Below are positions 1-64,000 of a stretch of 64,000 bases of DNA, piece by piece. Each line of letters starts with the position of its first letter. Within the stretch, counting starts at the first letter, position 1. Made by a program: the position numbers and the translations under genes. The notes below the pieces were generated by a model, which saw only the letters and a program-made list of their open reading frames with translations, was not told where the DNA came from and ran no database searches. Origin of the DNA: Ophelia neglecta (taxonomy: Eukaryota); the NCBI GenBank assembly GCA_965285935.1, contig OZ260662.1, positions 89,218,001-89,282,000 of the forward strand. The letters are read 5' to 3'.

Positions 1-232
1 CATGACTTTCAGGAATAAGTTCATTGGGCAAAATTCCCGAAACACTTTCTCCCCAGAATCATTAAGTTCAGGAGTTATTTAATTGGTATAAACTCCTGCA
101 TGTCACTCCTCGACAATGGAATGATTCGTATTTACATAGAAAATACCGGCCATACGCTCTTATCATTACGCACAGCTTCCATATAAACCATGAAAATGGA
201 TTTTTGTGGCATCTTAGACTGTGTATTTACAG

Positions 233-3200
233 ATCTGGTGAATTGTGTCATAGACGATGGCTATTACCCTGACCCCGACGACTGTACAAAATGGAATAGA
301 TGTTTTAACGGCGCGCTCATTGACTCGGATAACTGTACAGAGGGACTAGTAGCCTCACCAGAACCCTTAATAAAGTGTAACTATGAGGGTTCCGTCAGCT
401 GTGCCTCCGATCTGATCATACCCACACCGCGTAAGTCTCCTTTATATAATAGATTCGTACCTTACTGACATTTTTGTACTCTATAGATAATGCTAAAACT
501 AATATGAAAGACCAACGCATTGACCGCTCTCCGTTATATGGCTTGTTGCCCACAACTATATGAATGGTGTGATGATGGTAATAGTAAAGAACCAACTGTA
601 TAGGGGTATTCCTTTTTTGGAAACAATGCAGTTATTTACATCCCCACAAATAAAGATGTTTTTCCGAATTGATTCCAAATAATCGCCGCTTGATCGAGGA
701 AGGCAGTGACGTTATCCTTTTTCTAGGCGTGTGACAGCAGACCTTTGTAATTAAAAAACGCTCAGAGGGTCATTTAATCATCAGAAAACACCAGTTTATA
801 CAGTCCTAAATTATTTGAGGTATATACTTCTTTTAACAAATATGAACGGCATATTAGTGAAATTCTAAATGCGCCTAACGATTTTCCTGTAAATACAGCA
901 CCAGTTTTAAGCTGCCTCAACGTCACCTGTGAAAATGCAGCGACCTGTGAAGACACGGTGGCCGGCTTTATGTGTGTATGTTCGTCCGGCTTTACTGGGA
1001 GATTATGTGAAAGTGGTAAGTTTCCATTTTGGATATGCGTGCTACATGTGTAAAGGATTATCAAATCTGCCAATCCCAAAATACAAGGGCAAGAAAATCT
1101 CGTGCATGGAAATTATACAGTTTTGTGTTTTGTTAGGCCGAAGGACAGTATATAACAGCATTTCCAGACGTGCTCCTAATTAAGACAAGAGGCTCCTGGG
1201 TTGAGGTAAGGGTTAGCATTGGACTCCTGTGGGACCTTTTATACAGGGACTTCCAAGAGGGTCTCTGTATTCGGCGCTGCGTTCGTGGCGCTGTTTGTTT
1301 AGCCCTGTTGCTCTGGCCCGCAATGTGAGCGGCAGTTGGGACAGCGGAGTGGCGAATACCGGGAGCCCATCCAATACGCAAACACCATGCAATACACTTT
1401 AATATAATTTCCAAAGTCTAAAGCATGCTTCTAGGTTTTCATGTATGGAAAACAATAACGATTTCTTTTTGATTCATCTGGCAGAGATTATTGCCTGTGA
1501 GAAGATAACATGTGAAAATAACGGTACCTGTGTGAATGGCGCAGACGGTTTTGAATGTCACTGTCCAGCTAATTACATAGGGACCAGATGTGAATCTGGT
1601 AAGTGCTTCAATAAATCCTTTTTATAACAATATTGTAAATTAAGTTTCGTTAAAATTCTGTAGCCTGCTGTTTCCTATGGTATTTATATTTTGAAGATAG
1701 AAGGTTGACAGATGTTTAAATTTATTGTCAGTAATGGAGCCATGTGATTATACCCCGTGTAATAATGGCGGGACATGCGTCAACCAGGGGGACGATTTCA
1801 TGTGTATTTGTGCGGCATGTCCATGTGCCACTCAGAATTCTTCTACTTGCGATGAAGGTTAGATCATTATTTGCAAATTTATCCTAAACACTAGGTATTT
1901 ATAAAGTCTATTATACACACATTTGAGTGTGTGAAATGGTCGAGCGGCGAGGAGCGAGTTAAAAAAGCAAGGAGCGAGATAAAAAGTCGAGGAGCGAGTT
2001 AAGAAAGCGGGGCACGTCCTCAACCACGAGTGACATGTCCGATAATTCTCCCGTACACATTTGAATTGAGAATCAAAATATAACAGCCGATGCCAGAAAG
2101 CACGTGGTAAATGAAAAGGAAGGTATTTGCGTGCCAAGTGTCGCCTCTCGTCACTCGCAAACAGCAGATATGCCAGCTTATTCAGGTAGTAGTAAATAAT
2201 GTCGGTAACGGTATATTGGTTCGAATCGAGTTCAGGGGTTTGCCTCACACTGCGCACGCGCATGGCTAAATAGAGCTAGGCGCGCTTCGACTATTTAATG
2301 GCACTTTTTCGACTTCGACTATATTATGACATATTATGGAAATTAATCAACCATTGCATTAGCATTGCTGTGGAAAATATTCTTTCACGTAAATTTGCAA
2401 AATTTGTCTTATTGACCTTCCCCTCGCTTTCTTAACTCGCTCCTCGACTTTTCATCTCGCTTCTCGCTTTTTTAACTCGCTCCTCGCCCCTCGACCAATT
2501 TACACACTCCACACATTTCCAGATCGATAATTCGACAGCATAATAGAATCCCTTGTGAATTTTCTAGTGCGATTTCATGGAGTCTGTATATTGGTCAAGC
2601 GGCGAGGAGTGAGTTGCAAAAATCGAGGGGCGGGAGGTTAAGGGATTATCCAGTTCTACACTTCCTGATATACACCTCTGGAGTAGGCCAGATATAAAAG
2701 GAATATATTACTTTTGCTGTGTAATTTGCAAAGGCTTCCAGGGATCATGCCTGTTCTTCTACATTCCCGCTTTTTAAATGGGCAAACATGTGAAGAAGCA
2801 AACTATGTAGGAAAAGCGTTAAAAACATAACAATAAAATTGCCGCATTAAAGCGGACTAGAAAGCTAGAGCCCGAAAAACAGTGGCGCAAAGCCCTAAAA
2901 AATGACTGCGCCACAAAAGCCGCTCGTTTCTATATGGTGAAGGAATTCGTCACTTAAAGCGGTAAAAATGTGGCACAAACAGCAGTTACCATATATATAG
3001 GCGTCGGACTTGGTGGCAGATCTATAATATACTTTTTGTGAAGGCCACATGCTCGTTTAACTCACTGCTTGACTTTCCATATCATCACCGGCTTTTGTAA
3101 GTCGCTCCTCATAGCCGGACCAATTTACACTTAATATTTATGTCGAGCAATAACGTTTGGTCTTTAGCCAATTTTTTACATTGAAAAATAGTATAAAGTC

Positions 3201-3706
3201 CCCTCTAGTCGCACATTTAGTATGGCCACAACAGTTATGCTACTTGAGAAATACTAAACGTTTATAATTATATGCATGGTCGTTTTGATGATTATGACCT
3301 TATGTAAGAAATCAAATTTATCCAGGAAGTTTGTATAAAATATAAAATCAACATTACCACATGTGAAGGTGTACAATGTTTACCGGTGCTTCTATAATAT
3401 ATTCCTCTTTTCGTATTAACGCAGACAGTATATTTCGTAAAATATTTGGACTCAAACCTTACGGTACTTTTTCGCCCCACAGACTTTATGTCATGCCAGG
3501 GAAAGCCGAATGGAGCCTATCCACACCCTGATGATTGCACTTTAGTGATTGATTGCTGGGACGGCCTTGCTACGGTCCTTCCATGTTTACCACCTGGCAC
3601 GGTATTTGACCCCTCTCAGGGTTGGTGTGACGTGCCAGCCGATGTACCGTGTGCTCAGACCTATATAGACACAACGTCTTCACAAACTGGTACCACCGCT
3701 CCTTAG
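233..3706 (+). CDS. Paralog A, 3' part: spliced CBM14-EGF-EGF-EGF(8 Cys)-CBM14 exons (233-430, 899-1015, 1485-1598, 1732-1857, 3483-3706); 5' part lies outside the window
   Basis: AG/GT-bounded exons of 198, 117, 114 and 126 nt, all phase 1-1. Six-Cys peritrophin-A spacing (C..GYYPDPDDC..C..C..C..C) and EGF spacing. Collinear with paralog B. Confidence 0.85.
1925..2509. mobile_element. Mutator-like (MULE) MITE, 585 bp
   Basis: About 85-bp TIRs starting GAGTGTGT (gagtgtgtgaaatggtcgag / ctcgaccaatttacacactc) and a perfect 9-bp TSD cacacattt (1916-1924, 2510-2518). Absent from the same intron of paralog B (~49650). Confidence 0.85.
2580..3130. mobile_element. Older MITE related to the 1925-2509 element
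   Basis: Degenerate TIRs gagtctgtatattggtcaagcggcgaggag / cgctcctcatagccggaccaatttacact. Also present in paralog B at ~49737-50282. No clear TSD. Confidence 0.55.
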
Positions 3707-4413
3707 AGGTATACATTGGCGACTCGAACTACAATTGATATGTCGCTGACTGGTCACTTTAAATGACGTGAACTACTGGCTGGCAATAAACTGTTTTACC
3801 GCAGAAATCGCTGAGGTCGCTCTTGAGATATAAGCCCACAAACGACATAGATACAAACGCACGTGTTTTGATGTAAGTTGTAACAGTCATTATTTTGACA
3901 ATTGCAGAAAAATCCGCATATTTTCATGTTGTGAGCAAATTCCTGAAGGAGAATATTCGTCAGAATATACGGGCCAATATAATGTTGATGTAGGAAATGT
4001 TTGCAATACCCACAGTTTACTTTTAGTCATTACTTGTGTCTTATATTACTATTATCACAAAGAATATGAAGCATGTCACTGGTAACTTACGTTGCACATC
4101 ATATCTAAGGGTAGTAGTATAAATCCATTCTAATAATGTTATAAATTGACTATTTCGGAAATGATGAAGGAGTAGCGATTTCAGTCTTCTTTTATCGTTA
4201 TCCGAAAAATAATTGTAAACTTCTTCTTGTGTTAAATATAATAATCCATAATCTTTCTTCCTTTTTCTTATTTCTATTTCCTTGTCTGGCAAACGGATCA
4301 AAGTCAACAAATAATTATGATACCAAATATCGGGTCTCAAAACCAATTTTCCCGTTGACTGAAGAATGGACATTTTGCGTCATTTAGGCGGGTAAATGTT
4401 AAATCGATATATG

Positions 4414-4921
4414 CATTTCCTTAGTATTTCAGCCGTTAATTGTCTTACGTCACGATACAGGATAAAATAATATGATACCACACATAACTTTTTTTTAACT
4501 TACGTAGTGATTATTCAATTTAGCCGCTTGTTTTATGGCGGATCTTGTGAAAAGTAGAGAATCATTAAGACTTTCTTACGAACCTTACCATTACAAAACA
4601 ATCAATTTGCCGAATTTCTTGCGAATCCTTTGCGAATTTTACGAATGCTTAAGAATGCTCTCGCAAATCTTGCGAATGTCTGCAAACGCCTTACGAATGA
4701 AACAATTAAGTGGCGAATTGCACATAAACTTCCGTTATAGTTTTGTTTTGTCAATTGTTTGCCAGCCGCCGCCGAGTCAACATCGTCATATTCAGAATTA
4801 TTTATTGGATATCTATAAGAATCGCTTGCGATTGCTTACGAAAATGTTGCAAAAGCAATCAGAATTTGATTCCCTGGCGAATTTAAAGCGCTTGTTCTTA
4901 ATAAACACCCCATGAACGACC
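4414..4921 (+). repeat. ~510-bp segment repeated at 10726-11233 and partly at 55541-55909; includes part of a probable non-autonomous DNA transposon rich in TTGCGAAT/TTACGAAT motifs
   Basis: Direct sequence match, with near-identical spurious ORFs at 4535, 10847 and 55734. TIR-like end tgtgagcgcagcatta at 5031-5046. Confidence 0.8.
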
Positions 4922-5869
4922 GCGTGTGCTCAAAAATGTTCACGAACACCTACTAATGTCATTTTGTGATCCTTGCGACTTGGTGGCAAATCGCTTTCGT
5001 TCGTAAGCCAATTGGCAACCATATTCTCCATGTGAGCGCAGCATTAAAACCCCAAGTAATCAAATTATTTATTTGTTTATACAAATGTCCGGTGTACAGT
5101 CATATAGGATTGATTAAAATCTGAATATCTTTGCCAATGTGGCTAGATGAACCCAATAATATATTGGTTAAGTATCCTACAACAAAAATGAATTCCCCCA
5201 ACCCGCGACTGCGAAACATACTTCTGGCTGTTAATCGCACGGTTTACGATGAATAAGTCACACTTGAAACAGATTATGTCAAGGCGGACAGTCAGTTCCT
5301 TGGTTACAATTACGCTTCTTAAGAACAAGTTTTTTTTCAGTGATCGGATTACATGTATTGTTCGTTATGCAGAGAGAAGGCTTGGTTGTTTAGTGCCAAC
5401 TTTTTTATTTCAATGATATTGTATTCTTATCTTGAGGACGGGCTGGTGATAAGTGTTTAAATGTGCCTAAGCGATGGGACATTTTATTTATGTTGTCATG
5501 CACGTCTTAATTGGTGCATTTATTTACAATAATTAAACTTTACAATACTCTAAGAGGCCTTATACATGCGCATGTACGATTCAACCTTCTATTTCTGTTT
5601 AGTGTGCATGTTGCACCGTGTTTACCTTTAATATGTGCTCTTCGAGATTAGGTTCGAGATGATTTTGTTCCAATCATCATGCTAGTCATGCCTGTTTAAA
5701 CCACCTTTTAAGCGTTAACCGCTCCACATAGGCAAACAGTGTCTAAAACTAAATACCCTGTGTAATACCACTTACATTATAAATATGGCCCCAGTGAGAA
5801 GCGTTGTTTATTAATGGGCCATAATTTGACCTTTTTGGGAGGCGCTGCGGTAGAAATGGTAATGTAATT

Positions 5870-8800
5870 ATCGCTCAGAACCGTTATGACAGTGTCAACA
5901 ATGGCCTAACCTGAAAATGCTCACTTTATGTCGACAGCTTTTGGCAGAAGTAAAGTATGACAAAAATGAGACTTTGGAGGAATTAAAATCAATAAAATCG
6001 GAGAACAATATGCTTAAATGTAAAATAGTGAAACTAGAAACGGAACATGATCATATGAGGAAGGAAATTTCCGAATGCAAAATTGATTCATCCAAAACAA
6101 TGGATTACGTGAATAATGAAATATCTAGCCTAGGGGATTCTCAAAATGAAAGATGTGAAAATATAAAATTTTACCTAAGGCAGCAATCACCAAAGGTCTC
6201 CGAGACTCAGAGCAAAACCCTTGAGAAAATTGATGAATTAGAGTGTGCCCTTAATTCACATAAAAATGATTTTATTAAGGTCAAAGCTGATGTCTCAGAG
6301 AACAAAAAGAGATGGGACAAGGGCAATGGTGAAGTCGCTGAAAAGTTTAGTGGCATGAAATGTGACCTGAATACGATACATGGAAAAATTGTGTCCCTTT
6401 CGGATACGGTTGGTCACTTTATATCAGGTGGGGGTGGTATACAACCAACGTACCATTTCAAACCATTTATGATGCATCCTGCTAAAAATATTTCCTGTGC
6501 GCACGACTAATCCAGCACGAGCTCCGCGGCCTGAGAGTTTCGGCCCACAGAGACCGACTGAAATAAATACAGCACAGCAAACCGGCAACATGCTGCCAAT
6601 CCCTTGTTCCCCAGCGCGTGATCAGAAACAAATGAAAGAAAAATGTACCTCTAACTTTATTGATTCTGAAACAAAGCGGGACACGGCAGATGACTCCTTA
6701 GAACCCCACTTGTCTGGTTTTACCTTAGTGAAACGCCGAAGTCGTCCTAAATTAAAAGTTGTATATGTTGGCAACATATTGGCGAAGTCAATGAAACAAG
6801 TTAAGCGTGATATATTGTCTCACTGTAAAAGAAATAGCATACTTGCTAGACGTGCCGCCCCTTACGGTTGTCGGAAGACGGGGAGGCTTCTGCACGTCTC
6901 ACCATTGATGAAAGGGATTTTGATAAGCTAATTGATAGGTCATTTTGGCCAGACTGTTTTTGTGCCGGGAGTGGAAATTTGAAAATTAGTCGAAATTTAG
7001 GCCTATATTAAATGTGAAACTTGGGAAACCAATCAGAGTTATTTCCTTTAACTGTGCTGGGGCTATGGCATCTGCCATGTATTTGTGTCATTTGTTATCC
7101 CTTACTGATATTTTATGCATTCAAGAACATCACTTAAAACCATACTCCATTGGTTTCTTGGAAACGCTCGATCATAACTTCAGATGTTTTGCTAGATCCG
7201 ATAGTCGTACAGCCGATCTGAAGTATGGAAAATGTGGAGGTATTGCCATTATGTGGCGGAAAAATATTGATTATATAGTTACGAAGATAACAAATATGGG
7301 AGATGACAGGTTGTTGGGTATAAAACTGTCTGGTATAGATAAAAGTGGTGATTTGTATATGTTAAACACTTACTTACCCAGTACAAATTTGCCTGAGGAG
7401 AAATTCGAGGACAATGTAGCAAAGCTAGGAGATGCTTATTCATACTGCGATGCCTTGGGACAGGTAATTGTAGCAGGAGACCTAAATGCACAGATGGGTA
7501 CCGCCGCGGGACCCCGTGGACTCGAGCCCCAAACGAGGCGAGGAAAGTTGCTCTTTGAAATGTTAACCAAGGTTGGCCTTCAATCACCTGTATGTTCAAA
7601 TATGTGCACAGGCCCGAAATATACTTTTCTTCCCCGAGAAGGAACTAAGGGGACGCAGATTGACCATTTTCTTGTCAATAAGGATGGGATGGGGCACATG
7701 AAGTCTGTTACTGTATTGGATGAGAATGTTATGAACACGTCGGACCATCTTCCCATAACTGTAGAATATGCATACTCGCCTCCTCGACATGAAGTTTATT
7801 CCCGTCCGCTACACAATTGGCGTAAAGCTGACAAGATGGGTTATCAGCAGTGCATAGCCAGTGAATTAAATACAGTAAACTTTGAATCCGAAAAGAATCA
7901 CCAAAGGCGAATAAATGAAATGTCAGTAGCGGTGTCGGAGTGCTTAAACAGAGCTGTAACAATGTCGGTCCCAACTTCTTATACCGCTCACTTTCAAAAG
8001 GCCTACTGGGGCTAACGAATTGGAAGAGTCTCATGCTGCTCAAAAAAATTGTCGCCAATTGTGGAAGCAACAAGGATCTCCTAGAGGTCCACAATATGAA
8101 ACTTTTGCTGCATATAAAAAAGCTAAAACACGTTTTAGAATTCTGCAATATTGCAGAATTAAATCCCAAAATGAGGACAGAATGACCAAGATAGACCTAA
8201 ACTATGACTCTGATATAAGTGCGTTTTGGCGTTATGTTAGGAGAAAAAGAGCGCCTGACGAGTCCTTTCATAGCATTCAGGTTAATGACCAGACTTACAG
8301 TAGCCCTGATGAATTGTTAACCCTATGGAGCAGACATTTCTCGATGCTACTCAATGAACAGCCAAATGAGAGGGCAGATTGGGACGAGAGGTTCGCACAG
8401 CAAGTTAGAAATGAGATTAAATTGATTGAAAAGTCTAGTTTTGTAGATGATGCCTCGGGTGTATTGTCATACGCTATCACTGCTGCCGAGATAGAGGCTG
8501 TCATAAAAAAATTACCCCCCAGAAAAGCTCCCGGGTTTGATGGTATTACGTACGAGGCTTTAAGATATGGGGGGCAAAGACTTACTGAAATACTAGCTCA
8601 ACTCTTTAATGACATAGTCACTAATATTTATATTCCCAATGCATTTAAGAAAGGTATCATTGTTCCAATTTATAAAGACAAAAGGAAACCTAAAAGTGAC
8701 ATAAATTCATATAGAGGGGTAACATTAATGCCCGTACTGAATAAAGTGTTGGAAAAGGTGTTAATGCAGCGACTCAGGTCATGGTTGGATGCTGAAGGTT

Positions 8801-10728
8801 TTCCTGGCCTATTACAGCATTGTAAAAAAGAATCAAATAATGTAATGCTATCATTTGCTGTGCAAGAGTCTATAATGTGTTATACTGATAAACGTAGCAA
8901 GGTCTTCTCGGCATTTCTAGACGCTGAGAAGGCGTTCGATAAAGTGTGGTGGGACGGGCTTATGCTAAAATTATACCGTTTAGGAATCCAAGGGCGGTTG
9001 TGGCACCTTGTACGTTCTTGGTTTGACGGCTCAACGGAAATGGTAATGATAAATGGTGTAATGTCTGATGAAGCCTGTATATCGAGAAGTATTAAACAGG
9101 GTGGAATCCTCTCTTCCTTTTTCCACTCTGTAGCGTACCATGATATCCACTCCCATATTGCTACGACGGGGGATGGTATCAGAGCTGATGGGTTTGATGT
9201 TGGGAGCCCTACGTTGGCCGATGACACAGCACTGATTTCTCCAACTCACAATGGGCTCCAGCGCATGCTGAATGCCGCCAATGAATATGCTAGGAAATGG
9301 AAACTAAGTTTTTCTTGCCCGAAGAGTAAGATTATTGTCTTTGGGGAAAGTTAAAGGGAGCAGAGAAACAACAGCTTGAAACGTCAATGGACCATGGGTG
9401 GAAAACCTCTGGAGGAAGTTTTCAATGATACCCACGTGGGGGTGCTGTTATCGGCTGATCTGTCTACCAAGTCTCAAATTTTTGTATCATGTTCAATAGG
9501 TCGGCAGCAAATTGCTGCTATGGCGGGTGTCGGGGTGAGGTCCAGTGGCCTCAATCCTATCATCTCAGTCCGGTTATGGGAGAAAGTGTGTATACCGTCC
9601 GTGCTTCACGGGTGCGAAGTGTTGAATTCTGTAACGGCTTCAGAATATCAGTCGCTGGAGAGAGCACTGCCATATGTCGCCAGGGCCATCCAGGGGTTCC
9701 CGCGCCGGATACATAATGCAGTCTCTCTTGGTGCGCTTGGGTGGTGGTCAATGGAATCGGTGATCGACATAAAGAAATTGATGTTTTGTCAAAAGCTTAT
9801 AACTCTGTCTGACAAACATTTGTCTCGTCTTGTTTTTAACTGTCGCATGGCAAACTGGGGTTCGGAAGCATCTAGAGCTACTGGCTTTGTCCCAGATATT
9901 TTTAGAATAGCTGTGAAATATGAGCTTGACCAGTACGTAACAAATTGTATTACTACTAACACAATTCCTTGTAAATCACAGTGGAAAAGCATAGTGAAAG
10001 GGGCAGTTGGAGAACGAGAGCAAGCATTGTGGCTGACTGAAGTCAATTCGAAGACGGGGTGTGGTGTCTTTAGGTTGGTTAACAGAGAATTGGCACCCTC
10101 ACCTCTGTATCAATTTGCCAAGCGTCATATCAGATGTAGCAACAATGTGATGAACATGTGTTATTTATTTTCCCTGTATAATGAAGCGTTTGATATTACT
10201 TGTATTTTGTGTGAAAAAACTATCCAGAGGCCTATTGAACATATGTGCTGTGATAACGGATGCCCAGTACTGTGCCAAATCAGAGATAGCTTTAGTGGCA
10301 TATACTTGTTGATGTTTTGCCGGTAAGAGAGTACATTGTAATTGATATGTGTAATGAAACCGAACTGGTGAATTATTTCATGGGAGATGTTGTTGTAGAG
10401 GATGCTGAAGCGCATGACCTAGCTTTGGAGCTATTCTTTGAGACGTCTGGCCCCCTGGCAAAGCGTATTTTCCGTTTAGGTTACAGGCCTTTATCAGGAG
10501 TACTGGCAAATTAGTGTATATAATTTTGAAATGTGTATTGAATACTTATATGAAGAGTGTATGTAATTTTGATATGCAATTTGAAGATGTGTAATGCCTA
10601 ATATTAATAATGTATATGACTATATATTTTTTTATGTTGAATGTCTGTTTATTAGCTTGATTGAATGTAATGTTTGCTCTCATTAAGTTGAGGAATATAA
10701 TAAAATACATATATATACATACATACAT
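5870..10728 (+). mobile_element. 5'-truncated, disrupted two-ORF non-LTR retrotransposon (RTE group, RTEX/Proto2-like; clade tentative)
   Basis: Coiled-coil ORF1 pieces (5917-6990). APE endonuclease (SFNC, QEHHL, AGDLNA, IDHF, TSDH), RT (YRGVTL, FLDAEKAFD, KQGG, LADD) and C-terminal CxxC..H..C. AATAAA plus (TACA/TA)n tail. Frameshifts and stops. 5' boundary approximate. Confidence 0.9.
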
Positions 10729-11233
10729 TCCCTTAGTATTTCACCCGTTATTTGTCTTACGTCAATATACAGGATAAAATAATATAATACCACACACAAC
10801 CTTTCTTTTACTTACGTAGTGATTATCTAATTCAGCCGCTTGCTTTATGGTGGATCTTGTGAAAAGTAGAGAATCATTAAGACATTCTTACGAACCTTAC
10901 CATTACAAAACTATCAATTTGCCGAATTTCTTGCGAATCCTTTGCGAATTTTACGAATGCCTTAGAATGCTCTCGCAAATCTTGCGAATGCCTGCAAACG
11001 CCTTACGAATGAAACAACTAAATGGCGAATTGCACATTAACCTCCGTTATAGTTTTGTTTTGTCACTTGTTTGCCAGCCGCCGCCGAGTCAACATCGTCA
11101 TATTCAGAATTATTTATTGGATATCTATAAGAATCGCTTGTGATTGCTTACGAAAATGTTGCAAAAGCAATCAGAATTTGATTCCCTGGCGAATTTAAAG
11201 CGCTTGTTCTTAATAAACACCCCATGAACGACC

Positions 11234-11791
11234 AGCAGACTCAAGTGATTTACTAGTTCCTAGTTCCTAGTTCCTAGTTCGAATTAGGAAATGGCTTGAG
11301 TATCATTGATATTGATAAAATTGATATTTACTTACTCTCGGCGATTAATGAACAGTGAATCGGTAGGTGCCATTTCCTAATTCAAGGTGGGCCAGAAAAT
11401 TTTGCCACGGGTACTTGTGTTTTATAGGCGTTTCACGCTCCCAGGATCATTTCTAGATGGCCAATTTTGCATGTTTTTTCCCGCAAATTTTATACCACCT
11501 CCGACCTCTTGGCGTTCCCGGCGGCGCCCGGTAGGCTAACTCGGCTGGCGGCCTCTTTCCCCTCAACTTTCAATGGGCGAAATAGGGCCAAAAACCGCCG
11601 GATTTTGATTCTTTTTGGGCAGAAATGATCACTAGGGGTCATAAAGAGTGATATTGTGTGCTTAGATCTAGGTTGGTAGGTTTATTTTGAATAAGGAACT
11701 AGGAACTGGAATTAGGAAATGGCTTGAGTATAATTTCCTAATTCGAACTAGGAACTAGGAACTAGGAACTAGTAAATCACTTGAGTCTGCT
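11234..11791. mobile_element. Non-autonomous TIR element (MITE), superfamily unassigned
   Basis: Perfect ~58-bp TIRs agcagactcaagtgatttactagttc(ctagttc)3gaattaggaaat, with an internal direct repeat gaattaggaaatggcttgagtat. No TSD visible. Confidence 0.85.
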
Positions 11792-12879
11792 TGATTTTTG
11801 GCGGATTTCCTCCTTTATATGTTTTTGTTTAGGTTATTTTGCCCTATGGTAGATTCCGATTTACAGGTAACATCTTATTTTTTTCGATATTACTCACATA
11901 CGAGATTGATTGGAATAATTCGTAGATGGTATATTTGAGATGTCAATTAGCTCGCTACCTATATAAGAGGTTTTTCACTGATACACTGTTGTTATTGAAC
12001 TCTGCGTCCGGGGCTTGTTTAGCCCTTTTAATAGCATGGGTTTGACAAATTAAATTTTGAATGATGGCATTTATCAACAACTAGGTTATAATTTTTAATC
12101 TATAAAAGTGGTACTATAAATCATATTTGCATGGCAAAACCGTTTCTGAAAATATTGTATATGTATAGAAGTTTTTTGTTTATGAACAAGCATAGCTATG
12201 TATTTTTGTGTAGACGTAAAAAAGTCCGCTAAATACATAAATAAAATCCAGATTTGACACATTATGAATGTTCTTTATCAGGACACATAATAGTTGTGCA
12301 TAACGAAGAGCCATGAACATATATATTGTTCAAACATCGACCAAGAATGGGCAAGATAACATGCCACAACTTCAAATGAGGATTGTACAGGTATTAATTT
12401 TGAATAACCGTTATTCTAAACAGAGTGCAGTCGAAGAATGCATTTAAAAAGAAAAATAACGTATAAATGATACTGTTAATATAAAAAGGCTGATAATTAA
12501 GAATATATTATTGCGCATGCCTTTGCTGGAAGACGGACACTCAATGCATGGCGACGTTTTTTTGCAGTCAATGTACTAGGAACACAGTGAACCACAAGAA
12601 GGACTAAAGTAGGCGGTGCTGAAGCTCTACTGTCGTTGGAGAAAGTGCAAAAGCGATCTCAAAGGGATTCTCATTCGCTCAAACCGATTGTTTCTGTAAG
12701 TACTGTAAGTAAGTAAGATTCAGTCTAAGCTCCGATATGAGGGGGTTTAATTAGGGATTAAATACAACGATATGGCTGGGTACTAGCACTAGCTATTCAC
12801 CTTAACGAGCTGAAAATAGAAAATTCCAAAACAATCCTTGTAAACCAAAGGGATGCTCAATGAAGACGCCCACATTATA

Positions 12880-13690
12880 TACATATATACATGTATACTG
12901 ATATTAATTCTTTGTGCACAGCGACCCGGGACTTCGACACATTCACCTTGCTGTAAACCGCGCGGATTACGACGACAAAGGTACACAGTGTGGCGAAACA
13001 GACTATGTCAGAGCTAACAATCAGTTCCGTAATCATTTAGGACGGCGTTGTTCAGTCAATGGGTTGCCATGTACAGTTCGTTATGTCAGTGACAGCCTGA
13101 TTGTTTTCTATCGACGTTTTTATTCAATTAATGTTGAATCATTAGTCTTATTTTCGGGACGGGTTGATGGTAATATTTAACATACCGAATTGATGAGACA
13201 GCTTCCTTAAGATTGTCAAGTTATGTTGATAATAACTGTACAATACTGTGAGAGGCCTCTTACATGCGGTTTGTACATTTACGATTCGACTTTCTCCTAT
13301 ATTACAGTTTAAGGCACATTTTGCACCGTCCTCACCTTTAATTTATGCTCCTCGAGATTAAGATTCGAGATAAAATCGATGTTTTTTTTTGTCAATCATG
13401 TAATCTAAACATTCATAATTAAATGTTGTATCTTGTATTTCTTATCTCGTATCAGGTTTATAGTATGCTAGTGCAAAGCACTGATACTCGGCTCAAAATA
13501 TGGTTGGCAGTGGTATCTAACTAAATACTTTCTTACGGTCCCACATAGGCTTTGAAAGTCTACAACCAATTATCCTGTGTAGTACAGTAATACCACTGAA
13601 CTTTGGGGTATCGTCCCAGTGAGAACCGTTGTCTTGACACAAATGAATCGCGGAAGGTAAATATGGGTAATTTGAACTTTTTCTGCATGA
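12880..13690 (+). repeat. Diverged copy of 5130-5840
   Basis: Collinear shared blocks, e.g. gaaacagaYtatgtca, tacaatact..agaggcct..tacatgcg, ttgcaccgt..acctttaat..tcgagatta, cccagtgagaaScgttgt. Confidence 0.6.
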
Positions 13691-14977
13691 GCATGAAGAT
13701 AGGCAGGTACGAGATTTAACTGGTCGACCAGAAACTCCAATATTGGGGGTTTTCTGATGCTCGACAGGGCCGTATGCAATGGACGGTAGGAACCATTTCT
13801 TAAATGATCAACATTATATCAACCCCTCATCAGCCTTTTTTAACATTTCACAGCCCTCTATCGATGGAAGTTGCTCTAGTTGGTGGCATACCAAGCAGTT
13901 CAATAGCCTTGCTCTTAATCCCCTACCACATTACAATGGATTGATTATAAAGATTTACTCCATTCAGGTCACGATACATTAAATAAGCAAACCACGTTTA
14001 GTCAATACTTAAGAAGTTAAGGACATTTGATGCACAATCATAATGCCTTATTTGCAAACTGTATTACGTTACTTAAACGCAAGTTTGTACACTCTCACTC
14101 TAAGCATTGTCTGATGTGTAGGATCAGTAAGTAATAACGGTATGTTTGTATGGTGCCGAGTTCTATATTTTAAAGATAATTGTATGTAAAACCTGATACA
14201 AAACTTCCGATACAAAACAGAAATTCGAGTTACAAGGTTACAAACGTAGTTTGTTATGTTTGCACAGGAAATTAAACTTTTCGGACACTTCGTTTTCTTA
14301 AACCAAGCCTAATGGTACCAAACTACTTCGTAAATTTGCAATACACACTGTCCACTTATGGTCTATTTGTCACGCAAAAAAATGAAGAATTTCGGGCGTT
14401 CATTAATGCTTTATTATTAATTAAAGTTTTCCATGAACATTTAATAGATTCAATAGGGTGTAAACTAGTGCTTCTGGAAGCCTCAGCTCATTTTGACAAT
14501 TAACGCCGAGTAAGCGACAAAGTTTTCAGAGTTAAGGCTAAAATACTTTTAAAGATATACGACGTTTACGATTGATTCATCATGAACATTAAATACGCGA
14601 TAGTGTTCACCCTTTTGTGTAATCCTAAATCAGTATATTGGCACTCAGTTCCTTCAACAGAAAACAATACCATGTCTTAATATTATATTCTAAATATTTC
14701 TAAATGTGCAATTCTATGAGTTGTTGAGTACTTCATATGATAAGAACTTGAATCAAAGCCGATCGCCGACCTGGCAAGGTATAATAAAGCTGCAGGTGGC
14801 ACAGACACACATAGAAGCCGGTACAAATGAAAACACAATTTCGAAAGTGCTTCTGATGAGTTACCACCTGTCGGTACTTATATTCATTTCATCAAAAATA
14901 AAATTCCTTGAATTCACCAAATACAATTCTCACCAGTTACAAGAACTTCTATCGATTTGTTTCCATCTAGAAACAAA

Positions 14978-15131
14978 ATGACTGGGACGGAAGACGTCTT
15001 CCTTGAGTTCTACCCGGGAAAACTGTCCAAGAGAAAGCCGCCTGTCATTGCAGTCATAGCAGGAACAATACTACTTATCATCACATTAACAGCTGTAATA
15101 GTGGCATTAATATTTTTACTGGACACCCAAG
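14978..15131 (+). CDS. Exon: short cytoplasmic tail plus signal-anchor transmembrane helix
   Basis: MTGTEDVFLEFYPGKLSKRKPP followed by VIAVIAGTILLIITLTAVIVALIFLL, with basic residues N-terminal to the helix. Acceptor at 14970, phase-1 donor. Confidence 0.8.
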
Positions 15132-18100
15132 GTACATTATAAAATTTATGAGTGCATTCTACGCGCTATTATATTTATCATATGCACACTATATTAATAA
15201 GGCGCCTCTCTTCTCCTCCTCCTACTCCTCCTTCTCCTCCTCCTTAAAAGTGATATCAAACTTATGTTTTCGTTAAATATTATTAGCATTTCAAGTTTAT
15301 ATATTGGTTGTGCGCTGGAGATTTAGGTATTGATGTAATTAGGCTGTGGCTGCTGGTTCCTGGTGAACTCGGACCGATTTAATGAATTGTTCTCGATGAA
15401 TGATTTGGCTTCATCTGCCGGGTATCACCTAATGTTTTTCATACTGTTATAGCATCGCATGTTACAGCTACACGAGTTCAGTTTAATAAAAGCGAGGCTG
15501 GTTAGTTTACAAAGTTAACATTTTACTGCCCTTTCTATGAGTTTTCCTCTTAGGGTACAAGGCTGTTTCACACTCTTCTCTTTTCTTGTCTTTATTGAGA
15601 CAATTAAATTCGCCTTCTGTCTTAAGATTACTGCAGATTAATCAACTCTTCTAAATTAATGCTATACTCTTAGGGGTACTGGCTTTTGTGTTTATAGGCC
15701 TGCATTTCGTGATTCTTTGTGATTTATTACCCCTTTAAGGTACTTTTCCTGATTAATATATTTGCTTTGTCTGTCGGGTATACACTCCTTTTTCCCCCAT
15801 ATAATATATTTAACAACAAAGTTAGCAGTATGCGATTTGTTTGTTGAAACATACTTTTGTGTTCTTGCAGATGAACCACCGAATATCCCAGGTAAGTTAA
15901 CACGCCACCTATCGGATACATTCTTGTATTCCAACATCTAATTACGAAGCGTTTACCATGCTGATTAATCATATGGGGAATGGTAAAAGTAATTAGGAAT
16001 AACGTTTTTCGTATCCGACTCACAAAATATGTTGCTGTATGTCCCTCCCCCCTCCCTCCTGATCAGAGGATCATTCTGAAAAAAAAATTGCCTTCACGGT
16101 GCAAAGAAAGTATTTTCGATGTTTTTGAATCTTCGCACCAACTGTTTGAGAAAAACATTAAGCAACTGTCAAAGTACATGAATAATCAAAAACTATAAGG
16201 TAACATTTTTCAATGTCTGAACAAAGTTCGAGCTAAACTTTCTTCGAATAACTATGAAAAGTCCTTTTAACGTCAGGGGACATTCTGAAAACAAACCTGA
16301 TGTTTGCCAGGGTAGATTGCTTGAGGTCACCTATATCTTCCTAACAAATGTTTTATGCAGATAGCAGTGCCCAGCATATCCATAATTAGTGGCGGCACAT
16401 CTTAATACACACGGACACTGAGTTTCGGACATGCAGGTCGGCTTCCTATAATGTTAGGGTGTTGCACTATACGAAAGTAATCGAACAATTTAGTATTGGT
16501 AGACTTCTGCATTATCTTGGAGGTGGCATAAATACCGACTTTAATTTTCTTGGTTCGACCGACTTATATTATCTTGTGGTTTTGGCGTCATTTTCTAACA
16601 TTCTTCCTCGTAGCTTTATTACGTCATGTGTTAGTACTGTCGTCATTTCCTTTTCTGTATATCCTCAATCTATCAAAGGTCAGTGGAATAAAGGGCCAAT
16701 TATATTAGCATTTAATGTATGAAATGTTACCTTAAACCTATATTGTACTGATATAATCAATCAGCAAAAACCTGTTTTTCTATTCCATTAATTAGTTTCT
16801 AATTTGACGAGAGTCGCCGATGGCTTACTCTATATCAAATGATATTTTTTTCTTTTTGGTTATAGTTATCGGAGAAATGAAGTTAGTGGATACTACTTTT
16901 ATTTCCGAATTTAATGACCTGTCTTCTGAGGAGTCTACGACTGTAACTTCTCCATTTTGTGCAGCAGTAAGACTACGTTTCATGCATATTTGTTTAGCTC
17001 TTTACTTCCACCACAATTGGCATTGACATCATAAAGTGTTTTATTTACACATGTTTTCTATACATCGTGTGGGATTTTTATATTTGCCGTGATATGTAAC
17101 ACGAAATACAAGTTAATGTTTCGTTCATTCAATTAATATTTGGTATTTCCGGGCAGGTTGCTCGTAGCATTAAAGACAGTAAAGACTTGAGTTTTCTGTA
17201 TGAAGACGACTGCATCGTGACCGAGTTAAGGTGAGCTTATCATGCAAGTGTATGGCACACGTCGTTTACATAATTGCGATTAGCTGAATTTATTTGCCTT
17301 AGTATCTCCACCTATGATCTTTTTAATCCAAGCAACATTGCAGCATTATGGCTTCCGTAAATCTCTCCTCATAAAAAACGAGACCTAATGTATTTCAATG
17401 TATAGAACAATCAGGTATATCGCCTGACTGCCTGCAATGTTACTGTGTAATAGCTAATATCTAATATATTTCTTTATACACGTACACCTGTGCTTTAAAA
17501 CTAAATTTATATTTCATATATGAAGATAAGTAGCCTGTCTAGTACTTAAGCAATACATGTTGATCGTGAATTGTCAATAGATAAGCCATACAAGTAGGAA
17601 CATATCCATGACGAATTTTTTAACTACAAATCTGAAGAAAATAAGTAAACATGGTTCCAAGTGGAATAATATTAGTTTTACGAAATATTTCTTCAGTTAG
17701 GTGTCTCTTGGGTGTGCGTAGTTATAATACGTAATGCTTTTGTAACAAAAACAGTGATCAAGCTATGTTGCAAAAGTGCTGCCCTGGGGTTCCAGGCAAT
17801 AATTTAAACATGGATGAACAAACCAATAGTGAAATGTGAGAAGTGTGTCAAACTTCCATAATTTCAGGGGCTTTTCCCAATATACTCAAGTCTCGAGGAA
17901 CCAGAAAGCACTTGTTTATGCTGTATATGCTTCTTCTGAGTCAATGAATAATCTTTGTTAACCTCGAGATATATATTGGATTTTTAAGGATTCCCACACA
18001 GTAGAATACGATTATCAAACTTTTATCATTATAATCAACAAATTGTTTTCTACTGGATAGTACCAAAGCCAACTCCACCTTTTGTGCAAAGGCCTTGGAA

Positions 18101-21100
18101 ATATCTAAAAATAAAAGGGCCAAGACACAGTTCCCATTGTCCAAAGCAATTGAAATGTTACTAAAAAGTGTAACTGCCAAATGCGTAGTTCTGTTCTAAA
18201 TCCATATTGTTAATTTCCAGCTGGTAAAATTACATATAATCTTATTGTTTTGGAGTAGGACACATAATAAGATGTCGCTGGTATAATGATAAAAGGACCA
18301 CATTTTCGGAAATACTCTGGCAACTACGATTTTTTACATTGTTGTTAGGCATTTGAGCTTTAAAAATGACCAGCATATCCAGCATAACCGTCGTATGACA
18401 TAGTAGAAATAGGCACATATAAAATATTCTGTTCTTTAGATGATAATAGAAGGCAAATAAACTTAACTTTTCAAACTCGAATGTTATCAAATTATTCAGA
18501 CGACGATGTAATATTCAAGGTCGCCATCATTCGACCTATCAAAAATATATATGGTTAAATAACTTTGGTACTCTTAATAATTAAAGTAATAAGACGTAAG
18601 AAAATATATTGTTTGATATTTTCATAATCAACTGCTTGTCCCTTTTTCCCTAGCAGGCCGACATTTGACAAATATTAAATTACTGACATAAATTTACAAT
18701 ATTTATTTTAAAAATCAAGAAATACACTTTACTTCTAAAATTAATCGTCGGCTATCTTATCCTTTCCTGGTTGGCTGTCATGTAACAATGCAAAACATAA
18801 ATAACCTAATGTTATATCAAATATATATATTCCTGTACGACAACTTTTCAATTACAGAGCAGGAAGCGTCATTGTGGTGTTTACGGTGTCGTTCCGAGAT
18901 GATGGTACGCCACCAGAAACACTCGCCACTGACACACAGACGGCAATCGAAGTTCAAATCGGCAAAGGTGCTGACGGAGCTTTCAGTGAGTTGGGCAACG
19001 TCACAATTATCAGCATTTATCCCGAAGCAACGACAACAGTAGCACCGACTACGACAGAAACCAGGCATACGGATACCGTGACGTTCTCTAACAGCCCATC
19101 AGTTAAAGGTTTGAAAACGCAATATATTTTACCAGCTTTTGAAAAATATAAAAGAAGATAATCAATTGCACATTCTAGATGCATATTATAAAACCGTATT
19201 TTAACTTTGTGCTGGATCTCACGTGGCGGGATGAAAACATGCAAGAGAAAAGAAACGAGAAATTTGACGGGAAAGTTTCTTATACAGGAGATAAATTTGC
19301 GTCACAAAGAATATCGCTCAGTGACGTAGTAATGCTCGCCAGTTGAAAATGCTATGATGCCATCAACAGTTTGGAACTACAGGATATTCACTGTTACTAT
19401 CTCCATTTATAGAAGTCTCTGTGTAAAAGTCTACAATATATGGCAGCACTGTATGTAGGGTTGATAACGCAAAGCGTCGGTTATTAAGTTATTAAAGTCC
19501 ATACCTTGACCAATGACGCGACACAAATTACTTGGAAATCACTTAGTCCTTTCTAATTCCTTTGTATTTGGTTTGTTAAACAAATTTTAAAACGCCATTA
19601 TGCTATTTAGGCAGATGCTGTATGTCAGATGTATGCTGACATGGATCAAGAGTCATTTTCATTGAGTCAGTATGAAATCTTTCGAATGGAAATATCGTTT
19701 TGGTTTTTACGTCATCATTGAAAAGGAATATAATGCATATTCTTACTACATTCCAACTGGCAAAGTAAACTTAAATATTGTATATCCTTATATATAATAT
19801 ATCCTGGAATTGAAATTAATTTAGTTGAAAAATCAAAAAAAAACGAATGCACTGCACCAAATGTTCACTTAAACTCATCATTGGGGATATGAGATGTGAT
19901 ACTTTAATAATTCAGTTTGCTGAATAATTGGTTCCTGTTTACTGAAGTATTGGAATAAAGGCGAGGTTTTAGCACTTTGGAACCTGAGCACCGATAGTGT
20001 TAGCTGTTAAATGTTCCAATAGTTTTGGGTAAAGATGCGCGATAACTAATATTACAGTTTGTTTTTTTGTTGAAGAAATGTCCACAGCAGGAAGCCCCGA
20101 GGTTTCCGGTACTTCATTGCGTAAACAGGCCCTGGAGTCCACCAGCTATGACACTACAGCTCTCGGACCTACTATCAAACCTACAACTATTGGTGAGTTT
20201 CGTATGTGCGTGGCTGAAAATCATGATACATATATAATAATAATTTTGTGTAATGCATGACATCGAAATTATACATTAGGTACGTCTAGTATTTCTCGGA
20301 ATTATTTTTCAGGATATGTTAATTGTACCAATTTCATATGCCATCCTGCAAAGATTCGACGGGTGTGAATGTATTCCAGGTACAACTGGTGTATACTTGT
20401 TTATTTGGAACATTGGCACCGCTAGTGTTACCGGTTAAATGTTCCAATTGGCTTGCCTAAAGATGCGCGATAATTAATAATACAATTTGAATTCTTGTAG
20501 AAAAAATTTCCACAGCGGGAAGCCCCGAGGTTTCCGGTATTCATTGGGTAAACAGGCCCTGGAGTCAACCAGCTATGACACTACAGCTCGCGGACCTACT
20601 ATCAAACCTACAACTATTGGTGAGTTTCGTATGTGCGTGGCTGAAAATCATGATACATATATAATAATAATTTTGTGTAATGCATGACATCGAAATTATA
20701 CATTAGGTACGTCTAGTATTTCTCGGAATTATTTTTCAGGATATGTTGATTGTACCAATTTCATATGCCATCCTGCAAAGATTCGACGGGTGTGAATGTA
20801 TTCCAGGCACAACTGGTGTATACTTGTTTATTTGGAACATTGGCACCGCTAGTGTTACCGGTTAAATGTTCCAATTGGCTTGCCTAAAGATGCGCGATAA
20901 TTAATATTACAATTTGAATTCTTGTAGAAGAAATTTCCACAGCGGGAAGCCCCGAGGTTTCCGGTACTTCATTGGGTAAACAGGCCCTGGAGTCAACCAG
21001 CTATGACACTACAGCTCTCGGACCTACTATCAAACCTACAACTATTGGTGAGTTTCGTATGTGCGTGGCTGAAAATCATGATACATATATAATAATAATT

Positions 21101-24100
21101 TTGTGTAATGCATGACATCGAAATTATACATTAGGTACGTCTAGTATTTCTCGGAATTATTTTTCAGGATATGTTGATTGTACCAATTTCATATGCCATC
21201 CTGCAAAGATTCGACGGGTGTGAATGTATTCCAGGCACAACTGGTGTATACTTGTTTATTTGGAACATTGGCACCGCTAGTGTTACCGGTTAAATGTTCC
21301 AATTGGCTTGCCTAAAGATGCGCGATAATTAATATTACAATTTGAATTCTTGTAGAAGAAATTTCCACAGCGGGAAGCCCCGAGGTTTCCGGTACTTCAT
21401 TGGGTAAACAGGCCCTGGAGTCAACCAGCTATGACACTACAGCTCGCGGACCTACTATCAAACCTACAACTATTGGTGAGTTTCGTATGTGCGTGGCTGA
21501 AAATCATGATACATATATAATAATAATTTTGTGTAATGCATGACATCGAAATTATACATTAGGTACGTCTAGTATTTCTCGGAATTATTTTTCAGGATAT
21601 GTTGATTGTACCAATTTCATATGCCATCCTGCAAAGATTCGACGGGTGTGAATGTATTCCAGGCACAACTGGTGTATACTTGTTTATTTGGAACATTGGC
21701 ACCGCTAGTGTTACCGGTTAAATGTTCCAATTGGCTTGCCTAAAGATGCGCGATAATTAATATTACAATTTGAATTCTTGTAGAAGAAATTTCCACAGCG
21801 GGAAGCCCCGAGGTTTCCGGTACTTCATTGGGTAAACAGGCCCTGGAGTCAACCAGCTATGACACTACAGCTCGCGGACCTACTATCAAACCTACAACTA
21901 TTGGTGAGTTTCGTATGTGTGTGGACAAAATTATGGTATCAAATATGATAAAACTTTTAATGTAATGCATGTCATCGATATTATACAATAAGTACGTCTA
22001 GTATTTCTCGGGATTTCATTTTTCAGAATATACTGACTGTAACAATATAATGTGCCAAAATAATGGTTCCTGTAATGATTCCACAAACCAGTTTGTGTGT
22101 GAATGTATTCCAGGTACAACCGGTGTATACTGTGAAATAGGTTGGTAAATTATTGACTGATTCTTTGATTAATTAATTGACATATTTTTACATCTGGTAT
22201 GTACTAATACTTATGTCTGTCTATTAAAGTCTCCGTAAATGAAGTTAATATGAAAGAGAAATAGTTTTTACCATAATGGAGCAAACATAATAATTGACTT
22301 AGCCATATTAGTTTCAACTTCTGTGAATTAAGAAAACGTGTCGTTCAATGTGTTGGGAAAATTTACTGTGTATCCAGTATTGATACAAGTCATTATGCAG
22401 GGCCATATTCGTGACAAATGCTTCATTTAAATGGAAAAATGCATCGAAAATCAAAGCCAACAAATGCCAATGTCAAGGTACCGAAAAAGTACTAAATAAA
22501 TATGCCTACAGGAAAGTATCTGCGCTTTGCCTCAAAGAAAACAAAGCGCACAAAGCCTGTTAAAATATCAAATGACCTTAAGGTTTGATGAACTTGACCC
22601 AAAATTGCCCCCAACTAATGCCTATGGTAATTTAACAATCATCTTTACTACCTGGAAACAAACCCCAGTTGAAAATCCTTGTCATTGAAGTGTCATAGGC
22701 GGGGACATTTGAACTTTCATCTTTGAAAGTAAAGCATTTTGGATAGATTTGTCATTTGATTTTGAAAAACGTGCCAGACTTTGGCCCCAGACTGGCCGTA
22801 AGCGCACATAAGTCCACGCATAAACTGATATTTTGCCCCAGTTATGTTGTTCGTTAATACACAATGGTTTCAGTCTGCACAACAAAGGTCATGTTTACCT
22901 TTACGCTAATTTATAAAGCTGCGTTTTACCCACACGTTGATTGTATGATCCTGACCTTTACCTTTGAATTAGGAGATTCGCCTTCCAAATTATCCCAATC
23001 CCCCCCCTACATATTGGCATTTCTACTGCCATTGTGCGGTCTATGGGAATATATATCAAAAACATTTATTTAAGGTCCGCCAACCTGTGTTTTGTTGTTT
23101 TGTCACAGTAATTACTTTAAATAACTATTATTTTTCTCTAATCACTGATTCTAATTCAAATGAGAAGCCGAACTATTCACAAAAAATAAATGTGTTGTAT
23201 TAATAATGAATGAATATTACTACGCTCCGCCATATATACTGCAGTGTTCCTTCCGCAGTCACCCTGGTAAAAACTTCCGCTAAGTAGGCAGGTTTCAAAA
23301 TGACTGTCTCGTCCTTAATCATTAAGTAAACCGAGCCTTGTATATGAGATAGCGGTTCAAGTAGTATCTTGAATGTGTGGCTTTGTTTTTAGCACATTGA
23401 ACAAGTTTATAGTCTTGTTATAAGTACATCAATCCGGAGCTCACGAGCTGGAGAAGTCCAGCTTGCGATACACACATCTGATTTGGGAGTCGACGCTTTA
23501 CTTTGTATTATGTACCTGATATCCATTGCCAAAAACATTAATATTTTAAACGTCATTTATTGAACTACATACGCCTAAATCTGTTTAGAATTTGCGTCAA
23601 ATAAAAATGTAAATTTCGTTTCAAGCAAATCTCCGGTATATTCTGGGTACCAGCGCTTCAAATAAACAGCTTGTTGGACAGCGGGGAAAATTAGTAGTGA
23701 TGTACTTTGATGTATATAAAGTCAAGCTGTGCTTGAATTGTACAATTGCCCTAAAATGAAAGATGAAAGGGTTAAATTCGGGCTGTATGAAACAACAAAA
23801 TAACGAATGATACAATTTGTGCAAAATCATATATTTTTGTCACTCCGAAGGCATCATTAATGAAAGATTCCCTTGGTCAACAGCCACCAATAGTCGAGTC
23901 TCACAATATATGATATTGCAGATATTGCATAATTTGTTTTTGTATTTCTATTCTATGTAAGATTAAATGATAAAGCATATTTAGCAAGATCGTCTCTCGC
24001 CTAATATTTTGACTTAGTTTGAATATTTATAAAAAATATAATAAATTAATTAATCACCCTTTTTGTATAAGAAATACATCAATATTGTTTGAATTTGCGC

Positions 24101-27100
24101 GAAACTGCGATTAACATATCTAATGTTGGCTTTATTGCTTTTATTTACTATTGACTTCAGAAATAATACACTGTGAAGAGAATAACATCATTTGTGAAAA
24201 TAGCGGGACGTGTAGAGATACAGCGGACGGATTTGTTTGTGATTGTCTTCCCTTGTTTGTTGGAACCTACTGCGAAGATGGTAAAATGACAGCAACTCGA
24301 TTACTTATATTTAAAGGCATTATTATGTATTCATCGTTTGATAACCCAAATTAAATGAAACAATGTATCGTTATCAGCATACAGCCCCTGTGAACCAAGC
24401 CCCTGCCAGAATGGTGGAACGTGTTCTCATGATGGAAAAACAGCAACTTGTTACTGTGCCTTGTGTGGATGTGCAGATGAAGTCATGGGAGAATTCTGTG
24501 AAAATGGTAAAACCAGTCGAATCAAGTCCGAGACTACCTTAAAAATATTTTCTGGAGATTATCAAGCTTTAAGAGTTCTAGTAGTTATTCTATTGACTAA
24601 AACGACTGAATACGAAATACATCAGCGGTATCGGGAACTTCGATAAGCTTAATCTAATAAAGCTACGTGTAGAAGTATCATGAGCTCTAAGTTCATGACT
24701 TTCAGGAATTATTTCATTGGGTGAAATTCCCGAAACACTTTCTCCCAGAAACAGTAAGTTCAGGAGTTATTTAATTGGTATAAACTCCTGCATGTAACTC
24801 CTCGACAATGGAATGATTCGTATTTACATAGAAAATACCGGCCATACGCCCTTATCATTACGCACAGCTTCCATATAAACCATGAAAATGGATTTATTTG
24901 GCATCTTAGACTGTAAATTTACAGATCTGGTGAATTGTAACATAGACGATGGCTATTACCCTGACCCTGACGACTGTACAAAATGGAATAGATGTTTTAA
25001 CGGCGCGCTCATTGACTCGGATAACTGCACAGAGGGACAAGTAGCCTCACCAGAACCATTATTGAAGTGTGAATATGAGGGTTCCGTCAGCTGTGCCTCT
25101 GATGTTATTATACCCACACAGCGTAGGTCTCCTTTATATAATAGATTCAGATTCGTACCATACTGGCAGTTTTGTACTCTACAGATAATGACAAAACTAA
25201 TACTAAAGACCAACACAATTACCGCTCACTGTTATATGTTTTCCCACAACTATGTTAATGGAGTAATGATGGTAATATTAAAGAACCATCTGTAGGGGGT
25301 TTCTTTTATTGGAAACAAGGCAGTTATTTACAACGCCACAAATAAAGATGTTTTACGGAATTGCTTCTAAATAATCGAGGAAGGCAGTGCAGTTACCCTT
25401 TTCTAGGCGTGTGACAGCAGACCTTTGTGATTAAAAACGCCCAGAGGGACATTAAATCATCAGAAAACATCAGTTAATACAGTCTTAAATTATTTGAGGT
25501 ACATCTTCTTTTAACAAATATGAAGGCATATAAGTGAAATTCTAAATGCGCCTAACGATTTTGCTGTAAATACAGCACCAGTTTTAAGTTGCCTCGACGT
25601 CACCTGTGAAAATGCAGCGACTTGTGATGACACTGTGGCCGGCTATATGTGTGTATGTCCGTCCGGCTTTACTGGAAGATTATGTGAAAGTGGAAAGTTT
25701 CCTATTTGGATATGCGTGCTACATGTGTAAAGGATTATCACATCCGCCAATCCCAAAATACTAGGGTAGGACAATCTCGTACATGGAAATTCTACAGTTT
25801 GGTTAGACCGGAGGACGTTATATACCAGCATTTCCAGACGTGTTCCCAATTAAGAAAAGAGGCTCCTGGGTTGAGGCAAGGGTTAGTATAGGACTCCTAT
25901 GTGACCTTTCAAACAGGGGATTTCCAACAGGGTCTCTGTATTCGGCGCTGCGTTCATGGCGCTGTTTGTTTAGCGTTATTGCACTTGCCCGCATTGTGAG
26001 CGGCAACTGGGACAGCGGAGTGCCGAATAACGGGAGCGCATCCAATACGCATATACCATGCAGTACACTTAAATATATATAATTTCCAAAGTCTAATGCA
26101 TGTTTCTAGGTTTTCATTTATGAAAAGCAATAACGATGTCTGGTAATCTTGACAATGGTATTAGCCTTGACGAGGAGGATTTCGAGTCCATTACCTGTGA
26201 CCAACGGAAATATGACCAAGAAACCGAAACGAGGACGGCTACTCTTAGCAGTCAAGAGATCACATCAAATAACTCACCTTGGGATCTCGACTCCGATAAC
26301 CAAATGCAAACAAGTGATCTGACAAAACTGTTGGATATGAGTGGGTTACCTCGCGACACTCTTGTAGCACGATTACTAGAGTCTAACACCGAGGACGACC
26401 TCCTGGCGCTCCGGAATGATCTGCATCCTAAAGCGCGCGAATCACCTCTCTGTCCTGAAGGTAGTCTAGTAGGACGCAGGAGACCGAGGACAGGTGCTGG
26501 GGAACCAATAAATCTGAAGTTAGCCAAGGACTGCTATGCCCTGATCCTGTTTATTAAGGATGGCTTGCCTGACCAGATACGGGACATCATTAATTCTAAA
26601 GTGCCGTTCTCCGCCAGAGATGAGAGTAGGCCTCTGAGTCAGCTCCAATCACAATCTGAAAATAACGAACAAGCACGGAACGGCGCTGTAAATGATCTGA
26701 TAAATGGTTTAGACATAGACCGTTTTGCTTTAATAATGTCAGAGATTCATGAACTAAAAGAGCGTGTTCAAGAGCTCAATGTAGAAAACAAAGAGTTAAA
26801 AAGTATAATTCAGAAACTGGAACTTTACACAAACACGTCTAACATTGAAGCCCATTTAGTGAAAAATTATCTTGAAAGCGTAGATAATGTAAACGCTGTC
26901 ACCATCGAAAATGAAGATGAGCCTAATTCTTCCATAACTAATTCGCCACAAAACGACATTCACGATTCGTTTAGACTCCTGACAAATTGGGCAAGTGATG
27001 ACAGTAGTATGGCAATAAAGAAAACACCAAAGGACACGAAAAGAGTGTTTGACTCCATCAAAGATGTTAAATCGAATCTAGCTAGGGAATCTTACACCCG

Positions 27101-30100
27101 AGAACGCGATTCTAAAGAGATGAAGGATAACTACAGGCGTTTGAAAGACCGTGTTAGTGTGTTAGAAAAGGAATGCGAAGACGAGAAATGACTATGGTCA
27201 ACAAATGGCCATATCATGTTAAGAATGATGGAAGACATAGAAACAATAGAACGCACTTTTGAGAACAAACTCACTAGGCCCAGAATAGATAATCCGTCAA
27301 CTCCGCCACATGAACCGCACGAAATACCAGTAGTTATATCTTCAAGGCCAGCTGAGAAGAGTGTACCCTGTAGTTCCACCACGCCCCTGTTCACCGAAAC
27401 GAATTTTACCAGGACCCCATTAAATCGTTCGTCTGATTCAGACACAATAAAACTATATGTCGGAAACATAGACAATTTCAAAAATTCTTGAGAAAGTTGT
27501 GGCAAAGAGAATTGATGATCATATTCGAAATAACATGCTTCAGGACCCCTTGCAGTCTGCCTACCGTCAGCAGCATTCAACTGAGACTGCTCTGCTTAGA
27601 GTTCACTCGGATGTCACGGAAGCCCTTGATGCGGGACACATGGTTGCTCTGGTGATGTTAGATTTGTCTGCAGCATTCGACACTATAGATCACACTATTT
27701 TTCTCCAACGGCTTGAGACAATGTACGGTATCGCAGGTGATGCTCTGCGATGGTTTCAGTCATACTTAACCAATAGATCTCAACAGGTCTCTATTGATGG
27801 GTCTTTGTCACCCAAGAGGGAACTATGTTTCGGTCTACCACAGGGATCAGTACTTGGGCCAAAGGGATACAGCATATACTGCCGGCCGGTAGGTTATATT
27901 GTGAATCAACATGGCCTGCGCTATCACTGTTATGCTGATGATACTCAGCTATATCTTGTAATAAAATCAAGGGATGAGTGGAGTGCTGCTTCTGAGTCAA
28001 TTGAGTTTTGTGTCACAGATATATGCAGGTGGATGACAAGGAACAGACTCAAGTTGAATGAGGGTAAAACGGAGGTGATCTTTTTCACACCTCAGCGCTC
28101 ACAGGATAGATTTGGTGACCTGTCGCTGAGCATTGGAGGGACTATTATTAGACCTCAAAAGTGTGTAAAAAATCTTGGTTGCTACCTAGATTCCCACCTA
28201 TGTATGGACACACAAGTAGGTCGGATTGTGAAATCAGGATATTTTCAACTGCGGAACATTGGCCGCATCCGTCGATATCTGACAGAGGATGCGTGCCGTG
28301 CCCTCGTGCAGGCACTTGTTGTGTCAAGACTGGACTATGGCAATGCCTTGCTCATTGGACTCCCTCTTCGGCAAATATTGCGACTGCAGAAGTTGCAAAA
28401 TGCAGCTGCACGTCTGGTCTCGGGAGTGAGAGGAAGGGGGCACATCACTCCAGTGTTGCGCCAATTACATTGGTTGCCAGTATGTCAACGGATACATTTC
28501 AAAGTCCTTCTATATGTGTACAAGGCACTTAATGGGCTGGCACCACAGTACTTATCTGAACTATTTGAAATATATGTCCCTGCTAGATCATTGAGGTCTG
28601 GAGAAAAACTGTTGCTTGAGGTGCCGAGGGCAAGAACCACTACTTATGGTGACAGAAATTTTAAGCGGGTTGGTGCAATTCTGTGGAATGAACTTCCTGA
28701 CAGTCTTAAAAATGCCTCTTCAGTGAACATTTTTAAAAAAAATCTTAAAACTTATCTTTTTACCTTAGCATATAACTGATCAGTGATAGTATTGTGTGAT
28801 ATTTATTTTGGTTCACCTATGCATAGAGGATCTGGTATGTGTTTTTGGCACAATTTTAAATCTAGTCTCGTTGGTTCTTATCATATAATGCTATGTAAAT
28901 ACTTTATTCATCATTTAACATGTGTATGTTTTTAAATGCCAGTGCCTATTTTTATGTAAAGCGCTTTAGAGTATGTACCATAGATAAAGCGCTCTAGAAA
29001 TACTGTTAATAATAAATAATAATAATAATAATGATGTGGACACTAATTCCTTCCTCGTATATTTGCAACGCAAAGGTGTACCTTGCTTAGAGTGGAGCTT
29101 GTTCCACAGCCGAAAAACAGGCAGACAAGCCGCCCTGATCCGGGTTCCAGCAAAATGGAAGCAAAGTATGCTAAATTCACGTTTTTGGCCGTCTGATGGT
29201 TACGCACGGGTATGGTACGAAAGAGACTCTTATAACTCCAATCATGGGTAACAAGAAAGACATAGTGATAGGTACTCTTAATTGCCAAGGTATAATGAGA
29301 AACGCACCTTTCATCGCCGACGTGTTGGATACATTTGAATTAGACTTTCTCTCAGTGACTGAACATTGGCTTTTACCCAATAGTCTTAATTTCCTCAAAA
29401 GTGTCCATAAAGAGTATGAATACCATGGCGTAGTGCACGAAGGTCTGTCGTGGAATGATACATACAATAGAGGAAAAGGGGGTGTGGCCATCCTCTGGAA
29501 TAAAGCATTGTCCCATATGATCAAAAGGTTGCCGATAACAAGTGATAGAATTGTGGGCATTCAACTTCAAATAAAAAAAGAAACATACTTCACCTTACTG
29601 TCAGTATATCTTCCGTCTTCTTATTCCAGCCTCTCAGACTTTACTGACTATCTAAATGAACTAGAAACATTGAACGCTCAGTATGCAACATACAGTGATG
29701 TAATCATCATGGGAGACTTCAATGCGCAAGTAGGGGGTGACAGATCAGCAGTACGTGTAAATAACATTAGAGACAAGATGGTAGATGATTTCGTGAGACG
29801 GTATGAATTCATCTCGTTGCCAGTCGATGCTTTGTGCTCGGGGCCAGTCTTTACATTTTCCCGAGGAGAATCCAAAAGCTTAAGTGATCACATCCTGGTG
29901 AACAATAGAAAAATCGACACTGTGCTGTGGTGTAAAGTTCTCCCTGAAAAGCCATTAATCTAAGCGACCACAATGCTGTGATTGCGTCGATTGGTGTAGT
30001 TAACTTTAACAAGACAGTTGCGCAACAGACCAAGCTGTGTACTAGAAATGTTTGGCATGCCCTCCCGATTAGAGACATAATTCAGACATATGGGAGACAG

Positions 30101-33100
30101 GTGGAATGTAAATTAGCAACTCTAAATGTTTTACCACTCGCGGTTTCAGCCGAACAGATCGATAAACGTCATGAATACATTACTGAAACATTAAAACAGG
30201 CTGCGCGTGCAACAATACCCCAAACAAATTTTAATAGTGTGTCTAAACCGTACTGGAAATGCAGTGGTCTGTCTGAGATACACGCCAAGCTTCGAGCAGC
30301 AAAAGCCGTGTGGATTCAAGAAGGAAAGCCCAGAGGATGTACTTTTAAATCCTATGTTGACTATAAATACGCTAAAAGGGTATATCGCTGCAAGCGTAGA
30401 GCATGCGAAAGGCAAATGCAGTCCGACATTGACAACGAAATAGAGATTGCAGCAGAGACTGATCAAAGAAAACTAAGTGCTCTTCTTAGGAGAAGTCAAG
30501 TTAAAAAGATTGCGCTCAACGAGCTTAAGGTTGGGGACACAGTGATCAGAGAAAGTGACGATGTTCTCGAGTCGTGGTATACACATTTTAAGGATATATA
30601 TACAGCAAAAGACTACGCCCAATACGACCAAACTCATGAAATTTACACTAATACCATACTCTCCGGTTTGAAAACCACTTCAGCCAGTGAAACTGACGAG
30701 ATAATGTCGGAGCCGTTGACTGAAGCAGAGGTTAAGAAAATGATAGCTAGTTTGAAAATGGGAAAGGCACCCGGTCATGACGCTATTCAAAACGAACACC
30801 TAAAATATGGGGGACCTGTGCTAGTAAAAATGTTGTCTGAACTATTCAACAGTATGTATAGAAAGAGCTACGTACCGTGGGGAATGAAACTCGGCCTGAT
30901 AGTCCCTCTCTTCAAAGGCGTTAAAAAGCACTCAGATGACAGAAAAAATCACAGGGGAGTTACCCTACTGCCAGCTACATATAAACTCTGGGAGCGATTA
31001 ACACTGCAGAGATTCAGAGATTGGATGGAGCATCGCCAAATTGCTTTTCCTCACCCACTGCAAAATGCCTACCAGAGAAACAAAGACAGCCTTATGACAT
31101 CTTTGATAACGCAAGAAAGTATCCGACACTTCAGAGAAAGGGGGTCGACTGTGTACGTGTGTCTTCTGGACTCGAGCACTGCATTCGACTCGGTATGGCA
31201 TCCGGGTCTCTACATAAATATGCACAAACTTGGAATTCGAGGAAAGTTTTGGCAGCTCCTGTTGGCATCTTACACCGGCAGATCATGTCAAATACTCGTG
31301 GACGGTGAAAAGTCTCGCAGTTTTGGCTTTGAACAGTCCGTTATGCAAGGGTCGGTCTGGGGACCCTGGATACTCATGGTTCACTATGACAGTCTACTGT
31401 GGAGCCTTCAGAAAAGTGGGTCCGGACTTAATCTGGATGGGGTCTATGTTGGTTGCCCAACTCAAGCGGACGATACGGTCCTGTTGGCCAGAAGCCCACT
31501 AGAGCTGCAAATCATGATAGACTTATGTTGGGACTACGCCTGTAAATGGCGATTCAATTGTAATCCTGCAAAATCAAAAGTTTTAATATATGGGAAAGGA
31601 AACAAGTCTAACCTCGAATGGAAGCTAGACAATTCCATCATACCAATAGTCACAGAGGAGGTTCATGTCGGAGTTGTGTTGAATAGCTCATTTAGAATGG
31701 ACGAGCAAGTAAATCGTTCCTGTGGTAAACTCCGAAGTAGATTGTCAGCGGCCCTCCGGCTTGGTGCTACTCCGGTCACAATGTCTAAAGTTTATAACTC
31801 TAACGTTCTCTCCAGTGCAATGTACGGGTGCGAGCTGTGGAATAATTTGACAGCAACGAATGTGAGTAAACTAGAAGTCGCGCACAGGTACTGCGCAAAA
31901 TACATCCAGGGATTCCACCGTGGAACGAGAACAGATATAGCGCTTGGAATGATCGGATGGCAAAGCGCTGTCACATATATAGACATTAAAAAACTACGAT
32001 TCTTTAGTCGTTTGTGCCATAGCGATCCCGGGGATTTTGTTAAACGAGTAGTCTTGAAAAGACTATGGAGTACAGTAGCCAACAAAGCGAACAACGGATT
32101 TATAGCTGATTGTGTTGAGCTTTTTAAAATGTATGGCTTAACAGAATGGCTCATTGATTTTATGTTAAGATGTCATTTCCCGACCAAGACAGTCTGGTCA
32201 AGCCTATTGCTGAAGGCTGTGAACACAAACGTCAATAGTGATCGTGCCATTGCTTTAGCCTCCGAGCCGTATCTGTCGAGATGGCTGAAACTACAAGAAA
32301 AGACCCTCGCGAGTGACTCTTCGCTATCACCAGCCGGAATTTGGCAGTACGCGAGGAAAAACCGGGGACTTCTGAGATGCGCACGGGACTTTGCTAAAAT
32401 GTATGCTATTCCAAGCTACGCACAGGGACAATGCCATCTCTGCGATCAAACGTTCGATGACATTGTTATTCACATGGTATGTTTTTGTGAAGCCTTTTCG
32501 GCCGAACGTGATGTGTTTTGGTCGGTTGGACTGAGCACACTTCCTGCTATCATTGAAGTGTATTTGTGTAATTTGAGTGAGGACGAACTAGTAGAACACC
32601 TTCTCGGATACATACCTGATGTTTCACCCTTCGCACCCGACGAACATGATATATTTATGGATTGGTCCGTCAAAGTATGGCGAACAATACCAAAACACAT
32701 TTGGCAGTGCGACGAATGTAAAAAACTGTGTTTTTGTAGATAAGTGGAAAAACGACGCTAATGGCAGCTTCAATATAGGCCTACCGCATATCACATGGAA
32801 ATAATTACGTAATATATTTCATCATAGACCCGAGCACGGACTTACAATTCTATAGAAATGCCATGCGGTATATGAACTTTATTGTAAATAATATAATGTT
32901 AACACGCTTTGGCTAATCATTCCAGACTTCTCTCGTAAAAAAGTGCTACTGGTCAATATACATGAACATATTTCTTTATATATTGTTAACACATTGTCTA
33001 ATTCATTACATATTTCGTTCCTGTACTTGGTACTCTTCATATAATGGAGGTAATAAACTAATATATATATATAATATATATATATATATATCAGCATACA

Positions 33101-36100
33101 GCCCCTGTGAACCAAGCCCCTGCCAGAATGGTGGAACGTGTTCTCATGATGGAAAAACAGCAACTTGTTACTGTGCCTTGTGTGGATGTGCAGATGAAGT
33201 CATGGGAGAATTCTGTGAAAATGGTAAAACCAGTCAAATCAAGTCCGAGACTACCTTAAAAATATTTTTCTGGAGATTATCAAGCTTTAAGAGTTCTAGT
33301 AGTTATTCTATTGACTAAAACGACTGAATACGAAATACATCAGCGGTATCGGGAACTTCGATAAGCTTAATCTAATAAAGCTACGTGTAGAAGTATCATG
33401 AGCTATAAGTTCATGACTTTCAGGAATTATTTCATTGGGTGAAATTCCCGAAACACTTTCTCCCCAGAATCAGTAAGTTCAGGAGTTATTTAATTGGTAT
33501 AAACTCCTGCATGTAACTCCTCGACAATGGAATGATTCGTATTTACATAGAAAATACCGGCCATACGCCCTTATCATTACGCACAGCTTCCATATAAACC
33601 ATGAAAATGGATTTATTTGGCATCTTAGACTGTAAATTTACAGATCTGGTGAATTGTAACATAGACGATGGCTATTACCCTGACCCTGACGACTGTACAA
33701 AATGGAATAGATGTTTTAACGGCGCGCTCATTGACTCGGATAACTGCACAGAGGGACAAGTAGCCTCACCAGAACCATTATTGACGTGTGAATATGAGGG
33801 TTCCGTCAGCTGTGCCTCTGATGTTATTATACCCACACAGCGTAGGTCTCCTTTATATAATAGATTCAGATTCGTACCATACTGGCAGTTTTGTACTCTA
33901 CAGATAATGATAAAACTAATACTAAAGACCAACACAATGACCGCTCACTGTTATATGTTTTCCCACAACTATGTGAATGGAGTAATGATGGTAATATTAA
34001 AGAACCATCTGTAGGGGGTTTCTTTTATTGGAAACAATGCAGTTATTTACAACGCCACAAATAAAGATGTTTTACGGAATTGCTTCTAAATAATCGAGGA
34101 AGGCAGTGCAGTTACCCTTTTCTAGGCGTGTTACAGCAGACCTTTGTGATTAAAAACGCCCAGAGGGACATTAAATCATCAAAAAACATCAGTTAATACA
34201 GTCTTAAATTATTTGAGGTACATCTTCTTTTAACAAATATGAAGGCATATAAGTGAAATTCTAAATGCGCCTAACGATTTTGCTGTAAATACAGCACCAG
34301 TTTTAAGTTGCCTCGACGTCACCTGTGAAAATGCAGCGACTTGTGATGACACTGTGGCCGGCTATATGTGTGTATGTCCGTCCGGCTTTACTGGAAGATT
34401 ATGTGAAAGTGGTAAGTTTCCTATTTGGATATGCGTGCTACATGTGTAAAGGATTATCACATCCGCCAATCCCAAAGTACTAGGGTAGGACAATCTCGTA
34501 CATGGAAATTCTACAGTTTGGTTAGACCGGGGGAACGTTATATACCAGCATTTCCAGACGTGTTCCCAATTAAGAAAAGAGGCACCTGGGTTGAGGCAAG
34601 GGTTAGTATAGGACTCCTATGTGACCTTTCAAACAGGGGATTTCCAACAGGGTCTCTGTATTCGGCGCTGCGTTCATGGCGCTGTTTGTTTAGCGTTATT
34701 GCACTTGCCCGCATTGTGAGCGGCAGCTGGGACAGCGGAGTGCCGAATAACGGGAGCGCATCCAATACGCATATACCATGCAGTACACTTAAATATATAT
34801 AATTTCCAAAGTCTAATGCATGTTTCTAGGTTTTCATTTATGAAAAGCAATAACGATGTCTGGTAATCTTGACAATGGTATTAGCCTTGACGAGGAGGAT
34901 TTCGAGTCCATTACCTGTGCCCAACGGAAATATGACCAAGAAACCGAAACGAGGACGGCTACTCTTAGCAGTCAAGAGATCACATCAAATAACTCACCTT
35001 GGGATCTCGACTCCGATAACCAAATGCAAACAAGTGATCTGACAAAACTGTTGGATATGAGTGGGTTACCTCGCGACACTCTTGTAGCACGATTACTAGA
35101 GTCTAACACCGAGGACGACCTCCTGGCGCTCCGGAATGATCTGCATCTTAAAGCGCGCGAATCACCTCTCTGTCCTGAAGGTAGTCTAGTAGGACGCAGG
35201 AGACCGGGGACAGGTGCTGGGGAACCAATAAATCTGAAGTTAGCCAAGGACTGCTATGCCCTGATCCTGTTTATTAAGGATGGCTTGCCTGACCAGATAC
35301 GGGACATCATTAATTCTAAAGTGCCGTTCTCCGCCAGAGATGAGAGTAGGCCTCTGAGTCAGCTCCAATCACAATCTGAAAATAACGAACAAGCACGGAA
35401 CGGCGCTGTAAATGATCTGATAAATGGTTTAGACATAGACCGTTTTGCTTTAATAATGTCAGAGATTCATGAACTAAAAGAGCGTGTTCAAGAGCTCAAT
35501 GTAGAAAACAAAGAGTTAAAAAGTAAAATTCAGAAACTGGAACTTTACACAAACACGTCTAACATTGAAGCCCATTCAGTGAAAAATTATCTTGAAAGCG
35601 TAGATAATGTAAACGCTGTCACCATCGAAAATGAAGATGAGCCTAATTCTTCCATAACTAATTCGCCACAAAACGACATTCACGATTCGTTTAGACTCCT
35701 GACAAATTGGGCAAGTGATGACAGTAGTATGGCAATAAAGAAAACACCAAAGGACACGAAAAGAGTGTTTGACTCCATCAAAGATGTTAAATCGAATCTA
35801 GCTAGGGAATCTTACACCCGAGAACGCGATTCTAAAGAGATGAAGGATAACTACAGGCGTTTGAAAGACCGTGTTAGTGTGTTAGAAAAGGAATGCGAAG
35901 ACGAGAAATGACTATGGTCAACAAATGGCCATATCATGTTAAGAATGATGGAAGACATAGAAACAATAGAACGCACTTTTGAGAACAAACTCACTAGGCC
36001 CAGAATAGATAATCCGTCAACTCCGCCACATGAACCGCACGAAATACCAGTAGTTATATCTTCAAGGCCAGCTGAGAAGAGTGTACCTTGTAGTTCCACC

Positions 36101-39100
36101 ACGCCCCTGTTCACCGAAACGAATTTTACCAGGACCCCATTAAATCGTTCGTCTGATTCAGACAAAATAAAACTATATGTCGGAAACATAGACAATGATG
36201 TGGACACTAATTCCTTCCTCGTATATTTGCAACGCAAAGGTGTACCTTGCTTAGAGTGGAGCTTGTTCCACAGCCGAAAAACAGGCAGACAAGCCGCCCT
36301 GATCAGGGTTCCAGCAAAATGGAAGCAAAGTATGCTAAATTCACGTTTTTGGCCGTCTGATGGTTACGCACGGGTATGGTACGAAAGAGACTCTTATAAC
36401 TCCAATCATGGGTAACAAGAAAGACATAGTGATAGGTACTCTTAATTGCCAAGGTATAATGAGAAACGCACCTTTCATCGCCGACGTGTTGGATACATTT
36501 AAATTAGACTTTCTCTCAGTGACTGAACATTGGCTTTTACCCAATAGTCTTAATTTCCTCAAAAGTGTCCATAAAGAGTATGAATACCATGGCGTAGTGC
36601 ACGAAGGTCTGTCGTGGAATGATACATACAATAGAGGAAAAGGGGGTGTGGCCATCCTCTGGAATAAAGCATTGTCCCATATGATCAAAAGGTTGCCGAT
36701 AACAAGTGATAGAATTGTGGGCATTCAACTTCGAATAAAAAAAGAAACATACTTCACCTTACTGTCAGTATATCTTCCGTCTTCTTATTCCAGCCTCTCA
36801 GACTTTACTGACTATCTAAATGAACTAGAAACATTGAACGCTCAGTATGCAACATACAGTGATGTAATCATCATGGGAGACTTCAATGCGCAAGTAGGGG
36901 GTGACAGATCAGCAGTACGTGTAAATAACATTAGAGACAAGATGGTAGATGATTTCGTGAGACGGTATGAATTCATCTCGTTGCCAGTCGATGCTTTGTG
37001 CTCGGGGCCAGTCTTTACATTTTCCCGAGGAGAATCCAAAAGCTTAAGTGATCACATCCTGGTGAACAATAGAAAAATCGACACTGTGCTGTGGTGTAAA
37101 GTTCTCCCTGAAAAGCCATTAATCTAAGCGACCACAATGCTGTGATTGCGTCGATTGGTGTAGTTAACTTTAACAAGACAGTTGCGCAACAGACCAAGCT
37201 GTGTACTAGAAATGTTTGGCATGCCCTCCCGATTAGAGACATAATTCAGACATATGGGAGACAGGTAGAATGTAAATTAGCAACTCTAAATGTTTTACCA
37301 CTCGCGGTTTCAGCCGAACAGATCGATAAACGTCATGAATACATTACTGAAACATTAAAACAGGCTGCGCGTGCAACAATACCCCAAACAAATTTTAATA
37401 GTGTGTCTAAACCGTACTGGAAATGCAGTGGTCTGTCTGAGATACACGTCAAGCTTCGAGCAGCAAAAGCCGTGTGGATTCAAGAAGGAAAGCCCAGAGG
37501 ATGTACTTTTAAATCCTATGTTGACTATAAATACGCTAAAAGGGTATATCGCTGCAAGCGTAGAGCATGCGAAAGGCAAATGCAGTCCGACATTGACAAC
37601 GAAATAGAGATTGCAGCAGAGACTGATCAAAGAAAACTAAGTGCTCTTCTTAGGAGAAGTCAAGTTAAAAAGATTGCGCTCAACGAGCTTAAGGTTGGGG
37701 ACACAGTGATCAGAGAAAGTGACGATGTTCTCGAGTCGTGGTATACACATTTTAAGGATATATATACAGCAAAAGACTACGCCCAATACGACCAAACTCA
37801 TGAAATTTACACTAATACCATACTCTCCGGTTTGAAAACCACTTCAGCCAGTGAAACTGACAAGATAATGTCGGAGCCGTTGACTGAAGCAGAGGTTAAG
37901 AAAATGATAGCTAGTTTGAAAATGGGAAAGGCACCCGGTCATGACGCTATTCAAAACGAACACCTAAAATATGGGGGACCTGTGCTAGTAAAAATGTTGT
38001 CTGAACTATTCAACAGTATGTATAGAAAGAGCTACGTACCGTGGGGAATGAAACTCGGCCTGATAGTCCCTCTCTTCAAAGGCGTTAAAAAGCACTCAGA
38101 TGACAGAAAAAAATCACAGGGGAGTTACCCTACTGCCAGCTACATATAAACTCTGGGAGCGATTAACACTGCAGAGATTCAGAGATTGGGTGGAGCATCG
38201 CCAAATTGCTTTTCCTCACCCACTGCAAAATGCCTACCAGAGAAACAAAGACAGCCTTATGACATCTTTGATAACGCAAGAAAGTATCCGACACTTCAGA
38301 GAAAGGGGGTCGACTGTGTACGTGTGTCTTCTGGACTCGAGCATTGCATTCGACTCTGTATGGCATCCGGGTCTCTACATAAATATGCACAAACTTGGAA
38401 TTCGAGGAAAGTTTTGGCAGCTCCTGTTGGCATCTTACACCGGCAGATCATGTCAAATACTCGTGGACGGTGAAAAGTCTCGCAGTTTTGGCTTGGAACA
38501 GTCCGTTATGCAAGGGTCGGTCTGGGGACCCTGGATACTCATGGTTCACTATGACAGTCTACTGTGGAGCCTTCAGAAAAGTGGGTCCGGACTTAATCTG
38601 GATGGGGTCTATGTTGGTTGCCCAACTCAAGCGGACGATACGGTCCTGTTGGCCAGAAGCCCACTAGAGCTGCAAATCATGATAGACTTATGTTGGGACT
38701 ACGCCTGTAAATGGCGATTCAATTGTAATCCTGCAAAATCAAAAGTTTTAATATATGGGAAAGGAAACAAGTCTAACCTCGAATGGAAGCTAGACAATTC
38801 CATCATACCAATAGTCACAGAGGAGGTTCATGTCGGAGTTGTGTTGAATAGCTCATTTAGAATGGACGAGCAAGTAAATCGTTCCTGTGGTAAACTCCGA
38901 AGTAGATTGTCAGCGGCCCTCCGGCTTGGTGCTACTCCGGTCACAATGTCTAAAGTTTATAACTCTAACGTTCTCTCCAGTGCAATGTACGGGTGCGAGC
39001 TGTGGAATAATTTGACAGCAACGAATGTGAGTAAACTAGAAGTCGCGCACAGGTACTGCGCAAAATACATCCAGGGATTCCACCGTGGAACGAGAACAGA

Positions 39101-42100
39101 TATAGCGCTTGGAATGATCGGATGGCAAAGCGCTGTCACATATATAGACATTAAAAAACTACGATTCTTTGGTCGTTTGTGCCATAGCGATCCCGGGGAC
39201 GTTGTTAAACGAGTAGTCTTGAAAAGACTATGGAGTACAGTAGCCAAAAAAGCGAACAACGGATTTATAGCTGATTGTGTTGAGCTTTTTAAAAAGTATG
39301 GCTCAACAGAATGGCTCATTGATTTTATGTTAAGATGTCATTTCCCGACCAAGACAGTCTGGTCAAGCCTATTGCTGAAGGCTGTGAACACAAAAGTCAA
39401 TAGTGATCGTGCCATTGCTTTATCCTCCGAGTCGTATCTGTCGATATGGCTGAAACTACAAGAAAAGACCCTCGCGAGTGACTCTTCGCCATCACCAGCC
39501 GGAATTTGGCAGTACGCGAGGAAAAACCGGGGACTTCTGAGATGCGCACGGGATTTTACTAAAATGTATGCTATTCCAAGCTACGCACAGGGACAATGCC
39601 ATCTCTGCGATCAAACGTTCGATGACATTGTTATTCACATGGTATGTTTTTGTGAAGCCTTTTCGGCCGAACGTGATGTGTTTTGGTCGGTTGGACTGAG
39701 CACACTTCCTGCTATCATTGAAGTGTATTTGTGTAATTTGAGTGAGGACGAACTAGTAGAACACCTTCTCGGATACATACCTTATGTTTCACCCTTCGCA
39801 CCCGACGAACATGATATATTTATGGACTGGTCAGTCAAAGTATTGCGAACAGTACCAAAACACATTTGGCAGTGCGACGAATGTAAAAAACTGTGCTTTT
39901 GAGGATATTAAGTGGAAAAACGACGCTAATGACAGCTTCAATATAGGCCTACCGCATACCAGATGGAAATAATTACGTAATATATTTCATCATAGACCCG
40001 AGCACGCACTTATAATTCTATAGAAATGCCATGCGGTATATGAACTTTATTGTAAATAATATAATGTTAACACGCTTTGGCTAATCATTCCAGACTTCTC
40101 TCGTAAAAAAGTGCTACTGGTCAATATACATGAACATATTTCTTTATATATTGTTAACACATTGTCTAATTCATTACATATTTCGTTCCTGTACTTGGTA
40201 CTCTTCATATAATGGAGGTAATAAACTAATATATATAATATATATATATATATATCAGCATACAGCCCCTGTGAACCAAGCCCCTGCCAGAATGGTGGAA
40301 CGTGTTCTCATGATGGAAAAACAGCAACTTGTTACTGTGCTGTGCCTTGTGTGGATGTGCAGATGAAGTCATGGGAGAATTTTGTGAAAATGGTAAAACC
40401 AGTCAAATCAAGTCCGAGACTACCTTAAAAATATTTTCTGGAGATTATCAAGCTTTAAGAGTTCTAGTAGTTATTCTATTGACTAAAACGACTGAATACG
40501 AAATACATCAGCGGTATCGGGAACTTCGATAAGCTTAATCTAATAAAGCTACGTGTAGAAGTATCATGAGCTATAAGTTCATGACTTTCAGGAATTATTT
40601 CATTGGGTGAAATTCCCGAAACACTTTCTCCCCAGAATCAGTAAGTTCAGGAGTTATTTAATTGGTATAAACTCCTGCATGTAACTCCTCGACAATGGAA
40701 TGATTCGTATTTACATAGAAAATACCGGCCATACGCCCTTAGCATTACGCACAGCTTCCATATAAACCATGAAAATGGATTTATTTGGCATCTTAGACTG
40801 TAAATTTACAGATCTGGTGAATTGTAACATAGACGATGTCTATTACCCTGACCCTGACGACTGTACAAAATGGAATAGATGTTTTAACGGCGCGCTCATT
40901 GACTCGGATAACTGCACAGAGGGACAAGTAGCCTCACCAGAACCATTATTGACGTGTGAATATGAGGGTTCCGTCAGCTGTGCCTCTGATGTTATTATAC
41001 CCACACAGCGTAGGTCTCCTTTATATAATAGATTCAGATTCGTACCATACTGGCAGTTTTGTACTCTACAGATAATGATAAAACTAATACTAAAGACCAA
41101 CACAATGACCGCTCACTGTTATATGTTTTCCCACAACTATGTGAATGGAGTAATGATGGTAATATTAAAGAACCATCTGTAGGGGGTTTCTTTTATTGGA
41201 AACAATGCAGTTATTTACAACGCCACAAATAAAGATGTTTTACGGAATTGCTTCTAAATAATCGAGGAAGGCAGTGCAGTTACCCTTTTCTAGGCGTGTT
41301 ACAGCAGACCTTTGTGATTAAAAACGCCCAGAGGGACATTAAATCATCAAAAAACATCAGTTAATACAGTCTTAAATTATTTGAGGTACATCTTCTTTTA
41401 ACAAATATGAAGGCATATAAGTGAAATTCTAAATGCGCCTAACGATTTTGCTGTAAATACAGCACCAGTTTTAAGTTGCCTCGACGTCACCTGTGAAAAT
41501 GCAGCGACTTGTGATGACACTGTGGCCGGCTATATGTGTGTATGTCCGTCCGGCTTTACTGGAAGATTATGTGAAAGTGGTAAGTTTCCTATTTGGATAT
41601 GCGTGCTACATGTGTAAAGGATTATCACATCCGCCAATCCCAAAGTACTAGGGTAGGACAATCTCGTACATGGAAATTCTACAGTTTGGTTAGACCGGGG
41701 GAACGTTATATACCAGCATTTCCAGACGTGTTCCCAATTAAGAAAAGAGGCACCTGGGTTGAGGCAAGGGTTAGTATAGGACTCCTATGTGACCTTTCAA
41801 ACAGGGGATTTCCAACAGGGTCTCTGTATTCGGCGCTGCGTTCATGGCGCTGTTTGTTTAGCGTTATTGCACTTGCCCGCATTGTGAGCGGCAGCTGGGA
41901 CAGCGGAGTGCCGAATAACGGGAGCGCATCCAATACGCATATACCATGCAGTACACTTAAATATATATAATTTCCAAAGTCTAATGCATGTTTCTAGGTT
42001 TTCATTTATGAAAAGCAATAACGATGTCTGGTAATCTTGACAATGGTATTAGCCTTGACGAGGAGGATTTCGAGTCCATTACCTGTGCCCAACGGAAATA

Positions 42101-45100
42101 TGACCAAGAAACCGAAACGAGGACGGCTATTCTTAGCAGTCAAGAGATCACATCAAATAACTCACCTTGGGATCTCGACTCCGATAACCAAATGCAAACA
42201 AGTGATCTGACAAAACTGTTGGATATGAGTGGGTTACCTCGCGACACTCTTGTAGCACGATTACTAGAGTCTAACACCGAGGACGACCTCCTGGCGCTCC
42301 GGAATGATCTGCATCTTAAAGCGCGCGAATCACCTCTCTGTCCTGAAGGTAGTCTAGTAGGACGCAGGAGACCGGGGACAGGTGCTGGGGAACCAATAAA
42401 TCTGAAGTTAGCCAAGGACTGCTATGCCCTGATCCTGTTTATTAAGGATGGCTTGCCTGACCAGATACGGGACATCATTAATTCTAAAGTGCCGTTCTCC
42501 GCCAGAGATGAGAGTAGGCCTCTGAGTCAGCTCCAATCACAATCTGAAAATAACGAACAAGCACGGAACGGCGCTGTAAATGATCTGATAAATGGTTTAG
42601 ACATAGACCGTTTTGCTTTAATAATGTCAGAGATTCATGAACTAAAAGAGCGTGTTCAAGAGCTCAATGTAGAAAACAAAGAGTTAAAAAGTAAAATTCA
42701 GAAACTGGAACTTTACACAAACACGTCTAACATTGAAGCCCATTCAGTGAAAAATTATCTTGAAAGCGTAGATAATGTAAACGCTGTCACCATCGAAAAT
42801 GAAGATGAGCCTAATTCTTCCATAACTAATTCGCCACAAAACGACATTCACGATTCGTTTAGACTCCTGACAAATTGGGCAAGTGATGACAGTAGTATGG
42901 CAATAAAGAAAACACCAAAGGACACGAAAAGAGTGTTTGACTCCATCAAAGATGTTAAATCGAATCTAGCTAGGGAATCTTACACCCGAGAACGCGATTC
43001 TAAAGAGATGAAGGATAACTACAGGCGTTTGAAAGACCGTGTTAGTGTGTTAGAAAAGGAATGCGAAGACGAGAAATGACTATGGTCAACAAATGGCCAT
43101 ATCATGTTAAGAATGATGGAAGACATAGAAACAATAGAACGCACTTTTGAGAACAAACTCACTAGGCCCAGAATAGATAATCCGTCAACTCCGCCACATG
43201 AACCGCACGAAATACCAGTAGTTATATCTTCAAGGCCAGCTGAGAAGAGTGTACCTTGTAGTTCCACCACGCCCCTGTTCACCGAAACGAATTTTACCAG
43301 GACCCCATTAAATCGTTCGTCTGATTCAGACAAAATAAAACTATATGTCGGAAACATAGACAATGATGTGGACACTAATTCCTTCCTCGTATATTTGCAA
43401 CGCAAAGGTGTACCTTGCTTAGAGTGGAGCTTGTTCCACAGCCGAAAAACAGGCAGACAAGCCGCCCTGATCAGGGTTCCAGCAAAATGGAAGCAAAGTA
43501 TGCTAAATTCACGTTTTTGGCCGTCTGATGGTTACGCACGGGTATGGTACGAAAGAGACTCTTATAACTCCAATCATGGGTAACAAGAAAGACATAGTGA
43601 TAGGTACTCTTAATTGCCAAGGTATAATGAGAAACGCACCTTTCATCGCCGACGTGTTGGATACATTTAAATTAGACTTTCTCTCAGTGACTGAACATTG
43701 GCTTTTACCCAATAGTCTTAATTTCCTCAAAAGTGTCCATAAAGAGTATGAATACCATGGCGTAGTGCACGAAGGTCTGTCGTGGAATGATACATACAAT
43801 AGAGGAAAAGGGGGTGTGGCCATCCTCTGGAATAAAGCATTGTCCCATATGATCAAAAGGTTGCCGATAACAAGTGATAGAATTGTGGGCATTCAACTTC
43901 GAATAAAAAAAGAAACATACTTCACCTTACTGTCAGTATATCTTCCGTCTTCTTATTCCAGCCTCTCAGACTTTACTGACTATCTAAATGAACTAGAAAC
44001 ATTGAACGCTCAGTATGCAACATACAGTGATGTAATCATCATGGGAGACTTCAATGCGCAAGTAGGGGGTGACAGATCAGCAGTACGTGTAAATAACATT
44101 AGAGACAAGATGGTAGATGATTTCGTGAGACGGTATGAATTCATCTCGTTGCCAGTCGATGCTTTGTGCTCGGGGCCAGTCTTTACATTTTCCCGAGGAG
44201 AATCCAAAAGCTTAAGTGATCACATCCTGGTGAACAATAGAAAAATCGACACTGTGCTGTGGTGTAAAGTTCTCCCTGAAAAGCCATTAATCTAAGCGAC
44301 CACAATGCTGTGATTGCGTCGATTGGTGTAGTTAACTTTAACAAGACAGTTGCGCAACAGACCAAGCTGTGTACTAGAAATGTTTGGCATGCCCTCCCGA
44401 TTAGAGACATAATTCAGACATATGGGAGACAGGTAGAATGTAAATTAGCAACTCTAAATGTTTTACCACTCGCGGTTTCAGCCGAACAGATCGATAAACG
44501 TCATGAATACATTACTGAAACATTAAAACAGGCTGCGCGTGCAACAATACCCCAAACAAATTTTAATAGTGTGTCTAAACCGTACTGGAAATGCAGTGGT
44601 CTGTCTGAGATACACGTCAAGCTTCGAGCAGCAAAAGCCGTGTGGATTCAAGAAGGAAAGCCCAGAGGATGTACTTTTAAATCCTATGTTGACTATAAAT
44701 ACGCTAAAAGGGTATATCGCTGCAAGCGTAGAGCATGCGAAAGGCAAATGCAGTCCGACATTGACAACGAAATAGAGATTGCAGCAGAGACTGATCAAAG
44801 AAAACTAAGTGCTCTTCTTAGGAGAAGTCAAGTTAAAAAGATTGCGCTCAACGAGCTTAAGGTTGGGGACACAGTGATCAGAGAAAGTGACGATGTTCTC
44901 GAGTCGTGGTATACACATTTTAAGGATATATATACAGCAAAAGACTACGCCCAATACGACCAAACTCATGAAATTTACACTAATACCATACTCTCCGGTT
45001 TGAAAACCACTTCAGCCAGTGAAACTGACAAGATAATGTCGGAGCCGTTGACTGAAGCAGAGGTTAAGAAAATGATAGCTAGTTTGAAAATGGGAAAGGC

Positions 45101-48100
45101 ACCCGGTCATGACGCTATTCAAAACGAACACCTAAAATATGGGGGACCTGTGCTAGTAAAAATGTTGTCTGAACTATTCAACAGTATGTATAGAAAGAGC
45201 TACGTACCGTGGGGAATGAAACTCGGCCTGATAGTCCCTCTCTTCAAAGGCGTTAAAAAGCACTCAGATGACAGAAAAAAATCACAGGGGAGTTACCCTA
45301 CTGCCAGCTACATATAAACTCTGGGAGCGATTAACACTGCAGAGATTCAGAGATTGGGTGGAGCATCGCCAAATTGCTTTTCCTCACCCACTGCAAAATG
45401 CCTACCAGAGAAACAAAGACAGCCTTATGACATCTTTGATAACGCAAGAAAGTATCCGACACTTCAGAGAAAGGGGGTCGACTGTGTACGTGTGTCTTCT
45501 GGACTCGAGCATTGCATTCGACTCTGTATGGCATCCGGGTCTCTACATAAATATGCACAAACTTGGAATTCGAGGAAAGTTTTGGCAGCTCCTGTTGGCA
45601 TCTTACACCGGCAGATCATGTCAAATACTCGTGGACGGTGAAAAGTCTCGCAGTTTTGGCTTGGAACAGTCCGTTATGCAAGGGTCGGTCTGGGGACCCT
45701 GGATACTCATGGTTCACTATGACAGTCTACTGTGGAGCCTTCAGAAAAGTGGGTCCGGACTTAATCTGGATGGGGTCTATGTTGGTTGCCCAACTCAAGC
45801 GGACGATACGGTCCTGTTGGCCAGAAGCCCACTAGAGCTGCAAATCATGATAGACTTATGTTGGGACTACGCCTGTAAATGGCGATTCAATTGTAATCCT
45901 GCAAAATCAAAAGTTTTAATATATGGGAAAGGAAACAAGTCTAACCTCGAATGGAAGCTAGACAATTCCATCATACCAATAGTCACAGAGGAGGTTCATG
46001 TCGGAGTTGTGTTGAATAGCTCATTTAGAATGGACGAGCAAGTAAATCGTTCCTGTGGTAAACTCCGAAGTAGATTGTCAGCGGCCCTCCGGCTTGGTGC
46101 TACTCCGGTCACAATGTCTAAAGTTTATAACTCTAACGTTCTCTCCAGTGCAATGTACGGGTGCGAGCTGTGGAATAATTTGACAGCAACGAATGTGAGT
46201 AAACTAGAAGTCGCGCACAGGTACTGCGCAAAATACATCCAGGGATTCCACCGTGGAACGAGAACAGATATAGCGCTTGGAATGATCGGATGGCAAAGCG
46301 CTGTCACATATATAGACATTAAAAAACTACGATTCTTTGGTCGTTTGTGCCATAGCGATCCCGGGGACGTTGTTAAACGAGTAGTCTTGAAAAGACTATG
46401 GAGTACAGTAGCCAAAAAAGCGAACAACGGATTTATAGCTGATTGTGTTGAGCTTTTTAAAAAGTATGGCTCAACAGAATGGCTCATTGATTTTATGTTA
46501 AGATGTCATTTCCCGACCAAGACAGTCTGGTCAAGCCTATTGCTGAAGGCTGTGAACACAAAAGTCAATAGTGATCGTGCCATTGCTTTATCCTCCGAGT
46601 CGTATCTGTCGATATGGCTGAAACTACAAGAAAAGACCCTCGCGAGTGACTCTTCGCCATCACCAGCCGGAATTTGGCAGTACGCGAGGAAAAACCGGGG
46701 ACTTCTGAGATGCGCACGGGATTTTACTAAAATGTATGCTATTCCAAGCTACGCACAGGGACAATGCCATCTCTGCGATCAAACGTTCGATGACATTGTT
46801 ATTCACATGGTATGTTTTTGTGAAGCCTTTTCGGCCGAACGTGATGTGTTTTGGTCGGTTGGACTGAGCACACTTCCTGCTATCATTGAAGTGTATTTGT
46901 GTAATTTGAGTGAGGACGAACTAGTAGAACACCTTCTCGGATACATACCTTATGTTTCACCCTTCGCACCCGACGAACATGATATATTTATGGACTGGTC
47001 AGTCAAAGTATTGCGAACAGTACCAAAACACATTTGGCAGTGCGACGAATGTAAAAAACTGTGCTTTTGAGGATATTAAGTGGAAAAACGACGCTAATGA
47101 CAGCTTCAATATAGGCCTACCGCATACCAGATGGAAATAATTACGTAATATATTTCATCATAGACCCGAGCACGCACTTATAATTCTATAGAAATGCCAT
47201 GCGGTATATGAACTTTATTGTAAATAATATAATGTTAACACGCTTTGGCTGATCATTCCAGACTTCTCTCGTAAAAAAGTGCTACTGGTCAATATACATG
47301 AACATATTTCTTTATATATTGTTAACACATTGTCTAATTCATTACATATTTCGTTCCTGTACTTGGTACTCTTCATATAATGGAGGTAATAAACTAATAT
47401 ATATAATATATATATATATATATCAGCATACAGCCCCTGTGAACCAAGCCCCTGCCAGAATGGTGGAACGTGTTCTCATGATGGAAAAACAGCAACTTGT
47501 TACTGTGCTGTGCCTTGTGTGGATGTGCAGATGAAGTCATGGGAGAATTTTGTGAAAATGGTAAAACCAGTCAAATCAAGTCCGAGACTACCTTAAAAAT
47601 ATTTTCTGGAGATTATCAAGCTTTAAGAGTTCTAGTAGTTATTCTATTGACTAAAACGACTGAATACGAAATACATCAGCGGTATCGGGAACTTCGATAA
47701 GCTTAATCTAATAAAGCTACGTGTAGAAGTATCATGAGCTATAAGTTCATGACTTTCAGGAATTATTTCATTGGGTGAAATTCCCGAAACACTTTCTCCC
47801 CAGAATCAGTAAGTTCAGGAGTTATTTAATTGGTATAAACTCCTGCATGTAACTCCTCGACAATGGAATGATTCGTATTTACATAGAAAATACCGGCCAT
47901 ACGCCCTTAGCATTACGCACAGCTTCCATATAAACCATGAAAATGGATTTATTTGGCATCTTAGACTGTAAATTTACAGATCTGGTGAATTGTAACATAG
48001 ACGATGGCTATTACCCTGACCCTGACGACTGTACAAAATGGAATAGATGTTTTAACGGCGCGCTCATTGACTCGGATAACTGCACAGAGGGACAAGTAGC

Positions 48101-50851
48101 CTCACCAGAACCATTATTGACGTGTGAATATGAGGGTTCCGTCAGCTGTGCCTCTGATGTTATTATACCCACACAGCGTAGGTCTCCTTTATATAATAGA
48201 TTCAGATTCGTACCATACTGGCAGTTTTGTACTCTACAGATAATGATAAAACTAATACTAAAGACCAACACAATGACCGCTCACTGTTATATGTTTTCCC
48301 ACAACTATGTGAATGGAGTAATGATGGTAATATTAAAGAACCATCTGTAGGGGGTTTCTTTTATTGGAAACAATGCAGTTATTTACAACGCCACAAATAA
48401 AGATGTTTTACGGAATTGCTTCTAAATAATCGAGGAAGGCAGTGCAGTTACCCTTTTCTAGGCGTGTGACAGCAGACCTTTGTGATTAAAAACGCCCAGA
48501 GGGACATTAAATCATCAGAAAACATCAGTTAATACAGTCTTAAATTATTTGAGGTACATCTTCTTTTAACAAATATGAAGGCATATAAGTGAAATTCTAA
48601 ATGCGCCTAACGATTTTGCTGTAAATACAGCACCAGTTTTAAGTTGCCTCGACGTCACCTGTGAAAATGCAGCGACTTGTGATGACACTGAGGCCGGCTA
48701 TATGTGTGTATGTCCGTCCGGCTTTACTGGAAGATTATGTGAAAGTGGTAAGTTTCCTATTTGGATATGCGTGCTACATGTGTAAAGGATTATCACATCC
48801 GCCAATCCCAAAATACTAGGGTAGGACAATCTCGTACATGGAAATTCTACAGTTTGGTAAGACCGGAGGACGTTATATACCAGCATTTCCAGACGTGTTC
48901 CCAATTAAGAAAAGAGGCTCCTGGGTTGAGGCAAGGGTTAGTATAGGGCTCCTATGGGACCTTTCAAACAGGGGATTTCCAACAGGGTCTCTGTATTCGG
49001 CGCTGCGTTCATGGCGCTGTTTGTTTAGCGTTATTGCACTTGCCCGCATTGTGAGCGGCAGCTGGGACAGCGGAGTGCCGAATAACGGGAGCGCATCCAA
49101 TACGCATATACCATGCAGTACACTTAAATATATATAATTTCCAAAGTCTAATGCATGCTTCTAGGTTTTCATTTATGAAAAGCAATAACGATGTCTTTTT
49201 GATTTATCTGGCAGAGATTATTGCCTGTGAGAACACAACCTGTGAAAATAACGGTACCTGTGTGAATGGCGCAGACGGTTTTGAATGTAACTGTCCAGCT
49301 AATTACAAAGGGACCAGATGTGAATCTGGTAAGTGCTTCAATAAATCCTTTTTATAATAATATTGCATATTAGTTTCGTTAAAATTCCGTAGCCTGCAGT
49401 TTCCTATGGAATTTATATTTTGAAGAAAGAAGGTTGACAAATGTTTAAAATTAATGTCAGTAATGGAGCCATGTGATTATACCCCGTGTAATAATGGCGG
49501 GACATGCGTCAACCAGGGGGACAACTTCATGTGTTTTTGTGCGGCATGTCCATGTGCCACTCAGAATTCCTCTACTTGCGATGAAGGTTTGATCTTTATT
49601 TGCAAATTTTATCCCCAACACTAGCTATTTAAACAATCTATCATACACATATTATATTCATTTTGATGAGCATGTCCAGATCGATAATTCGACAGCATAA
49701 TAACATCCCTTGTGAACTTTTTAGTGCGAATTTATGGAGTCGGTATATTGGTCGAGCGGGGAGTTGCAAAAATCGAGGGGCGGGAGGTTAACCAGTTCTA
49801 CACTTCCTGATATACACCTCTGGAGTAGGCCCGGTGTAAAAGGAATATATTACTGTTGCTGTGTAATTGGCCTAGGCTTCCAGGGATCATGCCTGTACTT
49901 CTACATTCCTGTTTTTTAAATGAGCAAACGTGTGAAGAAGCAAACTATATAGGAGAATCGTTAAAAACATAGCAATAAATTGCCGCATTAAAGCGGACTA
50001 GAAAGCTCGAGCCCGAAAAACAGTGGCGCGAAATTCCTAAGCCCTAAAAACCGACTGTGCCAAAAACCGCTCGTTTGTAGATGGGGAAGGAATTCGTCAC
50101 TTAAAGAAGAAAAAAGTGTGGTACATACACCATTTACCACATCTTTAAGCGTCGGACCTGGTGGCAGATCTATAATATACTTTTTGCCGAGGCCATCTGC
50201 TCGTTTAACTCACTGCTCGACTTTCCATCTCATCCCTCACTTTTGTAAGTCGCTCCTCATAGCCGGACCAATTTACACTCTCTTATTTATTCCGATCAAT
50301 AACGTTTGGTCTTTAGCCAAATTTATATTGCAAAATAGTATAAAGTCCCTTCTGGTCGCACATTTAGTATGGCCACAACAGTAATGCTACTTGAGAAATA
50401 CTAAACGTATATAATTATATGCATGGTCGTTTTGATAATTATGAGTTTGTGTAAGAAATCAAGTTTATCCAGGATTTTGAATAAAATATGAAATTAATAT
50501 TATCCCATGTGAAGTTGTACAGTGTTTATCCGTGCTCCTATAATATATTCCTCTTTCCGTATTAACGCAGAAAGTATATTTCGTAGAAACGATCGGGACT
50601 CTAACCTAAGAGTACTTTTTCCCCACACAGATTTTATGTCATGCCAGGGAAAGCCGAATGGACACTATCCACACCCTGATGATTGCACTTCAAGGATTAA
50701 TTGCTGGGAAGACCTTATTACGGTCGACCCATGTCCACCTGGCATAGTATTTGACCCCTCTAAAGGCTGGTGTGAAGATCCAGCCAATGTACCGTGTGCT
50801 CAGACCTACATAGACACAACGTCTTCACAAACTGGTAACACGCCTACTTAG
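14978..50851 (+). CDS. Paralog B: type II membrane SEA / mucin / EGF / CBM14 chitin-binding protein (~738 aa counting one copy of the duplicated exons and four intact mucin exons); functional status uncertain
   Basis: Exons join in frame by splice phase: 14978-15131, 15871-15891, 16866-16966, 17157-17230, 18858-19108, mucin exons, 22027-22140, 24161-24280, 24378-24506, 24925-25122, EGF (25576/34295/41463/48631), 49215-49328, 49461-49586, 50631-50851. Confidence 0.75.
15205..15245. repeat. Imperfect (CTC)n microsatellite
   Basis: ctctcttctcctcctcctactcctccttctcctcctcctt; absent after the paralog C exon. Confidence 0.8.
15871..15891 (+). CDS. 21-nt microexon (DEPPNIP stalk)
   Basis: Strong sites ttttgtgttcttgcag / gtaagt, phase 1-1. 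Confidence 0.7.
16866..19108 (+). CDS. SEA domain exons (16866-16966, 17157-17230, 18858-19108)
   Basis: Spliced VIGEMKLVDTTFISEFNDLSSEESTTVTSPFCAA-VARSIKDSKDLSFLYEDDCIVTELR-AGSVIVVFTVSF. Phases 1/0/2/1 fit, and it carries a GSVVV-type motif. Confidence 0.8.
17640..18330 (-). mobile_element. Highly decayed LINE RT fragment (CR1/L2 group) in an intron
   Basis: Remnant motifs QYGFR and ALDNGNCVLALLFLDISKAF on the minus strand. Confidence 0.55.
19975..22131 (+). repeat. 428-bp tandem array, 5 units, each with one Ser/Thr/Pro-rich mucin exon (20076-20192, 20501-20619, 20928-21047, 21356-21475, 21784-21903)
   Basis: Exact 428-bp period in units 3-5. Exon encodes EEISTAGSPEVSGTSLGKQALESTSYDTTARGPTIKPTTI, phase 1-1, gtgagt donor. 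Unit 2 has a 1-nt deletion. Confidence 0.92.
22027..22140 (+). CDS. EGF-like exon
   Basis: EYTDCNNIMCQNNGSCNDSTNQFVCECIPGTTGVYCEI, 114 nt, phase 1-1. Confidence 0.85.
24161..24280 (+). CDS. EGF-like exon
   Basis: [40 protein letters not shown], 120 nt, phase 1-1. Confidence 0.85.
24372..26141 (+). repeat. Host block H1 (1770 bp): EGF8 exon 24378-24506, CBM14 exon 24925-25122, EGF exon 25576-25692 (donor mutated GT>GA)
   Basis: First of four near-identical direct copies, retaining the native upstream flank. Confidence 0.93.
26142..33088 (+). mobile_element. Two-ORF non-LTR retrotransposon copy L-1 (RTE group, RTEX/Proto2-like; clade tentative), interrupted by an L2 element
   Basis: ORF1 26136-29251 (coiled coil plus RRM-like LYVGNID). 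ORF2 from ATG 29244 with APE (TLNCQG, TEHWL, MGDFNA, SDH), RT (HRGVTL, LDSSTAFD, MQGS, QADD) and CHLC..H..C. AATAAA plus (TA)n tail. Confidence 0.93.
27477..29032 (+). mobile_element. 5'-truncated L2-clade LINE nested in ORF1 of L-1
   Basis: Uninterrupted 426-aa RT/C-terminus (QSAYRQQHSTETALL, DLSAAFDTIDH, YADDTQLY, HITPVLRQLHWLPV), L2-type 3' end gtaaagcgcttt..aaagcgctctagaaat and (AAT)n tail. Empty site gacaat|gatgtgg in L-2 and L-3. Confidence 0.95.
33089..34861 (+). repeat. Host block H2: EGF8 33095-33223, CBM14 33644-33841, EGF 34295-34411, all open
   Basis: Direct copy of H1 beginning right after the (TA)n tail. Confidence 0.93.
34862..40252 (+). mobile_element. LINE copy L-2
   Basis: Same 5' and 3' junctions as L-1, no L2 insert, extra +1 A frameshift near 38110. 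Confidence 0.93.
40253..42029 (+). repeat. Host block H3: EGF8 40259-40392 (5-nt duplication, frameshift), CBM14 40812-41009, EGF 41463-41579
   Basis: tgtgc duplicated at 40336-40345. G>V change in CBM14. Confidence 0.93.
42030..47420 (+). mobile_element. LINE copy L-3
   Basis: Almost identical to L-2, period 7168 bp. Confidence 0.93.
47421..49196 (+). repeat. Host block H4: EGF8 47427-47560 (same frameshift as H3), CBM14 47980-48177, EGF 48631-48747
   Basis: Last copy. It continues into the native intron (atgtct|ttttgattt), collinear with paralog A. Confidence 0.93.
49215..50851 (+). CDS. Paralog B 3' exons: EGF 49215-49328, EGF8 49461-49586, terminal CBM14 50631-50851
   Basis: Homologous to 1485-1598, 1732-1857 and 3483-3706, with splice sites intact. 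Confidence 0.85.
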
Positions 50852-50970
50852 AGGGATACATTGGCGACTTGAACTACAATTGATATGTCGCTGACTGATC
50901 ACTTTAAATAACGTGAACTACCTGCAGGCAATAAACTGTTTTACCGCAGAAATCGCTGAAGTCGCTCTTG

Positions 50971-53900
50971 GTTTAAACATATTTTATTATCGGGATCGAC
51001 CAAGTAGCGCGGGGCTAATCTAGTGGCTTCTCCCTACTTTTTTCAATACATTTTTGAGTAAATTAACATATGGACATAACATAGATAAACAGATAGATAA
51101 AGAGATTGATAAACACGTGCTACACACATTAATCATAAATGAGTATAAACTTCAACTTAGATAAATATAACACTCAACATAAGACTTAAAACATTTAGGT
51201 GAAGGCGAATAAATTACATCAACATATATACATGTTATTATGAACTAAATGAATAAATACGTGGTGAAAAAATGAATAAAATAATAATAATAATTAATAT
51301 TATCGGGTTGTGTCCCGCCATTTCGATATGCAGACACTAAAAACGCCCGGTGCTGCCTATATAAGACTCCAGAACATAGATTAAATTTGAGTTTAAGGTT
51401 TCATCGTTGATACCAAATAGTAAAGGGACGACCGAGGCGTATATATCATTTGTGTGAAGGAAGTCCAGCATAGCACCCTGGAGACCGCGAAGCAGTTGCA
51501 GTGAAAAAAGTAGTGACAGGGTGTCTCATAATCCTCGCCACAATGACCCAGTGGACTAATAATGCAGTGATTGTTAAACAGATGACAATTTAAAGCGCTG
51601 CATCCCAGTCTCATTTGGTGCAAACATATATTGATGGGTCGTGAGCCCAGACGGAAATAACCAGAAGGTGAGGGATGAGCAGGATTTGTTTTAAGTTTAA
51701 AAACGTTAAGAGAAACAAGAGATTGTAATTCCACAGGAAAATTATTCCAAATTGAAATTGTATGAGGGAAAAAGGAGCGTTTAAAATACTCTGTTAGCAC
51801 CTTAAACTGGGTAATTTTCATAGTGGTGGAAGAACGTGTGTGGTGACCATAATTAATTTTGGCTGGCAATAGAGAAATCAGATATTGGGGTGCTCTGTGG
51901 TAGTAAATATTATGTAGCTTTATTACTTTGGAGTGAGCACGGCGTTCGGCGAGCGAAATCCAACCCACCTCAGATAGCAATACCTGGTGAGAGGTACCAC
52001 GACGGGCACCGGAAACAAGTCTTGCCGCAGATAGATTTAAAGACTCCAGGTCGTTACATATTGTTGTTTGGGGTTTTTGCGTGGCTTTCGACACGGATCG
52101 GTCATATCGCCACTGCGCCTACTTGTGACAGTGGGCTCAATACCCTCTTTAGAGTGCTGCCTCACTGGAGTACCTGCCGTAGACACCAGACAGGGAACTC
52201 CACCCAGTCACATTATACTGACACCGGGTTGACCAGTCCTGATACTACCCCCGAGATACCGGGCGCCTGGCAGGGGAGCTTTCAGTACCTATTTTTACGT
52301 CTTAGGTTTGACGCGATCTAGGTTCGAACCCCGATCTCCCACTTGCGAGGCGGACGCCCTAACCACTCGGCCACGCTTTGGTGGTCCAGGTCGTTACATA
52401 AGTAGTTCTCACAATTGTCAAAAACAATATTTGCATACTCAAGAACAGGCCTGACATAGGATCTGTATGCACATTCTAAACCGCTACGAGAACACTTGTA
52501 TTTTAGGAGACGAAGTAGATTTAGGCGTATGGCAGCTTTTTTTAATACAACCAGCGATATGATCATGCCATGTGGCTCCACTATTCAAGGTGACCCCTAA
52601 GAATACTGCAGTGTCTGATAGTTTAATACTCGAATTGTTTAGAAACAATGGAATATCAGCCGGCGTGGAAGGCTTTTTGCTAATGAGGAGACATTTGGTT
52701 TTGTCAACATTAAGTCCAACGTGCCAGGTTGTGCCCCATTCAGTAATTAGACCGAGGTCATGATTGAGAAGGTCACATGCCCTTGCCATGTTACCCCTTA
52801 CGACCCTGGAAAACAGCGATGTATCGTCAGCAAATAAATTCACGTCGCACCGAGTGTTCTCAACTATGTCGTTGATGTAGATTAGAAATAGTAAGGGGCC
52901 CAGAACTGAACCCTGAGGCACGCCAGCCGAAACAGCCCTCCACTTGGAGGCACCTCCAGGAAGCACCACTCGCTGCTGGCGCCCCTGAAGGTAACTAGAC
53001 AACCAAACATATGTAGTCCCACGAATTCCCAACATTTTAAGTTTATACAGTAGCCCAGCGTGCCAAACGCGATCGAAGGCTTTTAAAAAAATCCAAAAAA
53101 GTAGCAAGCATTTCATCTCCGCTGTCCAGAGTCGAGTTAATATTATGGCAGATGTGCAGCAGTTTATTAATGGTAGAGTCACCTGGAATAAAACCAGACT
53201 GCCTGCCAGTAAGCAAGTTGTTGGTTTTTAGATAGTTAAAATGTGATTAAACATACACCGTTCGAATACTTTGGACATACAAGGCAATAATGAAATGGGC
53301 CTGTAATTATTGCAAACCAATTTATGACCTTTTTTAAACAGAGGTATGGCATTAGCTTTCTTCCAAATATGAGGAAAAGAACCTTGCTTTATGGACATAT
53401 TAAATAACTCACACAGAGGCTTGGCAAGAGCCAGAGCACTATCCTTTAATACCTTAGTGCCTATTTGGTCAGGTCCAGTGGCCTTAGATGTGTCTAGGTG
53501 TGAAAGTATATTATAAACCTCAAAGTCTGTAACAATTTTGTCCGTGATGCAGAAAGGAACTGGTAGTATAGTGTTAGGGGGGTCAGCAATGACCGAGGGA
53601 AGTGTGGACTGAGATATGAAGAAATCATTAAATATGTCCGCCTTAAGAGTAGGGTCAGTTATTAAGAGGTTGCAATCATCTCCGATGACCTGCCTAATGG
53701 CACCGTAAATTTTACGGGAAGGATTGGTACAAGACAAGATGGTATCAGTTTTGGCATCATGCTTTTGCTTGGCCTCACGAACCATGTAAACCACTGTATT
53801 TTGGGCACGCTTGTATACAGCGTCTATTTGAGGGGGTCGATTTTTAATTTTATGTAAGCGATCTCTGACTCGCATGGCCCGTCTTATCTCAGAAGTCATC

Positions 53901-54981
53901 CACGGTTTGTCTCTTGGACGTATCGTTGCTTCATAATGGGGGATGCAATATTCTGCAATGTTTAGGATGGTTTGAGACATATTCTCCCAAGCGTCATTGA
54001 TATCAGGAAGAGACAGGATAATGTCCCATGGTGCGTTGTGCAGTAAATCGCGAAGCTTATCAAAATCCGCTTTATTGTAATTCCTCACTTCACGTATAAA
54101 ACAGGGCACTCTAACCTGCCGTGACAGAAGGCTAGCAAAAATATGGTTTATGGTCACAATTGTGAACTATTTCTGGCGACGTACCACACTCTTTAACTAT
54201 ATATGAGGTATTTGTAAATATGTGATCAATACAGGCACCTTTTTGATCATTACCGTGCCTAGTGACGTCAGTAATTAATTGGACGAAACCCATAGAATCA
54301 AAGGCAGATTTAAAAAGTCTGCCATCGGTGCTACTACTGTCAGTAGAACACCAGCGAGAATTCTTGGCGTTGGAGTCACCAATAAAAAATACTGAATGAA
54401 ATGTCGGTGCTGCCAGCTCAGAAATATTCCGGAGCTCTTCCAAGAAGCTATTAGTAGGAAGGTGGTTTGTAGTAAAACATAATACAATTTTTAATGAGCG
54501 GGCGGTTGTGGAAACACATACCTTTTCAATGGACTGCGATTCAAGCTCTGGTAGACGAGTACCGTTAAAGGAATCGGACAGGTATACAGCAATGCCACCT
54601 CCATGCCTGTCTCTGTCCCTACGAATAGGAGATCTAAACCCGGGGAGAGAAACAGCGGAATCACTGACAGAATGGCCTAGCCAAGTTTCTGACAAGGCAA
54701 TTACAATGTACATCAAATGAGGAGTTAGAAGACATGGCCTGCAGAAATGTTAGTTTTGAATGCTGAATGATGGTTCCGTCAATAAACGCTGGACTAGTAA
54801 GACTACGAATATGTAAATAGCAAAAGGAGAGGTTTGCAAGAATGTTTGGAGGGCCTGGGTAACTTTCAACATCATTGCACATTAGCAGGATAAATGATGC
54901 TAAGAGTAAAGCAAAGATTATATTCAAGTATTTATAGTTCTGGCGTAAAACCGTCACCATATGTTGTGTAAAGAAACTATT
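50971..54981 (-). mobile_element. 5'-truncated, decayed CR1-group LINE
   Basis: APE (ALSETWL, GGGIA, IDHIF), RT (YRPISLL, KAFDRVWH, GVPQGSVLGP, FADD) and C-terminal Cys/His region. 3' end aataaaatatgtttaaac. 14-bp TSD tgaRgtcgctcttg (50957-50970, 54982-54995). Empty site at 3812-3825 in paralog A. Confidence 0.93.
52061..52384 (-). mobile_element. tRNA-derived SINE nested in the CR1-group LINE
   Basis: A box TGGCCGAGTGG, B box GGTTCGAACC, anticodon-like loop CT-CGC-AA, tail ..aaaccccaaacaacaa and a perfect 16-bp TSD tccaggtcgttacata (52045-52060, 52385-52400). Core resembles Meta-type SINEs, from recall. Confidence 0.9.
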
Positions 54982-54995
54982 TGAGGTCGCTCTTG

Positions 54996-55909
54996 AGATA
55001 TAATCCCACGAATGACGAAGATACAAACGCACGTGTCTTAACCTAAGTTGTAACAGTCATTATTTTGACAAGTGCAGAAAAATTCATGGGAGCAAGTTCC
55101 TGAAGGAGAATATTCGTCAGAACATACGGGCCAATATAATGTTGGTGTAGGAAATGCTTGCAATACCCATAGTTTACTTATAGTAATTCCTTGGGTTTTT
55201 TATTACTGTTATCACAAAGAACATAAAAGCATGTCGCTGGTAACTTACGTTGCACATCATATCTTAGAGTAGTAGTATAAATTCATTCTAATAATGTTAT
55301 AAATTGACTAGTTCGAAAATGATGGAGGGGTAGCGATTTCAGTCTTCTTTTATCGTTATTCAAAAAATAATTGTAAACTTCTTTTTTCTGTTTCTTATTT
55401 CTATTTACTTGTCTGGCAAACGGATCAAAGTCAACAAATAATTATGATACCAAATATCGGGTCTCAAAACCAATTTTCCCGTTGACTGTAGAATGGACAT
55501 TTCGCATCATTTAGGCGGGTAAATGTTAAATCGATATATGCATTCCCTTAGTATTTCACCCGTAATATTTCTTACGTCAATATACAGGATAAAATAATAT
55601 AATACCACACACAACCTTTCTTTAACTTACGTAGTGATTATCTAATTCAGCCCCTTGTTTTATGGCGGATCTTGTAAAAAGTAGAGAATCATAAAGACTT
55701 GCTTACGAACCTTACCATTACAAAACTATCAATTTGCCGAATTTCTTACAAATCCTTTGGGAATTTTACGAATGCTTGAGAATGCTCTCGCAAATCTTGC
55801 GAATGCCTGTAAACGCCTTACGAATGAAACAACTAAATGGCGAATTGCACATAAACCTCCGTTATAGTTTTGCTTGTCACTTGTTTGCCAGCCGCCGCCG
55901 AGTCAACAT
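54996..55909 (+). repeat. Downstream flank of paralog B, homologous to 3826-4783 of paralog A
   Basis: Collinear match that ends at ccgccgagtcaacat. Confidence 0.85.
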
Positions 55910-56127
55910 GGTAAGAAGGTTAATAAGTTATGACGCTGATTACGCAAACCATTCACTACATGATAAGATACTCAGATCAAATAACACCCATAGATGTCTT
56001 TGTATTGTCATGTTCAAGGAATTAAAACTGGCACAATTAAAGTACAGCACTTAAATATATTACATTTTGTTGCCAGAGGTGTAAACATTATAAATTGAAA
56101 ACGAACTTCCAAAGAATGAAATAACAC

Positions 56128-56385
56128 TTAGGCTTAACAGGGGTGGCTTATGTGTATAAAATAGGTACTTCCATGAACAATAAAGCATGTGAAGAAAGAC
56201 CATCCAAGGGACTGTCCAATACAATATTATATTTTGGAGACCGGTAAAGTTACCTTGAATGTATGAAGGATATGCACAGTTAGTTCAGTAGTTGGAATCG
56301 AGAGGTGGTATGAGACAGAGGTTGTTTTTGAGGCAGGTTTCACTGTAAATGATTTGTACTTAAGGCTAAACAGGGGTGGCTGAAA
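56128..56385. mobile_element. Fragment of a Tc1/mariner-pogo type MITE
   Basis: TIR-like end gaggttgtttttgaggcaggtttcactg|ta (56317-56347) and a repeated ctta.g..taacaggggtggct motif. The other end was not found. Confidence 0.4.
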
Positions 56386-58377
56386 AGTACAATATAGAGG
56401 ACTTGTCAATATAGGGAATTAGGCACTGTAATTTACATGTACTTTGGAGAATACCAATTTATACATCTTTGTGAATAAATTGTTAATTATTGTCTTAGGC
56501 ATAATTGAGTGTCTTAGGTCAAAATAAAGAATAACATAACACGGCATTTATATCCAGCACAATGGTATTTTAAGAACAAGAAGCACAAATGAAGTAAATG
56601 GATGTTTTAGTTTTCATTTATCCTTCATTATATACTGTAGGTTATGCTAGTCAACTCTGTTCTGATTTTAGAATAATCCCTATAACATATATTTCAGCTA
56701 GACCACAAAGCCATTTTTGCACCAACGAGAAAGGCTGTTGAACGAGTAAGGAGGTATAGAATGCATACACTTTTTGAATGACTTTATGTTAAAAGACATT
56801 TTTTCAAGTCGTGCTATCAATTGTACTCGCTTTTATTTGTAACCTCTTGATTTCATTTGGAATTTTGACAATTATTCCAAATAGTGTATGATGATCATGC
56901 TTATTTTAATCGATAATTAGTATTAGAAATCCGAGTGTGATTTCGTTGGCATAGCATGAAGAGGTGAAAGAAGACTCATTTGTCTTATAAAACAGGCATT
57001 AACAATGGTGATTAGTTTGTCTAAAAAGAATGTGGCGAGAAACCTATAAGCAATATTGCATTGTTTGCTTGTAGTTCCTTGGTATTGATATGGATTAATT
57101 TAAATGTTCCAAAGCCATTGCATTAGCCCAAACAATTGTACTGTAAGTGACTTATTACATTCTGTTAAATTTCATTAAAAGCTGTTTCGTTACATATAGT
57201 TAGCTTTTCCTTTGTTACTTTGTAAATACATGCAATAAAAGAGGTATTGCGGTAATTTTTATTCCACAGTTGGTTCTTCATGTTTTGCAACAGGATAAGG
57301 AATACGGAATCTTTGTGCAAGATCAGTCATCAGGACAGTTAACACCTAAAATGATATATACATCTGCCGACCTTATCTCATTTCACAAATTCATCCGTAC
57401 TGGTTTAAGCGTGTCTACCTTGTTCCCTGAAACATTTGGATTGCATTTTACAGAGCTTCCTATTCATATAATTTATTTCATTTTTTATGATGTAGTGGCC
57501 ATTTTATTTGTGTATGCTAAAAACAAATCTAGTCAGACTTTTTTCTAGAGGACGATTTCCAGTGCCGATTGGACACAGTATGACCCAGTGCATGCAATAT
57601 CTAATTATCAACTTTACGGTTGATTTAAACAAAGCCAAAGTTTTAAATGATCAAGGCAAAAGACAGGCCATGTTTTTTATCTTTAATAATATTGTGATAT
57701 TTTCAGTGGACCTTTAGTCTACAGTCTGTGCGAAAGAAGAGGCTTATCTCTGCTTAATTTGCATGCTGGGTCATTTAGACCATTTGAATTTATTCAAACC
57801 GAAGTTTTGTGGGCAAAACCCATATAGTCATACAATAGAGAAAGTACGTGTGGATGTAAACTGGAAAAGCTAAGTGTGACAATCTGCTTTCGCATGATTG
57901 ATAAGTAAGTAAGTCGTTTATTTGGCATTATATATATATATATATGAAATACATTATACTCAATGAAAAATAATCTTAGTGAGATAATACAAGGACGCCA
58001 ATAATGGCCATTAGACTTGTAAGCATTGGCCGCCCTCAAACGAATAGAAAAAATAGTAATAACAAGGAAAAAAAGGATAAGTGCAAAGATTATTACAGAA
58101 GAAAACAAGGGTCAAAGCAGACAAAGACAAAGGCAATAATCAGCGCAGGTACCGGTGTTATTTTTATACAGATAGATACACGCAATTTGGGTTTACATAG
58201 CCGTGACTAAGACGATATGTGATGATTACTAGAGTAACAATTTGGGATGGTGCAATTTTCAGTATACAGAATTAGCATTCTTTCTTATAGTTCTTTTTAG
58301 ATACAACTAAAATCTTGAATACCTCATGATTGTACCGAACAAAATTGTAAAGTTTGAAGGCGATGCTTTGTATCATT

Positions 58378-58489
58378 GGGAAAAGTGTCCAAGAGAAAGC
58401 CGCCTGTAACTGCAGTCATAAGAGCAATACTAATACTTATAACATCAACAGCTGTTATAGTGGCATTAATATTTTGAATGGAAATCAAG
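58378..58489 (+). pseudogene. Dead transmembrane exon of a third paralog (C)
   Basis: GKVSKRKPPVTAVIRAILILITSTAVIVALIF* matches the exon at 15017-15131. TTA>TGA at 58475, 1-nt deletion and no ATG. The intron start (cattctacgcgctattat) is also conserved. Confidence 0.85.
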
Positions 58490-59838
58490 GTACATCCCAT
58501 TCTACGCGCTATTATAATATTTATATGCACACATATGCACACATGTTATTGATATCTCGACCCAACGATCAGGCTGATTATAAAATTAGTTCGTTTTCGC
58601 GGTTGTATATGCCAGTATCTGTCAGTTTTCGCTTGTTTTACCGAGGAAAATAAAGAGGATACTAGTAGTAAAAAACCAGTAAATTCATTATTCCCCTGGG
58701 GCGGGTTTATTGAGAAACCTGCACCAGCTGGAAGCGTTGTCTTGTGAGCCTGGTACACGATGTTTCAGTGCTGCGGCTGCCTGTATGCCTTTACTGTACT
58801 TTACCTCTTACGGGGATTATGAATAGCTGCGCGTCTGCCTGGGCTAAAAGGAGTGTACAATGACCGTTTTATAAGTCAAAGAAACGAAGCCAGTTTAATT
58901 GTGACGATTGGAGATGAGCTAGGGGTTAAAAAACTAGGATGTAGGAATTTAAAATAATCGAGAATTTAAAAACAGGATTGGTAGTGGGGCGAATTAAGTG
59001 TGATTCAGTTGGCACACTGCCGTTTGCACAATGTGGGGTAGGCAGCAAGACATGACAACTTCCTGTGGGAGGTATTTCCAGAGATTCAGTGTGTCGGCAT
59101 AGAATGAAAATATATAATAGTTTGCTCACAAGACGAATTATTCTCGCCATTGGGGGGTGGGGGGGGGGGTTCCAAAACGCCTTCCAGAAGCATTTTTATA
59201 ACTCCTAGTTTTACATTGCCACCGTATGAAGAAAATACGCTGTATATTTTTTACATTTGAAACTTTTTAGATTTGAAAATTTGTATGACTAATTTTATTT
59301 GTCTTTACATAAGTAATTATGACCGATATATTCGGGAGAATAAATGTGATCATACATTTATTTTTTGTCATTGGTCTTTTTCTAATATATAATGAAGAAT
59401 TCAGAATTTAAATGTTCGTAATAAATGTATATCAAGTTTATTTCAAACAGTTCACTCAATAATATCCATGTATTCTAATCCAATGATAATTGACTCAAGT
59501 ATTCTAATCGTTAGCCTTACTGTACTATGGCCTATTCCATTACTTTAAATAATCGATGCATGCGATACACTGCAATAGCAATTTATAAGAGTATTTACAA
59601 AACAAATTCATTTAAATTCAATTTCAATTTGTTCATTGACACATATTTTGATATGATAATAAACATAAAGGATAAAAATCAAATCGAAAAGCAATCTTAT
59701 TATTTATCGAAATGCCAGAATGTGTACTTTGGTATGTACTCTCAAAACTATATTCCAAGGAAAGCATTATAAAATTGCAAACACGACCACAAGTCTCTCG
59801 ATCCTTTGCATTTACGTTTTTCAATTTCTAAGGAAACA

Positions 59839-60300
59839 TCATACTCCAAATCTGTCCGGTCCGTTAAGCTTTTGCAAGCCTAATTCGATCAGCCTTGCGC
59901 CTTTGTATCTACAGCTGGACCTTGCACTTGCTATGACTCGCTTCATATGATTCCATGTCGATAACTTGCTGAATAAATCTAGACTACCCCTTTGGTCATC
60001 CATGATAATTGTCGAACAAGTACCCTTAACCTCTACATCCTCTGGCGGATGATTCCATGTCATATCACACACTCTGACTGGGGTCTGCATAGGGAATCGG
60101 GGCCACTAAACCAGCATTTGTCTTCCAGTAACTTGTCAATGGTAAGTCCCCTAGAGGCCTTATGTGCTGGATTCCGCGCACTCTCGACATAACGCCACTG
60201 ATCAATCTGTGTCGCATCTTCTGCCACCCGACAAAGACATGAAATCATGTCATTTGCAAGGTATCTCAACACTGACATGCTGTCAGTCCAAAAGAATGTT
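59839..60300 (-). mobile_element. BEL/Pao LTR retrotransposon pol fragment
   Basis: QWRYVESARNPAHKASRGL...WFSGPDSL and FSKLSTWNHMKRVIA match the BEL/Pao RNase H C-terminal region. Confidence 0.8.
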
Positions 60301-62976
60301 TATGATATGTCCAAATCAGGCTCCCTGCCACCGTAGCCGCGCTTAACTGCATTATTAGAATAGTAGAAATTTCAGGACTGCAATGCGAGATCGACTGAGC
60401 AGGAATGAACAGTGTACCGGTTCTTTATCATCCTCTAAGCGACATAAGAGATAGGAGACATAAGAGATAAGAGACATAACCATATGCCTTGTTACTAACG
60501 GAAGCTGTAAATCTGACTGGACCGAAGGAGGCCGAGATTACCTGGCTTTAACTGTGTAACCAAGGTTTTGTCATCGGAGCCACAAGTTGCCCGGCGTCCA
60601 CTGGATCACTTTGATGTGAGGCTCTTCTTACGTGGAATATATTCATGATAACCTTCTCAAGAATTCTATATATGTAAAACAAATTAGAAAATCATTTGCC
60701 GTTTTTAAATAATGTTTTAAATAAAATAATCTTGTTTTGATATAAAGTATTTGGATGATATTTCCCGTCCTTCTCAGTAATTCAACAAGTGGCCAGTGCT
60801 TTTTGCTCATGGCTGACTTTTGGAGACATTTGTGTATACTGCAGCTACGGTTTATCCAAAAAGGTCATACTGTCATAAACTAAACCATCCTACTCATTAA
60901 TCAATACATTTTACAGATGTCGACACCTAGCTAAACAAACCCCATGTACATTTGACAGTGTTAGCCTACATATGTAACTTCTTGAACCGAAGCTCATGCT
61001 CATGTATATGTCAAAGTCATGCACCTGAAATAAAATGCTTACAATCAAGATACACTCAAAATCACATGCGAACGATAAATGTTACATTTCATTATAACCT
61101 CGAGAGATAATTGAGTACGGACGGATGAAGAAAACTTTAGACTGGAACTGCCTCACAAATTACCTGTAACGAAAAAGTCACCATTAAAGTAACTTATGCC
61201 AGCAGATGGCATTCTGTGCTTGCGCTACTAGTCTTATTTCTTCCACACTACTAACACTAATGTTGTTCATTCCTCTTGCAGGGTTTCCGTATTCCAGACT
61301 CTGCGTTTCATGTTGCCATTGAAAAAATGGAGGTCACCACGTTGCGTGCAATAAATATCATCAGACGGGTGTATCAATTATGTATGTCTAATAAACAGTT
61401 CTTAATGTCAAAGAGTGTTTCTTGTTATCATCAACTGTGTTTCTAGGATGGTTGCTTGTTTGGTAACCATGATGAGCATTTCTGGTGTACTCATTAGGGG
61501 ACCTCATCTGTTGATTAACATGTTTCTGTTATTCGGGAACTTTTCAATGCATCTTCAATAAGTAATTCTTCCGCTTGAAGCTGTAATTCCTTCTTTTTTT
61601 TTGTCTTTCACAGCCATGGATTTAACATTCAACTCTGTCATTCTTGGTGCAGCATGAAATCTAATGAAATTCGAGGTTCCTGATATTTGGCTCAACCCCG
61701 GGGCAAGATAAGACCGTTTGCTAACCTGATTTCACGGGCAATAAATCGAGATACTACTGTTTCTTGTACAGATGGTTGTACTTATGCTTCTCAGAATTAA
61801 ATGTCCCAGATGAATTAGAAAATGGGGTTTAGCGTCATCATGGAGTTAAACCCCATTTATCCAATCAATATAGGTGAAAAAGACGGAAACTATATACCTG
61901 TTTGAAGTTGTATTATAATTATTTTATTCCAATTCCTGAAGAGACCCTTTACTTATTGATTGAAAATAAATTCTAAAATGCTTTTTGCTCCGGTTGCACC
62001 TCAACCCATCGCTTACAATCACAGTGTATATACACAATGCACTTCCCCTCCTGATTGACAATATTCACGAACACAAATTTCGGTCGGGTCAGCATGTACC
62101 AAACTTTCCAGGACGACCTGTTAAGTCAACACTTGTGGAAGTTTATTTGATTTTGGCCACAAAACCTTGCATTGCGTGATTTGGTTAGACATATGTGTAC
62201 AATTGCCAGCTTGCCCAAAATTATTCGTAACAGAGGATCAGAAACGAATTAAGGTATGTGATGTTTGCTAGTGATTTGGTTTTGATGATGTGAGAATGTT
62301 TAAACATAATACAGGGCACCTAAACAGGTCTAATAGGTTTCGAAACTATCTATAACCAATATAATCTATAAGGTAGGAAATCCAAATGCTCGTTTTAACG
62401 ATATAAACTTTAGCTGGTGTTATATAATCGAGATATTTATAGTAAATCGGTTGCCACTCACTTCGTCGTATCTGCAAATCAAAATCAAATCAAATATATT
62501 TATTTAACCAATAAGCACATTTCAGCAAACATACATTTTAGTTGAATGAAAATAATAATGGTAAATATAACAAACTGATGTAAAGTAACTACAACACAAA
62601 AAACCTTGAAAATACTTCTTACAATATAAGACGATTACAAGTGTTATTAACAGCCTAATTACAACTAGCTGGACATATACAGATTGACACACATTACACA
62701 CATAAAATAACAATGATCTAAGGTTAATCCAAAAAATACACATAAAACAAGTGTTAATTAAAGCTGAGACATGCTCAAAACGGTTAGGATGACTCCCACT
62801 AAGGTTTAAAAAGAAAACCTCTAGCGTGAGAGCTACCTTAGAATATGTTTCGCAAAGTTATGTTTTATAAAAAAATATGGTAAAGGCAAAGATCAAAAAT
62901 GAAATATAGTTATTCAGTTAAATTAATGTTTTACCTATACAATGTGAGTGAGGGTGTACATTGTTTTTTATCAAAG

Positions 62977-63860
62977 TCAGTAAAGTTGCGCAAAGTAAAT
63001 CTCCAATAAGAGTATTTCTACGTATCCGTTCATTTTTGTTCCATATAAAATTATAACAGATTTTTCAATATTCTTTAAAGTGAATGTCTTTAAAATTGCC
63101 AAGCCATATCCCCTCTGTCTTAGCCAGATTAAGTTTTGTTCCAGCCAAGAATCGTCAGCATACTGACTGATCTTATATTCCTCTGTGTGTAATTTAAGTC
63201 CTGTGATTTGACTACTAGACCTAATATTGACAGCTAATACCTCGACGGCCATGATGAAGAGTAACGCACTTACAGGACAGCCTTGTCTAATCCCACAATT
63301 TAAGCTAATTTTTGTAGATAACCAACCATTATTTTGATAACCAAACCTGGTTTGTTATAAAGAATTTTAACCTAATTAATATAATAGGTTCCTAAGCTAA
63401 ATTTTTCTAGAACTTTGATCATAAATGGCCATTCAAGAGTGTCTAAGCCTAAAATAGCCCCTGATATGTTAAACTTTTCTGTAAAGTCAAAAATTTCTTG
63501 TACAAATTTGGCGTTACATCCAATATATCGACCTTTAATATATGCAGTTTGGTCTTCACTAATAATATCGGAAAGAACATTTTGTAGTCTGCCTGCCAAA
63601 ATAAAAGCTTATAATCATAATTTGAAAGGCTTATTGGCCTATAATTTTTTAACTTTTCTGGATCATCTTTTTTTGTATATTAAAGCAAGCACAGCATTCT
63701 TCAAGGAATCTGGAAGTTCTCCTAGAATATATGTCTCATTTAACATGTCTAAAAATGGATCAGCAATAACATCAAACATGGTTTTGTAAAATTCTGGAAT
63801 TATACCGCCGGAAAAAAGCAAAATGAAAATTCGGGAAGCAACAGTGAACCACATACTCTC
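62977..63860 (-). mobile_element. Decayed L1/Tx1-clade RT fragment
   Basis: YRPISL, IISEDQTAYIKGRYIG, GIRQGCPVSALLF, ISQYADD. Confidence 0.85.
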
Positions 63861-63977
63861 AGGAGCGGCTCACTCAAAACATCAGAGGCTGAGACTCATG
63901 GAGGTGAGATTTATAGGCCAATAAGCCTTTCAAATTATGATTATAAGCTTTTATTTTGGCAGGCAGACTACAAAATG
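63578..63977. repeat. 67-bp perfect inverted repeat (63578-63644 / 63911-63977)
   Basis: cattttgtagtctgcc...ggcctataa and its reverse complement. Confidence 0.9.
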
Positions 63978-64000
63978 GTGAAAATCAAGGAGACTCTGAA

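What the first reader, a model, noticed from the sequence alone, without database searches (positions are those of the whole stretch)
24372..49196. LINE insertion with a 1.77-kb 'target-site duplication' that copies three in-frame exons, then tandem amplification (H-L-H-L-H-L-H)
Seen: the LINE 5' end joins host DNA at aacgatgtct|ggtaat (26141), but its (TA)n tail joins tatcagcatac, which natively lies at 24372, 1770 bp upstream. Both native flanks survive (left of H1, right of H4), and paralog A shows the empty site at ~1466. The duplicated block keeps its introns and holds EGF8, CBM14 and EGF exons that are all phase 1-1, so extra copies can splice in frame. CBM14 exon number rises from 2 to 5. 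Known: LINE TSDs are normally under ~20 bp (the two clear ones here are 14 and 16 bp). From recall, some RTE-group elements make TSDs of hundreds of bp. Inference: this family duplicates kb-scale DNA in place on insertion, a route to domain multiplication distinct from 3' transduction. The long repeats then seed unequal crossing-over.
Basis: partly seen in the sequence, partly recalled or inferred. Interest (0 to 1): 0.88.

Follow-up and report, generated by a model that had tools for sequence, protein, structure and literature searches.

The report
LINE family making kilobase target-site duplications
A jumping gene (LINE) landed in an intron and copied 1.77 kb of host DNA holding three exons to both of its sides. 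Other copies of the same LINE family elsewhere in this genome carry flanking duplications of about 0.1 to 2.9 kb, so long duplications are a habit of the family and not a one-off.

Summary
The array is H1 24372-26141, L1 26142-33088, H2 33089-34861, L2 34862-40252, H3 40253-42029, L3 42030-47420, H4 47421-49196.

- **What L is:** a 5'-truncated LINE with ORF1, an APE endonuclease, a reverse transcriptase and a (TA)n tail.
- **Empty sites:** paralogous modules run uninterrupted across both breakpoints.
- **New here, family census:** of 12 independent insertions of this low-copy family, 6 are flanked by direct duplications that abut both ends. Lengths are 2934, 1770 and about 325 bp, at least 129 bp (a complex locus), and about 122 and 108 bp. 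One has a 12-bp TSD. Four have no long duplication anywhere in the genome.
- **Consequence:** the rivals "two insertions that recombined" and "duplication first" become very unlikely.
- **Amplification:** variant patterns show chimeric H2 and H3. This is the signature of two rounds of unequal crossing-over, the second very recent (L2 and L3 differ at 2 of 5391 positions).

- L1 holds a nested LINE of another family.
- Exon a carries a derived 5-bp frameshift in H3 and H4, so only H1 and H2 are intact cassettes. No RNA evidence exists.
- Array copy number was not confirmed by reads.

Precedents exist: Chlamydomonas Dualen-4b (median 900 bp), rotifer R9 (126 bp), and rare human L1 "large TSDs". 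I therefore class this as a new variant of a known kind: an APE-only animal LINE.

Other unchecked first-stage notes report long LINE TSDs elsewhere in this genome.

The parts
24372..26141 (+). H1, the leftmost copy of the 1.77-kb host block. The native left flank precedes it.
24378..24506 (+). Exon a (EGF-like with 8 Cys), modelled as phase 1-1, 129 nt. Intact in H1 and H2.
24925..25122 (+). Exon b (CBM_14 chitin-binding domain), phase 1-1 model. An alternative acceptor lies at 24910.
25576..25689 (+). Exon c (EGF), phase 1-1 model. The donor GTGGAA is weak, so the boundary is inferred.
26142..33088 (+). L1, a LINE copy with truncated ORF1, APE, RT and an AAACTAA(TA)n tail. ORF2 is interrupted by a stop.
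27477..29029 (+). Nested 5'-truncated LINE of another family (RT fragment, (AAT)n tail). Present only in L1, so it is younger than the L1/L2 split.
33089..34861 (+). H2, a chimeric copy. Its 5' part carries an H4-type derived state and its 3' end carries H1-type derived states.
34862..40252 (+). L2, a LINE copy with ORF2 in three pieces.
40253..42029 (+). H3, a chimera: 5' part equals H4, 3' part equals H2. The exchange lies between positions equivalent to 24855 and 25413.
40335..40344 (+). CTGTG-CTGTG: a 5-bp tandem duplication inside exon a of H3 that causes a frameshift.
42030..47420 (+). L3, differing from L2 at 2 of 5391 positions.
47421..49196 (+). H4, the rightmost copy. The native right flank follows it.
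47503..47512 (+). The same 5-bp frameshifting duplication in exon a of H4.
49215..49328 (+). Next EGF exon of the gene. Its acceptor lies 18 nt after the H/B breakpoint.
1..1923 (+). Paralog A, about 89% identical to H4 plus its right flank. The empty site is at 1466/1467.
4407..11233 (+). Second case: a related LINE L' (4922-10718) with APE and RT, 30% aa identity to L ORF2 and a TA-rich tail. It sits between 515-bp direct repeats (4407-4921 and 10719-11233, 94.6% identical). Its 5' boundary is not settled.

Best explanation
A 5'-truncated copy of a young, low-copy APE-type LINE inserted by target-primed reverse transcription into an intron of an EGF/CBM14 gene.

The bottom strand was nicked at a TA-rich site 6 nt before exon a (24371/24372), where the (TA)n RNA tail can pair. 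The top-strand 3' end that completed the insertion lay 1.77 kb downstream (26141/26142), not 10-20 bp away. Fill-in of the two long single strands therefore left the whole three-exon block on both sides of the element (H-L-H). In effect this is a kilobase-scale target-site duplication.

This is a recurrent outcome for the family. About half of its resolvable insertions carry flanking duplications of 0.1-2.9 kb.

The H repeats then misaligned twice. An early unequal crossover gave H-L-H-L-H. A very recent one gave the present H-L-H-L-H-L-H.

Shown:
- the anatomy and the empty sites in paralogs;
- the family-wide long duplications;
- the chimeric H copies.

Inferred:
- the order of the nicks;
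- what supplies the distant top-strand end. It could be the element's endonuclease, a replication-associated or other host nick, or break-induced synthesis from the reciprocal end.

The duplicated exon cassettes are probably not all used. Two of the four carry a frameshift in exon a.
For: **Array and junctions:**

**Empty sites:** paralogs are continuous across both breakpoints.

**LINE identity:**. A conserved C-terminal CCHC motif is followed by only about 75-85 unconserved residues, and there is no sequence match to the R2 restriction-like endonuclease.

**Family census**:
- L037: 2934 bp. Exactly two copies exist in the genome, both about 100% identical, abutting the tail and the 5' end.
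- L035: about 325 bp, 100% identical.
- L033: about 122 bp, 100% identical.
- L039: about 108 bp, 98% identical.
- L034: at least 129 bp, complex.
- L036: 12 bp.
- L031, L032, L047, L048: no long duplication genome-wide.

The truncation points differ (q1, 442, 683, 2120, full length), so these are independent events.

**TPRT signature:** every long duplication starts at TAT/ATA next to the (TA)n tail.

**Unequal crossing-over:**
- H2 shares derived 25066C with H4, and derived 25902T and 26103T with H1 (outgroup: paralog A).
- H3 equals H4 up to 24855 and equals H2 from 25066 onward.
- L2 and L3 differ at 2 sites.

**Precedents:** PMC9977147 and bioRxiv 10.1101/2024.12.14.628481.
Against: - No reads span the array. 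Only short assembled contigs from a single sample were available, possibly the sample the window was assembled from. They bridge the H4-to-flank junction but give no usable copy number.
- No allele series or de novo event was observed, so coupling of duplication and insertion is inferred from repeated anatomy.
- L1 differs from L2/L3 by a cluster of substitutions at element positions 4310-5152, with no shared private changes there. The simple history does not predict this. I ascribe it to ectopic gene conversion, but found no donor.
- Four or five insertions show no long duplication, so the trait is not universal.
Confidence: 0.8

Rival explanations
1. Two independent short-TSD insertions of the same family, one at 24372 and one at 26141 on different chromosomes, recombined within the LINE to give H-L-H.
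For: Sequence alone cannot tell a recombinant from a long TSD at one locus. The L1 versus L2/L3 difference cluster at positions 4310-5152, with no shared private mutations there, is the pattern expected if two arrays had different crossover points between two parental elements.
Against: The same anatomy recurs at 5 other loci with different truncation points. Searches found only about 20 copies with an intact 3' end plus about 20 short partial matches in 762 Mb. Two same-strand insertions within 3 kb at half of all loci is therefore implausible. The L2/L3-private states in the cluster occur in none of 11 other copies. A fresh second insertion should share lineage variants with other copies.
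Confidence: 0.03
2. The host, not the element, sets the outcome. In this genome many LINE families end up at the joint of local tandem duplications. [quoted passage not shown] Long TSDs would then be a property of the repair setting and not of this family's enzymes.
For: A related but distinct LINE in the window (30% aa identity) also sits between 515-bp repeats. Unchecked first-stage notes report LINEs with flanking duplications of 128, 550, about 950 and about 3150 bp elsewhere in this genome. Human L1 gives 1-10 kb tandem duplications by a proposed repair route and a 22.6-Mb one by sister-chromatid bridging.
Against: The nested (AAT)n-tailed LINE in L1 has at most a few bp of TSD, and L036 has 12 bp, so short TSDs also occur here. 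This reading is a variant of the best explanation and does not exclude it. It changes who makes the second break.
Confidence: 0.3
3. Part of the array is an assembly artefact. The near-identical unit H2(3')-L2-H3(5') versus H3(3')-L3-H4(5') may be one unit assembled twice.
For: Only 3 differences in 7168 bp separate the two units. No spanning reads were available. Contig depths in H were about 2.4 times the flank instead of 4 times, although the tool warns that these depths are not copy numbers.
Against: The units differ at 3 sites, and H3 has a private substitution. The older part (H1-L1-H2-L-H4) has about 1% divergence and a nested insertion, so at least three H and two L copies are real sequence. 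The core H-L-H claim does not depend on the last unit.
Confidence: 0.1
4. RNA-level capture: 5' or 3' transduction of host sequence with the LINE transcript produced the extra H copies.
For: The LINE lies in sense orientation inside the gene. An AATAAC motif sits 11 nt before the H end.
Against: Neither an A-L nor an L-B junction exists, because both ends of the array are H with native flanks. No poly(A) or tail lies at the H-to-L joints. Transduction would leave the source element next to a native flank. The simple H-L-H loci elsewhere show the same geometry.
Confidence: 0.02

Closest known systems
Dualen-4b_cRei LINE of Chlamydomonas reinhardtii (Genome Res 2023, PMC9977147)
   Same: More than half of its observed de novo insertions are flanked on both sides by a duplication over 50 bp, with a median of 900 bp. 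The authors read these as exceptionally long TSDs. The frequency and size range match what is seen here.
   Different: Dualen encodes both a restriction-like and an APE endonuclease, and the authors suggested the pair causes the long TSDs. The element here has only APE. No RLE was found after the C-terminal CCHC motif. The host here is an animal, not a green alga. These events are inferred from fixed or assembled copies, not watched in mutation-accumulation lines.
R9 rDNA-specific LINE of bdelloid rotifers (126-bp TSD; Gladyshev and Arkhipova 2009, as cited in PMC9977147)
   Same: A long TSD is a regular property of an animal LINE family.
   Different: According to the title quoted, R9 is rDNA-specific, and its TSD is reported as 126 bp. 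The element here uses dispersed TA-rich targets, and its TSD lengths vary from 12 bp to 2.9 kb. By my recall, not checked here, R9 belongs to the RLE-bearing R2 group, whereas this element has an APE endonuclease.
Human L1-associated tandem duplications ("large TSDs", 1-10 kb; up to 22.6 Mb in tumours) (bioRxiv 10.1101/2024.12.14.628481; PMC7058536)
   Same: An APE-type LINE lies at the joint of a direct tandem duplication, with a TPRT signature at the 3' junction. The element orientation is as expected for a TSD.
   Different: In L1 this is a rare aberrant outcome seen in cancers and over-expression clones. Here it accounts for about half of resolvable germ-line insertions of the family.
Exon shuffling by L1 3' transduction
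   Same: A LINE event adds copies of host exons.
   Different: Transduction moves flanking sequence through RNA to a new site. Here the block is copied in place as DNA, introns included, and stays in register with the gene.
Non-allelic homologous recombination between direct repeats (tandem array expansion)
   Same: The second and third steps of the history fit this exactly. Chimeric repeat units mark the exchange intervals.
   Different: The seeding repeats were created by the insertion itself. They are not two separate transposon copies.

Membership tests
APE-type non-LTR retrotransposon (LINE) | Apurinic/apyrimidinic-like endonuclease domain N-terminal to a reverse transcriptase in ORF2 | tested here: met
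   Exo_endo_phos E=4.9e-15 (aa 27-259) and RVT_1 E=1.7e-16 (aa 577-798) in an uninterrupted 1182-aa ORF2. The same domains occur in the window copies. The RT matches human L1 ORF2p at E=9e-21.
APE-type non-LTR retrotransposon (LINE) | Copies share the 3' end and are variably 5'-truncated; no LTRs or TIRs | tested here: met
   Copies start at element positions 1, 442, 683, 950, 2120, 3746, 3913, 4741 and 4838, or extend 471 bp further 5'. All end in AAACTAA(TA)n.
Target-site duplication made at insertion (TPRT) | A direct repeat of target DNA abuts both ends of the element; a single copy sits at the empty site | tested here: met
   Window. Other loci. For L037 the 2934-bp unit occurs exactly twice in the genome, at the two ends of the element.
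Target-site duplication made at insertion (TPRT) | The 3' junction shows priming on the target: the repeat starts where the target can pair with the RNA tail | tested here: met
   All five long duplications with a mapped start begin with TAT/ATA directly after the (TA)n tail. The start of the L034 duplication could not be placed next to the tail.
Target-site duplication made at insertion (TPRT) | Duplication and insertion arise in one event (observed de novo, or an allele series without intermediates) | not testable with these tools
   Only one assembly and one sample of short contigs were available. This point is inferred from recurrence at 6 of 12 loci.
Dualen clade (dual-endonuclease LINE) | A C-terminal restriction-like endonuclease in addition to APE | tested here: not met
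   No Pfam hit lies beyond the RT. The last 383 aa give no PDB sequence match to R2 proteins. Only about 75-85 unconserved residues follow the CCHC motif, and one homolog ends right after it. These are sequence-level tests only.
   The element has a 541-aa ORF1 with a coiled coil, which I recall to be unlike typical RTE. No reference set was available for clade assignment. The nearest proteins are 28-34% identical and unnamed; the only named ones among the better matches are bivalve (a scallop at 29% identity and a weaker partial match to a mussel protein).
Tandem array grown by unequal crossing-over | Internal repeat units are chimeras of the flanking units | tested here: met
   H2 carries an H4-type derived state at 25066 and H1-type derived states at 25902 and 26103. 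H3 equals H4 in its 5' part and H2 in its 3' part. L2 is nearly identical to L3.
In-frame exon-cassette duplication (domain multiplication) | All duplicated exons keep an open frame and symmetric phase | tested here: not met
   Phase 1-1 models exist. Exon a is frameshifted in H3 and H4 but intact in H1, H2 and four paralogs.
In-frame exon-cassette duplication (domain multiplication) | Extra cassettes are present in mature mRNA | not testable with these tools
   No RNA run was found for this organism.

The most novel reading that the evidence does not exclude
An APE-only LINE clade in an animal germ line makes 0.1-3 kb target-site duplications as a usual outcome, not a rare accident.

This would mean the second-strand break is not positioned by the element. 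For instance, it could use replication-associated or other host nicks. It would also mean that the dual endonucleases invoked for Dualen are not needed.

Such a clade would be a steady source of local tandem duplications. These include intron-bounded exon cassettes that can later expand by unequal crossing-over.
Probability: 0.5. Interest if true: 0.8.

Novelty: new variant of a known kind. Interest (0 to 1): 0.7.

Why it matters
How LINEs make and place the second-strand break is one of the least understood steps of retrotransposition. A natural family in which the two breaks lie 12 bp to 2.9 kb apart, with only an APE endonuclease, offers a handle on that step. It also argues against the idea that two endonucleases are needed for long TSDs.

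It also shows a DNA-level route from a single insertion to a tandem exon-cassette array: the insertion creates its own long direct repeats, and these then recombine. This route is distinct from transduction and from recombination between two transposon copies.

For genome annotation, LINE-bridged tandem duplications in this genome should be read as insertion products and not as separate duplication events.

Tried and rejected
- **Flank extension:** I switched to coordinate-only genome searches. These settled L037 and showed unique 3' flanks for L031, L032, L047 and L048.
- **Reads:** only three runs of one sample were found, kept as short assembled contigs, and none was RNA. They bridge the H4-to-flank junction, and one contig stops at 49196, but they give no copy number and no span. 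The LINE and the (TA)n tail were skipped as repeats.
- **LINE clade:** not assigned. The best homologs are 28-34% identical and unnamed. PDB gives only L1 ORF2p for the RT.
- **ORF1 comparison:** no ORF1 or 5' similarity was found between L and the second LINE L'. I therefore could not prove that 4922 is the 5' end of L'.
- **Microhomology:** none was found at the 5' junctions of six copies; the window copy shares at most 1 nt.
- **Earlier notes:** a word search of the scan's notes was blank.
- **Rejected explanations:** transduction, because there are no A-L or L-B joints; a pre-existing tandem repeat at the targets, because there is no third copy and the paralogs are single; and chance.
- the exons were searched one by one by reference.
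Full report
**1. Observation**

Self-comparison of the window shows this array:
- H1 24372-26141
- L1 26142-33088
- H2 33089-34861
- L2 34862-40252
- H3 40253-42029
- L3 42030-47420
- H4 47421-49196

H copies differ from each other at 3-18 substitutions plus 1-3 indels. The three H-to-L joints are identical (...GATGTCT|GGTAAT). The three L-to-H joints are (TA)n|TATCAGCATAC.

H1 is preceded by unique DNA, and H4 is followed by unique DNA. Paralog A (window 1-1923, about 89% identical) crosses the right breakpoint without interruption at 1466/1467. Four paralogous modules upstream on the same contig cross the left breakpoint without interruption, while H2-H4 match only from 24372 onward. Both empty sites are therefore documented.

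**2. What L is**

- L carries a 351-aa truncated ORF1, an APE endonuclease and a reverse transcriptase.
- Other genomic copies retain an uninterrupted 1182-aa ORF2 or a 541-aa ORF1 with a coiled coil. None of those examined has both in a full-length element.
- Full-length copies extend about 471 bp further 5' than the window copy, so the window copy is 5'-truncated.
- The tail is AAACTAA(TA)n.
- After the RT there is a conserved CX2C...H...C motif, followed by only about 75-85 unconserved residues. No restriction-like endonuclease is detectable by sequence.
- The nearest proteins are 28-34% identical and unnamed; the only named ones among the better matches are bivalve, a scallop protein at 29% identity and a weaker partial match to a mussel protein. 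I could not assign a clade.
- L1 alone holds a nested 1553-bp 5'-truncated LINE of another family with an (AAT)n tail.

**3. The decisive test: other copies of the family**

A search of the window's own genome with the last 400 bp of L found about 20 copies with intact 3' ends. I fetched 10 kb around 18 of them, mapped the element and compared the DNA after each tail with the DNA before each 5' junction. Counting copies that share both flanks as one event gives 12 independent insertions.

| Event | Element start | Flanking direct duplication |
|---|---|---|
| L037 | position 442 | 2934 bp |
| Window copy | position 1 | 1770 bp |
| L035 | full length | about 325 bp, 100% identical |
| L034 | full length | at least 129 bp, complex (a deletion in one copy and 300 bp of extra DNA in the other) |
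| L033 | position 683 | about 122 bp, 100% identical |
| L039 | position 2120 | about 108 bp, 98% identical |
| L036 | position 1 | 12 bp |
| L031, L032, L047, L048 | various | none; 3' flanks are unique in the genome apart from dispersed repeats |
| L038 and L040-L046 | position 950 (3913 in L043) | unresolved |

For L037, a genome search with the 2934-bp unit returned exactly two places, both about 100% identical. One abuts the tail and the other abuts the 5' end.

Every long duplication whose start could be mapped (all but the complex L034 locus) begins with TAT or ATA directly after the (TA)n tail. This is what priming of reverse transcription on a nicked TA-rich target predicts. The 5' joints are blunt, with no microhomology.

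**4. What this does to the rivals**

Searches found only about 20 copies with an intact 3' end, plus about 20 short partial matches, in 762 Mb. It is not credible that two same-strand insertions within 0.1-3 kb occurred at half of all loci. It is equally not credible that a LINE repeatedly landed exactly on the joint of an older tandem duplication.

Transduction is excluded by the junctions. No element copy touches a native flank, and no tail lies at the H-to-L joints.

The remaining reading is that the duplication is made during insertion. What supplies the distant top-strand 3' end is not shown. Candidates are:
- a second cut by the element's endonuclease far from the first;
- a host nick, for example at a replication fork;
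- break-induced synthesis from the reciprocal end, as proposed for human L1.

**5. History of the array**

Paralog A served as outgroup.
- H2 shares the derived 25066C with H4, and the derived 25902T and 26103T with H1. Its 5' part is therefore of the right-hand type and its 3' end of the left-hand type. This is the chimera expected when the right H of one chromatid pairs with the left H of the other.
- H3 equals H4 up to 24855, including the 5-bp insertion. It equals H2 from 25066 onward.
- L2 and L3 differ at 2 of 5391 positions.
- The history is therefore two unequal exchanges. The first came soon after insertion: H1, H2 and H4 are roughly equidistant, at about 0.85-1.07%. The second was very recent.

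One feature is unexplained. L1 and L2/L3 differ mainly at element positions 4310-5152. There they share no private changes, although they share 27 private changes elsewhere. A single ectopic conversion tract of about 0.85-1.1 kb from a diverged copy explains the numbers. However, no donor was seen.

**6. The exons**

- Exon a is EGF-like (weak Pfam match), exon b is CBM_14 and exon c is EGF.
- Phase 1-1 models exist for all three.
- The two breakpoints lie 6 and 18 nt before acceptor sites, so H is exactly a three-exon cassette.
- Exon a of H3 and H4 carries a tandem CTGTG duplication that shifts the frame.
- A protein search of the genome with exon a gives uninterrupted matches in H1, H2 and four paralogs: 100% identity in two and 95% in two. 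In H3 and H4 the match is split across two frames. The insertion is therefore derived and disruptive.
- The other exonic differences among copies are three nonsynonymous and one synonymous.
- The extra cassettes thus look unconstrained. The full array cannot be translated through unless exon a of H3/H4 is skipped.
- No RNA run was available.

**7. Reads**

The only runs found come from a single sample, possibly the sample the window was assembled from, and are stored as short contigs. A contig bridges the H4-to-flank junction, and another stops at 49196, as expected at a branch. The LINE and the tail were skipped as repeats, and depths are not copy numbers. The 25-kb array therefore rests on the assembly.

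The older part has about 1% divergence between copies and a nested insertion, so it is not a simple collapse or expansion. The last unit (3 differences in 7168 bp) could be checked only with long reads.

**8. Second case in the window (note s1-735162)**

A related LINE lies at 4922-10718. It has APE and RT, 30% aa identity to L ORF2 and a TA-rich tail, and its family has about a dozen copies. It lies between 515-bp direct repeats that are 94.6% identical. The repeat starts at ATATAT next to the tail, and paralog B is continuous across the left boundary.

The 5' side is not settled:
- Positions 4922-5521 have an 85% match in a neighbouring paralog module but are not seen with the other copies of the family.
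- The right repeat is followed by a 558-bp element with 59-bp inverted ends.
- The length, 5797 bp, is close to the 5.86 kb of full-length L, which favours 4922 as the true 5' end.

**9. Comparison with what is known**

- Typical LINE TSDs are under 20 bp.
- Dualen-4b_cRei in Chlamydomonas: more than half of de novo insertions have flanking duplications over 50 bp, with a median of 900 bp. The authors tentatively attribute this to its two endonucleases. They call this longer than the previous record, the 126-bp TSD of rotifer R9 (PMC9977147).
- Human L1 yields 1-10 kb tandem duplications at low frequency, "regarded as large TSDs", in tumours and over-expression clones. One 22.6-Mb tandem duplication is bridged by an L1 (PMC7058536).
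- The present family behaves like Dualen-4b in frequency and size. It differs in being an APE-only element in an animal germ line. The window adds a case where the duplication is an exon cassette that then expanded.
- I did not find a description of this in animals in the searched library. That is not proof that none exists.
- Four other unchecked first-stage notes report LINEs with long flanking duplications elsewhere in this genome. The trait may therefore be wider than one family, and the scan has seen this before on other DNA of the same genome.

**10. Verdict**

The functional claim about domain multiplication is weakened. I class the finding as a new variant of a known kind, with interest 0.7.

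Noticed in passing
window 39171-40013 (L2) and 46339-47181 (L3), versus 31999-32850 of L1: Most L1 versus L2/L3 differences cluster at element positions 4310-5152: 20 private to L2/L3 and 8 private to L1, with no shared private changes there. Elsewhere they share 27 private changes. This looks like one ectopic gene-conversion tract, but no donor copy was found.
   Followed up: partly
window about 34131-34583 (H2) and 41299-41751 (H3): Six derived changes shared only by H2 and H3 lie within 450 bp (H1 positions 25413-25864). H1, H4 and paralog A keep the ancestral states. This is a second unexplained mutation cluster.
   Followed up: no
window 26136-27191 (likewise 34856 and 42024): The host bases ATGTCT just before the LINE joint supply an in-frame ATG for the 5'-truncated ORF1, giving a 351-aa open frame. 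In full-length copies ORF1 starts further upstream (MLLNGN...).
   Followed up: partly
window 24372 and 26141/49196: Both breakpoints lie in intron 3' ends, 6 and 18 nt before acceptor AGs. The duplicated block is therefore exactly a three-exon cassette. In H2-H4 the polypyrimidine and branch region of exon a is replaced by the LINE tail.
   Followed up: no
window 11234-11791; also L043 (C8:68127266-68137265): A 558-bp element with perfect 59-bp terminal inverted repeats (MITE-like) sits exactly at the right end of the 515-bp repeat of the second LINE. The same terminus abuts a copy of the L family in L043.
   Followed up: partly
loci L038, L040-L046 (contigs C8, C9, C12): Eight copies share the same 3' flank. 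Seven of them start at position 950 with the same 5' flank (L044 has a different 3' flank). L043 starts at position 3913 behind another element's terminus. A LINE fragment is apparently carried inside a larger dispersed repeat. This may relate to note s1-732049 (a LINE repeatedly inserted at one nucleotide of a MITE).
   Followed up: no
C2:89124211, 89146668, 89178304, 89217376, 89242072 (window 24072 = the last): Five paralogous EGF/CBM14 modules are spaced 22-39 kb apart. The stretch around exon a is 97-98% identical between the nearest modules, while the rest of H is only about 89% identical to paralog A. This suggests gene conversion or strong constraint on that part.
   Followed up: partly
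window 19976-22057: A tandem repeat of five units of about 428 bp (86-96% identical) lies just upstream of an EGF exon at 22038-22133.
   Followed up: no
L034 (C1:16824449-16834448): This is a full-length copy with a complex flank. A 129-bp block is repeated on both sides. The upstream copy lacks about 110 bp that the downstream copy has, and 300 bp of unrelated DNA with short tandem repeats lies between the tail and the downstream block.
   Followed up: partly
family census: All six long duplications flank long inserts (3.3 kb to full length). The three short inserts (0.5-1.6 kb) have none. The numbers are too small to test.
   Followed up: no
window 47421-50700: Contig depths in H4 are about 2.3-2.7 times those of the single-copy right flank in all three runs, not 4 times. 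This holds even for a contig specific to H4. The flank is heterozygous. The tool warns that these depths are not copy numbers, so this is only a hint that the array may differ between haplotypes.
   Followed up: partly
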